Below are positions 1 to 64,000 of a stretch of DNA of 64,000 nt, in pieces. The stretch lies in the NCBI GenBank assembly GCA_027492035.1, contig JAOZFT010000015.1, positions 9,043 through 73,042 on the forward strand, written 5' to 3'. Source of the DNA: Thermoproteota archaeon (lineage in GTDB: Archaea; Korarchaeota; JAOZGF01; JAOZFZ01). The translations under genes were made by a program, and so were the position numbers. Numbering within the stretch: position 1 is the first letter of the stretch; every line of letters begins with the position of its first letter. The notes under the pieces are model-generated. The model saw nothing but the letters and a program-made list of their open reading frames with translations. It made no database searches and was not told the DNA's origin.

Positions 1-165
1 ATTACTCTATCCCCTTATTCCCTTAATAGTTTCTATCCGGTTTAAGTAAGGTGTCTTTCCTCCTCTTTTTTGTGGGAGACACAGATGGCTTTTTCACATT
101 CTTTCCAGCTTATCTCCATTAAATTAGTTAATTTAAAACCGAGAAATTAAACGTTTATTATTTTA

Positions 166-690
166 TTACCTGTTTATGTAAATTATAATATTAAATTCTC
201 CTTTTTCTTCTATTTTTAGGTTGGAAGGGTTGTAAAGAGCGTTTTTCATAAAATCTTTTAATTCCTTTCCCCCGTAATATTTCTCCATTACTCCCGTATT
301 AGCTCCTTCTTTCCAGTCTATCACTACAATTTCCCCGTTTCTAGTTGACACCCTTTTTATTTCCTTTAAAGCCTTTACTGGGTCATGGAACTCATGTAAA
401 CTCTTAACAGAATAGATAAAGTCGAAGAACCTTGACTTTAAGGGGATTTCTTCAGCTTTTGCTTCAATACATTTTATTCTTAAACCATAACCCCCCTTTT
501 CAATATTTTCTTTGCAGTGATTTATGTGAGGGTCTATCCCCCACAATTTAGCCCTTTCATTCCTTTTAGCTATTTTTATAAGAAGTTCTCCGTCACCGCA
601 TCCCACGTCTAAAATTCTCAAATGTTTCTTTCCTCTCTCCACTATATACCTTTTAATTACTTCATGCTGGTTGGGCAAGTTTAGCCTCAT
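166..690 (-). CDS. Class I SAM-dependent methyltransferase
   Basis: 174 aa ORF with the Rossmann SAM-binding motif ILDVGCGDGEL near the N-terminus, typical of the UbiE/COQ5-like class I MTase fold. Confidence 0.7.
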   Translation of the reverse strand: MRLNLPNQHEVIKRYIVERGKKHLRILDVGCGDGELLIKIAKRNERAKLWGIDPHINHCKENIEKGGYGLRIKCIEAKAEEIPLKSRFFDFIYSVKSLHEFHDPVKALKEIKRVSTRNGEIVVIDWKEGANTGVMEKYYGGKELKDFMKNALYNPSNLKIEEKGEFNIIIYINR

Positions 691-783
691 TTTTGAACAC
701 CTTGCTTTCCTTTCTATGTTTTCTTTGTTTACGTTTCTAAGTTCTTTTAAAGAGAAATTTGTGAAGAAATGTGAATTTTTGCT

Positions 784-1476
784 TCAGTCCAGCAACTGGA
801 AACACTCCTGTATTTCCTTGATTATTTTCGATATTTTCTTTTCCCTTATATCCAGTTCTTCAGCTAACTCGCTAACTATATCTTCAAAGTTTCCTTTACT
901 CCATGAACAAAAGGTTAAATAGGCAACTTTCCTTTTTAAACCGTCATGAATTTTTTCATTTATAACTGTTCGCATTTTGTCCATAATTCTTCTTTTAAGT
1001 TCCAAATAAAAGGTTAAACTGTTCTCTAAGCGATTTATTTTCTCATCTATTTCGTTTAAGACTTCCCCTGCTGATTTTAGCAGTAAGGAGGGGTTTGTAT
1101 CGTACAGTAACTTATTTACTTTGTTCATTAATTCATCCTTTGGGAAAAGCCTCTTTTTCAGTTCTGAGAATCTCCGTAAATTCATGTTGACAAGGCTCTG
1201 AGCCACACTTACTGTTAAGAAGAAAGATTTGTTTAATTTATAGTACTTTCTTGGTGGAGCCGCTAAGTCACTTTTTACGTAGTAAGAGGAAATAATGCCT
1301 TGCTCCATTAACTTGTCCAGGTGTTTTAAAATAGCTTGTTGACTTACCCCTATTTCTTTAGCTAATTGAGGCAGATACATTGGTTCTTCAGCTAGCAGTC
1401 TCAATATCTCTCTCCTAACTCTGTTCCCAAGTATTTTCAAGATGACGTCAAGTTCATCCTCAACATATTTAACCAT
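784..1476 (-). CDS. Winged-helix (ArsR-like) transcriptional regulator with C-terminal coiled-coil region
   Basis: N-terminal RREILRLLAEEPMYLPQLAKEIGVSQQAILKHLDKLMEQGII is a canonical ArsR/wHTH signature; 230 aa. Confidence 0.6.
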   Translation of the reverse strand: MVKYVEDELDVILKILGNRVRREILRLLAEEPMYLPQLAKEIGVSQQAILKHLDKLMEQGIISSYYVKSDLAAPPRKYYKLNKSFFLTVSVAQSLVNMNLRRFSELKKRLFPKDELMNKVNKLLYDTNPSLLLKSAGEVLNEIDEKINRLENSLTFYLELKRRIMDKMRTVINEKIHDGLKRKVAYLTFCSWSKGNFEDIVSELAEELDIREKKISKIIKEIQECFQLLD

Positions 1477-1586
1477 TTGTTTATTCCCCCTCCTTTTGCA
1501 TCAATTTATTTAAGTGGAACCGTTAAATTTAAATATTATACTTTGGTTATTAACTATTAGTTAATAAATGAAGCTTATCCTTTTAA

Positions 1587-3827
<2,241 letters not shown>

Positions 3828-3871
3828 CCCTTTTTAAGGAAAATGTAATGAAGTGAAGAGGGTGTAGAGAA

Positions 3872-4312
3872 ATGACTTATTGGCCCTTTTTTGAGGAACT
3901 TGAAAGGTTAAGGAATGAAATGAATAAATTCTTTTCTGAACTAATGAAAAGACCCCTCTCAAAAACCGGAACAGAATTGGCTGAAGGATTTAGGCAACCT
4001 TTAATGGACTTGGTAGAGAAAAACGGTGAAGTAACAGTCATAACTGAAATGCCTGGGTTAAACAAAGAAGACATAGATGTGAAACTCACTGAAAACACTT
4101 TAGAAATAAAGGCAAAAAAGAAAATAGAAAAAGAGGAAGAGAAGGGCAACTATAGAGTAAGAGAAAGAAGACATGTTGGATTTTACAGGAAAATAACTTT
4201 ACCCGAAAAAGTGGATCCTTCAACAGCGAAAGCAACTTATGAAAACGGAATCCTAAAAATAACGTTAACAAAAAAGGAAATACCGAAGAAATTCAAAATA
4301 AAAATAGAGTAA
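3872..4312 (+). CDS. hsp20: Small heat shock protein, Hsp20/alpha-crystallin family
   Basis: 146 aa; alpha-crystallin domain pattern (DL.E..GE..V....PG....DI.V......L.I.A) with the G-ILKITLPK-type C-terminal motif. Confidence 0.85.
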   Translation: MTYWPFFEELERLRNEMNKFFSELMKRPLSKTGTELAEGFRQPLMDLVEKNGEVTVITEMPGLNKEDIDVKLTENTLEIKAKKKIEKEEEKGNYRVRERRHVGFYRKITLPEKVDPSTAKATYENGILKITLTKKEIPKKFKIKIE

Positions 4313-4456
4313 ACCTAAACTTTAAAAAAGTAAAACCAAAATTTTTTTAGAAAACTTAAAAGCTAACCTCCCTTTTTCCTTTTTCTTAAAAAGAGTGACG
4401 GGTTAGAATTTACTCTCCCCAAAAAAATTTATCCTTTCTGAGAAGTAGTAGAGGCT

Positions 4457-5068
4457 TTGAGAAAGATGGTAAACAAGGAAGAAACCCTTAAAAAACTTGC
4501 TGAAGAAATAAAAAACTGCAAAAAATGTGAATTATATAAAACAAGAACAAACCCTGTCCCTGGAGAGGGGAACCCAAATACATCTATCTTATTGATTGGA
4601 GAAGCCCCAGGGTACTGGGAAGACATAAGGGGCAAACCTTTCGTGGGGGCAGCAGGAAAATTCTTAAATGAGTTACTGGCAATTTCTGGATTAGAAAGAG
4701 AAGATGTTTACATTTGTAACGTTTTAAAATGCCGTCCAACCTTTGAAGGAAAGAATAGGCCGCCGAAACCTGAAGAAATAAAGGCTTGCACACCGTATTT
4801 AGATAAACAAATCAAGATAATAGGGCCCGAAATTATTTGCACCTTAGGGAATTTCGCAACAAGTTATATCCTGCAAAAATTCGGGTTTAAGCCAGAGTCA
4901 GTTGGGGAAGTGCATGGAAAAGTTTTTGAGGTGAACAGTTTAATGGGAAAAATGAAAATAATTCCCCTCTACCACCCAGCAGCTGGTTTACATAAGCCCC
5001 CAATGAAGGAAATCATAAGGAAGGATTGGGAGAGAGTCAGGGAGGAAATAGAAACCGGGAAGAATTAA
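4457..5068 (+). CDS. udg: Uracil-DNA glycosylase, family 4 (Fe-S type)
   Basis: CKKCELYKTRTNPVPGEG ... LLIGEAPGYWED ... GKPFVGAAGKFLNELL motifs characteristic of family 4 UDG; 203 aa. Confidence 0.8.
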   Translation: MRKMVNKEETLKKLAEEIKNCKKCELYKTRTNPVPGEGNPNTSILLIGEAPGYWEDIRGKPFVGAAGKFLNELLAISGLEREDVYICNVLKCRPTFEGKNRPPKPEEIKACTPYLDKQIKIIGPEIICTLGNFATSYILQKFGFKPESVGEVHGKVFEVNSLMGKMKIIPLYHPAAGLHKPPMKEIIRKDWERVREEIETGKN

Positions 5069-5091
5069 GTTTATTGAAGGAAGGTTTTTAA

Positions 5092-5283
5092 GTGTTGAAA
5101 GCAAAAAGGCTTTACAGAAAAATAAAAGGCGTTAGAGCCCAAATAAAAACAGCTACGAAAAAAATTGAGAAGGCTTACTCTAAAGGTGAAAATTTCCGGT
5201 TTTACGAAAACAAAGTGCAAAAACTAGTGAAAAATAAAAGTAAATGGAGGAAAAGATTCCATAAACTTAAACATGAAAGGTAA
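5092..5283 (+). CDS. Small lysine/arginine-rich basic protein (hypothetical)
   Basis: 63 aa ORF with GTG start after a GGAAGG-like RBS. Composition is very basic; no recognisable family, so this could be a spurious ORF. Confidence 0.3.
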   Translation: MLKAKRLYRKIKGVRAQIKTATKKIEKAYSKGENFRFYENKVQKLVKNKSKWRKRFHKLKHER

Positions 5284-5390
5284 AAAATGTTTCCAGAAGT
5301 ATCTTTAAGGTTTATTTCTTAAACTTATGATTAAGTTTATAGGGGTATATAGTATACGTATATGCCAAATAATGTTTACAAGTTACTGCA

Positions 5391-6890
5391 CTAAATCGCC
5401 ACTTGGAATTTTTTCTTGTCTTTTCTGCATATAACTTGAGTTAAATTCCTCCCAGATAAAGCTACAGCTGGTAAACCTCCACCTGGTTCAACCCATTGCC
5501 CAACCATATAAAAATTTTTCAGCCTGGGTAAGGTCTTTTTCATCCTTCTCATAAACATTTTTGGTGTTGGCAGCCACCCTTCAAAACTCCCTTTCCAGTT
5601 ATTTGTATACCTTATGTAAGTGGCAGGTGTAGCAACATCATAAACCTCAACTTTCGAGGCTATATCTCCAAATCTTTTATCAAGAATCACTATAAGCTCC
5701 TTAGCAATTCTTTCTTTCTCTTTACGATACTTTCCCATATTTCTCTTCCTCAATTTTACCCAGTATTCATAATTGGAGGGGACGTGTACAATGATAGAGG
5801 TTTTTCCTTCTGGTGCTAATGTAGGGTCAAAGTTGTAGATTCTCACCATTACCCTCTCAACTTTGTTTTTATCGTCAATAATGAAAGGCTTATCAAGAGG
5901 GAAACTTATTGAATGTGGAATGTTATTGAATCTTTTCGATATTCCCAGTGAAATTTGAGTAATTGCAGGAAACAGCTCTGAATTATTGTAATAATCCAAG
6001 ATTTCCTTATTTATGTATTTACCGTCAAGCATTTCAAAAATGGTATAATGTCCATCAGCAGCTGAGATTACAATGTCAGCACTGTAAATTTCCCCATTTG
6101 CCAGTTTTATTCCAACAGCTTTATTATTTTCCACAATAACCTTTAACACTTTCGAGTTATAACTCACTTTGCCGCCGAGATCAACATACCTCCTTTCGAT
6201 AGACTTTGAAAACTCTAGAGATCCCCCAATTGGATAACCTGCAGATTTTAGGTGCATCCAGGAGAGGGTCATAATAAGTCCAGCCATTGCGAATCGGTCA
6301 TCTACCCCAAGAATCAAAGGAAATATCTCTTTTAAAAATGGATTTTGAAATTTTTCTGCGTAATCCTTAATTGTGATTTTCTTCCATTTCTTTGCAGCTT
6401 TTAAAAAACGATACATCTTAAATAAAAATTTCATTCCATCGATAGGACCATATAGTTCAGGTGCCTTCTCTATCGGTATTTCAAACCCTGTAAATTCCCT
6501 TACTGCATCTGTAAACTTCTTTATTACCTGTTTATCTTCAGGTGCAAACCTTATCATCTCCCTCTCTAATTTATCCACATTTGTATAAACTGTGAAAACC
6601 CTTCCATTTTTCCCTTCTATCCTAATGAATTCTTCAAAGTTCACTATCTTCTTATTTTGAATCGCACCTAATTCTTGCCATATCTTGTATAAGTTAACAA
6701 ATGGACTTGAACCAACAAGCCAATGAATGCAGCCATCGAAAATATACCCTTTCCTTCTCCATGAAGTGCATACACCACCTGGAGACTGGCTCATTTCGAA
6801 TATTTGAGTTTCGTACCCATTCATTTGTAAATAACAACCTGTCGATAAACCAGCTACTCCAGCGCCTATTATTGCCACTTTCTTGCTCAT
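5391..6890 (-). CDS. NAD(P)/FAD-dependent oxidoreductase, phytoene desaturase (CrtI)-like family
   Basis: N-terminal dinucleotide-binding motif VAIIGAGVAGLSTGCYL; 499 aa; overall length and pattern resemble the CrtI/amine-oxidase-like family. Confidence 0.7.
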   Translation of the reverse strand: MSKKVAIIGAGVAGLSTGCYLQMNGYETQIFEMSQSPGGVCTSWRRKGYIFDGCIHWLVGSSPFVNLYKIWQELGAIQNKKIVNFEEFIRIEGKNGRVFTVYTNVDKLEREMIRFAPEDKQVIKKFTDAVREFTGFEIPIEKAPELYGPIDGMKFLFKMYRFLKAAKKWKKITIKDYAEKFQNPFLKEIFPLILGVDDRFAMAGLIMTLSWMHLKSAGYPIGGSLEFSKSIERRYVDLGGKVSYNSKVLKVIVENNKAVGIKLANGEIYSADIVISAADGHYTIFEMLDGKYINKEILDYYNNSELFPAITQISLGISKRFNNIPHSISFPLDKPFIIDDKNKVERVMVRIYNFDPTLAPEGKTSIIVHVPSNYEYWVKLRKRNMGKYRKEKERIAKELIVILDKRFGDIASKVEVYDVATPATYIRYTNNWKGSFEGWLPTPKMFMRRMKKTLPRLKNFYMVGQWVEPGGGLPAVALSGRNLTQVICRKDKKKFQVAI

Positions 6891-6977
6891 TTCTTTTTCC
6901 TCTTATATCCTTCTATATTCAACTATACAGGGTTTAATTTAGGTAAATGTATATAAAGTTATGTTGGGATGATGTTT

Positions 6978-7001
6978 CAAAGGGATGCGCAAAGGGATGC
7001 G
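6978..7001. repeat. Tandem 2 x 12-bp direct repeat CAAAGGGATGCG
   Basis: caaagggatgcgcaaagggatgcg in the intergenic region between divergently transcribed genes (5391..6890 minus, 7182..7844 plus). Confidence 0.7.
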
Positions 7002-7106
7002 ATAAGTAATTTCTCTTTATTAAATCCCTTCAAGGTTTTCAGTGCATCTGCAATGGTTTTTCATTCTTCACCGACAATAATTTCAACATGGTTGTAAACC
7101 GAAAAA

Positions 7107-7119
7107 TTTATATATAAAA
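7107..7119 (+). promoter_or_regulatory. TATA-box-like element (TTTATATATAAAA) upstream of the Yip1 gene
   Basis: AT-rich TATA-like hexamer run about 65 bp upstream of the 7182 start, in the intergenic region between divergent genes. Confidence 0.3.
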
Positions 7120-7181
7120 AAAATTACTTAGATTTCGAATTATTAATTTTCTAACTTATTTCTTGAAAGAGTGAAGTAAAA

Positions 7182-7844
7182 ATGAACTGGTACAAAGGGT
7201 TTTCAAGTAGAATTGGAGGAGTTTTGCTTCACCCGAGGGAAACTTTTGAAATGATTGTGCATGAAAAAAGAGGGCTAACAGAACCTGTTCTACTCTTTCT
7301 AATAATAACTTTGGTTGAGGGATTGCTTGCAGGTTCAGTTATTTCCCGTGTTATACAACGTATTCTAGAAATTGTGGAGGTTGGGAGCCATATTCCTTCT
7401 TGGATTGTCTCAGGTATTTTTTCCCAAGTTTTGCCTTTCAGTTTAGTGTTGGTTAGTGTAATAGGTGGCTTCGTTAACTTAATACTTTGGAGCCTGATTA
7501 ATCACTTAGTTGCTAGACATTTATTTGACAGCATGGGAAGTTATGAAGCAACACTGGGTTTGTACATGTACACCTCAGTTATTGATTTCCTAATTATTCT
7601 TGGCTTAATTGTTTCATTATTCACTCCCGCTGCTGGTTTACTCCTAACTTCAACTTTAGCATTTGTTACTTTGATTTGGAAAGCTTGGTTGCTTGTTTTA
7701 ATAACAGAGAATGTTTACGGTTTAGATTCAGGTAAAGCTTTAATTTCAGCCATCTTAATTCCTTTAGTTATTTATCTTGTGGTTTTTCCAGGTTTATCTC
7801 TGATAAGGCTGCTTTACATGCCATGGAACCCTTGGAGGTTTTAA
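7182..7844 (+). CDS. Yip1-domain integral membrane protein
   Basis: 220 aa, multiple predicted TM helices after a hydrophilic N-terminus; layout typical of the Yip1/YIF1 family. Confidence 0.55.
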   Translation: MNWYKGFSSRIGGVLLHPRETFEMIVHEKRGLTEPVLLFLIITLVEGLLAGSVISRVIQRILEIVEVGSHIPSWIVSGIFSQVLPFSLVLVSVIGGFVNLILWSLINHLVARHLFDSMGSYEATLGLYMYTSVIDFLIILGLIVSLFTPAAGLLLTSTLAFVTLIWKAWLLVLITENVYGLDSGKALISAILIPLVIYLVVFPGLSLIRLLYMPWNPWRF

Positions 7845-7870
7845 TTTTTTTAGTTTTTGGAAGGTAAGGT

Positions 7871-8767
7871 GTGGAAGGAATGGTTTCATTAAATTTGTCA
7901 AAGGAACAGTTAACCGGTTTAGGTATAATAATAATTATCGCAGCTGGTTTAATTCTTGCAGTTAGTGCTCCCCTTTTTCTAAAAGGTAAACCTGTCGAAG
8001 AAAGGGAGAAAATAAATTTAATTAACATTTTTGAAAAAATAACAAGGGAATGGGGAGAAAAAGAGAAATTATATTTCAATAGCACCGACGTGGATGTAAA
8101 GGAAGTAGTTGTGAATTTAAACGCTTCACTGGGTTCATTCAAAGTTTCTTTTGAAGACACGGGACTTCCTTTTCAAGCTGAAATTGAGCAGCAGAAGTCA
8201 TCTCCAAAACCTGTTTTTGAAAAAGAGAAAAGAAACCAGGTTCTTTATTGCAGCCTTAAAGTTGAAGAGGGGAAAGTACATGTTTTCTTGGATCCCTCCT
8301 GGAAGTATAGTGTCTCAGTAAAAACAGGGACAGGAGCTGTGACTTTCACGTCCATAACCGGTGTTAGAGTGGACAATTTGTTTTTGTCAACGATTGTGGG
8401 TGCTGTAAACCTAAATTTGCAAGGTTTAATCAGGAATGTGTCAGTTAAAACCGAAACAGGCGCCATAAACCTTTCATATATTATAAGTGAACCATTAAAC
8501 AGTTCAGTGGATTGTAAAACAGGAATTGGGGCGATTAAGTTCAGTGTTGCTGTACCTGAAGAAGCGGGTCTCAGCATTCACGCAGAAACAGGTGTAGGAT
8601 CAGTTAAAATAAAGGGTGACGGATTAAAAGTTGTAAGTTCTTCAGAGAATGAAATTCACTATAAATCAAATAATTTCGATGCTGCCAAGTCTAGGTTAGA
8701 CATAAACCTATTTACTGGTACAGGATCGATTAAAGGGGACGTTGAAACTATGTCCTCAACTGTTTAA
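7871..8767 (+). CDS. DUF4097-family (putative adhesin-like beta-repeat) protein with N-terminal TM anchor
   Basis: N-terminal TM segment, then repeated short beta-strand units ending in TGTGAV / TETGAI / KTGIGAI / AETGVGSV / TGTGSI, as in DUF4097. Confidence 0.55.
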   Translation: MEGMVSLNLSKEQLTGLGIIIIIAAGLILAVSAPLFLKGKPVEEREKINLINIFEKITREWGEKEKLYFNSTDVDVKEVVVNLNASLGSFKVSFEDTGLPFQAEIEQQKSSPKPVFEKEKRNQVLYCSLKVEEGKVHVFLDPSWKYSVSVKTGTGAVTFTSITGVRVDNLFLSTIVGAVNLNLQGLIRNVSVKTETGAINLSYIISEPLNSSVDCKTGIGAIKFSVAVPEEAGLSIHAETGVGSVKIKGDGLKVVSSSENEIHYKSNNFDAAKSRLDINLFTGTGSIKGDVETMSSTV

Positions 8768-8854
8768 AAACTGCACTTTTTTGTTTCCTTCCACTCTTTT
8801 AAAAACTTTGAAGACAGGTGAATCGGGACGGTTTATATTCCTAGAAATAAACCC

Positions 8855-9511
8855 TTGCAGGGAAAAAATGTTTTGAATGTTTTAGCCAATGAAAACAGGC
8901 TTTTAATCATAAAGTTCATTACTGAAAGCAAGGAGGGAGTCAGTGCCTCAGAAATAGCTGAAAAATTAAATTTGAAAATTTCAACCGTTATGAGTCACTT
9001 AGAACAAATGGAGTCTGTGGGATTGATCAGGTTTGACTGGAAAAGGATAGGTAGGGGTAGGCCTCTCAAAAAATATAAACTTGTAGATAACTATGTAACA
9101 ATAGACCTGGACTTAGCTGCTTTAGCCAGGATCCCAAACAAGGAGGAACTTGAAGAAAAAATTTTCACCTACATCTCCTTAAAAAGGAAAAGAGACACTT
9201 TGCCCGTAAGCTTAACAGTTGAAGACATAATTAAAACCTTAAATGTAGACGCTAAAACCGCACTTGTATTGCTTGATTACTTAACTGAAAAGAAAAACGA
9301 AGTAGCTAAAATGTTAGCTTCAGAAGTGCTCGAAAAATTCAAAAACAAAAAAGTTGTGGAAATAGAAAAAATAGCTAGGGAATTGAAAGTACATGAATAC
9401 TGGGCAGCGAAAACAGCTTCGTACCTGGAATCAAAAGGCCTTTACAAAGTTAGAGAAGGTAAAATTTGTAGGATTGAATACGAAAAAGGCAAGGAAAAAA
9501 CAGGGAAGTGA
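8855..9511 (+). CDS. HTH (ArsR/wHTH-like) transcriptional regulator
   Basis: LLIIKFITESKEGVSASEIAEKLNLKISTVMSHLEQMESVGLI is a winged-helix DNA-binding signature; 218 aa. Confidence 0.55.
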   Translation: MQGKNVLNVLANENRLLIIKFITESKEGVSASEIAEKLNLKISTVMSHLEQMESVGLIRFDWKRIGRGRPLKKYKLVDNYVTIDLDLAALARIPNKEELEEKIFTYISLKRKRDTLPVSLTVEDIIKTLNVDAKTALVLLDYLTEKKNEVAKMLASEVLEKFKNKKVVEIEKIARELKVHEYWAAKTASYLESKGLYKVREGKICRIEYEKGKEKTGK

Positions 9512-9519
9512 GGTTTCCT

Positions 9520-9873
9520 TTATTGAATAGGTGGTGAAAGGGCATAAATTATGGTGGCGCTTTCCTTCCCTTCATTTATTAACCCATGTTTCTCACCAGC
9601 TGGGAGATAAATTGCATCTCCCTCTTTTACCTTAATTTTTTTGTTGTTACAGTAAATTGTCACTTCCCCCTTTAATATGAAGTAAACTTCGTCTTCAACC
9701 TCATACTTCCACTTCAATGGTTTATTACCTGGTTCAACAAATACTACACCAAACATTATTTTGTCAGATCCTTCCCTTCCCTTAGTTATTAACCTTCTTA
9801 CACGAATACTGTCAGATAAAGTTACAGATTCAATATCTCTTACATTAACAACCTTTGCTGACTTTTTACTCAT
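9520..9873 (-). CDS. Cupin-domain protein
   Basis: 117 aa; cupin motif-like G(X)5FVEPG ... G..IYLPAGEKHG. Confidence 0.6.
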   Translation of the reverse strand: MSKKSAKVVNVRDIESVTLSDSIRVRRLITKGREGSDKIMFGVVFVEPGNKPLKWKYEVEDEVYFILKGEVTIYCNNKKIKVKEGDAIYLPAGEKHGLINEGKESATIIYALSPPIQ

Positions 9874-9931
9874 TGCTTTCCCCCCATTTTCTTGAAAAGG
9901 AAAAACTGTGAAGTTCTCAGCTTCTCATCCC

Positions 9932-11005
9932 TCACCCTTTAAAGTGAGGCATTATCTTTTCATTAATCTCTTTTAATGTCTCCTCAACTGTTGGTCCCCC
10001 TGAAATGGTCATTATTCTGAACCCTAGGTTTTTTGCACCGGCTTTAACGTACTCATTTATATGTTCTAAACATTCTTCAGGACTGCCTATTACAATAGTT
10101 TTTCTAACTAATTCCTCAGGCACGTCTTTAGATGCTTCAAGTAAAGCTTTTCCATTTGGGAAAGGTTTATGTGCCAATATATGGGTGTAAGCCGGGGCTG
10201 AAACCTCATAACCATGTTCCTTCAAAATACTTCTTTCAACGTAGAGGTAAGCCTTACCTACCTCCACAGCTTTCTTCTGCACTTCAGGATCGTCACACAT
10301 ACAAACATAAAGCCATGTAACAATGTCTATTTCATCGAAATTCCTACCAGCTCTTTTTGCGGATTCTTCTATTGTTTTGATTAAACCTGGAAGTTTCTTT
10401 GGCAACACAATCCACGAGAACCAACCTTCAGCTTTTTCCCCTATTATTTTCAGGAGGCTTTTTGATTTTATTGCCCCCACATAAATTGGTGGATGAGGTT
10501 TCTGAACAAACTTCTGATCTATAAATGCTTCTTTTAAAGTGTAAAACTCTCCATTGTAGAAAGCCATTCTTTCTCTGTTAGAGGTCCATAAAAGCTTGGT
10601 TACGTCAATGTACTCACTTAACCTTTTAATCCTCTTTTTTGCACTTTCGAATTCTATTCCGAAAGGTATAAGGTTCATTGCTTCACCTGCACCTAAGGCT
10701 GTCACTGCTCTGCCTGCTGTTAACTCATCAAGTGTAGCCACCATTTGAGCCATTTTTGAGGGGTGAATGTGGTAAATGTCAGCTACACCTGGGCTTAATT
10801 TAATTTTTTTAGTTTGGGCACCTATTGCACCCATAACAGTCCAACAGTCGATGCGTGCCCCATCAATGTCTACGATATGGTCAGGTATAAAAACATAGTC
10901 GAAACCGTATTTTTCAGCTAAAACTCCACATTTCACAACCCTATCTGCTGGGTACATATCTCCAAGCACTGCACTAAACTTCATTTTTTCCCCACCTCCT
11001 CCCAA
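9932..11005 (-). CDS. mer: LLM-class F420-dependent oxidoreductase, Mer-like (5,10-methylene-H4MPT reductase homolog)
   Basis: 357 aa luciferase-like monooxygenase fold; KIKLSPGVADIYHIHP and C-terminal IMPHFKG resemble Mer (KIKLGPGITNPYTRHP ... VIPHFKE). Confidence 0.65.
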   Translation of the reverse strand: MGGGGEKMKFSAVLGDMYPADRVVKCGVLAEKYGFDYVFIPDHIVDIDGARIDCWTVMGAIGAQTKKIKLSPGVADIYHIHPSKMAQMVATLDELTAGRAVTALGAGEAMNLIPFGIEFESAKKRIKRLSEYIDVTKLLWTSNRERMAFYNGEFYTLKEAFIDQKFVQKPHPPIYVGAIKSKSLLKIIGEKAEGWFSWIVLPKKLPGLIKTIEESAKRAGRNFDEIDIVTWLYVCMCDDPEVQKKAVEVGKAYLYVERSILKEHGYEVSAPAYTHILAHKPFPNGKALLEASKDVPEELVRKTIVIGSPEECLEHINEYVKAGAKNLGFRIMTISGGPTVEETLKEINEKIMPHFKG

Positions 11006-11016
11006 AAAGTAAAAAA

Positions 11017-11739
11017 TTACTTTGTTGCAAATAATGCTTCTCCGTAACCTTTCACTTCTTTTAACGGTGCGTTACATTTTTTTAATGCATTCCATAGTGT
11101 TGCTGAGTTGCTGCAAACAACAGGTTTGTTAAGTTTCTTCTCTAACTCATTTATGAGCCCCATTAGTTTAAGCCCTGTACAGCTTATGAATAAACCTTTA
11201 GATCTTTCGGAGTCAGCTTTTTCAGCTGCTTCACTTAATTCGCTATGTTCCAAGGCACACATTTCTTCAGTATTAGTTATGGAAAGGCCGACATCCTTCA
11301 CAACTTTTATGTTGAAATTTGCCAAGTAATTTATCTCCATTTTGTTAAGGTCTTTAGTGTAAGGTGTCATTAAAGATATAGTGGATAATTTTAATTGCTT
11401 CAATGCCTCAACCACTGACTGCATAGTACTTATTGCTTTTACCCCTGTCTCATTTTCTATTTTATTAAGCAGTTTCTTTTCCCATTCCAAACCTAGAACA
11501 AAGGTTCCGCTTGTGCAATGGTAAATTATTAAGTCTATTTTTGGGGGTAACCTTTCAATAGCGATTTCTACTTCATCCGACATCTTGAGCAAGTTTTCTC
11601 TTGTAACTGATTCCAGTTTAATTCGTGTCGCGTAAAAAGCCACACCCTCAGGTGCTGCTTTATTGAATTCATATTCTGTCGTGTAGTCCTCGTGCGGTAA
11701 AATCAACCCTATTCTAGCTTTTTCACCGTAAAGAACCAT
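11017..11739 (-). CDS. Asp/Glu/hydantoin racemase superfamily enzyme (maleate isomerase/arylmalonate decarboxylase-like)
   Basis: 240 aa with two cysteine-containing motifs IIYHCTSGTF and LFISCTGLKL, placed like the paired catalytic Cys residues of this superfamily. Confidence 0.6.
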   Translation of the reverse strand: MVLYGEKARIGLILPHEDYTTEYEFNKAAPEGVAFYATRIKLESVTRENLLKMSDEVEIAIERLPPKIDLIIYHCTSGTFVLGLEWEKKLLNKIENETGVKAISTMQSVVEALKQLKLSTISLMTPYTKDLNKMEINYLANFNIKVVKDVGLSITNTEEMCALEHSELSEAAEKADSERSKGLFISCTGLKLMGLINELEKKLNKPVVCSNSATLWNALKKCNAPLKEVKGYGEALFATK

Positions 11740-11766
11740 TTTTAAACACCTTTAATAAATGCCCAA

Positions 11767-13074
11767 TTATTCTTTGTGTTCCTTAATAAACTTGTCAACA
11801 AGTGCTAAAAACGTATCTATTTCCTCTTCAGTGTGTGCAGTTGAGAGTATGAAGTGGGCAGTTGACGGGGAGAGATAAATAACCCCATGCTCCAGCATAA
11901 ACCTGTGGAGGGCTGTTGTTAATTTTAAATTTTTAGTTCTGTAAACTGTTAATCCATCCTTGGGTCTTTCACGGGTGAAATGGATACCGAAAACAGAACC
12001 TATTCCCGTAACGTAAGCTTGAAAACCGTATTTTTCAAAAATATCAATTAACCCCTCCCTAGCCCTTTTCCCTAGTTTATCTAGGTAAGGATAAATTTCA
12101 TCTTTTCTCCTTTCCAGTTCTTTCATGACAATGTACCCTGCCTTGGCTACTAAAGCGTTTCCTGTGTATGTACCCCCGTGAAAAGACCTTTCCCAAAAAT
12201 TAGGATGCTTCAAATGATCTATTTTCTCCATAACGTCAGCCCTGCCACAAATAGCTCCTGCACCCGCAAAATATTGGCCACCAACTGTTTTTCCTAAAGT
12301 GGTTAGGTCAGGTTTTACGCCATAAAACTTTTGTGCACCTCCCACAAACCTGAACCCTGTAACCACCTCATCAAATATCAACAAAATATCCTTTTCGTCG
12401 CAAAGTTCTCTAAGGCCTTTCAAGAAATCATTTTCCGGAGGTATAAAACCACCAGCCCCCATAACAGGTTCAAGAATCATACAAGCTAAATCTTCACCCT
12501 TTATTCTTTCTCTAACTCCATCTAAATCATTGAATGGAAGTAGGATAGTGTTTTTTATTTGGTTCTCAGTTAATCCTAAGGAGGCAGGTTTGTCGAAAGG
12601 GTAACTGACAGCTTTATGTAATGCATCATAACCCCCATGCCAATGACCTTCAAACTTACCGATTTTCTTCCTGCCTGTGTAGGCCCTTGCCAATCTGATG
12701 TTATACATATTTCCCTCTGTTCCACTATTGGTTGGCCTCACCATTTCTGCACTAGGGAACCATTTACAAACCTGTTCAGCCCATTTAACAGCTTCCTCAT
12801 TTAAGTAACCAAAGAAAGGCCCATTATTTAATTGTTCTTTTACAGCTTCAATGACAGGCTCATAATTATGCCCAAGAATGGCAGCTGAATGATCCATCCA
12901 ATAATCCACATATTCATTGCCATCAATATCCCAGACTTTACTTCCTTTAGCTTTAACTATACATAGGGGATAAGGCTCAAAGTATCGAGAGCCGTAACAA
13001 ACTCCTCCAGGCAAATATTTTTTAGCTTTTTCAAAAATAACCTTAGACTTCTTAGTTCTCTCCTCAAAACCCAT
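11767..13074 (-). CDS. Class III PLP-dependent aminotransferase/aminomutase (glutamate-1-semialdehyde 2,1-aminomutase-like)
   Basis: 435 aa; LPGGV N-terminal motif, DHSAAILGH, ILLIFDEVVTGFR, and the PLP-lysine region TLGKTVGGQ. Confidence 0.8.
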   Translation of the reverse strand: MGFEERTKKSKVIFEKAKKYLPGGVCYGSRYFEPYPLCIVKAKGSKVWDIDGNEYVDYWMDHSAAILGHNYEPVIEAVKEQLNNGPFFGYLNEEAVKWAEQVCKWFPSAEMVRPTNSGTEGNMYNIRLARAYTGRKKIGKFEGHWHGGYDALHKAVSYPFDKPASLGLTENQIKNTILLPFNDLDGVRERIKGEDLACMILEPVMGAGGFIPPENDFLKGLRELCDEKDILLIFDEVVTGFRFVGGAQKFYGVKPDLTTLGKTVGGQYFAGAGAICGRADVMEKIDHLKHPNFWERSFHGGTYTGNALVAKAGYIVMKELERRKDEIYPYLDKLGKRAREGLIDIFEKYGFQAYVTGIGSVFGIHFTRERPKDGLTVYRTKNLKLTTALHRFMLEHGVIYLSPSTAHFILSTAHTEEEIDTFLALVDKFIKEHKE

Positions 13075-13173
13075 TTCTCCCCACCTTTGGTTAAGAATCT
13101 ACAAAAAAGGAAAAAGTTAAAAGCTGTTTTAAAGGAAAGAATGAAAAAATAAAAAAAGGAAAGGAGGGTTCGT

Positions 13174-14574
13174 TTAGCCTTTTAAGATAGGTGGTATTTC
13201 AAGTTTAGCTTCAGCAACATCTGCAGGCCATATTGGTTTTGATTGTCCACCTTTCCATTGAAGCAATGGGAAGTGGAAGTGCTGTGCATCAGCAACTGTT
13301 TCTTGGAAGTGGCCTATTAATCTGCCGCTGGCATCGGTACAGTTTATTTTGTCGCATATCTTTATGTTCATAAAGAGTCCTTTGTAGTCCATACTTAACA
13401 ACGCAGCTCTTATTTTGTCAGGATCCATGCTTCCAGCTTTGTTTAAAGCATCTATTAACATCGAGAATTGGTCATGTGCCCAGTAACCACACACTACGGC
13501 TGAGGGTGTATAACCTAGCTGTGCTTTGTATTTGTTTACCCACGCCTTCTGTTCATCTGTTAAAACTGCAGTGGCATCCATGCTTAATACGTAATCTGAA
13601 GCCTCTCCTACTGCAGGGTACCACTCATCTACTGAGAACCATCCTATACCGAACGATGCAACAAATGCTTTCAGTTTCATTTCATGAACCTGTTTAAGGA
13701 ACGCTGTCAAGCTTGGGAGGCCAGTAGAAACTTGGTAAACCAAACTGATGTCAGCTGACTTATATTTGCTGATTAATGGCGTAAAGTCTGTTTCTGGCGG
13801 TGACAAGGTGAAGACGTCATAGTAGACTACTTGCCACCCGGCTTTTTCGAAAGCAGCTTTTAATGCATCCCCCATTCCTCTACCGTAATCTGTGTCTTCA
13901 ACAAGTAAAGCAACTTTTTTGTTTCTTGGCGTGTACCCTGCATCCTTTAATACTTCTTGGAAAGCAGGTACGAATAAGCTGGCATAAATTGGTGGACATG
14001 GCCAAAGTTTGAACCAGTACTTGCTCTCGTCAGGATTCTTTATTCTTTTATAGCATAGGAATTGAGTTTCCCCTACTGAACCCCAATGAATCTTATGATA
14101 CCTTGTAGAAATCTTGTATAGTGCCATTGCTACTGAACTGTGCCAGTTTCCTCCTAATATGTCAGCTCCAAGCCTTACAATCGCGTCTTCGTAGGCTTTA
14201 ACAGCTTCTTCTGGGTCTGATTTCGAATCAACCCAAATAAACTGTATGTCCCTCAGTTTTCCATCCACATACACTGGAATTTTTCCTTGCGCTTTTAATT
14301 CATTATAAGTGAAAAGAATAGCATCTTTGTATTGTTCTCCTGTTCGTGCAGCAGGTCCTGTTAAAGGGGCCACAAGTGCTATTTTGATAGGTGGCCCTGT
14401 CGGAGTTGGTGAAGCTGTTGGTGTAGCTGTAGGAGATGCTGTAGCTGTTGGTGTAGGTGTTGGAGTGGGTGAAGGAGGCTGCCCCACGCATCCAGATAGT
14501 ACCAGAATAGCAATGAGGAAGAAAGGAAGTACGTACTTACCTGAACCTATATATTTTGCCTTCATGATAGGCAC
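13174..14574 (-). CDS. ABC transporter substrate-binding lipoprotein, LivK/type-I periplasmic-binding fold (amino-acid type)
   Basis: Signal peptide plus lipobox-like LSGC, a Thr/Pro-rich linker (SPTPTPTPTATASPTATPTASPTPTG), then a LivK-like binding domain; upstream of the permease/ATPase genes. Confidence 0.8.
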   Translation of the reverse strand: MPIMKAKYIGSGKYVLPFFLIAILVLSGCVGQPPSPTPTPTPTATASPTATPTASPTPTGPPIKIALVAPLTGPAARTGEQYKDAILFTYNELKAQGKIPVYVDGKLRDIQFIWVDSKSDPEEAVKAYEDAIVRLGADILGGNWHSSVAMALYKISTRYHKIHWGSVGETQFLCYKRIKNPDESKYWFKLWPCPPIYASLFVPAFQEVLKDAGYTPRNKKVALLVEDTDYGRGMGDALKAAFEKAGWQVVYYDVFTLSPPETDFTPLISKYKSADISLVYQVSTGLPSLTAFLKQVHEMKLKAFVASFGIGWFSVDEWYPAVGEASDYVLSMDATAVLTDEQKAWVNKYKAQLGYTPSAVVCGYWAHDQFSMLIDALNKAGSMDPDKIRAALLSMDYKGLFMNIKICDKINCTDASGRLIGHFQETVADAQHFHFPLLQWKGGQSKPIWPADVAEAKLEIPPILKG

Positions 14575-15097
14575 CTAGAAGTTGGAAAACTTCCATTACT
14601 CTCTTGAATCTTTCACTCTCATGATTATTTTTTAAGACTAAACTTTAAGTAAAATTTATAAATCTTACCCTTTTTCCCCCTGACGTTCATCTTAATAATC
14701 CATATTTAAATTCTTTTACAACTCTGCAATTAAGTTTCCTGACAAATTTAGTAAGATACACGTATAAAACAGCTGTTTTTCAAGCGTAAATTAGGTAAAG
14801 TGTTGTATACTCTTTAAGTTCATGGTTTAAAATCGTTAAAATAATAATGATACCCTGATAGAAATACTATAAAGGCTCTTTTCTAGTATTATTGTTTATG
14901 GAAAAATTGGAAGATGGGTTACGTATATTCAAAAATTGTTCTATGAAAATGCAAGAAATAAAAATAAAAGATAAAATTTTTAAAGGAAAAATTAAGTATA
15001 AGATGCTTCAATTAATTCCTTACAAAAACCTTTTCTCACTTAATTAGATAAGAGAAAGGGAGTCTTTTTCCTTCAGGAGGATACGGGGGGAATTGAT

Positions 15098-15988
15098 TTG
15101 ATTTCGCCGGTTGAATTGTTGATAGTAAGCTTGTTAAGGGGATCTTTATACGTTTTAATTTCAGCAAGCCTTGCTATGCTCTTCGGTATAATCTCTGTAG
15201 CTAGTTTTTGCCATGGCGACTTTGCTATGCTAGGAGGATATCTTTCGTACTTTCTACTGGTTTCATTGGGACTTAACCCTATCCTGGCACTGGTGTTAAC
15301 TGCTGCTGTAATGTTCCTTTTCGGATGCTTAATCGAGAAATCACTACTTTTCCCACTCCGCAAAACTAGTGGAAAACTTTGGATGTTCTATACATTTGTT
15401 TTAACGCTTGGTATATCCCAAGTTTTGGAGAATGGTGCATTAGCTGCTTTTGGAGCGGCCTTTCTGGGCATTAAAAGCTTATGGCCTGGAAACATTAATT
15501 TACTGGGTACAGCAACTTCTTTAGATAGGTTTGCTATACTTGGAATAAGTGTAGGCATAGTTGTGGTTTTCTGGTTTTTCTTAAAATACACCAAAATTGG
15601 TCGAGCTATTAGGGCTGTAGGTATAAATGAGGAAGCTGCTTCGATTTTTGGGGTAAACGTAAACTTCATTTATACATTAACCTTTGGTTTGTCTGCATTA
15701 TTAGCAGGGATAGGTGGCCTTTTTTACATGGTGCTTTTCACAACGTATCCCTTAATGGGAGTTACTGCGAACTTAAAAGCTTGGATAGTTGTGGTAACAG
15801 CGGGTCTCGGTAACATAAAGGGAGCTATTTACTGTAGTTTTCTATTATCCTTTGCAGAGACACTAGCTTACACTTTCCTTTCTGCTGGGTGGCAAAACGT
15901 TATTTCCATAATCATTGTAGCTTTAATTCTCCTGTTCAAACCCACAGGTCTTTTCGGTACGGAGGTTAAAGGGATATGGGAGAGATAA
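15098..15988 (+). CDS. livH: Branched-chain amino acid ABC transporter permease (LivH-like)
   Basis: 296 aa polytopic membrane protein with LivH-family organisation; TTG start; overlaps the next permease by 13 nt. Confidence 0.75.
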   Translation: MISPVELLIVSLLRGSLYVLISASLAMLFGIISVASFCHGDFAMLGGYLSYFLLVSLGLNPILALVLTAAVMFLFGCLIEKSLLFPLRKTSGKLWMFYTFVLTLGISQVLENGALAAFGAAFLGIKSLWPGNINLLGTATSLDRFAILGISVGIVVVFWFFLKYTKIGRAIRAVGINEEAASIFGVNVNFIYTLTFGLSALLAGIGGLFYMVLFTTYPLMGVTANLKAWIVVVTAGLGNIKGAIYCSFLLSFAETLAYTFLSAGWQNVISIIIVALILLFKPTGLFGTEVKGIWER

Positions 15989-16932
15989 ACCTTCCGAAGC
16001 TAAAAACATTCAAAATACTCCCATACTTACTATTTGTGGTTGCACTTGTACCACCTTTGTTTAAAAACGAATACCTTAACAGCGTACTTATTTCAATTTT
16101 CCTGTGGGCAGCCATAGGGGCCTCCTTTGACCTCACTGCTGGCTTTATAAGAGTGACAAACTTTGGATATGCAGGCTTTTTTGCTATAGGAGCTTACACT
16201 TCAGGGTTATTAGCTTTATATTTCAATATATCTCCATGGATAGGAGTATTTCCTGCTGTGGCATTTGCTGCTGCTCTCGGTGCTCTTGTAGGTTTGTTGA
16301 CTCTGAGGCTGCATGGAATCTATGCTGCAGTTTTCAGTTGGTTCCTTGCAGAAACAATTAAGTACATACTTGCAGCAGCTTCAGATATAACAAGGGGATA
16401 TCAGGGTTTAATGAATCCGCCTCTCTTCCCAGGAATTAGTAGGTTTCCATATTATTACTTCATACTTGGCATCTTAGCCTTTGAAATAATAATCCTTACA
16501 AAAATAGCTAGGGGTAAAATGGGTTTTGCCTTTAGGGTAATAGGAGAAGATGAAACAGCAGCAAAGTCCATAGGGGTCAATGTGCTCTATTACAAAGTTT
16601 CCGCCTTTACAATTTCGACCGCGTTTGCAGGTTTACTAGGAGTTTTTTATGCACATTACATTGGAGTCATAACACCTGACGTAAGCAGTTTAGTAATAAC
16701 TGTGCCTGCACTAGCAATTTGTTACGTAGGCGGAGTAGGTTCAATATGGGGATCAATACCTTCTTCTTTTGTAATCATCACAATATTTGAGGCATTTAGA
16801 GAAATAGGAGCTTACAGATTCATAATCTACGGTGTGCTTTTAATAGTAGTCATGATATGGGCAAGGACTGGACTTGTGGGTTTAATAAGAAAAGCAGCAG
16901 AAAAAATGAAAGTTACAGAAAAAGAAAAGTGA
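15976..16932 (+). CDS. livM: Branched-chain amino acid ABC transporter permease (LivM-like)
   Basis: 318 aa polytopic membrane protein, second permease of the Liv-type system. Confidence 0.75.
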   Translation: MGEINLPKLKTFKILPYLLFVVALVPPLFKNEYLNSVLISIFLWAAIGASFDLTAGFIRVTNFGYAGFFAIGAYTSGLLALYFNISPWIGVFPAVAFAAALGALVGLLTLRLHGIYAAVFSWFLAETIKYILAAASDITRGYQGLMNPPLFPGISRFPYYYFILGILAFEIIILTKIARGKMGFAFRVIGEDETAAKSIGVNVLYYKVSAFTISTAFAGLLGVFYAHYIGVITPDVSSLVITVPALAICYVGGVGSIWGSIPSSFVIITIFEAFREIGAYRFIIYGVLLIVVMIWARTGLVGLIRKAAEKMKVTEKEK

Positions 16933-17040
16933 CTAGCTTTCCCCTCTTTCATTTTTTGCTTTTTCTAGCAATGTTTCCTGGCCTTTAAAAGGTATTATTT
17001 AAGGTATCTGGGAAAAAATAGAGGAAGGGTTTGTAGGGGA

Positions 17041-17778
17041 TTAAAGTCCTAAGTATGCCTTTTTCACATGCTCAGACTCTAATAGTTCATTACCTGCTCC
17101 CTCCATGACTACCCTACCCTGCTCCATGAGATAACCCCTATTTGCCATCTTAAGTGCACTTTCTACGTGTTGTTCAACCATTAATACAGTTATTCCCTCA
17201 TCCCTCACCTTCTCAACCACTTTAAAAAGCTCTGCAACTAAGGTAGGCATTAAACCTAGGGACATTTCATCTATCATTAGAAATGAGGGTTTAAGCATTA
17301 ATGCTCTTGCAACAGCAAGCATTTGTTGCTCTCCACCACTGAGGGTTCCAGCTAGTTGTCTCTTTCTTTCCTTTAACCTGGGGAACAGTTGATAAACAAA
17401 CTCTAATGAATCCTTTATTTCTTCTTCATTTTTTAGGTATGCTCCCATGAGAAGATTTTCGAAAACAGTCATTTTTTCGAAAAGCTGCCGTCCCTCAGGC
17501 ACCATCGCAACTCCAAGCTTAGCAATCCTGTGGGATGGAAGTTTACTTATCTCTGTTCCGTTAAAGAAAATTTTTCCCCTAGCCGGTTTAAGTAAACCTG
17601 CTACTGTTCTTAAAGTCGTTGTCTTCCCTGCTCCGTTAGGACCTATCAACGCAACAATTTCTCCTTTTTCAACATGGAGCGAAAGCCCCCATAAGGCCTG
17701 AAACTTCCCGTAAAAAACATCTATTGTTTCAATCTTTAACATTCCTATATTCACCTTAGAAAATGTATTTCTTTCCAA
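17041..17778 (-). CDS. livF: ABC transporter ATP-binding protein (LivF-like)
   Basis: Walker A GPNGAGKTT, ABC signature LSGGEQQ, Walker B MIDE; 245 aa. Confidence 0.85.
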   Translation of the reverse strand: MERNTFSKVNIGMLKIETIDVFYGKFQALWGLSLHVEKGEIVALIGPNGAGKTTTLRTVAGLLKPARGKIFFNGTEISKLPSHRIAKLGVAMVPEGRQLFEKMTVFENLLMGAYLKNEEEIKDSLEFVYQLFPRLKERKRQLAGTLSGGEQQMLAVARALMLKPSFLMIDEMSLGLMPTLVAELFKVVEKVRDEGITVLMVEQHVESALKMANRGYLMEQGRVVMEGAGNELLESEHVKKAYLGL

Positions 17779-18559
17779 GATAAGCTTTAATTACTGCTTC
17801 ATTACTAGCTATTTCTTTGGGGGTTCCTTCAGCGATTTTTTCACCATAGTGGAGTACAACTAACCTTTGTGCCACATTCATTATGAATCTCATGTTGTGA
17901 TCTACAACTAAGGTTGTAACTCCTTTCTCATGAAGTTTATTTATTAAGTTAATCATTATTGGTAATTCTGAAGGTGTTAAACCTGTTGCTGGTTCATCTA
18001 GTAGTATAAGGCTTGGGTCGGTTAATAACGCCCTAGCTAATTCTATCCTTTTCATTTCTACAACATTTAAACTTCCAGCTACTACATCCCTCTTCTCCAC
18101 TGGAAACTCTACAAACTGCATAGTTTCTAAAGCAGATTTCTTTGCTTCTTTGAAATCTGACAATTCCTTTCTACCAAACATTATTCCACTCATAACATTT
18201 TCAAGTGCTGTCATGTTCACAAAAAGACGTGTAATTTGGAAAGTTCTAGCCACTCCTTTCTTGCAAATGTATTCAGGTTTCTTACCTGTGATATCTTCGT
18301 CTTCAAAGTACACTTTACCTTCCTCAGGTTTATAAATTCCATTTATTACATTTAGAAGTGTTGTCTTCCCTGCTCCGTTAGGACCAACTAAACCCAAAAT
18401 CTCGCCTTTAAAAACATTCAAATTTACTTTGTTTACGGCTACAAGGCCGCGGAATCTTTTAACCACATTATCGGTCCTTAAAATTGTTTCTTCCATAAAA
18501 ACACTCCTCACACCTGTCATTGCATATTTTTGGGGGATGAATTTAAAAAAAATGGGCAT
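17756..18559 (-). CDS. livG: ABC transporter ATP-binding protein (LivG-like)
   Basis: Walker A GPNGAGKTT, Walker B LLDEPATG, C-terminal LivG-type extension; overlaps livF by 23 nt. Confidence 0.85.
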   Translation of the reverse strand: MPIFFKFIPQKYAMTGVRSVFMEETILRTDNVVKRFRGLVAVNKVNLNVFKGEILGLVGPNGAGKTTLLNVINGIYKPEEGKVYFEDEDITGKKPEYICKKGVARTFQITRLFVNMTALENVMSGIMFGRKELSDFKEAKKSALETMQFVEFPVEKRDVVAGSLNVVEMKRIELARALLTDPSLILLDEPATGLTPSELPIMINLINKLHEKGVTTLVVDHNMRFIMNVAQRLVVLHYGEKIAEGTPKEIASNEAVIKAYLGKKYIF

Positions 18560-18700
18560 CTGAATTTTATTTATTTTTTTCTCTCCATATTTGGTTGATG
18601 TTATATAAATATTTATATATTATGCACTAGGTTTTAATTAAAGCTGAATATTCCCTTTCTTTATTGAATTTTTAAAGGGTTTAAAAAAATAACTTATGGA

Positions 18701-20167
18701 GTGGTTTCGGAATTGCGAGAAGGAGTTAAAGGGGGGCAATTAAGGATTTTAAGTAACGAAGATTTGCGGCAAATTTATGTAGCAACCCTTCATCTACTTG
18801 AAAAGCAAGGTGTAAAGGTGGAAAATGAAAAAGCCTTAAACATACTGGCTAAATCTGGCGCCATGGTGGATAAAAGGAGGAAAATTGCTAAAATTCCAGG
18901 CTACATGGTTGAGGAAGCAATTAAAAAGGCACCGAAAAGTATAAGGCTTTGCGGCAGAAACAGAAACCAAGATTTTATTCTTGAAGGAAAAAGAGCTTAC
19001 TTTGGAAGTGGGGTGGGGACCACCCATATTTACGACCTTTATACTGGGGAATACAGAAAAACAAGGAAGAGAGACGTGGAGGACGCATTCAAGCTTTCAG
19101 ATGCTCTTCCAAATATTGATCATGCCTGGGGGTTGTTCAGTTGTACAGACGTACCTTCCAGCGTTGTTGGGCTCCATGAGCTTGAAGCAGGTTTAACAAA
19201 CACCACTAAACACATTTGCATCTACACTTGGCATGGCAAACCCCAAATAAATAAACAAATTGAAATGGCTAAGTTAGTAGCTGGAGGTGAAGAAGAACTC
19301 AGGAAAAGGCCTCTTGTCACCCTCTACAATGAGCCCCATTCACCTCTAACCTACGGAAAAGATTATTTAGATTCCTTAATGGAGTGGGCTAAAGCTGGGT
19401 TGCCTCAAATTTGGTACCCAGCCCCTATGTCAGGGGCTACTTCACCTGTAACAATGGCTGGGACACTGGTTCAAGGCTGGGCTGAGTCATTAGGAGGATT
19501 GGTGATAGCTGAACTCATTAACCCAGGAACCCCTTTCATTGTAGGTACAGGTACTTTCCTCATGGATATGAAGACTTCCTCTATAGTTTATGCTTCAGCT
19601 GAATGTATGCTTTTAGCCGTTGCAATAGCCCAGATTGCCCATTATCTAGATATCCCTCTATTTGGATTGGCAGGAGCCTCAGATTCGCAAGTATTGGACG
19701 GGCAGGCATTAGCAGAATCAGCTATGTATCTTGCTATTTCAGCTTTAGCAGGTCAAAACCTTATTCACGACTTAGGGTACCTAGCTTCAGGTTTAACGGG
19801 GAGTTTAGAACTTTTAACAATTTGTGATGAAATAGTGGCGATGGTTAAAAGGATAGCTAAAGGAATAAAAGTTAATGATGAAACATTAGCTTTGGGCGTA
19901 ATAGAGAAAGTAGGTTTTGGAGGGAATTACTTAAAGGAGAAACATACAAGGAAACATTTCTGGACTGAACACTTAGTTCCAGATTTAATGAATAGAGACT
20001 TTCACTCTGGATGGGTGAAAAAGGGAGGCAAAACTTTGGAGGAGAGGGCTAGAGAAAAAACAAAGAAATTACTTAAAGAACATGAGGTTGAGCCTTTAGA
20101 TAAAGAAGTAAAAAAGAAAATTGAAGAAATAATTAAGGAAACGACGAAAGAAACAACGAAAATATGA
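18701..20167 (+). CDS. MttB-superfamily methyltransferase (non-pyrrolysine trimethylamine-methyltransferase homolog; quaternary-amine:corrinoid methyltransferase candidate), paralog 1
   Basis: 488 aa uninterrupted ORF. Conserved MttB-family blocks include KIPGYMVEEAIKKAPK, AGGEEELRKRP, PLTYGKDY, GATSPVTMAGTLVQ and LAVEAI-like regions. No in-frame TAG. A TTG at 18713 giving MREGVKGGQLRIL matches the paralog N-termini better than the listed GTG start. Confidence 0.85.
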   Translation: MVSELREGVKGGQLRILSNEDLRQIYVATLHLLEKQGVKVENEKALNILAKSGAMVDKRRKIAKIPGYMVEEAIKKAPKSIRLCGRNRNQDFILEGKRAYFGSGVGTTHIYDLYTGEYRKTRKRDVEDAFKLSDALPNIDHAWGLFSCTDVPSSVVGLHELEAGLTNTTKHICIYTWHGKPQINKQIEMAKLVAGGEEELRKRPLVTLYNEPHSPLTYGKDYLDSLMEWAKAGLPQIWYPAPMSGATSPVTMAGTLVQGWAESLGGLVIAELINPGTPFIVGTGTFLMDMKTSSIVYASAECMLLAVAIAQIAHYLDIPLFGLAGASDSQVLDGQALAESAMYLAISALAGQNLIHDLGYLASGLTGSLELLTICDEIVAMVKRIAKGIKVNDETLALGVIEKVGFGGNYLKEKHTRKHFWTEHLVPDLMNRDFHSGWVKKGGKTLEERAREKTKKLLKEHEVEPLDKEVKKKIEEIIKETTKETTKI

Positions 20168-20184
20168 GTTTTGGAGGTGTTTAA

Positions 20185-21189
20185 ATGAAGTTTTCTCATT
20201 TTATCACATGTGTAGATTCCCACACAGCAGGTGAACCAACAAGAATAGTTACTTCAGGCGTACCTAAATTAAGAGGTAAAACTGTAGCTGAAAAAAGGGA
20301 TTATTTCAAGGAAAATCTCGACTATTTACGAACCTTTCTCATGCATGAACCACGAGGCCATAACGACATGTTCGGGGCTGTAGTTGTTGAACCTTCTGAC
20401 GAAAAGGCAGATTTAGGAATAATTTTTATTGACTGCGGGGGATACCTTGACGGCTGCGGCCACGGCACAATAGGTGTAGCTACGGTAGCTGTTAAAACAG
20501 GATTAATTGAAGCAAGAGAACCTGAAACAAAAATAACCATAGAAACCCCTTCAGGCCTTGTTGAAACAATATGTGAAATTAAGGATGGCCACGTTGAGGA
20601 AGTCAAGTTAAGGAATGTACCCTCATTCCTTTATGATACTAAGGAAGTGGATGTGCCTGGTTTCGGTAAAGTAGAGATTGACATAGCTTTTGGAGGAAAC
20701 TTTTTCGCTATAGTTGACGTGAAACAAGTTAAACTTAAAATAAACCCCAAAAACTCCTTGAAACTGATAGATGCAGGGCTAAAAATAAGAGATGCAATTA
20801 ATAAACAAGTGGAAGTTATACACCCAATGAAGAAATACATAAACAAAGTAAATTTGGTGGAGTTTTATGACGACCCGGATATCCCTGAAGCCCACTGCAA
20901 AAACGTCGTTGTTTTCGGTAATGGTCAAATAGATAGGTCCCCTTGCGGCACAGGCACAAGTGCAAAAATTGCAACCCTGTATGCGAAGGGGAAATTAAAA
21001 CTTGGAGAAGAGTTCATCCATGAAAGCATATTGAAAACTGTTTTCCGTGGAAAAGCTTTGAAAGAAACAAAAATAGGGAAATTTAAGGGGATCATCCCGG
21101 AAATAAAGGGTAAAGCATACATCACTGGCTTCAATCAATTAGTGATGGACCCAAAAGACCCTTTGAAACATGGGTTCCAATTAAAATGA
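20185..21189 (+). CDS. Proline racemase / 4-hydroxyproline epimerase family enzyme (both catalytic Cys present)
   Basis: 334 aa; motifs DCGGYLDGCGHGTIG and DRSPCGTGTSAK match the two Cys-containing catalytic motifs of proline racemase family enzymes. Confidence 0.8.
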   Translation: MKFSHFITCVDSHTAGEPTRIVTSGVPKLRGKTVAEKRDYFKENLDYLRTFLMHEPRGHNDMFGAVVVEPSDEKADLGIIFIDCGGYLDGCGHGTIGVATVAVKTGLIEAREPETKITIETPSGLVETICEIKDGHVEEVKLRNVPSFLYDTKEVDVPGFGKVEIDIAFGGNFFAIVDVKQVKLKINPKNSLKLIDAGLKIRDAINKQVEVIHPMKKYINKVNLVEFYDDPDIPEAHCKNVVVFGNGQIDRSPCGTGTSAKIATLYAKGKLKLGEEFIHESILKTVFRGKALKETKIGKFKGIIPEIKGKAYITGFNQLVMDPKDPLKHGFQLK

Positions 21190-21323
21190 AAAAGGGTATC
21201 ACCAGGGAAAAATTTTTGAAAAAAGTTTAAAAAAATGCTGCTTCATTCCTTCCTAAAAATATCCTATAATTTTCTCACTCCCTATCTTTTAAGAAGGACC
21301 CTTTAAAGAGCGAGGCTTTTAAA

Positions 21324-22610
21324 GTGCCGAGATATGATGTAGTAGTGGTTGGGGCTGGAATTCTAGGTTTAACTTCAGCATATTACATAAAGAAGTGGAA
21401 CCCGGACAAATCCGTCTTAGTTATTGATAAGTTCGCTTCAGCTGGCCAAGGGAACACTGCAAAAAGTGAAGCTTCATTCAGAAACGTTTTCTCCTCCAAG
21501 ACAAATTTCTTTTTGGCTGACAGCTCTGTTGATTTTTATTTCCACCTCCAAAATGATCTAGGTTACAATCTTGGCTTGCATAAGATAGGATACTTATTTC
21601 TTTTAGGTGAAACAAGTTACAGAAAAGAAATAAATGTATTCAGAGAAGTTGAGAAGAAAGGGGTGGAAGTCGAGTACTTTGAAAAAGATGACTTGGAAAA
21701 AATGATTCCAGGCGTTGTTTTAGAATTCAGTAGCGAAGATGAGGAAGCTAAAAGACTTAACTTAGAAAACGTTGTGATGGGTGTTTTAGGTAAGAAATGC
21801 GGTTATTTAGACGCTGATTCGCTGGTGAAGTTTTACGAAGAAAGTTTTAAAAAAGAAGGAGGCCTTATTCAGTATAAAACATTGGTTACTGAATTAATTC
21901 TTGAACCCTTAGAAAAATACTGCATACCTGGTGAACCTTTTACGTGGCAAGAAGCAAAAATAATGGGAGTAAAAACAAATAGGGGGGAAATAAGGGCTGA
22001 CACTGTGGTAGTGGCAGCAGGTGCTTGGTCAAACATCCTCCTTGACCCTGTAGGAATAGATGCAAGGGTGAAACCTAAGAAAAGACAAATTTTTGTGTTG
22101 AAAGGGGAAAGCCTTGAGCCATTATTTAACATTAAAGGGTTCAACAAGGAGAGGGTTCTTCCATTTGTGGCTATGCCTACAGCAGAGATTTACCTCAGGC
22201 CATGTATAGAGGAGAAAACTTTCTGGGTTGGTTGCACAGATGAGTTGGGGAGGAAATTTGAGCTCGAAGAAGACCCTCAACCAGAAAAATACTTTTACAT
22301 TTACGGGATCAGGCTTGTACTGGAAAAGTACTTTCCCCATTTCAGGAACCTTAAACCGCTTAATGCATGGGCTGGTCAATACACACAAAACTCTTTAGAT
22401 GCAAACCCTTACATTTTTGAGGAGGCTGGTGTAATAACTGTTACAGGAGCAAGTGGAAGCGGAATACTTAAAGGAGATGCAATCGGCAGAGTAGCAGCTG
22501 CTTTATATATGGGTGAAGACTACGCCGAACTTTATGGCGGAAGGAAATTTAAAGTAAGTGACCTTGGAGTGGATGAAAGAAAGGCTGAAAAGGAAGAGTT
22601 AGTGCTCTAA
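21324..22610 (+). CDS. FAD-dependent oxidoreductase, DAO (D-amino-acid/sarcosine oxidase-like) family, paralog A
   Basis: VVVVGAGILGLTSAYYI dinucleotide-binding motif, 428 aa; clear paralog of 44622..45890. Confidence 0.75.
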   Translation: MPRYDVVVVGAGILGLTSAYYIKKWNPDKSVLVIDKFASAGQGNTAKSEASFRNVFSSKTNFFLADSSVDFYFHLQNDLGYNLGLHKIGYLFLLGETSYRKEINVFREVEKKGVEVEYFEKDDLEKMIPGVVLEFSSEDEEAKRLNLENVVMGVLGKKCGYLDADSLVKFYEESFKKEGGLIQYKTLVTELILEPLEKYCIPGEPFTWQEAKIMGVKTNRGEIRADTVVVAAGAWSNILLDPVGIDARVKPKKRQIFVLKGESLEPLFNIKGFNKERVLPFVAMPTAEIYLRPCIEEKTFWVGCTDELGRKFELEEDPQPEKYFYIYGIRLVLEKYFPHFRNLKPLNAWAGQYTQNSLDANPYIFEEAGVITVTGASGSGILKGDAIGRVAAALYMGEDYAELYGGRKFKVSDLGVDERKAEKEELVL

Positions 22611-22702
22611 TAAAAAAATTATTTATTTTCAAAAAGTTTGTTTACGAAGTTTTTTTGTAACCTACTCCTTTAAATTTTAACTTTTTAAGGAGTTAATTAG
22701 TT

Positions 22703-23992
22703 ATGAAAAAGACACTGATTAAAAATTTAGAGGGTGTACCCCAAACCAAACTTCTTTATTTTAAAGACCCTTACAAATTCAAGTTTAAGGCAGAAATTTT
22801 GAAAAAATGGGAAGTAAATGGGAAAATGTATATAGTACTGGACAAAACCTATTTCTATCCAGAAGGTGGAGGCCAGCCATCAGACAAAGGTTATGTCTCA
22901 GTTGAGGATAAAAAGTACTCGGTTGTGGATGTGCAGAAAATTAAGGGCGTCATTGTTCATGAGTGTGTCCCTTCAACTACTAAATCCTTAGAGGGAAAAG
23001 AGGCTTTAGGTGAGATTGATTCTAAAAGAAGAGTTTCTAATATGCGTTGCCACACAGCCTCACACATAGTGATGTCTGCTATCGAAAAAGTTAAGGGAAA
23101 GGCACAGTACGCAGGTTTTGGAATAGAGGAAGGTAAAGTTAGGTTAGATGTTCAAACTGAGAAAATAACACCCGAAGACTTAGAGGAAATAGAAAGGCGT
23201 TCAAACAAAGTTATTTACCAAGCCATACCTGTAAAAACATACTTTGTTTCAAGGAGTGAACTGGAAAAGATTCTGACCGGTCTCCACTGGGCAAAGGAAA
23301 TACCCCTAGAGGAAAAAGTGAGGATAGTAGAGATTGAGGGTTTCGACAAAAGTATCTGCAGCGGAACACATTGTTTAAACACTATTGAAATAGGGATGAT
23401 CAAAGTAATTAACAAGTTTAGGCTACAGAAGGGGGTTGAAAGGATAGAGTTCTTAGTTGGGGAGGAAGCAGTTAATGAAACCCTGGACTACATGAACAAA
23501 TTAAGTTCTTTAGCTAGGAAACTGAATATTTCAGCAGAAGAAATACCTAATGTCCTTATGAAGTTAAGGAATGAGAAAAAGAGAATGGAAAAAGAAATTG
23601 AAGAAATGAAGCAAGAGTTAACTGAATCAAAATTCAGAAACTTGATAAGTAAAAAAGAGCTGATAGGAACTGTGGAGGTAGTAACTGGGCTCTTAAGGGA
23701 AGCAAACGCCAAAACCCTGGGGAGACTGGTGAAAAAGGAGATAGAGGAAAACGAAAATTTATTCATTGCTGTGGGGGGATTAAGTGGAAAACCAGCATTA
23801 GTTGCTGGAGGTGGGTCTCAACTTATTAAGAAAGGATTAAACGTAAGTCAGGTAGTCAGTGAAGTATGTCAAACATTGGGTGGGAGAGGTGGAGGGTCGA
23901 AAAACATAGGTTTTGGTGGAGGTTTAACAAGTGAAAACATTGCGAAAGCCGTTGAAAAAGTGAAAGAAAGAATTGTGTCATTCATTAAATGA
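22703..23992 (+). CDS. alaX: AlaX-L type alanyl-tRNA editing protein (AlaRS editing domain plus C-terminal Gly-rich domain)
   Basis: HxxxH (HTASH) and CxxxH (CSGTHC) zinc-binding editing motifs of the Thr/Ala-tRNA synthetase second additional domain; C-terminal GGRGGGSKNIGFGGG as in the AlaRS C-terminal domain. Confidence 0.7.
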   Translation: MKKTLIKNLEGVPQTKLLYFKDPYKFKFKAEILKKWEVNGKMYIVLDKTYFYPEGGGQPSDKGYVSVEDKKYSVVDVQKIKGVIVHECVPSTTKSLEGKEALGEIDSKRRVSNMRCHTASHIVMSAIEKVKGKAQYAGFGIEEGKVRLDVQTEKITPEDLEEIERRSNKVIYQAIPVKTYFVSRSELEKILTGLHWAKEIPLEEKVRIVEIEGFDKSICSGTHCLNTIEIGMIKVINKFRLQKGVERIEFLVGEEAVNETLDYMNKLSSLARKLNISAEEIPNVLMKLRNEKKRMEKEIEEMKQELTESKFRNLISKKELIGTVEVVTGLLREANAKTLGRLVKKEIEENENLFIAVGGLSGKPALVAGGGSQLIKKGLNVSQVVSEVCQTLGGRGGGSKNIGFGGGLTSENIAKAVEKVKERIVSFIK

Positions 23993-24026
23993 ACGAGATT
24001 TGTTTCCTTACCCCAAAGTTCTCATT

Positions 24027-25019
24027 TTAAAGGGGGAAGTGTTTGCCTACCCCCTCTTGCAGAGACTTGGTGTAAGCATGTTTTGCTGTAACGGCATCTT
24101 GAACAGCTAACCCTACAGATTTCCAAAGGGTCACTTCATCCCTTGAAACTCTACCCTTTTTTAAACCAGTAACTACCTCCCCTAGTTCTGCGTAGACATG
24201 GCCTTCAGTTATTGCCCCCTCTTTTATGGGAATTATTATGTCTCCAGATTCCGCTAACACTGCCTCTTTTGAATCAACAAAAACTTTTGATTTCTTAACA
24301 GTTTCCGTATCCAACTCTCTTGCGTCTTTCCCCATCCAACCAATTGAGTTAACATGTGTTCCAGGTTTAATCCATTCCCCCTTTAAAACAGGTTTAACCG
24401 AGGTTGTGGCCACTATTAAAACATCACTTGGTTCAACTGCTTTTTCTGCAGTTTCCACGCTTCTGCCTTCAATCCTAAACCTTTCATTAATTTTTTCAGC
24501 TAACTCTTCAGCTTTGTCTTTCACAACATCATAAACTAAAACTGTTTCTATTTCCCTTACTTCTTTCACAGCCCACACTTGGGTAAATGCTTGTTTTCCA
24601 GCCCCTATTACCCCCAAAACCTTAGAGTCTTTGCGAGATAAATACTTAGTTGCTAAACCAGTTGCAGCACCTGTTCTTAAAGCAGTTATGTAACTTCCAT
24701 CCATAAAAGCTAAAGGTTCACCTGTTTCCGGGTTGTTAAGCTGGATAGTTGCATATATTGTAGGTAACTTATGTTTAACAATGTTATCGGGGTATACTGA
24801 AACAATTTTGACAGCTAAAGAGTTAAGGGGTTCAACGTAAGCCGGCATGTAAAGCATTGTGCCTCTATATTTTTTAATATTTATTATCGGCCTTAATGGA
24901 ACTTCCGTTTCTCCCTTAACAAATGCTGAAAAGGCCTTCTCCATTAAATCAATAACTTCTTTCATATCCAGAACTTTCTTTAAGTCTTTTTCAGTTAAAA
25001 GTAAAACCAAATATTTCAC
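24027..25019 (-). CDS. Ornithine cyclodeaminase/mu-crystallin family protein (OCD, archaeal alanine dehydrogenase or pyrroline-2-carboxylate reductase-like)
   Basis: 330 aa; Rossmann motif VIGAGKQA and family-typical layout. Confidence 0.8.
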   Translation of the reverse strand: MKYLVLLLTEKDLKKVLDMKEVIDLMEKAFSAFVKGETEVPLRPIINIKKYRGTMLYMPAYVEPLNSLAVKIVSVYPDNIVKHKLPTIYATIQLNNPETGEPLAFMDGSYITALRTGAATGLATKYLSRKDSKVLGVIGAGKQAFTQVWAVKEVREIETVLVYDVVKDKAEELAEKINERFRIEGRSVETAEKAVEPSDVLIVATTSVKPVLKGEWIKPGTHVNSIGWMGKDARELDTETVKKSKVFVDSKEAVLAESGDIIIPIKEGAITEGHVYAELGEVVTGLKKGRVSRDEVTLWKSVGLAVQDAVTAKHAYTKSLQEGVGKHFPL

Positions 25020-25221
25020 ACCTCACCTAACTAAGGGTATTCTCACTAAAATTTTTTGTTAACTCAGTTTCAAATACCTTCTTGTTTAGGATTTTTTTAC
25101 CAAGAATTACTGCCTTTTTTTTAAGGTGTTGTAAAAAGTTAATGTTGCAAAAAAGAATTATTGGAAAAAAACTTAAACTTTTAAAAAAATTTTGAAAGGG
25201 AAGTATTATAACCTGTAGCTT

Positions 25222-27069
25222 TTGGTGATGAAGTTGCATGGTTGGAATGGTAAAATCTTAAGGGTGAATCTATCTAGCTCGAAAGTATCTGTTCAAAAGT
25301 ATGGGGCAGATTTTGCTTTGAAATTCATTGGAGGCAGGGGATTCGCAGTTAAGATTTTATGGGATGAACTTAAATCTGGGGTGGATGCTCTCTCTCCATT
25401 GAATAAACTTGTTATAGCTGCTGGTCCGTTAACAGGTCTACCTGGGCCAAGTACAGGTAAACTTGTGCTTGCAGCTAAAAGCCCTTTAACGAATGGGTAT
25501 GGAGACGGGAACATAGGTGGGTTAGCAGCTGTGCATTTAAGAAAAGCAGGTTATGATGCTTTAGTAATTGAAGGAAAAGCTGAAAAACCTTCCTACTTAT
25601 ATGTAGAAAACGAAAATGTAAGTTTGTTAAGTGCTGACGGTATATGGGGGGAGACAACATTTAAGGCTGAAAATAAATTGAGAGAGGTTCATGGGAGGAA
25701 TATAGGGGTTTTAGTAATTGGACCAGCAGGAGAGAACCTGGTTAAATACGCAACTGTAATTTCTCAAGAGGGAAGGGCTGGTGGAAGGCCGGGTATAGGT
25801 GCAGTTATGGGTTCAAAGAATCTAAAAGCCATTGTGCTTAAAGGAACAAAGGAAATTTCTTTAGCAGACCCAAAAAAACATAAAGAAACAGTGAAGGAAT
25901 GTTACAAATCTATACAGGAAAACGAGAATTATTCTTTCTGGGTGAGACAGGGAACCATGGGTGTAGTGGAGTGGTGTCAAGAAAACAGTACACTGCCCAC
26001 TTTTAATTTCAGAGAAGGAGTTTTTGAGTTTTCAAGGATGATTGACGGTTACACTATGGAAGCCATGAAAATAAGTAGAAGGGGGTGCCCTAACTGTAAC
26101 ATGATGTGTGGAAATGTGGTTGTTGATTTGGAGAGAAAAGATTCTGAGTTAGATTACGAAAACGTAGCAATGCTTGGTTCAAACATTGGTTTAGGTCACC
26201 TGGGAAAAGTTTCGGTTTTAAATAGGTTAGCTGACGAATACGGAATAGATACGATTTCATTGGGTTCAAACTTAGCTTTTGCAATGGAGGCTACAGAGAA
26301 AGGTTTATGGAAGGATGGAATTGAGTGGGGAGACTTCGAAGCTGCAAAAGCACTCGTTGAAGACATTACATATCGCAAAGGTCAAGGTAACCTGTTAGCT
26401 GAAGGAGTAAAAAGGGCTTCTGAAGAACTGGGTGGTGGATCTGAACAATGGGCTATTCACGTTAAAGGACTTGAAGTTTCTGCTTATGACTGTCATACAG
26501 CCCCTGGAATGGCTCTAGCTTACGGCACTTCACCAATAGGTGCCCACCATAAAGATGCATGGGTTATTTCATGGGAAGTAAGCACAAACAGGTTAGGATA
26601 TGGAAAAGAAAAAGTTGATAAAGTAATAGAATTCCAAAGGATCCGTGGAGGAATGTTTGAAACGTTAGTCGCCTGCAGACTCCCATGGATAGAGCTTAAT
26701 TTCAGTCTTGAGTGGTACGTGAAGTTGTTTAAAACAGTTACGGGTATAAGTTTAACATTGAATGAACTGGCTGGAACCGTTGCAGACAGGATTTATTGTT
26801 TAATGAGAGCTTTCTGGGTTAGAGAGTATGGTGAAAAGTGGAACAAAGAAATGGACTATCCACCATCCAGATGGTTCAATGAACCATTAACTAAAGGGCC
26901 TTTTAAAGGAGGAAAGCTGGACATGAAAAAGTATGAAGAAACACTTTTGCTGTACTACCGAGAGAGGGGGTGGGATGAACGAGGCATCCCCAAAAAAAGT
27001 ACCTTTGATAAATTGGGTCTCCAAAAGGAAGCAGTTGAACTTGGTAAACATGTCTCTTTAATCCCCTGA
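25222..27069 (+). CDS. aor: Tungsten-containing aldehyde:ferredoxin oxidoreductase (AOR family)
   Basis: 615 aa; N-terminal AFOR_N-like region ([12 protein letters not shown]...), conserved Cys residues for the 4Fe-4S and pterin domains, typical length. Confidence 0.85.
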
Positions 27070-27202
27070 GAAAAACAGAGTTTGAGGTATCAATTACTTA
27101 TAATGCTCCACACATAAAAAGATAAGCCCCCTCCCCTTTTTTCAGAGTCCTTCTGAAACAGGCGTCCTTTGACCTTTACTTTGCTTCTTTAAAACAACTC
27201 TT

Positions 27203-27727
27203 TTACTCCTTTTTAATCTTGAAAATCGCTATTTCGTCGGTGGTTTGGATTTGTTCTAAACTCACACCCAAAGCTTCTTCTAAATACCCTTGTAGCAGTT
27301 CCTTTGGAAAGAAGGGGTATTGAACAATAATTTTTCCATTTTCAAGTTTAAAATGTCCCCATCCTATTTGCGACAGAATTTTAAAAGCTATTCCCCAGTT
27401 CTCTTTCTTTCTTGGGTCAACACCAAAATTGGCGAGACATGAATCAACCATTGTTTTACCCATTTCTCTTCCCCCTTTAACCAATTGTTTTTTGGAAAGA
27501 TTACTCAAGAGATTGTTTATGCTTCTTTGGTTTACAATTGCTCTTCTAAACCCCCTTATGAAAATTAAAGGTTCTTTCCATTCAAAAATTGAAAGCTCAA
27601 ACGCTTTCTTAAGGGCTTTAATAACTATTTCTCTCTTGCTTTTAGCAGTTCCTTTCTTGATTAACTCCTCCATGGTGCTGTAAATGTCTTCAGGCAAATT
27701 AATAGTTAAGACAGGCATGGAAGACAC
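27203..27727 (-). CDS. Ribbon-helix-helix (CopG/NikR-like) domain protein with uncharacterised C-terminal domain
   Basis: N-terminal TINLPEDIYSTMEELIKKGTAKSKREIVIKALKK resembles the RHH beta-alpha-alpha DNA-binding motif; remainder unassigned. Confidence 0.4.
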   Translation of the reverse strand: MSSMPVLTINLPEDIYSTMEELIKKGTAKSKREIVIKALKKAFELSIFEWKEPLIFIRGFRRAIVNQRSINNLLSNLSKKQLVKGGREMGKTMVDSCLANFGVDPRKKENWGIAFKILSQIGWGHFKLENGKIIVQYPFFPKELLQGYLEEALGVSLEQIQTTDEIAIFKIKKE

Positions 27728-27811
27728 CTTTTTCGTTGAATAAGAATAATTCCTTGTTTAAAGTATAACGTTTACATTCGTTTTCAAAGTATTTATTTTT
27801 AAGTTGTTTTT

Positions 27812-28684
27812 TCAGAATGCGAGAGCTACTAAACCCACTAAAACAACTGTTACTCCTATTTTTTGATGTGTTAGAACCCTTTCTCCCAAAAACAAATGCG
27901 CAAGTACAAGTGTTAATGCCGGGTAACTTGTAGCTATCGGGGACATCAAAGAAACCATCACTCCACTTCCAAGCCCAAACATAAAGGTTAAGTTTCCAGC
28001 CATACTTGAAACTCCACTCGCAAGCGAAAAAGAAAAATGTTTCTGCGACTTCACTTCTCTCAATTTCAGTTTAGCCATGATTGAGAAGAGGAGTAAATAA
28101 AAAGTTGTTAATGATCTTACACCTAAGAAGGCTAAAAGTTCAGTTGCTTCTTTAACAAGGGGTTTATAAAGGCACCAGGTGAAACCGAAACATAAAACCG
28201 ATACTAAAGCGAAATTTAAACCTATAATTAGTTTTAAACTTTTTTTCACTCCCTTTATTTCTTCAAAATCAATTGAAGCAAGGGACACACCTAAAAAAAC
28301 TATCAAAATACCTATTGTTTCTATTAAACTTAGCCTTTCGTTCAAGAAAAAGTACGATAAAACAATTGCAAATGCTGCTCCTCCGGAGTTGGCTATGGGA
28401 GCCATCAAGGAAATTTTACCGTATTTCAAAGATTTAATGTACATGTAGTAGCCAAGAGTGTAAAATAAACTTGTTGAAATGAAAAGGAGGAAAATTTCTT
28501 TAGTAGGGGCGGGGAAACTTGACTGGAATGGAAGGAAGAGTAAGCCGGCAATTAAACCCGTTAATTGGATGTAAAAAGTTGTTTTTAACTCATTTATTCT
28601 TTCAAGTGCTAATTTGGCAAGGAAATCCCCTGTGCCGAAGAAAAGGAGGGTGAGAATGCCGTAAACAGGCCCAGGGATTAGCAT
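27812..28684 (-). CDS. EamA/DMT-superfamily transporter
   Basis: 290 aa, about 10 TM helices in two repeated halves. Confidence 0.7.
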   Translation of the reverse strand: MLIPGPVYGILTLLFFGTGDFLAKLALERINELKTTFYIQLTGLIAGLLFLPFQSSFPAPTKEIFLLFISTSLFYTLGYYMYIKSLKYGKISLMAPIANSGGAAFAIVLSYFFLNERLSLIETIGILIVFLGVSLASIDFEEIKGVKKSLKLIIGLNFALVSVLCFGFTWCLYKPLVKEATELLAFLGVRSLTTFYLLLFSIMAKLKLREVKSQKHFSFSLASGVSSMAGNLTFMFGLGSGVMVSLMSPIATSYPALTLVLAHLFLGERVLTHQKIGVTVVLVGLVALAF

Positions 28685-28701
28685 TCAACCATCTGCCTTT
28701 T

Positions 28702-29985
28702 TTAAAGTGTAGGGATAGTTATTGAACCATAGGGAACAACTAACACTTCAGCGTCTCTACCTTGTAGTTGAAAAGCCTTGTTTAACGCCTCCTCTACTGT
28801 ATCTTCTCTTTTGAAACCGAATACTGAAAGATCCTCATTTGAAAGGTTACCGGAAACAACAGACACGTTAACTTTCTCTCTTAAAAATGAAAGTTCATAA
28901 ACCATGCATCCTAACACACTTGAAAGCCTCCCCTCCTCAACTAAATTCAGGATATCTTCAGGTTTCAGGGAGAAAATCTCCTTTTCATGTTTAATAATGT
29001 GCTCGGAAACTCCTTCATAGCATGGTGAAACATAAATTAAGGAACCGTTATCCTTAATGATTGGTTCAACTGATGCAAGAGCTCTTGTACCTCCCTGTAG
29101 AAAACTTACGTCATGTTCTTTGAATCCGCTGCTGCACACAACAATATCTGCTTTTCCTGGAGATTTTATCCTTGCAAATTCATCAAGTTTCTTTACTCCT
29201 TCCCGATGAGCCTTTACTATGTCTCCAGAAACAACTTCCACTATTTTTTTCTTATGGTTCAGGACAGTGTTCACAACCATGTCCACGTTTGTTTTTGAAC
29301 CTGCTTCTTCTATATCTTCCCTGACTAAGTTCCCTTTCAATACCCCAAATAAACTTGACCTTTTAATTTTGGCTAAAACCTTTGTAAATAATGAATGATT
29401 TTTCTCTATTGTTTCTCGGCTTGAAACACCTGGCAGAACAGTTTTAGCTCCCCCTGAATAACCTGCAAGCATACATGGAGTTATATTACCTGTAATTATC
29501 TTTATTTCCGCTTCAGCAAAGTCCTTATTAACTTTTAAAGGAGTCAAGTTAGCTGTAACCCCTAAATAAACATTTGTTTCGCTATCCGGGTCATGATTAA
29601 ACACCTTTACCTTCCCAATAACTTCCTCTCCCACATTTCTCTTTATTAGCTCCATCGAATCAGGTCGATGGAGACCTGTAGCAATAATCACTTTCAGATT
29701 TTCATACTTAACTCCCCTACCGTGAAGTTCTTTTAGGAGCACCGATAAAATTTCTTTATTAGGTGTGGGCCTTGTACTATCTGTTACAGCTATGGCTACA
29801 TCCTTCCCCTTTAAATTTTGTGAAAAAAGTGAATTTTTGCCTACTGGGTTATTTAACGCCTTCTTCACTAATTCCTTCACTTTTACATCTTTAACTGTGT
29901 CCTTAGGTGTTAGAACCCCCTTAACATTTCCCCTATCTACAGTAAACTTTAAGAACGTTTCTCCATAGGGCACCTCCACTTCCAT
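28702..29985 (-). CDS. larA: LarA-like nickel-pincer-nucleotide-dependent racemase/epimerase (lactate racemase family, DUF2088)
   Basis: 427 aa; IAVTDSTRPTP, IIATGLHRP and CMLAGYSGGAKTVLPGV align with the LarA blocks IISSDHTRPVP, ILVATGFHRP and FFAGFSGGRKSVLPGI. Confidence 0.75.
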   Translation of the reverse strand: MEVEVPYGETFLKFTVDRGNVKGVLTPKDTVKDVKVKELVKKALNNPVGKNSLFSQNLKGKDVAIAVTDSTRPTPNKEILSVLLKELHGRGVKYENLKVIIATGLHRPDSMELIKRNVGEEVIGKVKVFNHDPDSETNVYLGVTANLTPLKVNKDFAEAEIKIITGNITPCMLAGYSGGAKTVLPGVSSRETIEKNHSLFTKVLAKIKRSSLFGVLKGNLVREDIEEAGSKTNVDMVVNTVLNHKKKIVEVVSGDIVKAHREGVKKLDEFARIKSPGKADIVVCSSGFKEHDVSFLQGGTRALASVEPIIKDNGSLIYVSPCYEGVSEHIIKHEKEIFSLKPEDILNLVEEGRLSSVLGCMVYELSFLREKVNVSVVSGNLSNEDLSVFGFKREDTVEEALNKAFQLQGRDAEVLVVPYGSITIPTL

Positions 29986-30170
29986 CCATTACACCTATAC
30001 TTCCTGGTACTTATTTTCGATTCATATTTAATTTTCCCAAGCATTCTTCGGCCAATGTATTAATATGGATTTAAAAAGATGGATATATTTAAAAATCTGT
30101 TGAATTTTATTTCGTTAAGGGCAGATTGGAAAACATTTTCCTCCTTATATGAAAGGCTAAGGGCGGAAAG

Positions 30171-31223
30171 GTGAGTAAAGTGAGTAATAGAGTAAAAATA
30201 ATAATGTATGGGCTTGGCTACATGGGAAAAGAAATTGCTAAACTGTTACTGAAAAAGAAAGGGGTTGAAATAGTTGGTGCCATAGATATCTCTAAAGACA
30301 TTGTTGGAAAGGATTTAGGAGAAGTTTTAGGGGTAAAAAAAGATTTAGGTGTAACTGTGACTGACGACTCCAAATCTCTTCTTTCAAAAGTTGAGTCAGA
30401 CATAGTTGCGCATGCAACAACTTCCTATTTAACTCAAACATTTTCGCAAATATCTGAATGCGTAATGGAGGGTTTTAATGTCATATCTACATGTGAAGAA
30501 CTCTCTTACCCTTTCAAAAAACATCCTGAACTTGCAAATAAGCTTGACAGGTTAGCTAAAGAAAACGGTGTAACAGTTTTAGGTACAGGGATAAACCCCG
30601 GTTTCTTAATGGACACTTTACCAATAGTGTTAACTGGGCTTTGTCAAGACGTTAAAAAGGTGAAAGTGACCAGGATGATGTATTCAGGTAACCGTAGAAT
30701 ACCTTTCCAGAAAAAGATAGGTACAGGGCTTTCCCCTAACGAATTTAAGCAAAAAATTGAGAAGAAAGAAATAACTGGACATGTTGGTTTAAACGAATCA
30801 ATTGCACACATTGCCGCTGCTCTAGGATGGGAACTGGAAAAAATAGTGGAAGAACCTCCTGAACCTATAATTGCAGAAAAAGAACTTAAAACAAGCTATA
30901 CTACAGTAAAAAGGGGCCAAGTTGCAGGGTTAAAAAGTGTAGGTAGAGGATTAATTCAAGGGAGGGAAGTCATAACTTTGGAGTTTATTTCCCATGCAAG
31001 CGTCGAGGAACCATATGATGAGGTAATAATTGAAGGTACTCCTTCAATACATGAAAAGATAATTGGTGGAGTTCATGGAGACCTAGGTACAGTGGCAATG
31101 GTGGTTAATATGATACCTAAAGTGATTAACGCAAGGCCTGGATTGTTAACAATGAGAGATATGCCTCTACCCTCAGCTGTGCTAGAAGATATGAGAATTT
31201 ACTTAGAATGGGAAACTCCTTAA
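30171..31223 (+). CDS. NAD(P)H-dependent amine dehydrogenase, DapB-N-terminal-like (2,4-diaminopentanoate dehydrogenase family)
   Basis: 350 aa; N-terminal Rossmann motif IIMYGLGYMGKEIAKLLLKKKGVEIVGAID, typical length for this family. Confidence 0.6.
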   Translation: MSKVSNRVKIIMYGLGYMGKEIAKLLLKKKGVEIVGAIDISKDIVGKDLGEVLGVKKDLGVTVTDDSKSLLSKVESDIVAHATTSYLTQTFSQISECVMEGFNVISTCEELSYPFKKHPELANKLDRLAKENGVTVLGTGINPGFLMDTLPIVLTGLCQDVKKVKVTRMMYSGNRRIPFQKKIGTGLSPNEFKQKIEKKEITGHVGLNESIAHIAAALGWELEKIVEEPPEPIIAEKELKTSYTTVKRGQVAGLKSVGRGLIQGREVITLEFISHASVEEPYDEVIIEGTPSIHEKIIGGVHGDLGTVAMVVNMIPKVINARPGLLTMRDMPLPSAVLEDMRIYLEWETP

Positions 31224-31252
31224 CTTTTAAACTAAACAGGGGCTTGTAGGAG

Positions 31253-33157
31253 TTGAGGAAAGCTGAAATAATAGCTAAAAATAATCCAGGGGAAAAAGTT
31301 TTATTGCTCGGTAACGAAGCAGTTGCTAGGGGCGCTATTGAAGCAGGGATTCAAGTCGCTACATCTTACCCAGGAACACCTGCATCCGAGATCCTTTCAA
31401 CCATAGCATCTGTAGCTAATAAATTTAATATTCACGCAGAGTGGTCAACAAACGAAATGGTTGCTTTTGAAACAGCTGCAGGGGCTGCAATGGCTGGGTT
31501 AAGATCAATGGTTTCACTGAAACATGTAGGGTTAAACTGGTGCGCTGACCCCTTAATGGCTATTAATCAATCAGGTATAAGTGGCGGTTTTGTAATAGCT
31601 GTAGCTGATGACCCTGGAGCCTATAGTTCACAAAATGAGCAAGACAGCAGGTATTACTCTAAAATGTCTGAATTATTGATGTTGGAACCTTGTGACGCAG
31701 CTGAAGCTAAAGAAGCTGTCAAGGAGGCATTTAATCTTTCAGAGAAACTTGAGTTACCTGTTTTCGTCAGACTTGTGAATCGGATATGTCACTCAAGGGC
31801 AGACATTACTTTAGGTCCCATAAAAACGGAGAAAAGGAAGGCTTCATTCAAAAGAGGGAGACGCTGGGTAATGATCGCTGGTAGCTCACCTGAAAGACAC
31901 AAATGGCTCCATCAGAAACAAAGGGAAATAGAGGAAGTGGTTGGAAACCTCTGGCTTAATAAACTTGAACTCAAAAAAGGTGAGTTAGGTATAGTTTCAG
32001 CAGGCGTCACTTACACATACGTTAAGGATGCACTTAACAAGTTAGGGTTAGATGGAGAAGTTAGTGTGTTAAAAATTGGGACATATCCTTCGCCGAGAAA
32101 ACTTATAGAGCAATTACTAAAAAATGTCAAAAAAGTACTTGTTTTCGAGGAAGTGGAGCCTTTGGTTGAGAAGGAAATCAAAGAAATATGTTTCGATTTA
32201 GGTGTAAAACCGGTAGTTAGGGGGAAACTAACAAATGATGTGCAGAGAGAAAAGGACTTAAATGTGGATTCCGTATCTAAATCAATAGTTGAGGTTTTAA
32301 ATATCAAACACAAGCATCTAAACCCTGTCAGAGATTCAGCTCTTAAAAAAGCTCAAGAAATCACTCCTCCAAGAAGACTTCTCATGTGCCCAGGATGTCC
32401 CCACACAGCAACTTTCTACATCATTAGGAAAGCAGGTTTTAAAGCCGCTAAGGGAAAAATAATTTACTCCGGAGACATAGGTTGTTACTCTTTGGGATTT
32501 TATGCTTTTGAACCACCAAGACAGGACACTCAATTCTGCATGGGAGCAAGTATAGGTGTAGGTTGCGGATTAGCGCAAAGTGGTATAGAGGATGTGGTGG
32601 TGGCCACGATAGGTGACTCCACCATTATCCACGCTGGAATACCTGGCTTGATCAACGCCTCCTACAACAAAGCTAAACTTCTAATAGTGGTCTTTGACAA
32701 CGGTGCAACTGCAATGACGGGCTTCCAGCCTCATCCAGGTACAGGTGTAACTGCTACAGGTGAAAAAACAAAGAAGGTGAATATAGAAGACATTGCAAAG
32801 GCTTGCGGAGTAGAATATGTAAAAGTAATAGACCCTTACAGCGTTGATGAATCAGTTAAAGTTGTAACTGAAGCCATGAAACAACCAGGTGTATCTGTTA
32901 TTATTTCACGTAGACTTTGCATGCTTGAATGGCTTAGGAAAGCCAGAAGGGAAGGAATGAAGAAAAAGCTCTACGAAGTTGATGTTGAGAAATGTACAGG
33001 CTGTAAAATTTGCGTAAATGAATTAGGGTGTCCAGCAATAGTTTTCGATCAGAGAAACAATGTAGCAGCTATAGATGAAGTATTGTGCAACGGTTGTGGC
33101 GTATGCGCACAGGTCTGCCCTGTGGATGCAATTCACAAAATTAAAGAGGTGACTTAA
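31253..33157 (+). CDS. iorA: Indolepyruvate:ferredoxin oxidoreductase alpha subunit (IorA)
   Basis: 634 aa; TPP-binding 2-oxoacid oxidoreductase domains plus C-terminal 2x[4Fe-4S] motifs CTGCKICVNELGCP and CNGCGVCAQVCP. Confidence 0.85.
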   Translation: MRKAEIIAKNNPGEKVLLLGNEAVARGAIEAGIQVATSYPGTPASEILSTIASVANKFNIHAEWSTNEMVAFETAAGAAMAGLRSMVSLKHVGLNWCADPLMAINQSGISGGFVIAVADDPGAYSSQNEQDSRYYSKMSELLMLEPCDAAEAKEAVKEAFNLSEKLELPVFVRLVNRICHSRADITLGPIKTEKRKASFKRGRRWVMIAGSSPERHKWLHQKQREIEEVVGNLWLNKLELKKGELGIVSAGVTYTYVKDALNKLGLDGEVSVLKIGTYPSPRKLIEQLLKNVKKVLVFEEVEPLVEKEIKEICFDLGVKPVVRGKLTNDVQREKDLNVDSVSKSIVEVLNIKHKHLNPVRDSALKKAQEITPPRRLLMCPGCPHTATFYIIRKAGFKAAKGKIIYSGDIGCYSLGFYAFEPPRQDTQFCMGASIGVGCGLAQSGIEDVVVATIGDSTIIHAGIPGLINASYNKAKLLIVVFDNGATAMTGFQPHPGTGVTATGEKTKKVNIEDIAKACGVEYVKVIDPYSVDESVKVVTEAMKQPGVSVIISRRLCMLEWLRKARREGMKKKLYEVDVEKCTGCKICVNELGCPAIVFDQRNNVAAIDEVLCNGCGVCAQVCPVDAIHKIKEVT

Positions 33158-33158
33158 T

Positions 33159-33779
33159 ATGGTTAAAAGAGAAATTGAAGAGTTCAATATTCTAATTGCA
33201 GGTGTAGGGGGGCAGGGTAACCTTTTATCTTCAGAAATAATAGCCACAGCTGCTGTGAAATCAGGTTTCAAAGTAAGAGTTGCTGATGTTTTCGGCGCTG
33301 CCCAGAGGGGAGGAAGTGTATTGAGCCATATCAGAATAGGTGAAAAAATCTTTAGCCCCGTTATTCCTGAACAAAACGCTAATGTACTTCTCGGTTTTGA
33401 ACCTGTAGAATGCTTGAGGGCCGCAAAGTTTCTTTCACCCACTTGCGTAGCCATCGTTAACTTAAGGCCTATATATCCAAGGGATGTAGCCTTAGGGAAA
33501 TTTAAGTACCCGAGTATCGAGGAAATAATTAATTTATTGAGGGAATTAGCCAATAAAGTTTTATCTAAAGACTTTATCTCCGTAGCAGAGAAGGCAGGGG
33601 ACCCCATGACATTAAATGTCACAATGGTTGGGGCTTTAGCCAGTTTAAAAACTTTACCGATTGAGAAAGAAACTTTGCTGGAAGCTGTTAAAGAAGTTGT
33701 TCCTCCAAAAACCAAAGAAATGAACATTAGGGCCTTCAAAATGGGTTATGATGAAACACTTAAAATCTTAAAGCCTTAA
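33159..33779 (+). CDS. iorB: Indolepyruvate:ferredoxin oxidoreductase beta subunit (IorB)
   Basis: 206 aa; FNILIAGVGGQG motif of the 2-oxoacid oxidoreductase gamma/IorB family; start 2 nt after iorA stop. Confidence 0.8.
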   Translation: MVKREIEEFNILIAGVGGQGNLLSSEIIATAAVKSGFKVRVADVFGAAQRGGSVLSHIRIGEKIFSPVIPEQNANVLLGFEPVECLRAAKFLSPTCVAIVNLRPIYPRDVALGKFKYPSIEEIINLLRELANKVLSKDFISVAEKAGDPMTLNVTMVGALASLKTLPIEKETLLEAVKEVVPPKTKEMNIRAFKMGYDETLKILKP

Positions 33780-33795
33780 GCCCTTTTTCGATTTT

Positions 33796-35331
33796 TTGGA
33801 GGCGCCTGAATTGCTCATGAATGGAAGAGAATATATAGAAAGTTTAAAGAAACTAAAACCCAAAATTTACTGTTTCGGTAAAAGGGTAGAAAGCGTAGTT
33901 AACCATCCAATGTTTAAACCTCACATAACCGCAGCTGCAATGACTTACGAGTTGGCACATGACCCAGAGTACAAAGAAATAATGACAGCTAAATCTCCTT
34001 TCATAAAAGACGTGGTTAATCGTTTCACTCACATACATCAATCAACTGATGATTTAGTTAAGAAAGTTAAAATGATGCGTCTCCTCGGCCAAAGAACAGG
34101 GACATGTTTCCAGAGATGCGTAGGGTTAGATGCATTAAATGCTCTTTATGTAGTAACTTATGAAATTGATAAGAAGCATGGAACAAACTACCATAAAAGA
34201 TTTATTGAATATCTTAAACATGTACAAAGGAAAGATTTAATGCCTGCCGGTGCAATGACGGACCCTAGAGGAGTAAGAAGCTTAACTCCGCATGAACAAC
34301 CTGATCCAGACTTATATGTTCATGTTGTTGAAAAAAATAAAGACGGAATAATAGTAAGAGGAGCGAAATGCCAAATAACAGGTACCGTGAACTCGCATGA
34401 AATAATTGCTTTACCAACTAGAACTATGAGAAAAGAAGATTCAGACTATTCAGTTGCATTCGCTGTTCCAGTGGATGAAAAAGGAATTACTTTAGTGTTT
34501 GCGAGGCAAACAAACGATACAAGGAGATTAGAAACTGAAATCGATGTAGGAAATGCTAAATATGGTGTAGTAGGAGGGGAAACCCTAATAATTTTCGATG
34601 ATGTTTTTGTTCCATGGGAAAGGGTTTTTATGTGCGGCGAGCACGAACACAGCTTAGAACTTGTTGAGGCCTTCAGCAGCCACCACAGATCAAACTACGG
34701 AGGCTGCAAAGTTGGAGTGGCTGACGTAGCTATAGGAGCCTGTAAATGGTTGGCTGATGCATACGGGTTAAGTAAAGTGTACCATATAAGAGACAAGTTA
34801 AGTGAAATGGTTCATTTAGCTGAAACATGTTGGAGCTGTTCTCTTGCATGTGCCTATGAGGGATATAAAACCAACTCCGGAGCCTACATGGTTAACACCT
34901 TGCTGGCGAACGTTGTCAAATTAAACATTACAAGAATGGTTTATGAATGGATGAGACTTGCTCAAGATATTACAGGTGGAACGGTGATAACTCTACCTTC
35001 TGAATTAGACTATAACCATCCTGAAATAGGGAAGTATATAGATAAGTTTTATCAAGTTAAAGAAGGGATTCCCACTGAGTACAGGCTTAGAATGACAAGG
35101 CTTGTTGAAAACATAGCTGTGGGTGCTGGTTTACCTGAGTCACTTCACGGCGCAGGATCTCCCGGGGCGCAAAAAGTCATGATTGAAAGAAGAACAAATT
35201 TAGAAGAAAAAAAATCCTTTGCAGAAGTGATTGCAGGCATAAAGGGTGATAAGTACTTCAGAAAGATATGGGGAGTTTCTGAAGATGAATTTTTCGCTAA
35301 ATTCCGTAAGAAAAGGAAGGAAAAGACGTAA
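33796..35331 (+). CDS. abfD: 4-hydroxybutyryl-CoA dehydratase/vinylacetyl-CoA isomerase (AbfD)-like, HpaB-family flavoenzyme
   Basis: 511 aa; long conserved blocks matching AbfD (YIESLKKLKPKIY, MTYELAHDPEY, IHQSTDDLVKKVKMMRLLGQRTG, GAMTDPRG, SHHRSNYGGCKVGV, HGAGSPGAQ). Confidence 0.8.
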   Translation: MEAPELLMNGREYIESLKKLKPKIYCFGKRVESVVNHPMFKPHITAAAMTYELAHDPEYKEIMTAKSPFIKDVVNRFTHIHQSTDDLVKKVKMMRLLGQRTGTCFQRCVGLDALNALYVVTYEIDKKHGTNYHKRFIEYLKHVQRKDLMPAGAMTDPRGVRSLTPHEQPDPDLYVHVVEKNKDGIIVRGAKCQITGTVNSHEIIALPTRTMRKEDSDYSVAFAVPVDEKGITLVFARQTNDTRRLETEIDVGNAKYGVVGGETLIIFDDVFVPWERVFMCGEHEHSLELVEAFSSHHRSNYGGCKVGVADVAIGACKWLADAYGLSKVYHIRDKLSEMVHLAETCWSCSLACAYEGYKTNSGAYMVNTLLANVVKLNITRMVYEWMRLAQDITGGTVITLPSELDYNHPEIGKYIDKFYQVKEGIPTEYRLRMTRLVENIAVGAGLPESLHGAGSPGAQKVMIERRTNLEEKKSFAEVIAGIKGDKYFRKIWGVSEDEFFAKFRKKRKEKT

Positions 35332-35358
35332 CTTTCTCCTAAAAAATGTGATCGTAAA

Positions 35359-36744
35359 GTGACGCATTACAACCAGTTACTGCAGCAAGAAATAAGGAAA
35401 TATAGGGAGAAAACAAGGAAATCAAGGAATCTTAATAACTTAGCACGGAGTCTCCTCCCGGGAGGAGACACAAGAACCGTAACTTACTTTAAACCTTATC
35501 CTCTTTATGTGAGAGAGGGATCAGGATACTTGGTTTGTGATGTTGACGGTAACAAATACATTGATTTCCTTAACAACTACACTTCACTGGTGCACGGCCA
35601 CCGTCACCCTAAAATTGTTGAGGCAATCAATAACCAACTTACCCATTTACAAGCAGTTCATGCCCCCACAGAAAAACAAATCGAGCTTGCTAAATTGATT
35701 TGTGAAAGATTTCCTTCAGTTGAAATGGTTAGGTTTATGAATTCAGGTACTGAAGCTACAATGAACGCTATAAGACTTGCAAGAGCTTATACAGGGAAAA
35801 AGAAAATAATGAAAGCTGAGGGGGGTTACCATGGAACCCATGACTTTGCAATGATAAGTGTGCATCCTCCTTCGGAGAAGTATGGCTCTCTAAACAACCC
35901 TGAATCTGTTCCAGAGGATAAAGGGATACCTAAAGCTGTACTCAAAAACGTTATAGTCTTCCCCTTCAACAATTTCGAAGTCACTGAGAAATTAATAAAG
36001 AGAAACAAGGAAGAGTTGGCAGCTTTAATAGTTGAACCTATAATGGGAACAGCAGGCATAATACCACCTGTAAAAGATTATTTAAAATTTCTCAGAGAAA
36101 TAACAATTGACAATGACGTTTTATTGGTTTTCGATGAAGTAATTACTGCCAGACTAAGTAAGGGAGGTGCTCAGGAATATTTTAAGGTAGAACCTGACTT
36201 AACAGCCTCAGGGAAAATGTTCGGTGGCGGAACCCCTATTGGCTTAGTTGGAGGAAAGGAAGAAATTATGCAACTTTACTCCCCTGAGAGGAAAGAATTC
36301 TTATCTCAATCAGGAACTTTTAACGCAAACCCTGTAACCATGGCCGCAGGTGTTGCAACACTTAAACTGTTAACAACCCAAGCTATAAAGAAAATAAACT
36401 CTTTAGGAGGATTCTTAAAGAAAAGAATTTCCAACTTATTTAGTGAATTTAGTGTTCAAATTAAGGTTACAGGTGTAGGCTCCCTCTTAAATATTCATTT
36501 CACAAATAAAGAAGTTTTAGATTACAGGAGTTCCTTAACAGCTGACAAGGATCTCCACTTCCTACTTTACTTATCTTTACTCAACAGGGGAATCTGGATA
36601 GCCCCAAGATTAATGGCTAACATTTCCACTCCCATGTCTAACAGGGAAACTGAAAAATTCCTTAAAACTTTAGGGGAAGTCTTAGTTTCTATTAAACCTG
36701 CAATTGAAGAGAAAGCTCCCCACTTAATAAACAAAGAAATGTAG
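35359..36744 (+). CDS. Class III PLP-dependent aminotransferase/aminomutase (GSA-aminomutase/GABA-aminotransferase-like), paralog of 11767..13074
   Basis: 461 aa; LPGGDTR, DVDGNKYIDF, LLVFDEVITA, and TASGKMFGGG containing the PLP lysine; GTG start. Confidence 0.8.
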   Translation: MTHYNQLLQQEIRKYREKTRKSRNLNNLARSLLPGGDTRTVTYFKPYPLYVREGSGYLVCDVDGNKYIDFLNNYTSLVHGHRHPKIVEAINNQLTHLQAVHAPTEKQIELAKLICERFPSVEMVRFMNSGTEATMNAIRLARAYTGKKKIMKAEGGYHGTHDFAMISVHPPSEKYGSLNNPESVPEDKGIPKAVLKNVIVFPFNNFEVTEKLIKRNKEELAALIVEPIMGTAGIIPPVKDYLKFLREITIDNDVLLVFDEVITARLSKGGAQEYFKVEPDLTASGKMFGGGTPIGLVGGKEEIMQLYSPERKEFLSQSGTFNANPVTMAAGVATLKLLTTQAIKKINSLGGFLKKRISNLFSEFSVQIKVTGVGSLLNIHFTNKEVLDYRSSLTADKDLHFLLYLSLLNRGIWIAPRLMANISTPMSNRETEKFLKTLGEVLVSIKPAIEEKAPHLINKEM

Positions 36745-36817
36745 AACGGAATTTTTAACTAATTTATTTTCTTTTCTCAACGTCTTACTTGCTTTTTAAT
36801 TCCTTCCCTTCCTATTT

Positions 36818-37720
36818 TTAGGATATTCTGTATCTGGGATGGCTTTTTGGAAGTTTAATCTTTTCCTCTATTAACAATTGGCCGAAGGAAGCATCTACCA
36901 AACTTATTGCTGGGAACATGTATTCTGCGTCTCTTAATGGGCCGTACAATATGAAATCAGCTCCTAAAGCTGTGGGAAGTATACATGAAGAAGCTGTAGA
37001 AGCTATTACTCCTTCTTGGCTTATTTTCTTCTTCAACCCTTTCCACTGACTTACTGCATTATGGGCTCCGCAGCCGGCTGGAACACCGAATTTATCCTTT
37101 ATTTCAAATAAAGCCTTTGTAGCCATTCCAAGAGTTGGTATGTCCAGTACTGTTGTGTCTACCAGAATGTTTTCTAATCCAAGTTCCTCAGCCTTCTTTA
37201 TTAATTCCCCAGCTACTTCAACTCTTCCTTTTGAGGAAATTATTGCTTTCATTCCGTAAGTTAGTAACACTGCACTTTTTAAACCAACCTCTTTCACTTT
37301 GTTTAAAACAACTTCTTTTGTTTCTGGAGTTATTGAGTTCAGAATTATTCTAGACAACAAACCTGTTTCGTTTGAATACTCTAACCCTTCAACCATTGTT
37401 TCATTACTTAATCCATCTAAAAGCAAAGGAACATCTGAATTGTTAGCTGTGAAATCTAAAAATTTTTTCATAGCCTCAGGAGTTGTCCCTACAACATCCA
37501 GCATTAAAGGTAAACCTGTTAAATCAGACATTTCCAAGGCTTTACTTAACTCTTCCCCGGCTTCTTCTTCATTAAACACTCCCTTGTCAGGGTCATTAAC
37601 TACCCTATGTCCTCTGTAAAAGATACTTCCTATTAACACTGTCGGATTCTCCCCAGGATTTCCCCCCAACTTGATGCCTCCTATTTCAACAATTTTTTGT
37701 TTAGCTTTAAATTTCCACAT
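36818..37720 (-). CDS. mtrH: MtrH-like methyl-corrinoid:tetrahydromethanopterin/tetrahydrofolate methyltransferase
   Basis: 300 aa; GGNPGENPTVLIGSIFYRGHRVV ... LPLMLDVVGTTPEA ... DVPLLLDG ... GADFILYGP match the MtrH family blocks (GGQPGEYPT.L.GTIFY ..., LYGPI). Confidence 0.75.
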   Translation of the reverse strand: MWKFKAKQKIVEIGGIKLGGNPGENPTVLIGSIFYRGHRVVNDPDKGVFNEEEAGEELSKALEMSDLTGLPLMLDVVGTTPEAMKKFLDFTANNSDVPLLLDGLSNETMVEGLEYSNETGLLSRIILNSITPETKEVVLNKVKEVGLKSAVLLTYGMKAIISSKGRVEVAGELIKKAEELGLENILVDTTVLDIPTLGMATKALFEIKDKFGVPAGCGAHNAVSQWKGLKKKISQEGVIASTASSCILPTALGADFILYGPLRDAEYMFPAISLVDASFGQLLIEEKIKLPKSHPRYRIS

Positions 37721-37860
37721 CCAAAAACCCCTCTTCTACTCTTTCACTAAGTGAAGGAGAAAGTAAAGATTGAACCTAAAAAAACAAATACAGTTCTTTT
37801 TTTAGAAAAACTTTAGGAAGGTGCTGTTGCGAAAAAAGGTAAAAAAGCTAAAGAATTAAT

Positions 37861-39318
37861 TTAGTGAACAACTTCTTTAGCTGCACTTTTGATCACTTTG
37901 TCTATTTCATCTACTACATCCTTGGGTAAAGGTGTAACTTCGTGTTCCTTCAATATTTTTCTGGCTTTCTCTCTAGCCTTCTTCGTCAAGTCTTTGCCTC
38001 CTTCACTTATCCACTTCCTCCAAGAGGATTTGCTTAATAGATCAGTTAGGTAATGTTCCTGTTTAAAAAGTTTCCTTGTGTGTTTAAGGCTTAAATAACT
38101 TCCTGCATGACCTGCTTCCTTTATAGCTTCAACTGCTAAAGTTTCTTCATTTACTTCAACTCCCTGCAACAATCTTTTAATCATCCCTATTAATTCATCA
38201 CAAATCACAATGAAATCAGCGCTGCACAGCAAACCTGAGTCCATGTAGCCTATATCATGGATAAGGTTTTGGCCACTTAAAGCAGCTGCTGCTATATAAA
38301 GCGCCGCTTCAGCAGCTGCTTGTGCATCAGTTAATTTAGAATCTGTACACCCTGTAGTTCCCCAAAGGGGAATATCGTAGTAGTGAGACATCTGGGCGAG
38401 CATGACAGCCATCAATAAAGTTGACGCTGTTGTATAAGAAGTTACAGCGTATTTCATATCTAGAACCAAAGGCACCCCACCGTAAATGAAGGGGGTACCT
38501 GGGTTTAACAATTGAATTATAACGTTTCCTCCCAAGGATTCGGCGCTTGTTTGAACCACTGAACCTGCAAGAGTGACAGGGGCAGTTGCCCCGCTTTGTG
38601 TGCAAGGGGCCCAAACAATTGGCAATCCCTTCTTAACCCATTCAAATAATGCCTCAATGTAATCCCTGCCGAAAATTAATGGGGATTGTGGTTCATCGTA
38701 TAAGGTAACTATTGGTTTCCTTCTCAGTTCTTCTTCACCCCCGGCTACGAGTTCAGCTATTTTTATTTGCAGTTTCGTTAACTCTGCACCATGGTAACTG
38801 TACATTACAAAATGTTTTTCGGTATTAAGCAGTACAGCTTTTTCTTCATATAACCCCATTAAGCCAGAAGGAGCGTCGCTAGCTGTACCTGAACCCATTG
38901 CAAAGTCAATATTTTCTAATGCATCCCCTAACCTAGTTAGTTCCTCCATGTCCTTGAATGTGCACCTTCTCCTTTCACCTGTTTCAAGGTCTAAAACATA
39001 GGTTTGACCGCTTCCTGTACCAAAATATGTCCTTAACCCTTCAAGAACAAAGTCGTATTTTGGGTTCCTACCGTATAACCTAATTGTTTTGGGGGCCTTT
39101 TTAATTGATTCTTCAACTAAGTACTGAGGTATCTTAGCGATTTTAGTTTTAAAATCAACGTCAGCTCCTGCATCCTTAAGGAGTTTTAAAGCCCCTTCAT
39201 GTTCAATTTTTATTCCGTGCTGTTCCAGAACTTTCAACACTGCCAAATGTATATCGTATATTTGGTCATTAGTTAAAATTTTGAGCTGCCCCCCCTTTAA
39301 TCCACCCCTCATTCTCAT
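37861..39318 (-). CDS. MttB-superfamily methyltransferase (non-pyrrolysine), paralog 2
   Basis: 485 aa uninterrupted ORF, about 50-60% identical over long blocks to paralogs 1 and 3; no in-frame TAG; stop overlaps the corrinoid gene start by 4 nt. Confidence 0.85.
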   Translation of the reverse strand: MRMRGGLKGGQLKILTNDQIYDIHLAVLKVLEQHGIKIEHEGALKLLKDAGADVDFKTKIAKIPQYLVEESIKKAPKTIRLYGRNPKYDFVLEGLRTYFGTGSGQTYVLDLETGERRRCTFKDMEELTRLGDALENIDFAMGSGTASDAPSGLMGLYEEKAVLLNTEKHFVMYSYHGAELTKLQIKIAELVAGGEEELRRKPIVTLYDEPQSPLIFGRDYIEALFEWVKKGLPIVWAPCTQSGATAPVTLAGSVVQTSAESLGGNVIIQLLNPGTPFIYGGVPLVLDMKYAVTSYTTASTLLMAVMLAQMSHYYDIPLWGTTGCTDSKLTDAQAAAEAALYIAAAALSGQNLIHDIGYMDSGLLCSADFIVICDELIGMIKRLLQGVEVNEETLAVEAIKEAGHAGSYLSLKHTRKLFKQEHYLTDLLSKSSWRKWISEGGKDLTKKAREKARKILKEHEVTPLPKDVVDEIDKVIKSAAKEVVH

Positions 39319-39971
39319 CCCTTCCCAATTAACCTTTTAGCTACTTCAACTGCTTCTGTAGCATCTGCTCCATGTCCATCAGCCCCTATTTCCTCAGCCC
39401 ATTCAGGACTTGTAGGGGCTCCTCCAACTATAACTTTGTACTTATCCCTTAACCCCCTCTTTTTAAGTTCCTCGATGAGTTTCTTCTGGACAGGCATTGT
39501 AGTGGTTAATAATGCAGAGGCACCTATTATGTCAGCACCGTTTTCTTCAGCTGCTTTAATGAAGTTTTCAGGAGGTTGGTCGTTGCCTATCTGAATCACC
39601 CTGAAACCTGCTGCCTGAAGCATTGAAGCAACTATCCTCTGCCCTATATCATGTATATCCCCCTCAACTGTACCTATCACAATTGTTCCTACGTATTCAG
39701 CTTTCTCCTTTGATTTCTCCAATGCAGGCCTCAAAACAGTCATAACACTGTTCATAACCTCAGCTGACCCAACTAAATCCATCAAAAATATTTCTCCCCT
39801 CCCAAACTTATCCCCTATCTCTTTCAATTTTTTTGATAATGCATTCACAAGTTCAACAGGGCTCATGCCACGTTTTTCAAGTAATTCCTTAGCTAACTCG
39901 TCAGCACCCTCCGGTTCAGCTTCATCAAGTCTCTTCAACAACTCGTTAAGCACATCTTCTTTAGTGGACAC
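39315..39971 (-). CDS. Corrinoid (B12-binding) protein, MttC/MtbC/MtgC-like
   Basis: 218 aa; B12-binding-N helical cap plus Rossmann B12-binding domain with the DxHxxG motif (GDIHDIGQRIV). Confidence 0.85.
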   Translation of the reverse strand: MSTKEDVLNELLKRLDEAEPEGADELAKELLEKRGMSPVELVNALSKKLKEIGDKFGRGEIFLMDLVGSAEVMNSVMTVLRPALEKSKEKAEYVGTIVIGTVEGDIHDIGQRIVASMLQAAGFRVIQIGNDQPPENFIKAAEENGADIIGASALLTTTMPVQKKLIEELKKRGLRDKYKVIVGGAPTSPEWAEEIGADGHGADATEAVEVAKRLIGKG

Positions 39972-40167
39972 AAGTTTACACCTCCCAGTATTTTTAAAAC
40001 AAAAGGAAGCTTTTTCTATTATAAATTTTTCTATTTTATTGATTTATTTAGAAAAATTGTAAGGAAAAATAAGGAATATTTTGAAAAATGAAACACAAAT
40101 AACCCTAATCTAACCTTGCTTTCCATATGATAAAACTTTTAAACTTGAAAAATTTGGGTTAGATTAT

Positions 40168-40923
40168 TCATAAATAAATTCTTGTCGGGTCCAGTTCCCT
40201 TAAAACCCTAATTTCAGCTTTTTTTGGTTCAGGAGTTGTCTTAAGCTCCTCTGAAACTTTTAGCTTCCACCCTGTATTTTCTTGCACTTCTTCAAGTGTC
40301 ACTTTCGGATGAAGTTTTTCTACAACCAATTCCCCGTATCTATTGTGAAGAGATAACACGCATAAATCAGTTATTACTTTTATTTCTCTCACTTCTTTAT
40401 TTGTCTCTAAACTTTCCTCTTCTTTTTTCAGCTGTTTCCCTGGACTCGTTAAGAAATCAAGCTTGTTAACAAATCTCCTTTTTTGATGAGGCGTAATTAT
40501 TAATATTTTCTTCACCAAATGAGCTATGTCGCAGGCTCCTCCACTTCCAGGCAATCTAACTTTTGGTTTCCTGTAATCCCCTATCACAGTTGTGTTTATG
40601 TTTCCAAACTTATCAATTTGTGCCCCTCCTAAAAAACCAACATCCACACGTCCAGGTTGAAGGTAGTAACCGAAGACTTCAAACATGGAACAGACACTTT
40701 CTGAATTGGTCACTATGCAAGGGTCTCCTATTGAAAGAGGAAGTCTTGAAGGCTTAGCCCCTACTACTCCTGATTCATAGATCATTACCAACTTAGGGGC
40801 GTGAAGCCTTTTAGCTAAGTTACATGCAAGGTTGGGTAAACCCACCCCCACCAAAACTGTTTCTCCGTTTCTAAGTTCTCTTGCGGCTGTAACAACCATT
40901 AATTCGTTTCTGCCGTAATCCAT
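40168..40923 (-). CDS. Family I CoA-transferase subunit B (glutaconate/3-oxoacid CoA-transferase beta-like)
   Basis: 251 aa; catalytic-glutamate region MIYESGVVG, GGAQIDKFGN, GSGGACD typical of beta subunits. Confidence 0.75.
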   Translation of the reverse strand: MDYGRNELMVVTAARELRNGETVLVGVGLPNLACNLAKRLHAPKLVMIYESGVVGAKPSRLPLSIGDPCIVTNSESVCSMFEVFGYYLQPGRVDVGFLGGAQIDKFGNINTTVIGDYRKPKVRLPGSGGACDIAHLVKKILIITPHQKRRFVNKLDFLTSPGKQLKKEEESLETNKEVREIKVITDLCVLSLHNRYGELVVEKLHPKVTLEEVQENTGWKLKVSEELKTTPEPKKAEIRVLRELDPTRIYL

Positions 40924-40936
40924 TTTTCCTTCACCT

Positions 40937-41851
40937 TTAGAGATAGAGCCCGTAATCGACCGGTAAACTATAGAATCTCTTAGGTTGAAGTTTCATTATT
41001 TTTTCAACACCTAACTTTTTCACGTATTCCCTCCTATCATTCACACTGTAAACCCATTCCTCCAGATATTTTTCCACTAATTCAGGTTCTCTTGAAATCT
41101 TATCCCATTCTAGATAGAAGTCATTGTCTCTGTCGTAGTACCCTTGGACATAGGATGGATGAGCTGCCCATGGTTCCTCCACAACCGCATCAACCACTAA
41201 ATTGTGTATTAGTGTCCTGTTAGGGTCTCTCCTAATAACAGCTTCATCAACTATTTCTTCAACACTTAAAATTACCTTTTTCGCTGCGTATGCTGCTTCT
41301 TTTTGGTCACCTATTATGCCCCAAATTTGAGCATTCCCCTCCTTATCTGATCTCTGGGCATGAACGATTGCAACATCCGGTTTTAAAGCAGGTACGACAC
41401 TTACTTTTTCATGCGTAAACGGACACTTAATAAACTTAATGTTTGGGTTGACTTTCGGTAAATCTGAGTAAATGTTTGACCTTAAAGGGATGAAAGGTAA
41501 ATTCAGAGCTCCAGCATGGATTCTTGCCACCATACCAAAGTGGGTGTACTCCTCAATTTCTATTTTGTTAGGTACACCCTGCTCAACTGCTCTTCTGAAA
41601 CATCTTAAAGAACCTACTCCAGGGTTTCCAGCCCAGCTGAAAACAACCTTTTGTGCACAGCCGGCTGCGATCATTTGGTCAAGGATCAAGTCTGGAGTCG
41701 GTCTGCAAAGTGTTAATCTCTTCTTTTTTTGCCTAATTATTTCATGGCCTGCTGAAAAGTTTATGAGGTGGGTAAAACCTGCAATGTAGACAACGTCTCC
41801 GTCTTTAACAAACTTCTTTATTGCTTCCTTCATGTCCATGACTTTATCCAT
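40937..41851 (-). CDS. Family I CoA-transferase subunit A (glutaconate CoA-transferase alpha-like)
   Basis: 304 aa; N-terminal AIKKFVKDGDVVYIAGF and overall alpha-subunit pattern; adjacent to the beta subunit. Confidence 0.75.
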   Translation of the reverse strand: MDKVMDMKEAIKKFVKDGDVVYIAGFTHLINFSAGHEIIRQKKKRLTLCRPTPDLILDQMIAAGCAQKVVFSWAGNPGVGSLRCFRRAVEQGVPNKIEIEEYTHFGMVARIHAGALNLPFIPLRSNIYSDLPKVNPNIKFIKCPFTHEKVSVVPALKPDVAIVHAQRSDKEGNAQIWGIIGDQKEAAYAAKKVILSVEEIVDEAVIRRDPNRTLIHNLVVDAVVEEPWAAHPSYVQGYYDRDNDFYLEWDKISREPELVEKYLEEWVYSVNDRREYVKKLGVEKIMKLQPKRFYSLPVDYGLYL

Positions 41852-42284
41852 TCAAATCTTCCTCTTGAGGCTTAAACTTGAAACCGTATCTAATGACCCC
41901 TTCGTCTTCATAGATTCTTCTAAGTACTGCCTTAACCCTCATTCCTATTTTTACTTCTCCAGGCTTACAATCCGTTAATTGAGCAACTATCCTAGGTCCT
42001 TCATCTAAGTCAACCAATGCAACAACGTATGTGCCCCCATATTTTTCTTGTTTAGAGAATTCAGGGGGGGCAGCTGCAGCTGATATTACAGTGTAAGAGT
42101 ATATTGTTCCTTTCCCACTTAACTTAACTTTTTCAAAATCAAGGGATTCCTTACAGTTCTTACATACTCCTTTAGGGGGAAAATTTATCCATCCACACTT
42201 TTTACATCTTAATCCTACTAGCCCATACCTTTGAGGAATTGTTCTTTTATAGAGCGGAACCGAAACATAGGCCAAAAAAGACAC
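41844..42284 (-). CDS. DUF35 OB-fold/zinc-ribbon protein (scaffold partner of archaeal thiolase/HMG-CoA synthase)
   Basis: 146 aa; CKKCGWINFPPKGVCKNC zinc ribbon followed by an OB-fold region; immediately downstream of HMG-CoA synthase and thiolase, the conserved archaeal trio. Confidence 0.75.
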   Translation of the reverse strand: MSFLAYVSVPLYKRTIPQRYGLVGLRCKKCGWINFPPKGVCKNCKESLDFEKVKLSGKGTIYSYTVISAAAAPPEFSKQEKYGGTYVVALVDLDEGPRIVAQLTDCKPGEVKIGMRVKAVLRRIYEDEGVIRYGFKFKPQEEDLNG

Positions 42285-42306
42285 CTCCCTAAATTTCTTG
42301 AATACC

Positions 42307-43317
42307 CTAAACTATTGCTTCCTTAAGTTTCAAATACGTCAAGTAATCTATATACTCCTTATTGTTTAAAGCAGAAGAGACTTTTCCCTTATTCACCGGT
42401 TCTTGGGTCACTTTGAAACTTAAAGCGTCACTTCCTGCACCGGACCCATACGAAACTATAAGTATCTTTTCTTCAGGTTTAGCCTCCTCCAAAACTTTTG
42501 AAAAACTTATTAAAGTGGAACAAGTCCCTACATCCCCAAGTAATGGAGCAAGTAAACCTGCTGTTAACTGGTCTTTTGCGAAACCTAGTTTCAATGCAGC
42601 CCTTAACGGATCCCTGCCATTAAACTGTTGAACAATGAAATGGTTGTAATCTGAAGGCATCCTACCTAATTTATCAAGTAAAACTTTCAAGCTTCCATTT
42701 ACGTTTTCCATGAATGAAGTGAAGCAGTATCCCTTCAACCCTAAATCTTCAACTTTTGACGAATTTTTTGGTTTAAACCTTTCACCTGGAACCTCAGAAA
42801 CATAGGTCGAAGCCCCTTCAAATTCTGCAATTACATTTTGGAAACCTAACAGTAGAGAAGTTGCGGAAGAACCGAATCCATGCTCCAAGTCATTTTGCAT
42901 ATTTGTTGAAGGAGAATCGGAAGCAACCACTAAACCTAAACCTTCACCCATTGACTTTAAGTAACTTAAACATGAAATTAAAGCTTCAGTACCTGAACGT
43001 GTTGAGGATAAATGTTCAGAAACAAAAATGTTTTTGTTCAAGCCAAGTCCCTCAATTAAAAAACTTGATAGCAGTTTTTCAGTGTATGGGGGGGTGGTGG
43101 AGGCGAAACTTAACACTTTTATGTCCCTTAAATCAACTCCTTCAATTGCTTGCTCAGCTGACCCTAAACCCATGGACATCACATCTTCATCTAAGTCTGC
43201 AACTGCTTTCTCCTTAACCCCTCTTGCTGAAAACCTCCCCCAAACCTTGATGTATTCTTCTGCCTTTATCCTATACTTAGGGACATAAACTCCATAGTTA
43301 ACTACACCTAAAACCAT
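42307..43317 (-). CDS. hmgS: Hydroxymethylglutaryl-CoA synthase (archaeal type)
   Basis: 336 aa; N-terminal VNYGVYVPKYRIKAEEYIKVWG is typical of archaeal HMGCS; thiolase-fold condensing enzyme. Confidence 0.8.
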   Translation of the reverse strand: MVLGVVNYGVYVPKYRIKAEEYIKVWGRFSARGVKEKAVADLDEDVMSMGLGSAEQAIEGVDLRDIKVLSFASTTPPYTEKLLSSFLIEGLGLNKNIFVSEHLSSTRSGTEALISCLSYLKSMGEGLGLVVASDSPSTNMQNDLEHGFGSSATSLLLGFQNVIAEFEGASTYVSEVPGERFKPKNSSKVEDLGLKGYCFTSFMENVNGSLKVLLDKLGRMPSDYNHFIVQQFNGRDPLRAALKLGFAKDQLTAGLLAPLLGDVGTCSTLISFSKVLEEAKPEEKILIVSYGSGAGSDALSFKVTQEPVNKGKVSSALNNKEYIDYLTYLKLKEAIV

Positions 43318-43332
43318 CCCTTTCCACCTTTC

Positions 43333-44502
43333 TCAAACCTTGAAAACAGTAACTGCTGCTGTTCCACCTGACCCCCCCACGTTATGAGTTAAGCCTATTT
43401 CAGCGTCTTTAACCTGTCTAGCTGGCTTCTGAACAGTTTTTCGGAGTTGGTTAAATATTTCATAAACTTGGCCTGTTCCAGTTGCCCCAATAGGATGTCC
43501 TTTAGCCTTCAATCCTCCACTTAGATTGACAGGTATTTCTCCTTCCATTGAAGATAAGCCCTCTTCAATAAATTTTCCTCCTTCCCCCCTTTCACAGAAC
43601 CCAAGATCTTCATATGCAATTATTTCAGCTATTGTAAAACAGTCATGGACTTCAGCTACATCTACATCTTTGGGTTTGATTCCTGCTTTTTTGTATGCCT
43701 CTCTAGCAGCCAGTACTGCCGCTTTTAAAGAAGTTATTGTCTCTCTATCATGTAGGGCGAGGTAATCTGTACCTGTACCGAACCCAGCCACGTAAACAGG
43801 TGAATCAGTGAATTTTTTGGCTATTTCGGCTTTACACAGCAGGACTGCTGATGCTCCATCGGTAGTGGGGCAACAGTCGAAAAGATTTAATGGATAAGCT
43901 ACCATTGGAGAATTCATTGCTTTTTCTAGGGTTATTTTATTCTGGAACTGAGCTTTTGGGTTAAGAAATGCATTTTTATGGTTTTTCACAGCCACCATAG
44001 ACAGTTGCTCTCTGGTTGTGCCGTAGTCATGCATGTGACGGTTAGCCATTATTGCATAAAGCCCTGCAAAAGTCATACCTGCAAGTCTTTCGTACTCTGT
44101 ATCCCCAGAAACTCCAAGCCAATACTTAGCCTTAAGAGATGAAACATCCCGCATCTTCTCAACCCCTCCTGCAATTACAACGTCATACATACCGGACATT
44201 ATTGCTAAACATGCTTCTATGAAGGCAAAACCAGACGAGGAACATGCGTTCTCAATTCTTACTGCATGAACCCCTGGTAAACCTACATATTCAGCCATTA
44301 AAGCGGAAAGGTTGCCAAGCTGGAAACCTCCACTACCTAAACTACCAATGTAAACAGCATTTATTTCTCTAGGTTCTAACCCGTTATCTACACTGTTTAT
44401 TAATTCTATATAAGCATCTAAAAAAAGCTCTTTCACACTTTTATCGACTGATTCACCATATTTGCTTTGACCAGCTCCAACAACAGCTACTTTACTCTCC
44501 AT
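43333..44502 (-). CDS. Acetyl-CoA C-acetyltransferase (thiolase), archaeal type
   Basis: 389 aa; VAVVGAGQSKYGE N-terminus, active-site Cys region NACSSSGFA, C-terminal GHPIGATG and NVGGSGG motifs. Confidence 0.85.
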   Translation of the reverse strand: MESKVAVVGAGQSKYGESVDKSVKELFLDAYIELINSVDNGLEPREINAVYIGSLGSGGFQLGNLSALMAEYVGLPGVHAVRIENACSSSGFAFIEACLAIMSGMYDVVIAGGVEKMRDVSSLKAKYWLGVSGDTEYERLAGMTFAGLYAIMANRHMHDYGTTREQLSMVAVKNHKNAFLNPKAQFQNKITLEKAMNSPMVAYPLNLFDCCPTTDGASAVLLCKAEIAKKFTDSPVYVAGFGTGTDYLALHDRETITSLKAAVLAAREAYKKAGIKPKDVDVAEVHDCFTIAEIIAYEDLGFCERGEGGKFIEEGLSSMEGEIPVNLSGGLKAKGHPIGATGTGQVYEIFNQLRKTVQKPARQVKDAEIGLTHNVGGSGGTAAVTVFKV

Positions 44503-44621
44503 ACTGCTCCCTTACCCTTACTCCTTCTGTTTCTTAATTAAAAAATTAAAGATAATCATTTATATATTGAAATAATTATTTAAAATTTTTTGACAGCCTG
44601 AACTTTCCGGATGTGTAAAAT

Positions 44622-45890
44622 ATGAATTACGACGCCGTAGTGGTTGGGGCAGGTGTCCTCGGTTTATCTACAGCTTACCACATCAAATTAGAAAATCCAG
44701 CTGAAAAAGTTTTGTTAATTGATAAGAACCCTGGGCCTGGACAAGGAAATTCAGGTAAATCAGCTGAATGTTTCCGAAACATTTTCTACTCTGAAATTAA
44801 TACTTTGTTAGCAGATACATCTATTGATTTCTTTTTCCATGTTCAGTATGAAAAGGGGTTTGACTTGGGTATACGCAAGGTGGGTTATCTTTTCCTGACA
44901 GCTGAAGAGGAACTGAAGCTTTTCAAAAAGGAGCACATAAAGAAAGGCCAGGTTAAGGTTTATGAAAGAGAAGACCTCAAGAAACTTCTTAAATTAAACC
45001 TAAACGTTGAAAAAGATAAAGAAGCCCAAATGCTTAATCTTAAAAACATCCAGAAAGGGTTTCAAATAATCAAAGCAGGTTACTTAAGTGTAAGCAAATT
45101 AATTGAGTTCTATGAATCAGAATTCAAGAGACTTGGAGGTGAAACACTTTACCGTACAAAAGTTAAAAAGTTGCTTATGAAACCTAAAGAAGAACTCAAT
45201 ATCATAGGTGAACCCCACATTTGGCAGGATGCAGAAGTAGTTGGTGTTGAAACTGAAAAAGGGAAAATTTACGCAAAAAAGACAATAGTAGCTACTGGTG
45301 CTTGGAGCAACACTTTACTTCACCCAGTAGGTCTAGAAACATATATGAACCCTAAGAAAAGGCAACTTTTTGTTTTGAAAGCTAAAACAAAAGAATTAAA
45401 AGATTTACTTTACTCGAAAGGGTTCAATAAAGAAGGAATACTTCCTTTCACCATTTTACCAAAACCTCTAATTTGGATGAGGGCAACAATGGAGGAGAAC
45501 ACCTTCTGGATAGGGTGTGCAGATGAAATAGGTAGAAGTTTCAAACTTGAAGACGACCCTAAACCGGAAAAATACTTCTATATTTACGGAATAAGGCCTG
45601 TGCTTGAAAAATACTTTCCCCAATTCACAAACCAGGAACCTTTAAACATGTGGGCTGGTCAGTACGCAGTGAATTCCTATGACGGATGCCCAATAGTGTA
45701 TGAAGAGAGTGGTGTTATTTATTTAACAAGTGCAACTGATAGGGGGATACAGATTTCTCCTTCCCTGGGAAAAATTGCTTCAGCTGTTTACTTCGGTGAA
45801 GAGTATGCTGAACTGTTTGGGGGCAGGAAATTTAAAGTAAGTGATGTAGGTATCAGAAAAAGGAAAATTGAGTATGAGCTAGTGCTTTGA
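44622..45890 (+). CDS. FAD-dependent oxidoreductase, DAO family, paralog B
   Basis: 422 aa; VVVGAGVLGLSTAYHI motif; collinear similarity to 21324..22610 including the shared C-terminal GGRKFKVSD. Confidence 0.75.
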   Translation: MNYDAVVVGAGVLGLSTAYHIKLENPAEKVLLIDKNPGPGQGNSGKSAECFRNIFYSEINTLLADTSIDFFFHVQYEKGFDLGIRKVGYLFLTAEEELKLFKKEHIKKGQVKVYEREDLKKLLKLNLNVEKDKEAQMLNLKNIQKGFQIIKAGYLSVSKLIEFYESEFKRLGGETLYRTKVKKLLMKPKEELNIIGEPHIWQDAEVVGVETEKGKIYAKKTIVATGAWSNTLLHPVGLETYMNPKKRQLFVLKAKTKELKDLLYSKGFNKEGILPFTILPKPLIWMRATMEENTFWIGCADEIGRSFKLEDDPKPEKYFYIYGIRPVLEKYFPQFTNQEPLNMWAGQYAVNSYDGCPIVYEESGVIYLTSATDRGIQISPSLGKIASAVYFGEEYAELFGGRKFKVSDVGIRKRKIEYELVL

Positions 45891-45918
45891 AACCCTTTCC
45901 TCATGAATCAGTAAAGTT

Positions 45919-47385
45919 TTAGTTTTTGGATGTAACTTTGGCTATTTCTCTGGCCTGCTTTAGTATTTCTTCAACTCTTTCCCTTGTTTCAGCCGGTAAA
46001 GGTTCTATTTCATGTTCCTTCAATATTTTTAAGGCTTTCTCCCTTGTTCTTTTAACTATATCTTTAGCTCCAAGTTTCATCCACATACTGTATGAAAAAC
46101 TTCTATCCAACAATTCATTAATGAAATGTTCCTCCTTAAAGTATTTCCTTGTATGTTTAAGCTTTAAGAAGTTTCCAGCATGTCCAGCTTCCATTATTTC
46201 GTTTACAGCAAGTCTTTCCTCATCCACCTTTATTCCTTTCATGAAAAGCTTAGTTTCACCTATTACCTCATCCGCAAAAACCAGTATCTCATGGGAAGTT
46301 GTAATTGCTGAGTCAATATAGCCTATGTCATGAATGAGGTTTTGGCCTCCGAGAGCCGCAACCATTAAGTTCCTTGTTGCCTCAGCAAAAGCTTGTCCGT
46401 CAAGCACCCGTGAATCTGAACATCCACCAGTACCCCACATCGGGATTCTTAAATAATGACAAAGCTGAGCTTGTGCTGTTCCAAGCATCAAATCCTCAAT
46501 TGCTCCATAAGAGGTAACTGTCGTCCTCATATCCATAACCATAGGTACAAAACCGAAAATGAAAGGGGTGCCAGGGTTTATAAGTTGAGCTAAAACGTTT
46601 CCACCTATGGATTCCGCCATTCCTTGAACAATTGAACCAGCTAAAGTTACAGGGGCTGTTGCACCAGTGATTGGGCAAGGGGCGAAAACAACAGGTAACC
46701 CCCTCTTAACCCATTCAATCAAAGCTTCTACATAGATTTCGCCGTAAACTAACGGGGATTGCGGTTCATCATACATGGAAACTATGGCTCTCCTTTTTAA
46801 CTCCTCTTCACCACCCGCCACTTCTTCAGCTATTTTAATCATTAGTTTAGTCAATTCTGCACCATGGTAAGCGAAAACAATTGAGTGCTTCACTGTATTG
46901 GACATTATTGCATATTGTTCATAGAGGCCTTGAACCTCTGTCGGAACATCAAAAGGAGTAGCTAAACCCATTGCGTAATCAATGTTCGGTAACGCATCTG
47001 ATAATTTAGCTGTGTTCGCTACGTCTTGAAGGTTGGTTTTTCTTCTTTCACCTGTTTCAAGGTCTATTATATGGGTTGTTCCACTGCTTGTGCCAAAAAA
47101 AACTTTCCTGCCTTCAATAATAAAATCTTGCTCTTTACTTCTTCCACAAAGCCTAACTCTCCTCGGTGCCTTCCTTAATGACTCCTTAACCAAATACTCT
47201 GGGAATTTAACTACTTTACTTTTATAATCAACTATTGCACCTGCATCTTCAAGTAGTTTAAGAGCTTTGTCATGCTCTATTTTAACTCCATGCATTTCTA
47301 AAACGTTAAGGATAGCGTAATAAATGTCTTCTATTTGTTCCTTGGATAAAATTTTCAACTGTCCCCCCTTTAATCCTTTCCTCAT
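45919..47385 (-). CDS. MttB-superfamily methyltransferase (non-pyrrolysine), paralog 3
   Basis: 488 aa uninterrupted ORF; conserved blocks shared with paralogs 1 and 2 (GLKGGQLKILS, AGGEEELKRR, GATAPVTLAGS, LAVNEI). Confidence 0.85.
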   Translation of the reverse strand: MRKGLKGGQLKILSKEQIEDIYYAILNVLEMHGVKIEHDKALKLLEDAGAIVDYKSKVVKFPEYLVKESLRKAPRRVRLCGRSKEQDFIIEGRKVFFGTSSGTTHIIDLETGERRKTNLQDVANTAKLSDALPNIDYAMGLATPFDVPTEVQGLYEQYAIMSNTVKHSIVFAYHGAELTKLMIKIAEEVAGGEEELKRRAIVSMYDEPQSPLVYGEIYVEALIEWVKRGLPVVFAPCPITGATAPVTLAGSIVQGMAESIGGNVLAQLINPGTPFIFGFVPMVMDMRTTVTSYGAIEDLMLGTAQAQLCHYLRIPMWGTGGCSDSRVLDGQAFAEATRNLMVAALGGQNLIHDIGYIDSAITTSHEILVFADEVIGETKLFMKGIKVDEERLAVNEIMEAGHAGNFLKLKHTRKYFKEEHFINELLDRSFSYSMWMKLGAKDIVKRTREKALKILKEHEIEPLPAETRERVEEILKQAREIAKVTSKN

Positions 47386-47558
47386 TTAACTCATCACCTT
47401 ACGTTTTACACGTATTGAAACCTGTTTCAAGTTTTTAAATTTTTTATTGATAATGTTTTACTTTTACCCTGTTTTAAAATAAATATTTTTGAAGAATGAT
47501 TTCTTAGTTTTGGGTTCCTTAGTTATGTAGGGCTGAAAGTGAAACTCTTTTCGAAAAA

Positions 47559-48179
47559 TTAACAGAGCAAAACTAACCCAACTCTGACGATTTTGTCCTT
47601 AGTTGGAAAACTAATAGGTGCCCCTGCTCTTTTGCATGTTTCTACGACATCTATTCCTAGAGCCTCCATTGAGGGCCTAGCCATGAAAGGTTTTGAACAG
47701 AAGGGGGTCCCTTTCTTGAGGTTGCATTCCTTACATAATCTACACTGCCCTGAAGTTAATCCTGCAGCAAATCTGTAACCCATTTGGAAAGCTAAAGCCT
47801 CAACTTTAGAAACTACTTCATAAAGCTTCATTGCACTTGGTGCAACTACTGCTTCATAACCCTTTTCAGAATACGCTTCTGCCAGGTTGCTTTTACCTTC
47901 TATAACTTTGTTTTTCGGGATCTTATCAGTAAGTTTTATAAGAATAGCAACTCGATATTTTTTCAAAACCTTTTTGAACTCTGGTAAAGAGGGTACATAG
48001 GGTGGACACATTAAATTGGTGTTGTAGTTTGGGCAAAGTGGAACTATACACTTAAATTTTACCCTTTCATCTAACACTATATCCTTTGTTGGTATTATTT
48101 TACAGAAGGAAGCACCTGACTCTTTAGCTTTTTCGCATAACCTGTTAAAAGCTGCATCCTCAGCTTTCTTTTCAATCAT
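47559..48179 (-). CDS. Cys-rich putative metal-binding protein (possibly DUF2284-like)
   Basis: 206 aa with clustered cysteines: FCKIIP...KFKCIVPLCPNYNTNLMCPP and CRLCKECNLKKGTPFC; last gene of the corrinoid/MtmB-like/AAA-VWA array. Confidence 0.45.
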   Translation of the reverse strand: MIEKKAEDAAFNRLCEKAKESGASFCKIIPTKDIVLDERVKFKCIVPLCPNYNTNLMCPPYVPSLPEFKKVLKKYRVAILIKLTDKIPKNKVIEGKSNLAEAYSEKGYEAVVAPSAMKLYEVVSKVEALAFQMGYRFAAGLTSGQCRLCKECNLKKGTPFCSKPFMARPSMEALGIDVVETCKRAGAPISFPTKDKIVRVGLVLLC

Positions 48180-48190
48180 AGAAACACTTT

Positions 48191-50083
48191 CTAAATTATT
48201 TCGGCTACTTTATATGGTAACTCATTGAAATTGTCAAGGAAAGTGTAGTTTCCATTTGTGGCCTTTGACAAGTCTTTACAAAGATCTACACTTTCTTTTC
48301 TTCCACCTCCAATTCCTACCTGTACAACATTTAGTTTATCAAATTTTTTAGCCACATGTCTTGGATCTTCCCCTCTCGTAACCCAACCATCCGTTATGAG
48401 GATTCCTAATTTTTCACTTATATCTGCTCTTATGTTGGCTTCATCTAACTCATCTAAACCCTTCTTTAAAGCCGTTTCTATGTTTGTCAACCCGCCTGTT
48501 TTTAAATTCAAAATTTTCCTTATCACTTCAGTTAGTTCTTCCTGTTCAAACACAGATTTTACCACTTCAGGTTTATCCTTAAAAGATATAACTGAGCAGT
48601 AATCATCTTTAAATTTAATAAGTAACGTAGCTGCTGCAATAGCTGTCAAAACTATTTTTTCCCTTTGCATGGAATTGCTTGTATCCAGCATCACAGCCAC
48701 TCCAACTTTCCTCGGAATTTTCTGCATACACACTATGTCTTGGTAATCAATCACTTTTTTACCTATTAAGTTTTCAAAGGTTAAATCTTCATCTATTTCT
48801 TCCAATCCAGGAACAAATTCACTTCTTTCTTTACGTACTCTTCTAATCCTTTTTCCAGCTATTCTATGAGCAATCTCTAAAACCATTTTTATAATTAAAT
48901 CCTCGATTTTCCTTTTTGTTACCGCATCTAAAGCTCTTTCACTAAGTAAAGAATAAATTTTTATAACTGGCCATTCATAACCTTCTTTTTCAGCTTTCAA
49001 AACCAAATTTAAAACTTCATCATCACTTAATTTCTCAATAAAACCCGGTTTTTCAATTGCTTCCTTAACAGCTTCAATTATTTTTGTGTTCCGTTCCCGG
49101 AAAGAAACCCCTTGTTTTTTCCTATTTTCCACAATGTTTTGTCCTTGTTTAAGTTTATTGCTATTGACTCCCCAGTTTTCATTTTTAGGTGTGAAGGGGT
49201 TACTACCCCAGTTAAGTTCTTTAAGAACAGAATAGACTATTTCTTTTATTATCTCGCTCAATTTCTTTTCCGTCTTACCTATTAAAGCAACTTTTGTGTA
49301 CATTGCTGAAACAGCTAAGTTTACGATTAGTTCAGGGTTTAAGTCAGGGTTTCTTCTATTTTTCACTAGTTCGACAAAATCTACAGCTCCCCTAATTGAG
49401 GCTCCATGTCTAAATTCAGGATGGACCCTTGTTTTTCTCATAATCTTGACAGCAAGTGTAAGTACTTTTCGGTCTTCGAACCCTGTTTCCTTCCTGACAA
49501 TATCTATTTCCTCTTCTTCGCTTTGGTAACTTAACCCTATCCACACGAATCGGTCTCTAAGTGCTTCACTTAACCTGCTTGTGCCAACGTACTCTTGGGG
49601 ATTTTGTGTAGCTATAACCAGAAAACCTTCCTTAGCCTTTATTACACCTATTTTTGGAATGATAATTTGTTTTTCATCCATTGCAGGAAGCAAAACATTC
49701 TGTGTTCCCTCAGGCATTCTGTTAAGTTCATTTATGAAAAGAACACCACCCTCTATCATTGCTTGAGTCAAGGGGCCTGGTATGAAGGACTTCCAGCTGT
49801 ACCCTTTAGATAAGACAATTGGAGGATCAAACCAACCTGTTAATTTGTGTTCAGTGTACCTTTCATCGCCATCCACCCGGTAAATTTTTCTCCCTAAGAA
49901 ATTGGCTACAGCTGCAGCTAAAGTTGTTTTCCCTATACCTACAGGGCCTTCAAGTAAAACATGTTTATTTGAAAGTGCAGCATTTAAGATGTTTTTCAGT
50001 TCCTCTTCTCTACCAATAATCCTATATTTCCTCTTTATCTTCTTTATGGCTTCCTCTAAATTGAACATTAGACTTCCCTGCAA
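48191..50083 (-). CDS. MoxR-type AAA+ ATPase fused to a C-terminal von Willebrand factor A (VWA) domain
   Basis: N-terminal MoxR/ChlI-like AAA (GPVGIGKTTLA, FINELNR, sensor region); C-terminal VWA with MIDAS motif VMLDTSNSM; 630 aa. Confidence 0.75.
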   Translation of the reverse strand: MQGSLMFNLEEAIKKIKRKYRIIGREEELKNILNAALSNKHVLLEGPVGIGKTTLAAAVANFLGRKIYRVDGDERYTEHKLTGWFDPPIVLSKGYSWKSFIPGPLTQAMIEGGVLFINELNRMPEGTQNVLLPAMDEKQIIIPKIGVIKAKEGFLVIATQNPQEYVGTSRLSEALRDRFVWIGLSYQSEEEEIDIVRKETGFEDRKVLTLAVKIMRKTRVHPEFRHGASIRGAVDFVELVKNRRNPDLNPELIVNLAVSAMYTKVALIGKTEKKLSEIIKEIVYSVLKELNWGSNPFTPKNENWGVNSNKLKQGQNIVENRKKQGVSFRERNTKIIEAVKEAIEKPGFIEKLSDDEVLNLVLKAEKEGYEWPVIKIYSLLSERALDAVTKRKIEDLIIKMVLEIAHRIAGKRIRRVRKERSEFVPGLEEIDEDLTFENLIGKKVIDYQDIVCMQKIPRKVGVAVMLDTSNSMQREKIVLTAIAAATLLIKFKDDYCSVISFKDKPEVVKSVFEQEELTEVIRKILNLKTGGLTNIETALKKGLDELDEANIRADISEKLGILITDGWVTRGEDPRHVAKKFDKLNVVQVGIGGGRKESVDLCKDLSKATNGNYTFLDNFNELPYKVAEII

Positions 50084-50138
50084 AAATGATTAGTAAGTAC
50101 TAAGTTGCTAATGCTTCTTTAAAAAAAGAGGAAGGTAT

Positions 50139-51524
50139 TTATTTGTACCACTCTATTCCGATATCACTTAACTCCCTTTTAACTGATTCATATATTTTAA
50201 TGTAACTTTTTGCGGGTTTCACCCTCTTTATGTCATAGCATTCTTGGAATTTTTTACCTAAGGGGGCGTTCTTGATTTTGTCACTATATTTCTTCAAAAT
50301 CTCTTTCACGATAACGTTTGCATCTGTTCTTTTCATTCCCAATACTGAATACGCTATTTCAGCCGCAAATTTAGGTTCTAAAGGTGTGAAATAATCTTCA
50401 TGCTTGTTTTTAGCCACCCCTACTGCCTCTATGTGGCCGCCGGAAACAATTGGTGAAATTACTGACGCAGCGGTTTCGTAGAGAACCATGTCAGTATGAG
50501 GCCCTGCAGCCACATACACCAAAGGAATGGTTAAAAAGTTTGTGTTAAGGCTTACAGCTTGGGTGTAGACCGAATTTACCCAGATCAAGTCAGGGGTTGT
50601 GTTACAGACGTGCCATATGTGTAGAGGGAAGGGGCTGAAATAAACAGCTTTAAAAACAAGGCTTCCTAAAAAGTGATGTGCAACTGTTGAAACAGCTGAC
50701 CCTTCAGGTCCTCCAGCGTATCCACCAACCATTGGGGAGAAGTCGATGTCAATGGGTGCACCAAAGGACATTATGGTACATGCTTTGTTTAATCTGTCAA
50801 AATCAACTTTCATAGGATCAAGAACCCCTATCATGAACCCATCTGACTGCCTTAGTCCATATTTTGGATGTAAAGCAGCTGCGAGAGAAACAGCTGATTC
50901 AGCTGTCGAAAGGGTGTTCATGATAGGTATACCAGGTCTTCCAACTCTTCTCATTCCTTCTCTAGCTAAAACAGCATTTCTTATAGCTCCCAAAACCTCT
51001 AAAGGTGACCTGGGTCTAATTCTCATTCCATTCACATTAGTTAAAGCAGGGGTGGTGATAGAGTTTGTTTCAGGTATAGAGGCATACCCTTCCATCAATG
51101 CTAGAAATATAGCTTCAGAAGATACTGGCCCACCTGCTGCACCTAAGAAGCACCATGGAGACTGTTTATCTTCAGGTTTTCTAGGCATCAATGCTTTTCT
51201 ATCGTTTCCTTCTCCGAAATAAACCTTTTTTGGGGCTTTTCTCAATTCTTCCTTAACTTCCTCCTCACTAAACTTTATTACTCTACCAGTGTCAACACAA
51301 TAGGCACCTGTTTCAACAAAGAATTCAAAAGCTGCATTAAAAACGTCTTTAGCCAAGCCGTTATCAGCTGGAACCAGTTCTTCACCGTCATACTTTATGT
51401 CATACTCCTTTACCTTCTCTCTTAAGTTTTTTGAATAAATTCTTAGTTCATAATCTCTTGGAAGTACAGGTTTACCTGTTAAAGCTTTCTCCATCACATC
51501 TAAAAACGTAACCAATTCTATCAC
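50139..51524 (-). CDS. MtmB-like methyltransferase (monomethylamine methyltransferase family homolog without pyrrolysine codon)
   Basis: 461 aa uninterrupted ORF. ETGAYCVDTGRVIKFSEEEV matches MtmB ECGIYCTDTHRIVKYTEDEI, GRPGIPIMNTLS matches GRPGMGV(Pyl)GPETS, and C-terminal GKKFQECYDIKRVKPAKSYIKIYE matches GKTFQECYDVKTVTPTEEYMQVYD. Sits 4 nt downstream of a corrinoid protein gene. Confidence 0.75.
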   Translation of the reverse strand: MIELVTFLDVMEKALTGKPVLPRDYELRIYSKNLREKVKEYDIKYDGEELVPADNGLAKDVFNAAFEFFVETGAYCVDTGRVIKFSEEEVKEELRKAPKKVYFGEGNDRKALMPRKPEDKQSPWCFLGAAGGPVSSEAIFLALMEGYASIPETNSITTPALTNVNGMRIRPRSPLEVLGAIRNAVLAREGMRRVGRPGIPIMNTLSTAESAVSLAAALHPKYGLRQSDGFMIGVLDPMKVDFDRLNKACTIMSFGAPIDIDFSPMVGGYAGGPEGSAVSTVAHHFLGSLVFKAVYFSPFPLHIWHVCNTTPDLIWVNSVYTQAVSLNTNFLTIPLVYVAAGPHTDMVLYETAASVISPIVSGGHIEAVGVAKNKHEDYFTPLEPKFAAEIAYSVLGMKRTDANVIVKEILKKYSDKIKNAPLGKKFQECYDIKRVKPAKSYIKIYESVKRELSDIGIEWYK

Positions 51525-51528
51525 TTCC

Positions 51529-52194
51529 TCACTTCTTCTTTTTTTCTAAAAGAGTAGCCGCCACTTTAACTGCATCCGTTGCAGTTTCTCCATACCCATC
51601 CGCGCCTATTTGTTCAGCCCATTCTGGAGTTGTTGGTCCTCCTCCAACTAAGACTATATATTTCTCTCTTACTCCTTGGGCCTTTAAGTATTCAATAACA
51701 TCTTTTTGTCCGCCAATGGTTGAGGACATTAAAGCTGAAACAGCTATTATATTTGCCCCGAATTTCTCTGCTTCTGTGTAAAATTTAGCTGCTGGAACAT
51801 CCACCCCTAAATCCAAAACATCGAAACCGTTAACTTTCAGCATTGTTGCCACTACATTTTTTCCTAATTCATGAATATCTCCCATCACTGTACCAATTAC
51901 GACTTTACCCTTCTTCTCCTCAAGTTTTGCAGTTTTAGGTATATGGGGAAGCAATATTTTCAAGGCCTTATCCATAGCTTCACCAGCCATCATCAAATCT
52001 GTTAAGAATATTTCCATTTTTTCAAATTTTTCCCCTACAATTTTCATTCCTTCAGCCAGTCCCTTCTCTATTGCTTCTAAAGGATTAATGTTTGCTTTAA
52101 TTATTTCCTTGGATAAATTAACTACCTCATCTTCATCTATTTCAATAATAGCCTTCTTTAACTTGTCAATTAGCTCAGCGCCCTTATTACTCAT
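51529..52194 (-). CDS. Corrinoid (B12-binding) protein, MtmC-like
   Basis: 221 aa; B12-binding cap plus DxHxxG motif (GDIHELGKNVV). Confidence 0.85.
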   Translation of the reverse strand: MSNKGAELIDKLKKAIIEIDEDEVVNLSKEIIKANINPLEAIEKGLAEGMKIVGEKFEKMEIFLTDLMMAGEAMDKALKILLPHIPKTAKLEEKKGKVVIGTVMGDIHELGKNVVATMLKVNGFDVLDLGVDVPAAKFYTEAEKFGANIIAVSALMSSTIGGQKDVIEYLKAQGVREKYIVLVGGGPTTPEWAEQIGADGYGETATDAVKVAATLLEKKKK

Positions 52195-52434
52195 TTACTC
52201 TTTCACCTCTCGGGTTCCCCCCTCCTGTAAAAATTTTAAATAATTGATGTTATTTTAGGAATAAGTGCCAAAAAATATTTTTAAATTTAACTTTTTTCTC
52301 TCTCCTAAGGATCAGTTAAGAAGATTTCTGGAAGAATCTTAATTGGAGGGTAGCCGTGAAAATTAAAGAATAGAAATTGAAGGGAAAAACTTAATTAAGA
52401 CAACTTCTGCATTTCCCCCAATTTTTTGCTTTTT

Positions 52435-53340
52435 GTTTTTAAACTATGTTTTCCATGCCTTTAAGGTCATAGAGAATTAAGTTCAGGTTTTCAATTTTTA
52501 TTTTTTCTTTTCCTTGGATTTCTCTTGTTATTAAGCAATAGGTTTTCTCTTTTATTTCAATTTCTTCAGCTTTGGCTTTAAGTTTTTTCAGGATTCTTAT
52601 TGTTTCTAACGGTTTCAGGACCCCTCATTTTACCTCTGCCAATATTGCTTTATCTTTGGATTTGTTAATGGCTAACAAATTTATTTCAGCAGGATTTCCT
52701 CTTTTTGTTTTCCACCATTACCCCCAATCTTGGTTATTGTGAAAGATAGATTCCTGTTCTCTAAAAGAAACTTTTTTAGCTACTTCCTTGAAAATCTGTC
52801 TCATATAATGCGAGTATCCCCTCTTAATATTCTTTAAAAGGCCCCCTCCCCTATTAAGTCCTTATTTGGATAATGTAACGGAACCAGAAATTGAAGTAAT
52901 TATCTTTGAGTTTGTAGAGCCTTTTCTTAGCGACTGGTTTTTCTAGAACAGGGGTTTCATAAGAAACTATCTCTAAGGTTCGGAGTGTTTCTAGATAACG
53001 TGTAACAGCAGCTCTGTCCAGGCCTGTTGTTTCAGCTATTTCATTCACTTTTCTTCAGCCTTCAGCCACAGCCTTAAATATCAACTTGTAATTCCTTGTT
53101 TCCCTTAACTCTTGTCTGAGAAGATTTTCAGCTTCTTCATACGGCTCCCCTCAAGAGAAGCCTATCTACATTCTCCCAAAATGTGAGATTTGGTTTTAAC
53201 TTAACTAAATATGCAGATATTCCCCCCATGGAACCGTATACACGCAAAAACATCTGAGTAACTATATCCAAGCACAAATTCCCTTGTAGCTTACGTTGTT
53301 CTTGTCTTGATTTTCTTCTTCATCCACCAATTTACGTAAC
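52435..53340 (-). pseudogene. Degraded remnant of an archaeal ATPase/DUF234-type (HTH plus FWF-motif) gene
   Basis: Minus-strand fragments with family-like sequence: GEPYEEAENLLRQELRETRNYKLIFKAVAEG, then an in-frame TGA, then VNEIAETTGLDRAAVTRYLETLRTLEIV...YKLKDNYFNFWFRYI (DUF234-like FWFR motif), then a separate fragment ...ILKKLKAKAEEIEIKEKTYCLITREIQGKEKIKIENLNLILYDLKGMENIV. No intact long ORF on either strand. Confidence 0.4.
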
Positions 53341-53564
53341 ATGTGTCACGATAATTATTTTAAACTATTTTACTAAATTATTAACAGTATTAGCGAGAAA
53401 AGGTAAGTAAAAGAAATGAAAAGGTTTGATAGAGGATGGGTCGTAATTATTTAAAGGATTTTTTTAAAATAAATTTTTTAAATCTAAATGGAGGATTGCG
53501 TCCTTAATTTTTCAGAAAAAGTGTTGTAGAGGTTTTTAAATTGAAAAAGTTGAAAGGGAGAAGG

Positions 53565-54071
53565 ATGGTTTTTCTCGTTGCAGACCTAACCTATGATGAT
53601 GAATTATTTTTTCCTTATTACTGGCTGAAATGGGAAGGAGCGGAAACTGAAATTTCTGGACTTTCAGAAACCCACATCTCAAGGTTTGGCCGTGAAATAA
53701 AAACAGATTTGTTAGTTAACCAGTTAAAACCTGAAAATTATGATGCAGTAATCATTCCAGGTGGTTTCGGCCCTGATAAACTAAGAACAAACAAATTTGT
53801 GCTTCGATTCGTTAAGTCAATGTTTGAAATGAGGAAGCTGGTGGCTGCAATTTGCCACGGTCCACAAGTTCTTATTTCTGCAGGAATAATTAAAAACAAA
53901 ACCTTGACTTGCCTAGATAGAATTGCAGTGGATGTGGTGAATGCAGGAGGAAAATACGTTAATAAAGAAGTTGTTAGAGACGGAAATTTAATTACTTCAA
54001 GAAATCCTTACGACTTACCAGCTTTCACAACGGCTATAATTGAGTTTTTTATAAGGGAAAAGGAACCTTAA
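53565..54071 (+). CDS. DJ-1/PfpI family protein (class I glutamine amidotransferase-like fold)
   Basis: Nucleophile elbow AICHGPQVL, IIPGG motif; ATG at 53565 preceded by AAGGGAGAAGG, preferred over the upstream TTG at 53541. Confidence 0.8.
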   Translation: MVFLVADLTYDDELFFPYYWLKWEGAETEISGLSETHISRFGREIKTDLLVNQLKPENYDAVIIPGGFGPDKLRTNKFVLRFVKSMFEMRKLVAAICHGPQVLISAGIIKNKTLTCLDRIAVDVVNAGGKYVNKEVVRDGNLITSRNPYDLPAFTTAIIEFFIREKEP

Positions 54072-54094
54072 AAGTTTAATTTTGGGGACTTTCC

Positions 54095-55768
54095 TTGTTT
54101 ATTGAATTTAAAAAAATCAAAATCTACTCTGACTCAGTTAAAACACTCTACTTTACAGTGGAGAGCTTAACTAGGTTAATGAGGAAAGTGCCTGAACTGA
54201 AAAAACTTGAAAACCTGATCCTGTACGTTGGAAACCCAAGAAACATGCTTCATGATTTAAGGAAAGAATTGTCGAGTAAGGGTTTAAATCTGCTGCAGCA
54301 AGAGCTGGAAATTAGAGGGCTAAGTTTAAGTTTTAGAGATAAGGAAAATGAAATTGTGTTGGTAAACCTTGAAGATGCAACATTAACTGGTGCAGAAGGT
54401 TCAAAAGAATCATGGATGAAATCCTTCACCGGAGTTTTAGCCCATGAAATAATTCATTCAATCCAAAGAGAACTGGGTTTTGAAGAACTTATGAACAAGG
54501 CTTTAGAGGAGACGTATTACATTCTTGAAGAAATAATGGAAAGTGAAAAATTGAAAACTCCTGAGTTTAAAAAATCTTTTCTAGAGTTCGTTAAAACAGC
54601 TTTGCTTTCACTTAAAGATTTAGCAGTAAACACTTACATGATTGACTGCAGTTTAAAGGATGAATGCTTAGCTTATCAATTTGAAGATTTCAAAAAGGGG
54701 AAAGGTGAACTAAAACCACAATTTTACGACTTTAAACCTGGAAAGAAACCTAAAAAGGAGGAAATACTGAAAATCCTGGAGGCTCTTGAATTCGAAATAA
54801 TGCTTTTACCCTCTTGGCTTCCCTTCTCTATAGAAGCATCATCCTACGCTGAAAAACTACTTCAAACCCTAAATCTATACTACAGATCATCAACAAAAAA
54901 CATAGCTTTACAGATGGGTTTCATAGAGCCATTTTACCTCTATAGTTTCTCTTATAGTGAAAATTTCTACAAAAAATATTTCTACTTCCTTTACTCACTA
55001 CTCTACGAAATAATTACTGGTAAACCATTCTTTGTCCTACATATAGCTGACGCGTTTAAAGTGTTTGAAGAGGAACCATTCGAAAATAAAGAAACAGTTG
55101 AGAGTACTCTACTGAAATCAGCATATTTAGGGCTTCAAAACGATGCCAGACACAGCGAAGAATTTAAAATAGTTGAGGAAGAACTTAAACAGAAACTGTC
55201 AGCTGCAGAATGGGAAGAGTGGATTGAAATAAAAAATAAGTATACTCCATCTGACTTAATTAAACTACCTGTGTTAATTTTGATAAATGAAGGAATGAAA
55301 AAACTGTTAAGCAACAAAAAGACACATTTAATCCAAGCAGCTTTAAGCTTAAGTTTAACAGGTGCCTTTATCTACAACAACGAAGTTTTTAAGAAAGTAG
55401 CTGAGCATTTAAAATTTAAGGAAGTGCCTAAAAATATCTGGGATGTAGTAACCAACCTCCTTCTAGCCTACACCTTCTTGTCAACAAATATTCATGGGGA
55501 AAAATTCAGGAAGAGACATGTAGTACAGCTTGTTGAATCATTGAGGAAATTTAAGGTTCCACCAAGTTACCCAAATTTAAAATTTGCATTTGAAGTTTTC
55601 TGGGAAGCTAAGAAACCAAAAAAATCAATTGAAAAATTCACTCAAGTAATAATTCACTTAGCTCAAGTGTACGGCGTGAAAGTTGAACTTCACCCCACCG
55701 TATTCGCTGCTTTACTGGCTGCCAACTGGGAAACGGATGACATTAAAAAGGTAATTTTAGGGATTTAA
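54095..55768 (+). CDS. Uncharacterised protein with HExxH motif (possible zincin-like metallopeptidase domain)
   Basis: 557 aa, mostly predicted alpha-helical; single motif VLAHEIIHSIQREL; no recognisable family; TTG start listed, true start uncertain. Confidence 0.45.
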   Translation: MFIEFKKIKIYSDSVKTLYFTVESLTRLMRKVPELKKLENLILYVGNPRNMLHDLRKELSSKGLNLLQQELEIRGLSLSFRDKENEIVLVNLEDATLTGAEGSKESWMKSFTGVLAHEIIHSIQRELGFEELMNKALEETYYILEEIMESEKLKTPEFKKSFLEFVKTALLSLKDLAVNTYMIDCSLKDECLAYQFEDFKKGKGELKPQFYDFKPGKKPKKEEILKILEALEFEIMLLPSWLPFSIEASSYAEKLLQTLNLYYRSSTKNIALQMGFIEPFYLYSFSYSENFYKKYFYFLYSLLYEIITGKPFFVLHIADAFKVFEEEPFENKETVESTLLKSAYLGLQNDARHSEEFKIVEEELKQKLSAAEWEEWIEIKNKYTPSDLIKLPVLILINEGMKKLLSNKKTHLIQAALSLSLTGAFIYNNEVFKKVAEHLKFKEVPKNIWDVVTNLLLAYTFLSTNIHGEKFRKRHVVQLVESLRKFKVPPSYPNLKFAFEVFWEAKKPKKSIEKFTQVIIHLAQVYGVKVELHPTVFAALLAANWETDDIKKVILGI

Positions 55769-55778
55769 CATTGAGAAA

Positions 55779-56201
55779 ATGTTTCTCAAACATTCACCAA
55801 CTGAATTTTTCAAAAAGGGAGATGCAGTGAACGAGAAAGATAAAAGCAAAGTTGTTCAACTTATTCTTGACGGTGAAGTGGAAAAAGCATTAAAAATTGT
55901 TTGTGACAGTTACGGAAGAAAAATTCCTAAATTGAAAGTTGGAAAAGTGAAAAGACACAGCAAGGCTTTAGCTGTTTATGTCCCTAGAAAAGCGACGATA
56001 TTCCTTTCTAAAGGATCCTTGGCAAGAAATCCTTTCATTATTTTGCATGAACTTTACCATCACCTTAGGTTCTCTAATGGAAAACATAAAGGTACAGAAA
56101 AGTATGCTAACGAATTCGCTTTATCATTCATAAAATCCTACGTTTTAAACTTTTTAAAAAAGAAAGGAGCTACTGGAAAAAAAAGTAACCAGTTTCTGTA
56201 A
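55779..56201 (+). CDS. Small basic protein with HExxH(H) motif (DUF45/WLM/ImmA-like metal-dependent hydrolase candidate)
   Basis: 140 aa; FIILHELYHHLRFSNGKH; 10 nt downstream of the 557-aa HExxH protein. Confidence 0.4.
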   Translation: MFLKHSPTEFFKKGDAVNEKDKSKVVQLILDGEVEKALKIVCDSYGRKIPKLKVGKVKRHSKALAVYVPRKATIFLSKGSLARNPFIILHELYHHLRFSNGKHKGTEKYANEFALSFIKSYVLNFLKKKGATGKKSNQFL

Positions 56202-56329
56202 AAGTTAAGTAAGAAATCTAGCGCTGTCGATTATTGTTAACGTAATCTTTCCTGAACGGAAAGAGTTGCATAAAGTAACTTAATAGGAAAGGAACCTTAT
56301 CTATTTTGAACAAAACTAAGGAACATAAC

Positions 56330-57403
56330 TTATTTTGTAATTGTTTCAATTTTACAAACATCACTTGATTTTTCAAGCACTCTATTTATAACTATTTCCA
56401 CAATAACTTTACAGAGGTAAGGGATCTGTTCCAAGTTCGACTTAAAGTTTTCTAGATTAGCAACCACCTTTGTCTTTTTTTCGTTCTTAATTATTTCTTC
56501 ACTTACTTTTGAACTCAAGCTTTTTATTAAGTCAGCTTCCTCTATTGCTTCACTAGCTAAATATATATCCATTTTATAAAGTGCCTCCATTGTTTTATCC
56601 AACACTTTTCCCACGAATCCGCTGAAATTTAATAGTTCTTTAATGAGTTCTTTGTTGCAACTGCATTTTAAAGGTTCAAGGGATAGAATTGCTTTCGCCA
56701 TTTTTTCAATGTTATCAGCTATAAGCTCCAAGTTCTTAGCTATTGTTCTGTTACCTATTATATGGTCAATAGACTCTATCCCAACCTCCTTTCTGATTTC
56801 CTTGTTGTGAAGCGAAATTATGAGTTGCCTAACAACGAACCAGTAAATCCGGTCTACTTCATCTTCTAAATGGAAAACTTCATCTAACAAATCTGGTTTT
56901 GATTCACTAAACGCAGTCATTACCTTTTCAAACATCACTGAAATTATTGAATGCATTCTTTTAAATAAACCGTAAATCGGGAATTTGGAAGGGTCAACAA
57001 AACACTGAATAACAACTTTTTTAGGGGTTTGTTCAATAACCCCTATCCCTGACAATCTATTAATTAACTTCTGAATTTCTTTAAGATATTCTTGCTTAAG
57101 TTTATGTTTAGAAACAATACTTATTGTGTCATGGCCGGTGACGTAACAACCAGTAAGAAGCCTTGTTACAAGTTTAGGTTTCTTACATGAATCAGAGAAT
57201 ATTGTACATTTTGTCACTTTATTTTTCCTTTGGTTTTTAAAACCCGGGTAAATCTTTAGCGATCCATCTTCTCTTCTTTCGATTGTTACTATTTCCCCAG
57301 GCTTTAGCCCTGTTTCTTCCACCCAACTTTTAGGTAAGGAAACAACGAGAGTTGAGCGTCCTAACTTCTGGGTTTTACGTACCTCCAAGCAGCATACCTC
57401 CAA
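56330..57403 (-). CDS. AbrB/SpoVT-domain fused to PhoU-like domains (archaeal PhoU-type regulator)
   Basis: N-terminal LGRSTLVVSLPKSWVEETGLKPGEIVTIERREDGSLKIYP is a swapped-hairpin AbrB/MazE-type domain; the C-terminal 250 aa form helical PhoU-like repeats. Confidence 0.55.
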   Translation of the reverse strand: MEVCCLEVRKTQKLGRSTLVVSLPKSWVEETGLKPGEIVTIERREDGSLKIYPGFKNQRKNKVTKCTIFSDSCKKPKLVTRLLTGCYVTGHDTISIVSKHKLKQEYLKEIQKLINRLSGIGVIEQTPKKVVIQCFVDPSKFPIYGLFKRMHSIISVMFEKVMTAFSESKPDLLDEVFHLEDEVDRIYWFVVRQLIISLHNKEIRKEVGIESIDHIIGNRTIAKNLELIADNIEKMAKAILSLEPLKCSCNKELIKELLNFSGFVGKVLDKTMEALYKMDIYLASEAIEEADLIKSLSSKVSEEIIKNEKKTKVVANLENFKSNLEQIPYLCKVIVEIVINRVLEKSSDVCKIETITK

Positions 57404-57437
57404 TTTCCTCTAAATTTTAACTTTTTAAATTCGAGGT

Positions 57438-57878
57438 TTACTGTTTATTTTCAAAATGAAATACCGCAGTTAATTTTTCTGCCTTTCTCTGTTTTAAATT
57501 CTTTACTGGTTTTAGTTGATTTAAGTTGTTAGTTTCCCTAAAGGAGTGATCAGCCTTAAATTTGCTGCTTTCTCTCTCTTGTTCAAGCAAGGGTTCTTTT
57601 TCTAAATTACTTCTAGAATGTTCCCCCATAGGAAAACCAAGCAAGAGATATAGGGACGTAGAAAAAGTTTTTGGTAAAATATCTAACATTGAAAATTTCG
57701 AGAAGAGGACAGAAAACACAACCGCGAAAGAGAAAAACAAGGATTCATTTAAATAATACCTAAAATGCAGTGTAAAGAATAATTTCAAATAGTAAATGGC
57801 TATTATGAATGAAATTGAAGTAAAGGAAGTAAAAATCGCGAAATAAAAACCTTTAACTTTTCTAACCATTTTTTCCAC
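57438..57878 (-). CDS. Small membrane protein (hypothetical)
   Basis: 146 aa, two or three hydrophobic helices then a charged tail; no family recognised. Confidence 0.35.
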   Translation of the reverse strand: MEKMVRKVKGFYFAIFTSFTSISFIIAIYYLKLFFTLHFRYYLNESLFFSFAVVFSVLFSKFSMLDILPKTFSTSLYLLLGFPMGEHSRSNLEKEPLLEQERESSKFKADHSFRETNNLNQLKPVKNLKQRKAEKLTAVFHFENKQ

Positions 57879-57917
57879 CCTTTCTAAATTGACAAGGAAG
57901 CTTATTTATTTATTTCG

Positions 57918-57949
57918 TTTATAAACGTCTATAAACGTTTGTAAACGTA
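57918..57949. repeat. Three tandem copies of a TATAAACGT-like decamer
   Basis: tttATAAACGTCtATAAACGTTtGTAAACGTaa, 40-70 bp upstream of the 57878 start on the minus strand, inside a 480-bp AT-rich intergenic region. Confidence 0.6.
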
Positions 57950-58360
57950 AAGAAAAGTTTCTAGGCGTTTAATTCGGCAAGAAAAGACGAGTAATTAGTC
58001 AAATAAAGAAGAAGTTTATTATAGAGTTCCCTTCAAAAGAAAGTTTGACAATTAAGAAAAAAGGTAAAAAATTAAATTTTTTACGTAATAAGTAACTTAA
58101 ACTTCTATTTTTTACAAAAAAATTCTTTTATGGCAGTAATTTATTCGAAAAATACATAACTGCATCGCCACTTAACATTTTTCTTTTTTTTAATTTTAAA
58201 AAATAGTAAATGGGAGGTGAAAATATCAAACTGTGTTAATTTTATTTAGTCAGGAACTTCCTCTTTGATCAAGAAAGAATTAATTTGAAATGTTCTGGAA
58301 CAACTTAACAAGCCCATACTACCCTTATCAACTATTTTTTAAACAGAAGCCGTGGATTAA

Positions 58361-61009
58361 ATGCTGAACGAAAAAAGTTTAACAATTGTTGAGGAAGCCT
58401 GTGAAAAAAAGGAAATTCTCAGTTTACTTAATCCTTATGTTGCTCAATGGTTTAGTTCAAAATTTAAAGAGTTGGCGCCGCCTCAAAAGTACGGGATAAA
58501 GCCCATAATTAATGGATGGAACACTTTAATTTGTAGTCCAACAGGCTCTGGAAAAACCCTAACTTCCTTCATTTATATAATAAGTGAATTGTTTAATATG
58601 GCTCTGGAGAATAAACTGGAAAATAAAGTCTACTGTGTATATATAAGTCCTTTAAGGGCTCTATCTAATGACATCCGCCGTAACCTAGAGGAACCATTGA
58701 AAGAAATAAAGGAACTGATGGAAGCTGACGGCAAAAAAATCCAAGAAATTAGACATTCAGTGAGGACAGGAGATACTTCCCCCTATGAAAAATCAAAAAT
58801 GCTGCGTTACACTCCCCATATATTAATCACTACTCCTGAATCCCTAGCTATAATACTTAACGCTAAGAGGTTTAGAGAGAAACTTAAGGGTGTGAAATGG
58901 GTTATTGTTGATGAACTTCACAGTTTAGCTGATAATAAACGGGGTGTGCATTTAAGTTTGAGTTTGGAGCGTTTACAGTACTGGGTTGAACAATCAATTG
59001 TGAGGATTGGTTTATCAGCCACTATAGCTCCACTTGATGAAGTGGCTAAGTTTCTGGTGGGTTATGGAAACAACGGTTTGAGAAAATGTTGCATAGTTGA
59101 TGTCAGTTTCATAAAACAAAAGGATATTCGTGTAATTACTCCAGTAAAAGACATTGTACATTCTTCTGCAGCCTTGATAAATGATAAAATGTATGAAACA
59201 TTGGTTAAATTCATAGAAAGGCACAAGACCACACTTATCTTCACCAACACACGTAGCGGTACAGAGAGGGTGGTTTTCCACTTGAAACGTTTACTTCCAG
59301 AAAAAGTTAATGGGGTTGAAGTTGAAGATGTAGCGGCTCATCATGGTTCCTTAAGCAGGGGGATACGCTTTGATGTTGAAGAAAAAATGAAAAGGGGAAA
59401 GTTAAAAGCTTGTGTAAGTTCTACTAGTCTAGAATTGGGAATAGACATTGGTTACATTGATTTGGTTGTTCAGCTTGGCTCACCTAAATCTGTCACCCGT
59501 TGTCTTCAGCGTATAGGGAGGAGTGGGCATCGTTTACATGCCGTCACTAAAGGCGTAATGCTTGAAATGGACTTAGATGATTTAGTTGAAGTTGCTGTAA
59601 TGGTGAAGGAGGCATACAAAAACCATTTAGATAAAATAAGAGTGCCTAAAAACTGTTTAGATGTTTTGGTGCAGCACTTGTTGGGGATGGCTATCAACAA
59701 AAAATGGAGAGTTGATGAAGCTTTAGAATTAATAAGGAAATCCTATTGTTACCACACTTTCCCAAAGAAGGAATTAGTTAACCTCTTAAAGTTTCTTTCA
59801 GGGGGATACTCCAAACTTGAAACATACAAAGTCTATGGTAAAATTTGGTTCGACCCAGATGAAGAAACCTTTGGACGTAGAGGAAAATACGCCAGGGTGA
59901 TCTACTCCCTAAACATAGGAACAATACCTGATGAAGTAATGGTCAAGGTTTACACTTCTGGTGGAAAGTATGTGGGAAATATTGAAGAGGAATTTCTTCA
60001 AAGGCTTGTTAAGGGGGACAGGTTTGTTTTGGGAGGAAAAGTTTATGAGTTTATTTCATCTAAGGGAGTTAAGGCTAAAGTGAAACCAGCCTTTGAAAAT
60101 AAGCCAACAGTACCAAGATGGTTTTCAGAACAATTACCTTTAACCTTTGATTTAGCTATTGAAGTAGGTAAATTTAGGGAAGAAATGTTTCATTTCCTTG
60201 AAAAAGGGAGTAAGAAGCAAGAAATAATTAATTACTTAATAAAGAATTGTCACACAGACTATTACGCTGCAAACTCAATTTATAATTACTTCATGGAAGA
60301 ATACCTTTTCTTGAAATCGTTAGGAGTTAATTCTTTCCCTTCTCATCGAAATGTTTTGATTGAAGAATTCCTTGATGAATTTGGAAGAAAAAATATTGTT
60401 TACCACACCCTCTATGGAAGAAAAGTGAATGATGCCTTGTCTAGGGCTTGCGGTTACTTGGCAAGTAAAAAAATTAAGAGAAACATAGGGGTAGCAGTGC
60501 ATGACAATGGATTCTCTTTAATTTACCCTGTAAACGTGGATTACAACCCCTTAGATGAACTACTGAATCTTGACTTGAAAATGGTTTTAGAGGAGGCTTT
60601 AGAAAAAACTGAACTTGTTAAAAGGAAGTTCAGACACTGCGGAGTAAGGAGTTTAATGATTCTCCGAAACTATAAGGGACATGAAATAAAAGTGAGAAAA
60701 CAACAACTTAACGCTGAAAAAATAATAAAATTAGCGAAAGAAATACCTGAATTCCCGGTTCTTAAAGAAACATACAGAGAAATACTTGAAGACTCTATGG
60801 CGCTCTTCCATGCAAAAGAGATTCTTAAGAAATTGAAAAAAGGGGAAATAAAAACATTCAGGATAGAAACAAATATTCCTTCCCCCTTCGCTCACGGTAT
60901 TGTTTTAGTTGGTATGTCAGATATTATTTTGATGGAAGACAGGAAAGCATTACTTAAAAGGCTTCATGAAATGGTTATGGAGAAAATACATGAACTAGAA
61001 AGGGAGTAA
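58361..61009 (+). CDS. lhr: Lhr-type DEAD/DEAH-box ATP-dependent helicase
   Basis: 882 aa; helicase motifs I (CSPTGSGKT), II (DELH) and VI (QRIGRSGHR), plus the Lhr-specific C-terminal extension. Confidence 0.8.
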   Translation: MLNEKSLTIVEEACEKKEILSLLNPYVAQWFSSKFKELAPPQKYGIKPIINGWNTLICSPTGSGKTLTSFIYIISELFNMALENKLENKVYCVYISPLRALSNDIRRNLEEPLKEIKELMEADGKKIQEIRHSVRTGDTSPYEKSKMLRYTPHILITTPESLAIILNAKRFREKLKGVKWVIVDELHSLADNKRGVHLSLSLERLQYWVEQSIVRIGLSATIAPLDEVAKFLVGYGNNGLRKCCIVDVSFIKQKDIRVITPVKDIVHSSAALINDKMYETLVKFIERHKTTLIFTNTRSGTERVVFHLKRLLPEKVNGVEVEDVAAHHGSLSRGIRFDVEEKMKRGKLKACVSSTSLELGIDIGYIDLVVQLGSPKSVTRCLQRIGRSGHRLHAVTKGVMLEMDLDDLVEVAVMVKEAYKNHLDKIRVPKNCLDVLVQHLLGMAINKKWRVDEALELIRKSYCYHTFPKKELVNLLKFLSGGYSKLETYKVYGKIWFDPDEETFGRRGKYARVIYSLNIGTIPDEVMVKVYTSGGKYVGNIEEEFLQRLVKGDRFVLGGKVYEFISSKGVKAKVKPAFENKPTVPRWFSEQLPLTFDLAIEVGKFREEMFHFLEKGSKKQEIINYLIKNCHTDYYAANSIYNYFMEEYLFLKSLGVNSFPSHRNVLIEEFLDEFGRKNIVYHTLYGRKVNDALSRACGYLASKKIKRNIGVAVHDNGFSLIYPVNVDYNPLDELLNLDLKMVLEEALEKTELVKRKFRHCGVRSLMILRNYKGHEIKVRKQQLNAEKIIKLAKEIPEFPVLKETYREILEDSMALFHAKEILKKLKKGEIKTFRIETNIPSPFAHGIVLVGMSDIILMEDRKALLKRLHEMVMEKIHELERE

Positions 61010-61238
61010 ATTACCTTAATTTTCCCTGCGTTAATTCAATTAATGCCTTAAGGTTTTTACTATTTTTTCAGCTAAACCTCTCCAAAAAACCCCTTAACTA
61101 GCTAGATATATTCTTCTTTATTTATCATGTTGTGTTCAGAATGAACTGTCTAGGTTACTTAAAGGGTTTTTCGTTAATAGAGTTAATAAAATTAAGATAT
61201 TCCAGGCCCATTTTCTTCTTTATTCACCCTGAAAAATT

Positions 61239-62345
61239 TCAGTTTCCCCCTCCTTCCTTCTGCAAACCCATTTTCTCAATTATTTCCTCTACATTTATTC
61301 TCTTCTCCACTTCATTAATTATTCTCTGAAGTTTTGCTTCACTTAAGAACTTTATAGTGTACCCTGTTTCTTCTATTTTTTTCATTGTAAGGTAAGTGTC
61401 GTACGGGGTCAAAAGTAAGGGTATATTTCTTTCTTCAGCCTTTAACAAAACGTGATGATCTGGCTGTAAATTGCCTGTGAGAATTATAGCTGATGTGGGC
61501 GTTTCTAAAGCTGCAAGCAAAATATCTGTTCTATCTCCACCGGTTATCAACGCTTTATTTGTGGTGACTCTTAAGTAGCGTAATGCACTTTCAGGTGTCA
61601 TCGCCCCTATCAGGAACTCCTCGATAGGTTTATCTAATGCATCCTCTCCAACCAGAATCTTTGCATCTATCGCCTCAACAAGTTCTTTGGGTGTAATAGG
61701 TATTATTTCCCTGACCCCCGGCATTACCCCCAATATCTTGTATTTCCCAGATTCTAAAATTGTAAAGTAATATTCTCTAAACCTTTCATCTTTTTCAGGG
61801 GTTACACCCATTATTACAGCCCCTAAATACTCAGTTTTGAATTTCTCAGCTGCTTCTCTGATCAACACTACATTGTCAAAAACCTTCAATGGAGTATAGT
61901 GGGTTAAACTTATTAATGGTGAATTAAACATGTTTGCAAGATGCCAAATCGATAAATCAATAGCTAAACCTGTCCACAGGACATCTAATCCCTCTGCTAT
62001 CACTAAATCTTTGCCTTCAGCTATTTCCTTCCCAGTCTCCAAAATCTTTTTCTTTAAAGCATCAACCACATCTGACGTCAATGTTTTATGAAGCAATTCT
62101 ACGTGGTAGAAAATAGGTGAAATAGTTTCAAGTTTATCCTTTAGGCCTAAGATTCTTTTTATGGAGTAAGCATCCTCTTCAACTATTTCCCCATTTTCTA
62201 AAGTCATTAGTCTTTGACCTAATGGTTTAAAGTAACCTACTTTGTATCCTCTTTTCTTCAATGCCCCCGCTAAACCTACAGCAAGGAAAGTTTTCCCTAT
62301 TTGTTTATCTGTCGACCCTATAAAAAGAAATTTTCCTTCATTCAA
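61239..62345 (-). CDS. Stand-alone Pta-N-terminal-like protein (BioD-like P-loop domain plus DRTGT domain)
   Basis: FIGSTDKQIGKTFLAVGLAGALKKRGYKVGYFKP P-loop (BioD/CobQ-like), then LITGGDRTDILLAALE (DRTGT motif); 368 aa; 17 nt downstream of the ACD gene. Confidence 0.65.
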   Translation of the reverse strand: MNEGKFLFIGSTDKQIGKTFLAVGLAGALKKRGYKVGYFKPLGQRLMTLENGEIVEEDAYSIKRILGLKDKLETISPIFYHVELLHKTLTSDVVDALKKKILETGKEIAEGKDLVIAEGLDVLWTGLAIDLSIWHLANMFNSPLISLTHYTPLKVFDNVVLIREAAEKFKTEYLGAVIMGVTPEKDERFREYYFTILESGKYKILGVMPGVREIIPITPKELVEAIDAKILVGEDALDKPIEEFLIGAMTPESALRYLRVTTNKALITGGDRTDILLAALETPTSAIILTGNLQPDHHVLLKAEERNIPLLLTPYDTYLTMKKIEETGYTIKFLSEAKLQRIINEVEKRINVEEIIEKMGLQKEGGGN

Positions 62346-62362
62346 AGAAATCCTCCCTCCTT

Positions 62363-64000
62363 TTAAGCAGAAAACAATATTCTCGCATCAACCGCAAAAC
62401 CCAGCTTCGGGTAAACAATTATCGGGTTAACATCTAACTCAATTATTTCTGGGAAGTCTGAGAGAAGTTGAGAAATCCTCAAAATGTTCTCTTTTATGAA
62501 ATCTATATCAACACCCTCCTTTCCCCTAACTCCCCTCAACAAGTCATAACCTTTTATCTCTGTAATCATTTTTGAAGCTTCCCAGTCAGTTACTGGAACT
62601 ACTCTAAAGGAAACATCCTTAAACACTTCAACATAAATTCCTCCTAAACCGAACATCACCAGAGATCCGAATTGAGGATCCATCGTTCCCCCAATTATAA
62701 CTTCTGTCCCTGAAGGAACCATTTCTTGTACACTTACTCCCTTAATAGTTGAACCAGGTGCATACTTACGTACATTCATAACTATTTGTAAATAAGCGTT
62801 TCTCAATTCTTTTTCGTCAGTAATATTTACTTTAACCGCTCCTATATCTGTTTTGTGAAGTATCTCTGGCGAAACAATTTTCAGAACTACAGGATACCCT
62901 ATTTCATTAGCGGCCTCTAAAGCTTGCTCCACAGTTTTAACTACTTTATATTTCGGAATAGGTATACCGTAACTTTTCAAAATTTCTTTAGCTTCTATTT
63001 CAGTTAACCTTGTCCTTCCTTCACCCCTAGCCTTTTTTAGTATCACTTGAACCCTTTCTTTGTTCACATTAAATTTCACAATTTTCCCCTTTCCGGTTTC
63101 TTCAAGTAAGGATTTATATTTTATAAGAGTTGAAAGGGCTTTTGCAGCTCTTTCTGGTTCTGTAAAATTAGGTATACCATATTCTCTCAATACATCCTCT
63201 ATTTCCTCTACTTCTCCACCGCCCATGAAGCACCCTATTACTGTTTTACTTGTCTCTTTTAAACCCTTACCCAACATTTCAGCTAATTTCTTGGCGTCAA
63301 GTATTTGAATAGGTAAAACTGCTGTGATTAAAGAGCTGATGTTACGGTCTGAAAGCAAAGTTTTAAAGGCTGAAAAATAAATTTGCTCATTGGCGTTACC
63401 TGTCACATCTAACGGATTCCTGAAACTTGCAAACGGTGGAAGGAATTTATTGAGTTCCTTGATTGTTCTCTTTTCAAAACTTGTCAGTTTCATTCCTAAA
63501 CTTGCAACTGCATCTGTTAAAAGGACACCCACTCCTCCGCCGTTCGTTAAAATCCCTATCTTGTCGTCTTTGGGTAAAGGTTGAGTGGCGAAGGCTTCAG
63601 CTGCATCAAACAATTCATCGATCCTGTAAACCCTTATAACTCCGCACTGTTTAAAAGCTGTTTCATACGATCTGTCTAAACCAGCTAAACTCCCTGTATG
63701 AGATGATACAGCTCTTCCACCTTCCTCTGTTCTTCCAGATTTAATTGCTAAAATAGGTTTATTCTTAATAACCTCTGAAGCTTTCTCCATAAATCTCTTT
63801 CCATTCCTTACATCTTCAAGGTAAAAAGTTATGACTTTTGTTTTTGGGTCATTGTTTAAGTACTCCAATAAATCAGCTTCGTCAATGTCTCCCTTGTTTC
63901 CAAGGTTTATAAACTTTGAAAAACCTATTTTCTCAGTTATTCCCTTGTTTAAAATCGATATGCATAAGGCTCCACTTTGTGAAATGAAGGAAATATACCC
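62363..64000 (-). CDS. acd: ADP-forming acetyl-CoA synthetase (ACD; NDP-forming acyl-CoA synthetase, fused alpha/beta), 5' end outside window
   Basis: C-terminal ATP-grasp beta domain and succinyl-CoA-synthetase-like ligase-CoA domain (SGRTEEGGRAVSSHTGSLAG). The reading frame stays open with no stop to the window edge at 64000, so the N-terminal CoA-binding domain lies beyond the window. Confidence 0.75.
   Translation of the reverse strand, partial: GYISFISQSGALCISILNKGITEKIGFSKFINLGNKGDIDEADLLEYLNNDPKTKVITFYLEDVRNGKRFMEKASEVIKNKPILAIKSGRTEEGGRAVSSHTGSLAGLDRSYETAFKQCGVIRVYRIDELFDAAEAFATQPLPKDDKIGILTNGGGVGVLLTDAVASLGMKLTSFEKRTIKELNKFLPPFASFRNPLDVTGNANEQIYFSAFKTLLSDRNISSLITAVLPIQILDAKKLAEMLGKGLKETSKTVIGCFMGGGEVEEIEDVLREYGIPNFTEPERAAKALSTLIKYKSLLEETGKGKIVKFNVNKERVQVILKKARGEGRTRLTEIEAKEILKSYGIPIPKYKVVKTVEQALEAANEIGYPVVLKIVSPEILHKTDIGAVKVNITDEKELRNAYLQIVMNVRKYAPGSTIKGVSVQEMVPSGTEVIIGGTMDPQFGSLVMFGLGGIYVEVFKDVSFRVVPVTDWEASKMITEIKGYDLLRGVRGKEGVDIDFIKENILRISQLLSDFPEIIELDVNPIIVYPKLGFAVDARILFSA

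Follow-up and report, generated by a model that had tools for sequence, protein, structure and literature searches.

The 64-kb stretch of archaeal DNA analysed here (the window) carries three MttB-family genes, which are probably best explained as pyrrolysine (Pyl)-independent substrate-specific methyltransferases (MT1) acting on N-methyl substrates, of the proline-betaine type in the case of paralog 1 (P1), and as analogues rather than orthologues of MtpB and MtgB. A six-frame HMM scan of the window revealed exactly three MttB-family open reading frames (ORFs) and no TAG-split fragments of this family. Together with two corrinoid proteins, one MtrH and one MtmB-like ORF, they make up the MttB/corrinoid-methyltransferase genes of the window (Table 1).

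Table 1. Genes of the window that are discussed in the text
Feature	Position	Strand	Characteristics
LIV-type ABC transporter beside P1	13174..18559	mixed	Peripla_BP_6, BPD_transp_2 x2, ABC_tran x2
Transporter binding protein	13174-14574	-	
Transporter permeases	15098-16932	+	
Transporter ATPases	17041-18559	-	
MttB paralog 1 (P1)	18701..20167	+	488 aa, GTG start; Ala326 at Pyl-aligned site
Proline racemase family protein	20185..21189	+	PF05544 E 8e-128; NF010576 proline racemase 511 bits
DAO-family FAD flavoenzyme 1	21324..22610	+	428 aa; PF01266; L-proline-dehydrogenase-like or sarcosine-oxidase-like
Ornithine cyclodeaminase/mu-crystallin (OCD) family	24027..25019	-	PF02423 E 1e-83; NF006379 368 bits
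MtrH-family methyl-corrinoid:pterin methyltransferase (MT2)	36818..37720	-	PF02007 E 1e-75
MttB paralog 2 (P2)	37861..39318	-	485 aa; Cys324 at Pyl-aligned site
Corrinoid protein 1	39315..39971	-	218 aa; PF02310 + PF02607; DxHxxG = GDIHDIG; MtgC/MtbC-like NCBIfam matches
DAO-family FAD flavoenzyme 2	44622..45890	+	422 aa; PF01266; convergent with P3, 28 nt apart
MttB paralog 3 (P3)	45919..47385	-	488 aa; Cys322 at Pyl-aligned site; closes five-gene same-strand cluster
Cys-rich DUF2284 protein	47559-48179	-	between MtmB homolog and P3
AAA_5+VWA fusion protein	48191-50083	-	between MtmB homolog and P3
Non-Pyl MtmB-family homolog	50139..51524	-	461 aa; PF05369 E 2e-97
Corrinoid protein 2	51529..52194	-	221 aa; PF02310 + PF02607; GDIHELG; heads cluster ending in P3

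MttB paralogs and the Pyl-aligned site

As the earlier note on this DNA had described, all three ORFs are free of internal stops and in-frame TAG codons and resemble each other over their full length, with identities of 52% (P1-P2), 51% (P1-P3) and 57% (P2-P3). Each matches PF06253 (MTTB) from end to end (E 2e-96, 7e-98 and 2e-90 for P1, P2 and P3, respectively). The motifs quoted for them are present with two deviations, namely GVKGGQLRIL in P1 (V for L) and AGGEEELKRRA in P3, which lacks the final P.

The assignment of Ala, Cys and Cys to the position of pyrrolysine was reproduced in phmmer alignments with Methanosarcina barkeri MttB and with MtgB, as well as in a MAFFT alignment of 205 sequences; in the solved M. 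barkeri MttB sequence used for phmmer, Pyl is printed as X (GSXSDAK). The corresponding codons are GCC for P1 (19676-19678), TGT for P2 (38347-38349; Cys faces Pyl when aligned with 7xcl) and TGT for P3 (46420-46422; aligned to MtgB). Turning any of these codons into TAG would take two to three substitutions, and identical proteins are present in several independently deposited assemblies, so that a TAG masked by sequencing error is excluded. Non-Pyl status, as previously claimed, is also borne out by TIGR02369, the Pyl-MttB equivalog model (cutoff 525 bits): P1, P2 and P3 reach 480, 446 and 431 bits, similar to the Desulfitobacterium hafniense MtgB control (400) and below M. barkeri MttB (724).

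Fold and binding-pocket residues

Structure prediction, which had been suggested as a check, recovered the TIM-barrel fold of corrinoid methyltransferases in an AlphaFold (AF2) model of P1 (pLDDT 95.8), which superposes on MtgB (9yce) and MttB (7xcl) with TM values of 0.92 and 0.93. An Arg of MtgB (R312) that is conserved in all quaternary-amine enzymes characterised so far (MtgB, MtcB, MtpB, MthB and MtyB) binds the acidic group of the substrate (PMC13080624). This carboxylate-binding residue is absent from all three paralogs, its equivalent being Phe in P1 and Trp in P2 and P3, and Val/Gly, Ser/Gly and Ser/Ala, respectively, occupy the positions of the MtgB aromatic pair Y97/F356; thus, a carboxylated betaine would need an alternative binding mode. 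The phmmer alignments show a conserved His opposite MtgB H348, and the equivalent of MttB Tyr364, a residue needed for Pyl activation (PMC9842639), is His. These features are widespread, as the R312-aligned site is aromatic in 180 of the 205 relatives, the Tyr364-aligned site is His in 180, and the next residue is Asp in 175.

The idea that Ala versus Cys at the Pyl-aligned site marks substrate classes is weak. Ordinary residues occupy this site among the 205 relatives (C 125, V 19, A 16, I 13, T 9, G 9); Cys spans deeply diverged clades and, being the clade default, is no substrate-class marker, and Ala is fixed only inside the small orthologue group of P1, all of whose members (66-70% identity) possess it. 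The proposed use of several quaternary amines was extrapolated, and the R312 and Y97/F356 determinants are replaced.

Phylogenetic relationships and host

In a neighbor-joining (NJ) tree, P1-P3 fall in a 64-member subclade in which the nearest relatives of each paralog come from other organisms, and the three genes are most likely anciently diverged paralogs within one archaeal-dominated non-Pyl MttB clade. Relatives named in NCBI belong to Bathyarchaeota, Methanomethylicia, Promethearchaeota and Nitrososphaeria, and MttB-corrinoid-MttB triads are common among them. MtgB, the characterised quaternary-amine enzyme included in this tree, groups with an Arg-containing minority, apart from the paralogs of the window.

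The DNA is archaeal, in agreement with the earlier note. NCBI MAGs of the JAOZF*/JAOZG* batch carry identical or orthologous proteins, GTDB genus names from this batch are listed as Korarchaeota (PMC12787533), and a thermophilic marine Korarchaeon is the probable host. Marine Korarchaeia have been reported to possess the Wood-Ljungdahl pathway, MtrH and 'several methyltransferases' (PMC10667645, PMC10469681), which would offer a candidate sink for the methyl group. Neither a RamA-type reductive activator nor Wood-Ljungdahl genes were detected in the 64-kb window.

Genomic context of the paralogs

The corrinoid-protein, MtrH, non-Pyl MtmB and proline-metabolism genes, which are missing from the earlier note, provide the most informative context. 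P2 is part of a complete corrinoid-protein/MttB/MtrH operon: the stop codon of corrinoid protein 1 overlaps the P2 start (4-nt ATGA), and the gene for the MtrH homolog, which scores 314 bits with the MtrH family model NF002142 (above the 287 cutoff) and 242 bits with the MtgA model (below the 550 cutoff), lies 140 nt downstream of P2.

In the P3 cluster, corrinoid protein 2 exceeds the TIGR02370 cutoff (220 versus 215 bits) and is 44% identical to corrinoid protein 1. The MtmB homolog has Met at the site aligned to Pyl202 (phmmer to 1l2q; codon ATG, 50919-50921), and its closest 50%-cluster representative among 1.8 billion proteins is 46% identical. The P3 neighbourhood recurs in two other assemblies; the AAA_5+VWA/DUF2284 gene order and the adjacency of flavoenzyme 2 are kept in loci L004 and L005, and no general linkage of DUF2284 to corrinoid methyltransferases was found in 80 metagenome loci. 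Flavoenzymes 1 and 2 are 51% identical, mirroring the identity between P1 and P3.

No corrinoid-protein gene adjoins P1. The proline racemase gene, located 18 nt downstream, encodes a protein with 418 bits to a proline racemase of known structure (PDB 7pb3), in which the CGHG and SPCGTG motifs with both catalytic Cys residues are kept. The top PDB match of flavoenzyme 1 (289 bits) is 3axb/3vqr, designated there as 'putative oxidoreductase', which we take to be the dye-linked L-proline dehydrogenase of A. pernix. The OCD-family protein is a candidate pyrroline-2-carboxylate reductase or cyclodeaminase, and archaeal proline gene clusters group the same gene types as this neighbour of P1 (PMC4364671). 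In another Korarchaeote (L002), the P1 orthologue has no proline genes nearby.

Flavoenzymes also accompany certain relatives. In three unrelated ones (L006/L007, L008 and L091), a corrinoid-protein/MttB pair lies beside a four-gene set (DAO, Pyr_redox_2+Fer2_4, Fer4 and SO_alpha_A3) that has the same make-up as the alpha-beta-gamma-delta L-proline dehydrogenase to which PMC4364671 refers. A complex resembling sarcosine oxidase or opine oxidase is an equally good reading of this set. L091 also contains glycine-cleavage genes; no flavoenzyme was found nearby in L009, L092 and L093.

Proposed function and alternative explanations

Each paralog is most likely an MT1 that loads a corrinoid protein. 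The TIM barrel would bind an N-methyl substrate that is cationic from the outset or activated in some other way, in a pocket built differently from that of MtgB (Phe/Trp in place of Arg312 plus the conserved His-Asp), and, by homology, present one methyl group to Co(I) of the small corrinoid protein. In the three-gene P2 module, MT2 would then take the methyl group off CH3-Co(III) and hand it to tetrahydromethanopterin or tetrahydrofolate, from where it would enter C1 metabolism. P3 and the MtmB homolog may share corrinoid protein 2 within their same-strand cluster, and P1, having no corrinoid protein of its own, would have to borrow one. The substrates, which we can only infer from gene context, are most likely N-methylated amino acids or betaines, with proline-betaine-type compounds suggested for P1 by the neighbouring racemase, L-proline-dehydrogenase-like flavoenzyme, amino-acid ABC transporter and OCD-family protein.

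An unlikely alternative is that this Arg-less Phe/Trp and His-Asp clade acts on another class of compounds, such as choline, tetramethylammonium, protonated tertiary N-methyl amines or O-/S-methyl compounds, in which case the His-Asp pair, plus Cys where present, would participate in leaving-group activation. The strong conservation of the clade signature and the loss of the Arg for acidic-group binding are in line with such a role, as is the MtmB homolog in the P3 operon, whose only characterised relative uses tetramethylammonium and choline (PMC13044021). However, amino-acid genes dominate the context (racemase, proline-dehydrogenase-like flavoenzymes, amino-acid transporter and the glycine-cleavage genes of L091), and the ease with which Ala, Val, Ile, Thr or Gly takes the place of Cys from clade to clade speaks against Cys being catalytic or a metal ligand.

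It is improbable that the paralogs are ordinary orthologues of MtgB (glycine betaine), MtpB (proline betaine), MtcB (carnitine) or MtyB (gamma-butyrobetaine) with the same binding determinants: superfamily and fold are in common, the MT1/corrinoid/MtrH-like MT2 layout resembles mtgBCA and the H348 equivalent is kept, but identity to MtgB (approximately 30-33%) equals that to Pyl-MttB (about 32% for both), all of R312, Y97 and F356 are replaced, and MtgB, the one of these enzymes placed in the NJ tree, belongs to its Arg-containing minority. Genuine Pyl-dependent trimethylamine methyltransferases with an error-masked UAG (a version refuted above), or Pyl-free trimethylamine demethylation, are highly improbable despite TIG​R02369 being the sole NCBIfam model matched, the R312-aligned residue being aromatic (Tyr in M. 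barkeri MttB) and TAG being a rare stop in the window (4/53), given the sense codons, identical proteins elsewhere, sub-cutoff scores, His for Tyr364 and ordinary residues across the relatives.

Comparison with known systems

The preferred reading, that of Pyl-free MT1 enzymes for N-methyl substrates, can be set against several described systems. D. hafniense glycine betaine:corrinoid methyltransferase MtgB (2QNE/9YCE) likewise lacks Pyl, and its partners are a small corrinoid protein with DxHxxG and an MT2 of the MtrH/MtgA type, the gene types found beside P2; it differs in its pocket, in Leu317 at the Pyl site and in its NJ clade. The Pyl-dependent trimethylamine methyltransferase MttB of M. 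barkeri (7XCL) shares family, fold, similar length and the C-terminal dimerisation helix region with the paralogs, whereas UAG/Pyl334 and Tyr364 set it apart. Eubacterium limosum MtpB, compared by description only, is a candidate functional analogue of P1 in view of the racemase and proline-dehydrogenase-like neighbours, although it keeps the Arg312 equivalent (PMC13080624) that P1 lacks. MtqB of Methanococcoides methylutens, a non-Pyl MtmB homolog for tetramethylammonium and choline that is likened by family only to the MtmB homolog of the window, is similarly uninterrupted and has its own corrinoid protein.

Comparable Pyl-free mtrH-mttB-mttC clusters have already been described in non-methanogenic Culexarchaeia, Atabeyarchaeia/Freyarchaeia, Brockarchaeia and other TACK/Asgard archaea, where they were interpreted as methylotrophy on quaternary amines or a 'yet unknown methylated substrate' feeding the Wood-Ljungdahl pathway (PMC9723716, PMC11291895). 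Compared to these clusters, the present locus has no COG3894 activator nearby and combines three paralogs within 30 kb, with P1 and P3 adjoining proline-dehydrogenase-like flavoenzymes and P3 sharing its operon with a non-Pyl MtmB homolog.

Family assignment of the three genes

Three open reading frames, P1, P2 and P3, had been assigned to the MttB superfamily in an earlier note made from the sequence alone, and they are confirmed as uninterrupted members of this family without internal stops. Each matches PF06253 (MTTB, COG5598) nearly over the full profile (positions 30 to about 495 of 500), with E-values of 2e-96, 7e-98 and 2e-90 for P1, P2 and P3, respectively. When the 64 kb were scanned in all six frames with an HMM of 52 family members, exactly these three MttB-family ORFs were detected, and no MttB fragments split by TAG. 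The sequence motifs quoted in the earlier note are present, with small deviations in P1 (GVKGGQL) and P3 (AGGEEELKRRA). Pairwise identity is 52% for P1 and P2, 51% for P1 and P3 and 57% for P2 and P3, and each protein is 30-33% identical both to Methanosarcina barkeri MttB and to D. hafniense MtgB.

The sole NCBIfam model matched was TIGR02369, the equivalog model of pyrrolysine-containing MttB (Pyl-MttB), for which P1, P2 and P3 scored 480, 446 and 431 bits, all under the curated cutoff of 525 bits. Since M. barkeri MttB scored 724 bits and the non-Pyl MtgB 400 bits as controls, the three paralogs behave like non-Pyl members. The expected fold was also recovered: an AlphaFold2 model of P1 based on a 52-sequence alignment (pLDDT 95.8, pTM 0.94) is a predicted TIM barrel with a C-terminal extension, as in MttB and MtgB, and Foldseek matched it to MtgB (9yce and 2qne) and MttB (7xcl) with TM-scores of 0.92-0.93 and an E-value of 1e-45. 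Modelling covered P1 alone; P2 and P3 score 216-246 bits to the same solved chains in phmmer.

Features discussed in the text (positions are those of the window)
Feature	Position	Strand	Description
P1	18701-20167	+	MttB paralog
P2	37861-39318	-	MttB paralog
P3	45919-47385	-	MttB paralog
Flavoenzyme 1	21324-22610	+	DAO family, near P1
Flavoenzyme 2	44622-45890	+	DAO family, beside P3
MtrH-family protein	36818-37720	-	Methyltransferase
Corrinoid protein 1	39315-39971	-	PF02310 and PF02607, GDIHDIG
Corrinoid protein 2	51529-52194	-	PF02310 and PF02607, GDIHELG
Non-Pyl MtmB-family gene	50139-51524	-	461 aa, uninterrupted, PF05369 E 2e-97, Met at Pyl202 site
AAA_5+VWA fusion and DUF2284	47559-50083	-	630 aa fusion and Cys-rich DUF2284 protein (8 invariant Cys), between MtmB homolog and P3
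Amdase/EutA-like protein	11017-11739		Near MttB genes
LarA-like nickel-pincer racemase homolog	28702-29985		Near MttB genes
HemL-like class III aminotransferase	35359-36744		Near MttB genes
Catabolism island	25222-44502		Amino-acid and short-chain-acyl catabolism, around P2
Region without long ORF	52195-53540		1.3 kb; 64-aa winged-helix-like fragment at 52854-53048
ORFs without Pfam family	27203-27727, 54095-55768, 55779-56201, 57438-57878		140-557 aa

The pyrrolysine site

The pyrrolysine site had been aligned correctly in the earlier note: in phmmer alignments to 7xcl (in which Pyl is shown as X, GSXSDAK) and to MtgB, as well as in a 205-sequence MAFFT alignment, Ala326 of P1, Cys324 of P2 and Cys322 of P3 fall on Pyl334 of M. 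barkeri MttB. These residues are encoded by GCC, TGT and TGT, and no UAG lies in frame. Proteins identical to those of the window were found in several separately deposited assemblies (GCA_027491475, GCA_027491625 and GCA_027491775), which excludes a UAG masked by sequencing; the possibility that these genes are Pyl-MttB with a masked TAG is thus ruled out by the codons, the identity across assemblies and the TIGR02369 controls. Neither pylTSBCD nor any tRNA gene was found in the 64-kb window, for which an Rfam scan was likewise empty. TAG is the rarest stop of the 53 ORFs (TAA 34, TGA 15 and TAG 4), a sample too small to judge amber avoidance.

Among 205 relatives, the residue at this site is most often Cys (125 sequences), followed by Val (19), Ala (16), Ile (13), Thr (9) and Gly (9). 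The residue differs between clades, and Cys is scattered across deeply separated branches and is therefore a default state and no substrate marker. The proposal that Ala versus Cys may mark substrate classes is weak, Ala being typical only of the small orthologue group of P1. That Cys and aliphatic residues replace each other freely also speaks against a catalytic or metal-binding function of this residue.

Substrate-pocket residues

In a 2026 study of MtgB, Y97 and F356 were described as cation-pi contacts and R312 and H348 as carboxylate contacts; R312, which binds the acidic group of the substrate, is shared by every characterised non-Pyl member (MtgB, MtcB, MtpB, MthB and MtyB), whereas the Y97/F356 pair is specific to MtgB and not conserved among the other characterised members (PMC13080624). 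Both features are missing from the three paralogs: the R312 site carries Phe in P1 and Trp in P2 and P3, the Y97 site Val, Ser and Ser, and the F356 site Gly, Gly and Ala, in the order P1, P2 and P3. In M. barkeri MttB the R312 site is occupied by Tyr. Most of the roughly 200 nearest relatives also lack this Arg, the column of 205 sequences consisting mainly of Phe (91), Trp (68), Tyr (21) and Arg (19).

The His of an NLIHD motif in the paralogs aligns with H348 of MtgB in phmmer and lies one column off in MAFFT. The same His is aligned with Tyr364 of MttB, so that Tyr364 is replaced by His in P1, P2 and P3; in Pyl-MttB this tyrosine is 100% conserved and matters for activity (PMC9842639). The His is kept in 180 of the 205 relatives and the Asp that follows it in 175. 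Direct sequence comparison covered three reference proteins, MtgB, M. barkeri MttB and chain 4yyc of S. meliloti.

Relatives and phylogeny

Database relatives of P1-P3 number in the hundreds, and those with names come from metagenome-assembled genomes of Bathyarchaeota, Methanomethylicia, Promethearchaeota and Nitrososphaeria, as well as from some Bacillota and Desulfobacterota. In a scan of genome contigs the sole match was a Desulfobacteraceae sequence with 38% identity. The so-called MtgB of Bathyarchaeia, a lignin O-demethylase (mLife 2023), was dismissed as a relative, as it has about 300 aa and is unrelated to the MttB family. P1 has orthologues with 66-70% identity, all with Ala at the pyrrolysine site, including one in GCA_027491455 (JAOZFL); the best non-self relative of P2 is 60% identical, and P3 has one close orthologue. 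In a neighbour-joining tree the three paralogs lie within a 64-member subclade, in which the closest relatives of each come from other organisms. They are old paralogs or separate acquisitions, and a recent duplication is rejected.

Genomic context of P1 and the flavoenzymes

Downstream of P1 come first a proline racemase that keeps both catalytic cysteines and scores 418 bits to 7pb3, and then flavoenzyme 1, for which the closest homolog of known structure is 3axb at 289 bits. PDB names 3axb 'putative oxidoreductase', and we take it to be the dye-linked L-proline dehydrogenase of A. pernix. On its flanks the group has an OCD/mu-crystallin gene and a LIV-type ABC transporter, and this combination of genes matches the archaeal proline clusters of Watanabe et al. 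(PMC4364671). The two DAO-family flavoenzymes of the window are 51% identical, and each adjoins an MttB paralog, flavoenzyme 2 being convergent to P3. This adjacency, together with the parallel 51% identity of P1 and P3, suggests a duplicated module of MttB and flavoenzyme.

At loci from unrelated samples (L006/L007, L008 and L091, the last in a Bathyarchaeota genome), a corrinoid-protein/MttB pair stands beside a set of DAO, Pyr_redox_2+Fer2_4, Fer4 and SO_alpha_A3 genes. This four-gene composition is that cited for the alpha-beta-gamma-delta L-proline dehydrogenase (PMC4364671), although the set could instead encode a sarcosine-oxidase-like complex. Other relatives form MttB-corrinoid-MttB triads without flavoenzymes, and no proline genes were found near the P1 orthologue at another locus, L002. 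The association of MttB with proline-type flavoenzymes is thus recurrent but not universal. The Amdase/EutA-like protein, the LarA-like racemase homolog and the HemL-like aminotransferase recur near MttB genes both in the window and at the distant relatives' loci L091, L008 and L006/L007 (E-values of 5e-48, 5e-95 and 2e-98, respectively).

The P2 operon

P2 lies in the middle of a tight operon, between corrinoid protein 1, whose stop overlaps the P2 start, and the MtrH-family protein, which scores above the NF002142 cutoff and is a candidate MT2. Both corrinoid proteins of the window keep the DxHxxG motif. A gene of this cognate type adjoins P2 and another lies within the P3 cluster; none was found beside P1. 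Pfam scans detected no RamA/RACE-type ATP-dependent reductive activator among the 53 predicted proteins of the window; a gene for one may lie in another part of the genome.

The surrounding island contains an aldehyde:ferredoxin oxidoreductase, an indolepyruvate-type ferredoxin oxidoreductase, an Ord-like 2,4-diaminopentanoate dehydrogenase (347 bits versus a cutoff of 400), an HpaB/4-hydroxybutyryl-CoA-dehydratase-family protein, CoA-transferase subunits and an archaeal DUF35/HMG-CoA-synthase/thiolase trio. Gamma-butyrobetaine was considered as a substrate of P2 from its HpaB/AbfD-family, class III aminotransferase and CoA-transferase neighbours; NCBIfam places the aminotransferase as HemL-like and not GABA-aminotransferase-like, and this substrate is at most a weak speculation.

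The P3 cluster

The P3 cluster lies on one strand and comprises corrinoid protein 2, the MtmB homolog it precedes (the pair spans 50139-52194), the AAA_5+VWA fusion, DUF2284 and P3 as the last gene, an order repeated in two other assemblies. Among 1.8 billion proteins, the nearest 50%-cluster representative shares 46% identity with the MtmB homolog, which matches 246 clusters at E<1e-30. The sole characterised non-Pyl MtmB is MtqB, which was reported in 2026 to act on tetramethylammonium/choline (PMC13044021).

The AAA_5+VWA/DUF2284 pair is also present at further loci (L004, L005 and L013). The idea that DUF2284 generally partners or activates corrinoid methyltransferases was rejected: its neighbours at 80 metagenome loci include MttB once, MtrH twice, AAA-VWA once and a weak B12-domain about seven times. 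With no general linkage at these loci, an activator role is speculative, and it would be more speculative still that the pair in the P3 operon replaces the missing RamA-type activator. The winged-helix-like fragment at 52854-53048 is possibly a decayed gene.

Proposed function

By homology, P1-P3 are MT1 TIM-barrel enzymes whose partners are corrinoid proteins and an MT2 of the MtrH type. The methyl group would move from the substrate to Co(I), giving CH3-Co(III), would then pass to H4MPT or H4F and would finally enter C1 metabolism. The substrates would be N-methylated amino acids or betaines, a proline-betaine-like compound being favoured for P1.

Pyrrolysine-free clusters of mtrH, mttB and mttC are known in Culexarchaeia, Atabeyarchaeia/Freyarchaeia, Brockarchaeia and other TACK/Asgard lineages, in which they have been termed an uncharacterised group of methyltransferases for quaternary amines or for unknown methylated compounds (PMC9723716, PMC11291895). 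Compared with these, the present locus is a further example. Three points are modestly new: the Arg-less signature common to most relatives, the linkage to proline-metabolism flavoenzymes and the co-operonic arrangement of P3 with a non-Pyl MtmB homolog, a member of a family for which no function had been reported before 2026.

A more far-reaching proposal, which we consider rather doubtful, is that the P1-P3 clade is a large, uncharacterised and mostly archaeal group that has an aromatic residue for Arg, His-Asp for Tyr364 and Cys as the default at the pyrrolysine site, and a novel substrate range relative to the characterised members. Such enzymes would be coupled to L-proline dehydrogenases and deliver methyl groups via MtrH to the archaeal Wood-Ljungdahl pathway in thermophiles, and their candidate substrates would be cyclic amino-acid betaines (stachydrine-like) or else tertiary N-methyl amino acids for which protonation, and not pyrrolysine, would provide the activation.

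Genome-based metabolic reconstructions of uncultured archaea use non-Pyl MttB homologs as one of their commonest 'methylotrophy' markers. To our knowledge, those with a known substrate are a handful, all of them bacterial or methanogen enzymes with the conserved Arg. Loss of the Arg together with proline-dehydrogenase-like flavoenzyme neighbours offers a concrete, testable substrate hypothesis, and the same facts call for caution over labels such as glycine-betaine or 'trimethylamine' methyltransferase for such genes.

Host and other features of the window

JAOZFL01 and its sibling names denote Korarchaeota genera (PMC12787533), and it is from these accession batches that the host is inferred to be a Korarchaeon. 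The Wood-Ljungdahl pathway, MtrH and 'several methyltransferases' have been reported in marine Korarchaeia (PMC10667645, PMC10469681). An MttB set is expected for a marine Korarchaeon with C1 metabolism, and its presence in the window is no surprise. The window has a GC content of 37.5% and an IVYWREL fraction of 0.428, the latter suggesting a thermophilic host. Four ORFs have no Pfam family at E<=0.001, and an adjacent pair among them (54095-56201) comes after a DJ-1/PfpI gene.

Follow-up and report, generated by a model that had tools for sequence, protein, structure and literature searches.

Why should a corrinoid methyltransferase gene lie next to a proline racemase gene in an archaeon? 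The question is raised by a locus in a 64-kb window (the whole stretch of DNA that was analysed) from an uncultured, hot-vent Thermoproteota archaeon. The original prediction was that four genes of this locus form a novel archaeal pathway for the catabolism of proline-type betaines, and its archaeal host and its gene assignments are both borne out. The four open reading frames are found where they had been placed, and match the expected families: the MttB-superfamily methyltransferase MttB#1 (18701..20167, + strand; PF06253, 323 bits), the proline racemase ProR (20185..21189, +; PF05544, 426 bits), the FAD-dependent dehydrogenase DAO#1 (21324..22610, +; PF01266, 146 bits) and an OCD/mu-crystallin protein (24027..25019, -; PF02423, 281 bits). 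A fifth gene, absent from that prediction, encodes an AlaX-L-like protein of 429 residues (22703..23992, +; tRNA_SAD and DHHA1 domains in Pfam and NCBIfam) and sits between the flavoprotein and OCD genes. The OCD gene is thus convergent as predicted, but with AlaX and not with the flavoprotein. The set is flanked by a Liv-type ABC transporter (13174-18559) and by an aldehyde:ferredoxin oxidoreductase (AOR) gene divergent from the OCD gene (25222..27069, +; AFOR_N 251 bits, AFOR_C 382 bits), and both flanks recur alongside MttB, ProR, DAO or OCD genes in relatives.

MttB#1 is indeed directly 5' of ProR, as predicted. The junction, read directly from the sequence, is 17 bp long (20168..20184, +) and contains GGAGGTG, a Shine-Dalgarno-like ribosome-binding site six bases 5' of the ProR ATG. 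Such a gap leaves no room for a promoter, so that the two genes are probably co-transcribed as a bicistronic operon. The pair is also found in two same-species assemblies (L001 and L164), and the metagenome-assembled genome (MAG) of a sister species keeps it (L005; 87% identity for MttB, 79% for ProR, 43-bp gap) although its remaining neighbourhood differs. Three further lineages have a non-orthologous MttB directly 5' of ProR on the same strand: as corrinoid protein-MttB-ProR (59%)-DAO (50%), lacking OCD, in an archaeal relative (L166), as MttB-MttB-ProR with a 27-bp gap in Anaerolineae (L050), and as MttB-ProR-corrinoid protein in L127, where ProR is inserted between MttB and its corrinoid protein. 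The racemase homologues of these strings are of the Cys-Cys type, as checked at the residues themselves. The ProR-linked MttBs are mutually just 37-49% identical and show no common active-site signature (VFAHG, GIRGN, LFCHG and -FTHA), and an orthologue (71% identity) of the ProR-adjacent MttB of L050 lies after an OCD-family gene in L067.

As originally noted, ProR retains both catalytic cysteines, C91 in DGCGHGT and C254 in DRSPCGTGT. This Cys-Cys pair argues against a Cys-Thr dehydratase or a homologue of the Ser-Cys type. The protein scores 418 bits against the A. sticklandii racemase (7pb3), 357 against TlProR (6j7c) and 234 against a trans-3-hydroxy-L-proline (T3LHyp) dehydratase (7qpo), and its identity to clostridial racemases is 55-60% (56% for C. 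difficile). Its best NCBIfam match is proline racemase, at 511 bits, which is below the equivalog cut-off of 556. F63 and F244 reproduce the Phe pattern of natural proline racemases (sites 62 and 241 of TlProR), F244 occupying the specificity site at which TlProR has W241. Judged by its ligand-site residues and closest similarity, the gene product is predicted to be a canonical proline racemase.

The flavoprotein had been read as a D-amino-acid/sarcosine-oxidase-like enzyme that demethylates or oxidises an N-methyl amino acid, and demethylation is not supported. Its residues 1-428 align end-to-end with residues 21-448 of 3axb (288 bits), which we take to be the A. pernix L-proline dehydrogenase structure of Sakuraba 2012, and the C-terminal Leu tail is conserved (EELVL, ERLVL in 3axb), whereas sarcosine oxidases reach at most 41 bits as structures and at most 71 bits as models. 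The D-proline dehydrogenase model NF040813 matches the N-terminus only (E=4.5e-7). DAO#1 is a homologue of the dye-linked A. pernix-type L-proline dehydrogenase over its full length, and the natural reading is a predicted role in L-proline oxidation and not in N-demethylation. The OCD-family protein scores 417 bits against 6t3e (T. litoralis LhpI, TlLhpI), 231 against the A. fulgidus alanine dehydrogenase 1omo and 71 against a true OCD (1u7h), with all NCBIfam scores under their cut-offs; by closest similarity, it is an LhpI-type pyrroline-2-carboxylate reductase. ProR, DAO#1 and the OCD-family protein are all close homologues of characterised proline enzymes, and AOR is a candidate oxidiser of glutamate semialdehyde.

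The four genes had been expected to form a conserved neighbourhood; in relatives, they belong instead to two separable blocks. Same-species contigs aside, no fetched locus keeps MttB, ProR, DAO and OCD as four (contigs L001 and L164 end inside the DAO gene and were left out of this comparison). ProR, DAO and OCD co-occur in several permutations among relatives, such as OCD-ProR without MttB in L165 and L167, or OCD-DAO in L171. Orthologues of the flavoprotein (65-68% identity) adjoin AlaX, AOR, a prolidase-like M24 peptidase, OCD or a Liv transporter, in neighbourhoods from which ProR is absent and MttB mostly absent. In L169, L171 and L173, DAO orthologues have both the AlaX-like gene and AOR as neighbours; L173 belongs to the sister MAG, where the AOR orthologue is 80% identical and the DAO-AlaX-AOR set lies on another contig than MttB-ProR. 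Conservation thus sets flavoprotein, AlaX, OCD and AOR apart as a block of their own, to which neither MttB nor ProR belongs, and in the window the flavoprotein gene is preceded by a 134-bp spacer with T-runs and TATA-like boxes. The novelty of the set is reduced to one link. The combination of ProR, an FAD-dependent proline dehydrogenase and an LhpI-type OCD is already published (PMC4141209, PMC4364671), so that three of the genes are of a known archaeal proline cluster type; what remains new is the link to MttB alone, no published connection of MttB with ProR having been found in the literature searched.

The reading tentatively favoured here, with somewhat less than even confidence, is a proline-centred catabolic unit made of these two blocks, in which MttB#1 would demethylate an N-methylated proline-type compound. 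MttB#1 and ProR, as an operon transcribed away from the ABC importer of the amino-acid type, would make up the first block. MttB#1 could take a methyl group off proline betaine or N-methylproline, a methylated-proline substrate being plausible, and hand it on to the corrinoid protein of another part of the window (39315-39971, -; Pfam B12-binding), from which it would reach an MtrH-like transferase. The proline product would then enter the second block, usable in either stereo-form because of ProR. This second block, comprising the flavoprotein, the AlaX-like gene, the LhpI-type reductase and AOR, may be the version in this lineage of the known archaeal proline module. The flavoprotein would convert L-proline to pyrroline-5-carboxylate/glutamate semialdehyde, AOR may oxidise the semialdehyde to glutamate, and the LhpI-type reductase would return pyrroline-2-carboxylate to L-proline. 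A second demethylation step would also be involved, for which no enzyme is evident at the locus.

Sharing of a corrinoid protein has to be assumed in this scheme. No corrinoid protein gene adjoins MttB#1, and the nearest complete methyl-transfer set, corrinoid protein-MttB#2-MtrH-like MT2, is found at 36818..39971 on the - strand, with MttB#2 at 37861-39318 (Pfam MTTB) and the MT2 gene at 36818-37720 (Pfam MtrH; 314 bits for the MtrH-family model, cut-off 287). This MtrH-like gene is the only one in the window, which encodes two corrinoid proteins in all. There is a precedent in E. limosum, where methyltransferases of the MT1 type use a common corrinoid protein and MT2 whose genes lie elsewhere (PMC8604678). 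The importer consists of a Liv-type (Peripla_BP_6) solute-binding protein (13174..14574, -; PF13458, 136 bits), LivH-like and LivM-like permeases (15098..16932, +; PF02653, 110 and 120 bits) and LivF-like and LivG-like ATPases (17041..18559, -; NCBIfam LivF 273 bits, LivG 213 bits). The ATPase genes are divergent from MttB#1 across a shared 141-bp AT-rich promoter region, and the arrangement of the permease genes is the same in the same-species contig L164. The closest solved structure to the solute-binding protein is the amino-acid-binding protein 3ip5, at just 60 bits. The importer is of the Liv/amino-acid type and not of the betaine type, to which OpuAC/ProX or BCCT would point.

Much of this evidence would also fit ordinary catabolism of proline, in which the Liv-type transporter takes up D- and L-proline of peptide origin and ProR, the L-proline dehydrogenase, the LhpI-type reductase and AOR degrade it, with MttB#1 acting on another methylated compound and merely co-regulated with ProR, in an island serving both amino acids and methyl compounds. 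We regard this as quite possible, if short of probable. Archaeal clusters of ProR, proline dehydrogenase and LhpI are already published as a type (PMC4141209, PMC4364671), with no methyltransferase among their genes, and the orthologues of DAO#1 keep company with the M24 peptidase, AlaX, OCD, AOR and the Liv transporter and not with ProR or MttB. Two close relatives of ProR (L167 and L168) lack MttB, which is present in only one of 80 ProR-centred metagenome loci, and the nearest paralogues of MttB#1 (L004, 70%; L003, 67%) both have other neighbours. The density of MT1 genes is also high, with four in the 64-kb window (three MttB paralogues and one non-Pyl MtmB homologue), so that some chance adjacency is to be expected. 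The absence from MttB#1 of the arginine that binds betaine carboxylates, described below, points the same way. Against this stand the Shine-Dalgarno-coupled junction of 17 bp, which implies obligatory co-expression, the retention of the pair in the sister species in an otherwise different neighbourhood, and the independent MttB-ProR strings of L166, L050 and L127. Prokaryotic genes that are expressed together usually serve one pathway. The coupling is thus a testable hint that MttB#1 acts on a methylated proline, and a useful lead.

What MttB#1 itself could bind was considered from its active site. Its open reading frame of 488 codons has no in-frame stop, amber included, and the pyrrolysine of 7xcl (X) is matched by Ala326 in the alignment. 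With the pyrrolysine codon absent and a TIGR02369 score of 480 bits, under the cut-off of 525, a Pyl-dependent trimethylamine methyltransferase is rejected. Family membership is nevertheless full-length: the PF06253 match covers profile positions 30-498 of 500, and every invariant column of a 36-sequence alignment is kept. MttB#1 is equidistant from the Pyl-MttB 7xcl (243 bits) and from MtgB 9yce (241 bits), with 33% identity to each. In MtgB, the substrate is held by Y97 and F356 through pi-cation contacts and by R312 and H348 at the carboxylate, R312 being reported as conserved in MtgB, MtpB, MtcB, MtyB and MthB (PMC13080624). Y97, R312, the Pyl position, H348 and F356 of MtgB correspond to V105, F321, A326, H356 and G364 in MttB#1, a correspondence on which the HMMER pairwise alignment agrees with a MAFFT alignment of 152 sequences. 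MttB#1 lacks both the carboxylate-binding arginine and either aromatic cage residue; only the histidine, one of the four glycine-betaine-binding residues, is kept, and an assignment as MtgB is therefore rejected. F321 also departs from the arginine reported for MtpB (PMC13080624), a difference that weighs against MtpB orthology as far as a comparison by this one reported residue can go. MttB#1 falls in an archaeal (TACK/Asgard) clade. We know of no substrate for this clade.

Such an active site raises the further possibility, which we consider unlikely, that MttB#1 acts on some other methylated substrate, amine or amino acid, which neither derives from proline nor is a carboxylate betaine. An N-methyl amino acid (tertiary or secondary) and a carboxylate-free cation are candidates, and the product would be handled by side activities of ProR or of the LhpI-type enzyme. 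In most of about 150 fetched relatives, as in MttB#1, Phe or Trp replaces the carboxylate-binding arginine; TlLhpI has N-methyl-L-alanine and alanine dehydrogenase activity (PMC4141209), and MtyB is weakly active on a secondary amine (PMC8604678). The residues of ProR are, on the other side, canonical and proline-specific, and no other class of substrate is known for its subfamily. Liv-type transporters and OCD-family genes do lie by MttB relatives of Firmicutes and Chloroflexi (L054, L066, L067 and L082), but these OCD-family neighbours belong to a different, SbnB/AlaDH-like subgroup (28-32% identity) and so say little about the MttB#1-ProR locus. A Stickland-like coupling, in which the methyl groups from MttB#1 are oxidised and D-proline from ProR accepts the electrons by way of a D-proline reductase whose gene lies elsewhere, is highly improbable: ProR does share 55-60% identity with the Stickland-type racemases of clostridia, but no Prd homologue is found among the annotated genes of the window or of related loci, and T. 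litoralis, an archaeon with ProR, lacks a homologue of this reductase (PMC4364671).

The betaine reading is weakened by the separate conservation of the second block, the other contexts of the paralogues, the missing arginine, the lack of a shared signature and the amino-acid-type importer. The betaine pathway first proposed is supported in part, for its enzyme families and for the MttB#1-ProR coupling, and lacks support or calls for correction at the arginine (F321), the role of the flavoprotein, the four-gene unit and the type of transporter.

Among known systems, the proline-hydroxyproline cluster of Thermococcus litoralis and T. sibiricus, with ProR (OCC_00372), the pyrroline-2-carboxylate (Pyr2C) reductase LhpI, L-proline dehydrogenases and transporters (Watanabe et al. 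2014, 2015; PMC4141209, PMC4364671), is alike in that an archaeon carries these three enzyme families next to one another, with an amino-acid-type transporter adjoining them. In contrast, the window has no Cys-Thr trans-3-hydroxyproline dehydratase, Phe stands in its ProR where the Trp of TlProR broadens the specificity towards hydroxyproline, and its proline dehydrogenase is of the single-subunit A. pernix type, unlike the heteromeric Pyrococcus/Thermococcus types. The probable co-transcription of ProR with a corrinoid methyltransferase gene is also unreported for Thermococcus. [quoted passage not shown] The logic is similar, each route combining demethylase, racemase and proline dehydrogenase with the oxidation of an aldehyde on the way to glutamate, but all the enzymes are unrelated. 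The Hpb demethylases need oxygen whereas MttB#1 would be corrinoid-dependent, the enolase-superfamily racemase acts on the betaine whereas ProR would act on proline, an LPDH-type flavoprotein and AOR stand in place of PutA, and a counterpart of HpbA, the second demethylase, is not identified at the locus.

The MtgB, MtpB, MtcB, MtyB and MthB systems, with their corrinoid protein, MT2 and activase, resemble the window in that MttB#1 matches PF06253 over its full length without pyrrolysine, and in that the window also encodes a corrinoid protein together with an MT2 of MtrH/MtgA-like type; the low identity to MtgB and the loss of R312 and of the aromatic cage set MttB#1 apart. N-methylproline is reportedly the end product in E. 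limosum, and to our knowledge no link of mtpB to proline-catabolic genes has been reported. As an orphan MT1 in a putative racemase operon, MttB#1 also differs from the mtrH-mttB-mttC clusters of Culexarchaeia, Brockarchaeia and Asgard lineages, for which no such arrangement is described in PMC9723716 and PMC11291895. The host belongs to the same broad group as these non-methanogenic methylotrophs, and the MttB#2 set at 36818-39971 is arranged exactly as their clusters are. At the other end of the locus, a TATA-like TTTAAAAAAA is found at 18680-18689, upstream of MttB#1, whose translation probably starts at the TTG at 18713 rather than at 18701.

A substrate:corrinoid methyltransferase (MT1) gene of the MttB type, MttB#1, is found in this window in operon with a proline racemase gene (ProR), beside an archaeal proline module of known type. 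MttB#1 (18701-20167, + strand) codes for 488 residues with no internal stop and matches PF06253 with 323 bits. As originally predicted, ProR (20185-21189, +; PF05544, 426 bits) lies directly downstream. Their 17-bp junction, TGA-gtttt-GGAGGTG-tttaa-ATG, includes a strong ribosome-binding site and has no space for a promoter. A TATA-like box of MttB#1's own lies upstream of it, and the two genes form a bicistronic unit. This arrangement provides a reasonable and testable clue to what one archaeal MttB paralogue acts on, not a demonstrated pathway. That its substrate is an N-methylated proline-type compound feeding a proline route is quite possible, although short of an even chance.

Gene calls combine an ORF map with Pfam and NCBIfam scans, whereas junction and promoter features come from direct reading of the intergenic regions; tRNA and Rfam scans of the 64-kb window gave no feature. 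The start codon of MttB#1 is probably TTG 18713 rather than GTG 18701, because the resulting N-terminus (MREGVKGG...) fits the family consensus MRxGxKGGQLKIL. The TATA-like sequence TTTAAAAAAA is located about 27 nt ahead of this TTG (region 18680-18715), which suggests a leaderless transcript. The window proteins are identical or 99% identical in two NCBI MAG assemblies (L001, L164). Among species-representative genomes, "MAG: Thermoproteota archaeon isolate Flange_M5_B4" is closest (MttB 87%, ProR 79%, AOR 80%), and the archaeal assignment is therefore supported.

The racemase aligns with the Acetoanaerobium sticklandii proline racemase structure 7pb3 with 418 bits, with T. litoralis ProR (6j7c) with 357 bits and with trans-3-hydroxyproline dehydratase with 234 bits. 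Clostridial racemases, including that of C. difficile, are 55-60% identical to it. Both catalytic cysteines expected by the original prediction are present (C91 and C254), and Phe244 occupies the site of T. litoralis Trp241, a residue that broadens specificity to hydroxyproline (PMC4364671). From these scores and residues, the protein is best read as a proline-preferring racemase. The dehydratase identity, envisaged together with a non-conserved neighbourhood as one outcome that would refute the prediction, is rejected on the basis of the Cys-Cys pair and of the model scores (511 bits for ProR against 367 for the dehydratase).

The flavoprotein DAO#1 (21324-22610, +) had been labelled sarcosine-oxidase-like and given an N-demethylase role. 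Its alignment with 3axb (288 bits) covers the full length, including the C-terminal ...LVL; we take 3axb to be the A. pernix dye-linked L-proline dehydrogenase (LPDH) of the structure paper by Sakuraba et al. 2012. Sarcosine oxidase, glycine oxidase and D-proline dehydrogenase models give weak matches. Since the demethylase-type models, sarcosine oxidase and N-methyl amino acid oxidase included, reach at most 71 bits, neither label nor role is supported. A Pyrobaculum-type D-proline dehydrogenase is also rejected, its match being limited to the N-terminal dinucleotide fold. The OCD/mu-crystallin protein (24027-25019, -) matches pyrroline-2-carboxylate (Pyr2C) reductase 6t3e with 417 bits, against 231 for archaeal alanine dehydrogenase and 71 for true ornithine cyclodeaminase, an identity thereby rejected. 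All four predicted genes are in place, but an AlaX-like gene (22703-23992, +) between flavoprotein and OCD genes had been missed. An aldehyde:ferredoxin oxidoreductase gene (AOR, 25222-27069) comes after the OCD gene.

DAO#1 probably has its own promoter, because the 134-bp spacer before it contains T-runs and TATA-like boxes. Its orthologues (65-68% identity) have AlaX, OCD, AOR, a Liv transporter and a prolidase-like M24 peptidase as conserved neighbours; none of these loci includes ProR, and one of them (L173) has an MttB. This context, with M24 peptidase and without ProR, suggests that the DAO#1 block usually takes in proline released from peptides. The AlaX-L-like protein (tRNA_SAD and DHHA1) resembles the C-terminal half of archaeal AlaRS. 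Its gene adjoins an LPDH-type flavoprotein in the window and at L169 7608-8906, L171 6559-7878 and L173 7625-7903, with a prolidase-like M24 peptidase just upstream in two of these three related loci. The reason why a tRNA-editing-type protein accompanies proline enzymes is not obvious. A second LPDH-type flavoprotein, DAO#2 (44622-45890, +), is 51% identical to DAO#1 and lies tail to tail with another paralogue, MttB#3 (45919-47385, -), 28 bp apart, so that this flavoprotein family adjoins an MttB twice within the window.

The predicted four-gene unit needs correction. The sister MAG keeps the orthologous MttB-ProR pair (L005, 43-bp gap), but a convergent MttB fragment comes after it in place of the flavoprotein; the DAO-AlaX-AOR genes of this MAG are on another contig (L173), beside an unrelated MttB-corrinoid pair. 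The neighbourhood thus consists of two blocks. Of 80 genome loci scanned around MttB relatives, the majority encode a corrinoid protein next to MttB, none has a DAO#1-like gene near MttB, and three include a ProR-family gene (L005, L050, L073). L050 is from Anaerolineae (MttB-MttB-ProR), and L073 (Dehalobacterium) is discounted because its ProR-family protein is of Ser-Cys type. Conversely, in 80 metagenome loci centred on ProR relatives, MttB is seen in one (L127, MttB-ProR-corrinoid), an OCD-family gene in 10 and Liv-type ATPases in 14. Four further loci, with the closest ProR relatives (59-60% identity), differ in layout: corrinoid-MttB-ProR-DAO (L166), OCD-ProR with an MtmB-corrinoid pair 6 kb off (L165), OCD-ProR-arginase followed by a partial DAO (L167), and ProR alone (L168). 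A DAO#1-like gene is near MttB in the archaeal relatives L166 and L173. Overall, at least four lineages have MttB immediately upstream of a Cys-Cys ProR, with a different MttB in each (37-49% mutual identity).

Two other associations were observed in these loci. A PFL-like glycyl-radical enzyme (784 aa) and its activase are directly upstream of OCD->ProR in L165 (1509-4788) and L167 (3233-6512); the enzyme may be of the hydroxyproline dehydratase type, and the window has no PFL-like counterpart. An MttB relative (PFCHG or SFCHG) and an SbnB/AlaDH-like gene repeatedly occur together in Firmicutes and Chloroflexi (L054, L066, L082; also L065, L067, L073). A complete Liv-type ABC importer accompanies them in L054, L066 and L082, and a corrinoid protein in L054 and L066. 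The set resembles a conserved bacterial cluster. At 28-32% identity, these SbnB/AlaDH-like OCD-family genes are weak as a proline link.

The main competing explanation, an ordinary proline module next to an unrelated methyltransferase, is a serious possibility, only slightly less likely than the N-methylated proline reading. Adjacency alone is weak evidence here because MT1 genes are dense (4 in 64 kb), and the DAO#1 block is conserved in its own right; co-transcription and recurrence carry the MttB-ProR argument.

MttB#1 is equidistant (33% identity) from the pyrrolysine (Pyl)-containing MttB and from MtgB. The glycine-betaine-binding residues of MtgB have been experimentally defined as Y97, F356, R312 and H348, with R312 reportedly retained in MtpB, MtcB, MtyB and MthB as well (PMC13080624). 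Their counterparts in MttB#1 are V105, G364, F321 and H356, which means that the carboxylate-binding Arg is missing, as it is in most archaeal and bacterial relatives fetched (signature S/P-F/W-C-H-G at the MtgB Y97, R312, Pyl, H348 and F356 positions). The ProR-linked MttBs display VFAHG, GIRGN, LFCHG and -FTHA, and neither a common signature nor a single clade was found for them. The GIRGN protein (L166 5928-7367), with an Arg at the pyrrolysine position (GPGGRTDSK), has a signature unlike those of all other MttBs fetched. The nearest MttB#1 paralogues (70% and 67% identity) have other neighbours: an amino-acid permease and a metallophosphoesterase, or a luciferase-like oxidoreductase. The Liv-type ABC importer upstream of MttB#1 (13174-18559), its ATPase genes divergent from MttB#1, has a binding protein of distant Liv/amino-acid type.

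As judged from sequence, the betaine reading is weakened by the missing Arg and the lack of a common signature, and also by the paralogue contexts, the DAO#1-block conservation, the importer and the MT1 density. The predicted betaine substrate needs correction as well. A methyl substrate that is neither proline nor betaine is unlikely. A Stickland-like role is highly improbable.

If the N-methylated proline-type compound is the substrate, MttB#1 would transfer its methyl group to the corrinoid protein at 39315-39971, part of a corrinoid-MttB-MtrH string that includes the paralogue MttB#2 (36818-39971), and from there it would pass to the MtrH-like transferase (MT2); E. limosum offers a known case of such MT1/corrinoid/MT2 sharing (PMC8604678). 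ProR would equilibrate the product's stereoisomers, the LPDH-type flavoprotein would oxidise L-proline and AOR the glutamate semialdehyde, with Pyr2C being salvaged by the LhpI-type enzyme. No enzyme was identified for the second demethylation. Overall, the scheme parallels the aerobic route Pro-betaine -> N-methyl-Pro -> Pro -> Glu proven in bacteria, whose enzymes are however unrelated to those of the window (PMC3950512). In its fullest form, which is unlikely, MttB#1 would use a corrinoid to demethylate proline betaine or N-methylproline, binding this N-methylated proline without the conserved Arg. With ProR, L-proline dehydrogenase, Pyr2C reductase and AOR, it would provide the first complete anaerobic conversion of a proline-type betaine to glutamate. 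Methyl groups would then feed the H4MPT/THF pathway, and within the uncharacterised archaeal (TACK/Asgard) non-pyrrolysine MttB clade, MttB#1 would be the first to be given a substrate. Proline betaine would be completely used without oxygen, whereas the corrinoid system of E. limosum reportedly ends at N-methylproline. Otherwise, the locus is one more known archaeal proline module.

Such modules have been described in T. litoralis and T. sibiricus, with ProR, L-proline dehydrogenases, LhpI reductase and transporters; a Cys-Cys ProR-like gene accompanies LhpI in several thermophilic archaea and bacteria, and Pyr2C possibly derives from D-proline via a FAD enzyme (Watanabe et al.; PMC4141209, PMC4364671). 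Three of the four window genes belong to this cluster type, so the MttB link alone could be new. Literature searches found no MttB-ProR link and no N-methylproline-corrinoid link, and an eLife study of genome neighbourhoods in the ProR superfamily leaves MttB unmentioned. Bathyarchaeia-like, Brockarchaeia, Culexarchaeia and Asgard archaea have abundant non-pyrrolysine MttB homologues, which are routinely cited for non-methanogenic methylotrophy, although they are treated as an uncharacterised group, an archaeal clade without known substrate (PMC9723716, PMC11291895). An MT1 translationally coupled to an enzyme whose specificity is narrow and well understood, such as proline racemase, is one of few contexts naming a candidate substrate class, and yields a short list of compounds to test.

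The MttB#1 locus is part of a wider amino-acid catabolic island. A run of amino-acid-fermentation-type genes (28702-36744) codes for a LarA-family (malate/lactate racemase-like) protein, a 2,4-diaminopentanoate dehydrogenase-like protein, a two-subunit 2-oxoacid:ferredoxin oxidoreductase, an HpaB/4-hydroxybutyryl-CoA dehydratase-like protein and a class III aminotransferase. Just past the importer binding protein (9932-13074, -) are a luciferase-like oxidoreductase, a type also found after the MttB#1 paralogue in L003, an EutA/arylmalonate-decarboxylase-like protein (Asp/Glu racemase fold) and a class III aminotransferase. Further along, an operon-like series (45919-52194, -) runs from a second corrinoid protein through an MtmB-family protein (461 aa), an AAA5+VWA ATPase and a DUF2284 metal-binding protein to MttB#3. 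This MtmB homologue is non-pyrrolysine, since it has no in-frame stop; a related MtmB-corrinoid pair is the one near OCD-ProR in L165, and Methanococcoides reportedly needs a non-pyrrolysine MtmB homologue to use tetramethylammonium and choline (PMC13044021).

Follow-up and report, generated by a model that had tools for sequence, protein, structure and literature searches.

DAO1 and DAO2, the two FAD-dependent proteins studied here, are members of the A. pernix-type archaeal L-proline dehydrogenase family (PDB 3AXB). Both are encoded in what we call the window, a 64,000-nucleotide stretch of an archaeal contig (JAOZFT010000015.1), and each lies near a non-pyrrolysine homolog of the methyltransferase MttB. 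An earlier note on this DNA took the pair for sarcosine/dimethylglycine-oxidase-like enzymes functionally coupled to MttB; it had placed both open reading frames correctly (Table 1). We consider another reading of the whole probable, namely that within this family DAO1 would serve proline catabolism, DAO2 would be a divergent paralog, and their proximity to MttB genes would come from a shared genomic island. The most likely role of DAO1 is that of an L-proline dehydrogenase within a module for proline.

Table 1. Features of the window considered in the text; position 1 is the first nucleotide of the window.
Feature	Coordinates	Strand	Assignment and basis
Liv-type ABC amino-acid importer	13174..18559		Binding protein (Peripla_BP_6), two permeases, two ATPases (ORFs); upstream of MttB1
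MttB1	18701..20167	+	Non-pyrrolysine MttB-superfamily methyltransferase; PF06253, 323 bits
ProR	20185..21189	+	Proline racemase family protein; PF05544, 426 bits; starts 18 nt after MttB1 and ends 134 nt before DAO1
DAO1	21324..22610	+	FAD-dependent dehydrogenase, A. pernix-type (homodimeric, dye-linked) L-proline dehydrogenase family; GTG start, 428 aa
AlaX	22703..23992	+	AlaX-L-type protein (tRNA_SAD + DHHA1); Pfam and NCBIfam matches; conserved neighbor of DAO1 clade
OCD	24027..25019	-	Ornithine cyclodeaminase/mu-crystallin family protein (OCD or pyrroline-2-carboxylate reductase); PF02423, 281 bits
AOR	25222..27069	+	Tungsten-type aldehyde:ferredoxin oxidoreductase; AFOR_N and AFOR_C domains
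EamA and LarA-family genes	27812..29985	-	Transporter (Pfam EamA) and nickel-pincer racemase-like protein (Lar_N and LarA_C)
DAO2	44622..45890	+	Divergent paralog of DAO1 in the same family, with altered flavin-loop motif; ATG start, 422 aa
MttB3	45919..47385	-	Non-pyrrolysine MttB homolog, convergent with DAO2; PF06253, 304 bits

Among PDB entries, 3AXB and 3VQR were the top matches of both proteins, end to end. Residues 1-428 of DAO1 aligned to residues 1-428 of 3AXB (E 6.6e-85, 40% identity), and DAO2 aligned over its full length (E 4.5e-81, 37% identity); the next-best PDB matches had E-values of 1e-17 or weaker, with PDH1-beta, SoxB, and MSOX at 1e-18 or weaker against 7e-85 for 3AXB. AF2 models of DAO1 (pLDDT 87) and DAO2 (pLDDT 90) matched 3AXB in Foldseek with TM scores of 0.93 (the top match of DAO1) and 0.91, both at E ~4e-48, with PDH1-beta, SoxB, and MSOX as runners-up at E 1e-27 to 1e-25; query-normalized TM scores to 1Y56_B were only 0.72 and 0.68, respectively. 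According to the deposited titles, 3AXB is a dye-linked L-proline dehydrogenase, and 3VQR is a mutant of it. The A. pernix protein, a homodimeric FAD enzyme, typifies the "third type" among archaeal dye-linked L-proline dehydrogenases; the mutant 3VQR lacks Leu428. This C-terminal leucine reportedly caps the active site. The three proteins end alike (...EELVL in DAO1, ...YELVL in DAO2, ...ERLVL in 3AXB), and 3VQR is one residue shorter, without the last Leu. Among 230 members of the family, 428 aa is the modal length, and 224 have Ile or Leu as their C-terminal residue. The family counts more than 1,300 homologs, which public records call only "FAD-dependent oxidoreductase" or "FOXRED1-like." The A. 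pernix enzyme has served as an L-proline dehydrogenase reagent in PMC4364671, where Sakuraba et al. 2012 (J Biol Chem 287:20070) is cited for it. Since identity to this one characterized member is only 37-40%, L-proline is a predicted substrate of DAO1; the L-proline:dye activity and homodimeric state of the family are likewise predicted for both proteins, and the genomic context (ProR, OCD, a PepQ-like gene, and a HypD cluster) is consistent with them.

The earlier note was right that both genes encode DAO-family FAD enzymes, and right also that neither carries a C-terminal folate/pterin-binding domain. By Pfam, each protein consists of a single DAO domain (PF01266; 146 bits in DAO1), with no GCV_T-type domain in either, and no SoxA-, SoxD-, or SoxG-like gene adjoins DAO1 or DAO2. 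The proposed sarcosine/dimethylglycine-oxidase-like identity is not borne out: apart from the lead of 3AXB in the PDB search, DAO1 scored 71 bits against the NCBIfam model soxA_mon (cut-off 480), 70 against soxB (529), and 52 against MTOX (257), and DAO2 scored lower yet. The models for D-amino acid enzymes, to which the note had also pointed for comparison, are as far under cut-off, with 29 bits against 600 for D-proline dehydrogenase (pro_dh_Thprot) and 45 against 383 for DadA. These last values bear on an alternative in which the DAO proteins would be D-proline dehydrogenases turning the racemase product into pyrroline-2-carboxylate, which the OCD-family enzyme would reduce back to L-proline. 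ProR does lie directly upstream of DAO1 and an OCD/Pyr2C-reductase-like gene nearby, and a D-proline dehydrogenase exists in Pyrobaculum (cited in PMC4364671). Yet the nearest solved enzyme is L-proline specific according to its deposited title, and a D-Pro to Pyr2C to L-Pro route would be redundant with the racemase; together with the model scores, this makes the alternative extremely unlikely.

DAO1 and DAO2 are genuine homologs, as had been claimed: BLASTP aligns them over their whole length with 51% identity and 72% positives (E 1e-155), far above chance. Both the N-terminal motif and the common GGRKFKVSD reported earlier are found, although the latter is not the C-terminus, as ~20 residues more lead to the conserved ...ELVL. 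The term "paralogous" has to be qualified. In a neighbor-joining tree of 60 sampled family members, DAO1 grouped with members P0002-P0006 to the exclusion of DAO2 in 100 out of 100 bootstraps, and the smallest clade with both proteins in it had a median size of 41 out of 60. Given their separate clades, the two are either old paralogs, or one of them was acquired laterally; they do not stem from a recent duplication. Beside DAO2 itself, its clade contains just one 84% ortholog and a copy from the same species. Although old and limited to this lineage, the paralog DAO2 has retained the fold and the C-terminal Leu. We rejected a segmental duplication of an MttB-DAO unit, because orientation and content differ and the two proteins fall in different clades. 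We also rejected DAO2 as a pseudogene, given its intact reading frame, the quality of its structural model, and the same altered loop in the 84% ortholog.

This alteration affects the flavin-proximal loop, whose family pattern SGSGI(L/M)K.D..GR is homologous to SGHGF(K/M) of MSOX and PDH1-beta. DAO1 retains the 3AXB-type loop (GASGSGILKGDAIGR), whereas that of DAO2 and its orthologs differs (SATDRGIQISPSLGK); in DAO2 the family pattern is replaced by TDRGIQISPSLGK (loop 372-384). Out of 86 family-conserved columns, DAO1 deviates in three and DAO2 in 10, six of them within the loop. With its flavin-proximal loop rewritten, DAO2 probably acts on a different substrate.

Several genes around DAO1 are predicted to encode enzymes of proline metabolism. 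The racemase scored 511 bits against the NCBIfam proline racemase model (cut-off 556) versus 368 for hydroxyproline epimerase, and its catalytic pair, Cys91 in GCGHG and Cys254 in SPCGTG, is as in ProR/HypE proteins of the Cys-Cys type (PMC4364671). DAO1 follows it in the order given earlier, at 134 nt from the racemase stop rather than 150. The OCD-family gene gave 368 bits with an OCD-family model and 279 with that of Pyr2C/Pip2C reductase, both under cut-off. Farther downstream, the LarA-family gene gave 335 bits with malate racemase LarAH6, also under cut-off. The Pfam labels for the importer permeases and ATPases come from a same-species contig (L094). From these genes, we propose a route in which amino acids would be taken up by the Liv-type importer, the Cys/Cys racemase would convert D-proline to L-proline, and the OCD-family enzyme would yield L-proline from ornithine or pyrroline-2-carboxylate. 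DAO1 would then most likely oxidize L-proline at its N-C5 bond, yielding delta-1-pyrroline-5-carboxylate (P5C) and passing two electrons to an acceptor, and the AOR may convert the ring-opened product, glutamate-5-semialdehyde, to glutamate. We identified neither a physiological electron acceptor nor a P5C dehydrogenase. The suggestion in the earlier note that the flavoprotein might oxidize the amino acid left after demethylation fits the type of enzyme found, and holds only if that amino acid is proline.

The cluster resembles one from Thermococcus litoralis (PMC4364671), in which a Cys/Cys ProR-family protein, L-proline dehydrogenase, and an OCD/mu-crystallin protein are also grouped, with amino-acid transporter genes. 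The T. litoralis dehydrogenase, however, is a heteromeric PDH (alpha4beta4 or alpha-beta-gamma-delta), for which the single-subunit 3AXB type is a non-orthologous replacement here, and the MttB homolog and the AOR are additional. The likeness to A. pernix 3AXB itself extends from homology that is collinear over the whole protein (40% and 37% identity; 428 and 422 versus 428 aa) to the N-terminal GxGxxG, the predicted fold, the ...LVL tail, and, in DAO1, the loop. The differences lie in an identity of only ~40%, in the loop of DAO2, and in the host, here an anaerobe-type, methyltransferase-rich archaeon as opposed to an aerobic crenarchaeon.

Recurring neighbors of DAO genes of this subfamily point to proline. 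Among 82 loci, we found ProR in three, OCD in three (L036, L071, and L083, where it adjoins the DAO gene), a PepQ-like M24 dipeptidase in three, an arginase-family gene in 36, and AOR in 11. In nine loci an AOR ortholog (61-79% identity) is the immediate neighbor of the DAO gene, mostly on its strand and ~80 nt downstream, and more distant AORs lie near it in L081 and L083. In these same two loci AlaX adjoins the DAO gene, and it is near it in L064. The closest relatives of DAO1 (68% identity) show the order AOR, PepQ-like, AlaX, (OCD), DAO, without MttB. A bathyarchaeial locus (L071) combines ProR, AcnX, a glycyl-radical activase, HypD (a glycyl-radical enzyme with 1332 bits; cut-off 1100), OCD, the DAO gene, and a 2-oxoacid:ferredoxin oxidoreductase, forming a full hydroxyproline cluster. 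Many of the 82 loci are from Bathyarchaeia, so inherited synteny rather than function may account for some recurring neighbors (arginase-family, MBL-fold). Several housekeeping genes also recur beside DAO genes across loci. We further considered the M24 neighbor as a creatinase or ectoine hydrolase, a potential partner of a sarcosine oxidase; this is less likely, since its best match, the archaeal Xaa-Pro dipeptidase PepQ, scored 303 bits versus 124 for DoeA, all under cut-off.

The pairing with MttB genes, in contrast, is not conserved. Even in the window the two arrangements are unlike each other: DAO1 is co-directional with MttB1 with the racemase between them, and DAO2 is convergent with MttB3, as described before, at 28 nt between stop codons and not 29. 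Being convergent, DAO2 and MttB3 are not co-transcribed. The "functional couple" of the earlier note fails, at the level of gene neighborhoods, the check for co-occurrence in other genomes which that note had itself proposed: an MttB gene occurs within ~10 kb in only one of the 82 loci of this DAO subfamily, and a DAO gene of this type in none of six independent loci of the MttB clade. A sister MAG has its orthologs of MttB1, DAO1, and DAO2 on three contigs with other neighbors. There, the genes next to the MttB1 ortholog (69%) encode a permease and a metallophosphoesterase but neither ProR nor DAO, and the DAO2 ortholog (about 83-84%) follows LarA-like (71%) and EamA (73%) genes, co-directional and with gaps of 30-47 nt (L069). 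The DAO2-MttB3 adjacency, absent from that locus, is retained only in a same-species contig (L095), which like L094 repeats the arrangement of the window and is not independent evidence. A metagenome scan with MttB1 returned seven loci at ≤39% identity, of no use for context, and we used protein searches and contig look-ups instead. Pointing the other way, the sister MAG has a different pair of MttB and corrinoid-protein genes 2.2 kb from its DAO1 ortholog (L001), and one MttB-clade locus (L093) has a PDH-type heteromeric proline-dehydrogenase-like complex beside corrinoid-protein and MttB genes.

The window holds three to four methyltransferase genes among ~49 genes, and with random gene order within it, one DAO gene adjacent to an MttB gene and the other within two genes is expected with P = 0.04-0.07. 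Under random scatter genome-wide, having both DAO genes near MttB genes would be rare (P = 1e-5 to 3e-3), which counts against the preferred reading, but catabolic genes are not randomly scattered. The proximity of DAO and MttB genes is best explained by their joint location in an island rich in genes for methyltransferases and amino-acid catabolism, with no conserved enzymatic partnership, and we infer that DAO1 and DAO2 are not coupled to MttB.

The three MttB homologs of the window share features with the characterized non-pyrrolysine enzymes MtgB, MtpB, MtcB, MtyB, and MthB (PMC13080624, PMC8604678): PF06253 (304-328 bits), unbroken reading frames (485-488 aa) with no in-frame UAG, and partner genes for a corrinoid protein and an MtrH/MtgA-like protein. 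The pyrrolysine column holds Ala in MttB1 and Cys in MttB2 and MttB3. Identity to MtgB is 30-33%; for MttB1 it is 33%, the same value as to MttB. In MtgB, the arginine R312 forms a salt bridge with the substrate carboxylate, and it is conserved in characterized methyltransferases for acidic quaternary amines (PMC13080624). An equivalent is absent from the three proteins, which have Phe (MttB1) or Trp (MttB2, MttB3) instead, and a betaine is thus only a putative substrate; H348 is retained, whereas the positions of both cation-pi aromatics (Y97 and F356) are not aromatic. The MttB clade of TACK and Asgard archaea, for its part, is uncharacterized (PMC11291895).

The earlier proposal of a hybrid cascade, in which MttB would take the first methyl group and the DAO proteins, as N-methyl amino acid oxidases or dehydrogenases, would release the rest as formaldehyde, is compatible with the chemistry of a fold class that includes SoxB, MSOX, MTOX, and DMGDH. 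Structures of monomeric sarcosine oxidase in complex with L-proline (9U3C) show that proline and N-methyl pockets overlap, a bacterial flavin enzyme, HpbA, demethylates N-methylproline (PMC3950512), and the rewritten loop would be a specificity change in precisely the copy that abuts MttB3. Nevertheless, both proteins fall inside the 3AXB family, with the Sox, MTOX, and DMGO models far under cut-off and no folate domain; DAO1 is a typical member of a family that almost never neighbors MttB; and DAO2 is convergent with MttB3, its sister-MAG ortholog belonging to a LarA-EamA operon. Free formaldehyde would, moreover, be costly for a thermophilic anaerobe. We therefore consider the cascade very unlikely.

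A coupled route that dispenses with flavin demethylation would have MttB1, the corrinoid protein, and the MtrH-like protein demethylate a methylated proline such as N-methylproline or proline betaine, with the racemase and DAO1 taking proline on to P5C and glutamate. It would be an anaerobic counterpart of the Rieske/HpbA/PutA pathway of Paracoccus. A gap of only 18 nt separates MttB1 from ProR, both on the same strand; this suggests co-transcription and hence, in this organism, some functional link between a methyltransferase and the chemistry of proline, with DAO1 following next; a full methyl-transfer set is at hand in the window (MttB2, the corrinoid protein at 39315-39971, and an MtrH-family protein with 314 bits, cut-off 287); and the MttB and corrinoid-protein pair close to the sister-MAG DAO1 ortholog fits as well. 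The logic is that of the proven aerobic pathway of Paracoccus denitrificans and Rhodobacter sphaeroides (HpbD, HpbB-C, HpbA, PutA), namely racemase, two demethylations with a flavin step, then proline dehydrogenase and conversion to glutamate (PMC3950512). That pathway, however, employs an oxygen-dependent Rieske oxygenase, an enolase-superfamily racemase, and PutA, families with no counterpart here, and the MttB link is not conserved: the arrangement is confined to same-species contigs, and the sister-MAG MttB1 ortholog stands apart from ProR and DAO. MttB1 has neither the carboxylate-binding Arg nor the cation-pi aromatics, and no betaine-type transporter (OpuA/ProU or BCCT) is found near MttB1 and DAO1, the adjoining importer being Liv-type. 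We know of no corrinoid enzyme that takes the second methyl group off N-methylproline, which also counts against the route, and on balance we regard it as unlikely. It seems quite improbable, too, that in this hydrothermal Thermoproteota lineage methylated prolines such as stachydrine or N-methylproline are degraded anaerobically by MttB1, the racemase, DAO1, and the AOR, as a pathway put together recently, in which methyl groups would pass via the corrinoid and MtrH-like proteins to a pterin, the ring would go via the 3AXB-type dehydrogenase and the tungsten AOR to glutamate, and DAO2 would act on an N-methylated intermediate. The evidence does not favor this pathway; if true, it would be the first complete oxygen-independent proline betaine route and would reveal full degradation of this compound by anaerobes.

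The preferred reading, a 3AXB-type family with DAO1 in proline catabolism, gives a lesson in caution, as function should not be read from adjacency in islands dense in methyltransferase genes. It also suggests that a tungsten AOR may replace P5C dehydrogenase. For a large archaeal family of more than 1,300 homologs, we propose a specific function, that of a 3AXB-type L-proline dehydrogenase, which would place these proteins in the catabolism of proline, hydroxyproline, and arginine in Bathyarchaeia and related archaea.

The two DAO-family flavoproteins (DAO1 and DAO2) lie near MttB genes, as the earlier note had observed. Each carries a single Pfam domain, DAO (PF01266), and they align over their full length with 51% identity (BLASTP, E 1e-155). 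MttB1, a gene of the proline racemase family (ProR) and DAO1 are co-directional, with gaps of 18 nt (MttB1-ProR) and 134 nt (ProR-DAO1), and 28 nt separate the end of DAO2 from the stop codon of the convergent MttB3. The probability of this arrangement arising by chance inside the window is P = 0.04-0.07. The motifs quoted in the earlier note are present, although GGRKFKVSD is not the C-terminus, since both proteins run on to a conserved ELVL, their true end.

Window coordinates of the flavoprotein genes, their neighbours and the methyltransferase island
Feature	Position	Strand	Remark
DAO1	21324..22610	+	intact ORF, GTG start, 428 aa
DAO2	44622..45890	+	intact ORF, 422 aa
MttB1	18701..20167	+	upstream of ProR-family gene and DAO1
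ProR-family gene	20185..21189	+	between MttB1 and DAO1
MttB2	37861-39318		MttB paralog
MttB3	45919..47385		convergent with DAO2
PEKYFYIYGIR(L/P)VLEKYF segment	22260-22330; 45550-45620		in DAO1; in DAO2
AlaX-L-type protein	22703-23992		tRNA_SAD + DHHA1
AOR	25222-27069		member of conserved DAO-AOR pair
LarA-like and EamA homologs	27812-29985		as in sister-MAG operon
Non-pyrrolysine MtmB homolog region	50139-52194 and 47559-50083		
Amino-acid fermentation gene run	30171-36744		2,4-diaminopentanoate dehydrogenase-like (Ord; 347 bits, below cut-off); indolepyruvate-type ferredoxin oxidoreductase alpha + beta; HpaB/4-hydroxybutyryl-CoA dehydratase family; class-III aminotransferase
Three genes upstream of ABC importer	9932-13074		LLM-class F420-type oxidoreductase (best match methylene-H4MPT reductase, Mer; sub-threshold); EutA/arylmalonate-decarboxylase family; class-III aminotransferase

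Both proteins are members of the known Aeropyrum pernix-type L-proline dehydrogenase (L-ProDH) family, one typical and one divergent. The A. pernix enzyme has served as an L-proline-specific coupling reagent (PMC4364671). Its structure 3AXB and the mutant 3VQR are the top PDB sequence matches of both, end to end: DAO1 matches the native 3AXB chain at E 6.6e-85 (residues 1-428 on 1-428) and DAO2 matches 3AXB/3VQR at E 4.5e-81, with the Pyrococcus PDH1 beta subunit next at 1e-17 and SoxB, MSOX and ThiO at 1e-9 or weaker. AlphaFold models (pLDDT 87 and 90) give TM scores to 3AXB of 0.93 for DAO1 and 0.91 for DAO2 (E ~4e-48), ahead of PDH1-beta, SoxB, MSOX and DMGDH by more than 20 orders of magnitude. 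With 3AXB so far ahead in sequence and fold, the sarcosine/dimethylglycine-oxidase-like identity proposed earlier does not hold; NCBIfam models for monomeric sarcosine oxidase (71 bits; cut-off 480) and SoxB (70; 529) are far from reached, and those for N-methyltryptophan oxidase (52; 257), DadA (45; 383) and thermoproteal D-proline dehydrogenase (29; 600) are likewise missed. Pfam finds no folate-binding domain in DAO1 or DAO2, in agreement with the earlier statement that an H4F/H4MPT-type C-terminal domain is absent. The ELVL ends align with the RLVL that closes 3AXB, 3AXB has exactly one residue more than 3VQR, and the family has a modal length of 428 aa, with Ile or Leu last in 224 of 230 members. 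These features fit what Sakuraba et al. reportedly found in 2012: in the A. pernix enzyme, Leu428 at the C-terminus folds back to shut the active site, and without it the Km for proline is several hundred times higher.

DAO1 retains the 3AXB loop SGSGI(L/M)K.D..GR, which is homologous to the flavin-proximal loop SGHGF(K/M) of MSOX and PDH1-beta, and deviates at only 3 of the 86 family columns conserved to at least 95%. DAO2 deviates at 10 (median of other members 1, 95th percentile 4), six of them in the flavin loop, which reads TDRGIQISPSLGK. DAO2 has just two orthologs, one from the same species and one (84%) from a sister MAG; both share the altered loop, and the next similarity is only 52%. 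DAO2 has the same scaffold as DAO1 with what would be a changed flavin environment. By neighbour-joining, DAO1 clusters with the sampled family proteins P0002-P0006, with DAO2 outside in 100/100 bootstraps; DAO2 clusters with Geothermarchaeales and Nitrososphaeria sequences, and of the 60 taxa sampled, a median of 41 fall in the smallest clade that holds DAO1 and DAO2. With this wide separation, the pair consists of old paralogs or xenologs and did not arise by recent duplication. Tandem duplicates ~80 nt apart, 46-50% identical to DAO1, occur in three Bathyarchaeia loci (L023, L035, L053), so that paralog pairs recur in the subfamily. The segment PEKYFYIYGIR(L/P)VLEKYF is common to DAO1 (residues ~312-336), DAO2 (~307-331) and the DAO2 ortholog, and is missing from DAO1's own clade, including the sister-MAG DAO1 ortholog; counted from its start, 96 nt of the DAO1 and DAO2 genes are 78% identical. 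DAO2 may have partly converted the DAO1 gene, or the two may have co-evolved, for example at a shared dimer interface.

Window proteins were used as queries against 82 DAO-subfamily loci (median length 13.8 kb), 80 from a scan of species-representative genomes (mostly Bathyarchaeia, 47-65% identity) and two from metagenomes that hold the closest relatives (68%). MttB, a corrinoid protein and a partial MtrH each occur beside the subfamily in 1/82 loci and MtmB in 0/82. An arginase-family protein occurs in 36, a tungsten-type aldehyde:ferredoxin oxidoreductase (AOR) in 11 (nine directly adjacent, mostly co-directional and ~80 nt downstream), and ProR, an ornithine cyclodeaminase/mu-crystallin (OCD) family protein, a PepQ-like M24 dipeptidase and an AlaX-like protein in three each; unbiased clustering of the neighbours gave the same ranking. 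The sole MttB-positive locus, L001, is from the sister MAG, Thermoproteota archaeon Flange_M5_B4; its MttB differs from MttB1 (36% identical), and an AOR gene stands between it and the DAO1 ortholog. Elsewhere in that MAG the MttB1 ortholog (69%) adjoins a permease and a metallophosphoesterase, and the DAO2 ortholog (83%) comes third in an operon, after a LarA-like and an EamA gene. As ancestral partners of DAO2, the nickel-pincer racemase homolog and the EamA exporter/importer indicate no clear substrate for it. Seen from the MttB clade, six independent loci carry its typical triads (MttB, corrinoid protein, MttB) together with peptidases and peptide transporters, and none of the six has a flavoprotein of the DAO1/DAO2 type. 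Same-species contigs retain the window's gene order and are not independent evidence. At the level of gene neighbourhoods, the pairing of MttB with this flavoprotein type is not conserved across these loci, and comparative evidence lends no support to the proposed cascade of corrinoid and flavin demethylation. The only other flavoprotein-MttB neighbourhood found has a flavoprotein of different type: at L093:4773-14757, a PDH-type heteromeric proline-dehydrogenase-like set (DAO beta-like, 381 aa; SO_alpha_A3/Fer2_BFD; Fer4; Pyr_redox_2 alpha-like, 483 aa) adjoins corrinoid protein, MttB, MFS, MttB and LarA.

A looser coupling, in which MttB would supply proline from methylated prolines, has a template in the Paracoccus proline-betaine pathway (PMC3950512). 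The 18-nt MttB1-ProR junction, suggesting co-transcription, and the full methyl-transfer set of the window (MttB2, corrinoid protein and an MtrH-family protein above its cut-off) leave some room for an anaerobic analogue in this lineage. We consider it unlikely, however, as MttB1-3 reach only 30-33% identity to MtgB and MttB and lack both cation-pi aromatics and the Arg of MtgB R312, which is kept in all characterised acidic quaternary-amine enzymes (PMC13080624), and the importer near MttB1 is Liv-type, not betaine type.

The conserved surroundings of the subfamily suggest proline metabolism. The nearest relatives of DAO1 show the order AOR + ferredoxin, PepQ-like Xaa-Pro dipeptidase, AlaX-like, (OCD), DAO. 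A chromosome-scale Bathyarchaeia contig (SPRUCE 345, L071:2606-13829) carries a complete-looking anaerobic hydroxyproline/proline cluster: ProR-family protein, AcnX large and swivel subunits (cis-3-hydroxyproline dehydratase type), glycyl-radical activase, HypD-type glycyl-radical enzyme (1332 bits, above the NCBIfam trans-4-hydroxy-L-proline dehydratase cut-off of 1100), OCD, 3AXB-type DAO and 2-oxoacid:ferredoxin oxidoreductase (alpha, beta, gamma). We know of no description of this combination for Bathyarchaeia. Cys91 and Cys254 of the window's ProR-family protein form the pair found in racemases and epimerases, and the protein's best NCBIfam score is for proline racemase (511 bits). In function, the window's ProR, L-ProDH and OCD-like protein correspond to the set in a Thermococcus litoralis cluster, whose L-ProDH is, however, of another type (PMC4364671). 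The DAO gene is followed ~80 nt on by AOR in L027, L043, L062, L070, L072, L073 and L078, and the pair is divergent in L001 and L038. Homology predicts that DAO1 would dehydrogenate L-proline on FAD to delta-1-pyrroline-5-carboxylate (P5C), which would open to glutamate-5-semialdehyde; the conserved adjacency suggests that the AOR would oxidise this to glutamate with ferredoxin, instead of a P5C dehydrogenase. L-proline could be supplied by ProR, the OCD-family enzyme and the Liv-type importer. The AlaX-L-type protein also persistently adjoins the DAO1 clade (L081:8608-9906; L083:7559-8878), with no obvious tie to proline oxidation.

MttB1-3, mutually 51-57% identical, fall in the uncharacterised MttB clade of TACK/Asgard archaea that PMC11291895 discusses. 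In all three, the MtgB R312 position is occupied by Phe or Trp and the pyrrolysine column by Ala or Cys, with H348 retained, a pattern that recurs in their archaeal relatives; these enzymes may form a substrate class apart from known acidic betaine methyltransferases. An uninterrupted MtmB homolog, with no NCBIfam match, and its own corrinoid protein adjoin DUF2284 metal-binding and MoxR-AAA/vWA proteins; the non-pyrrolysine MtmB homolog MtqB demethylates tetramethylammonium and choline (PMC13044021). The LLM gene upstream of the ABC importer has a counterpart downstream of the MttB1 ortholog in L092. The fermentation genes directly adjoin MtrH, MttB2 and a corrinoid protein, a hint that fermentation here follows the demethylation of methylated amino compounds. 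DAO1 and DAO2 sit in an island of amino-acid catabolism and methyltransferases; the pairing noted earlier is real as an observation, though ordinary in kind.
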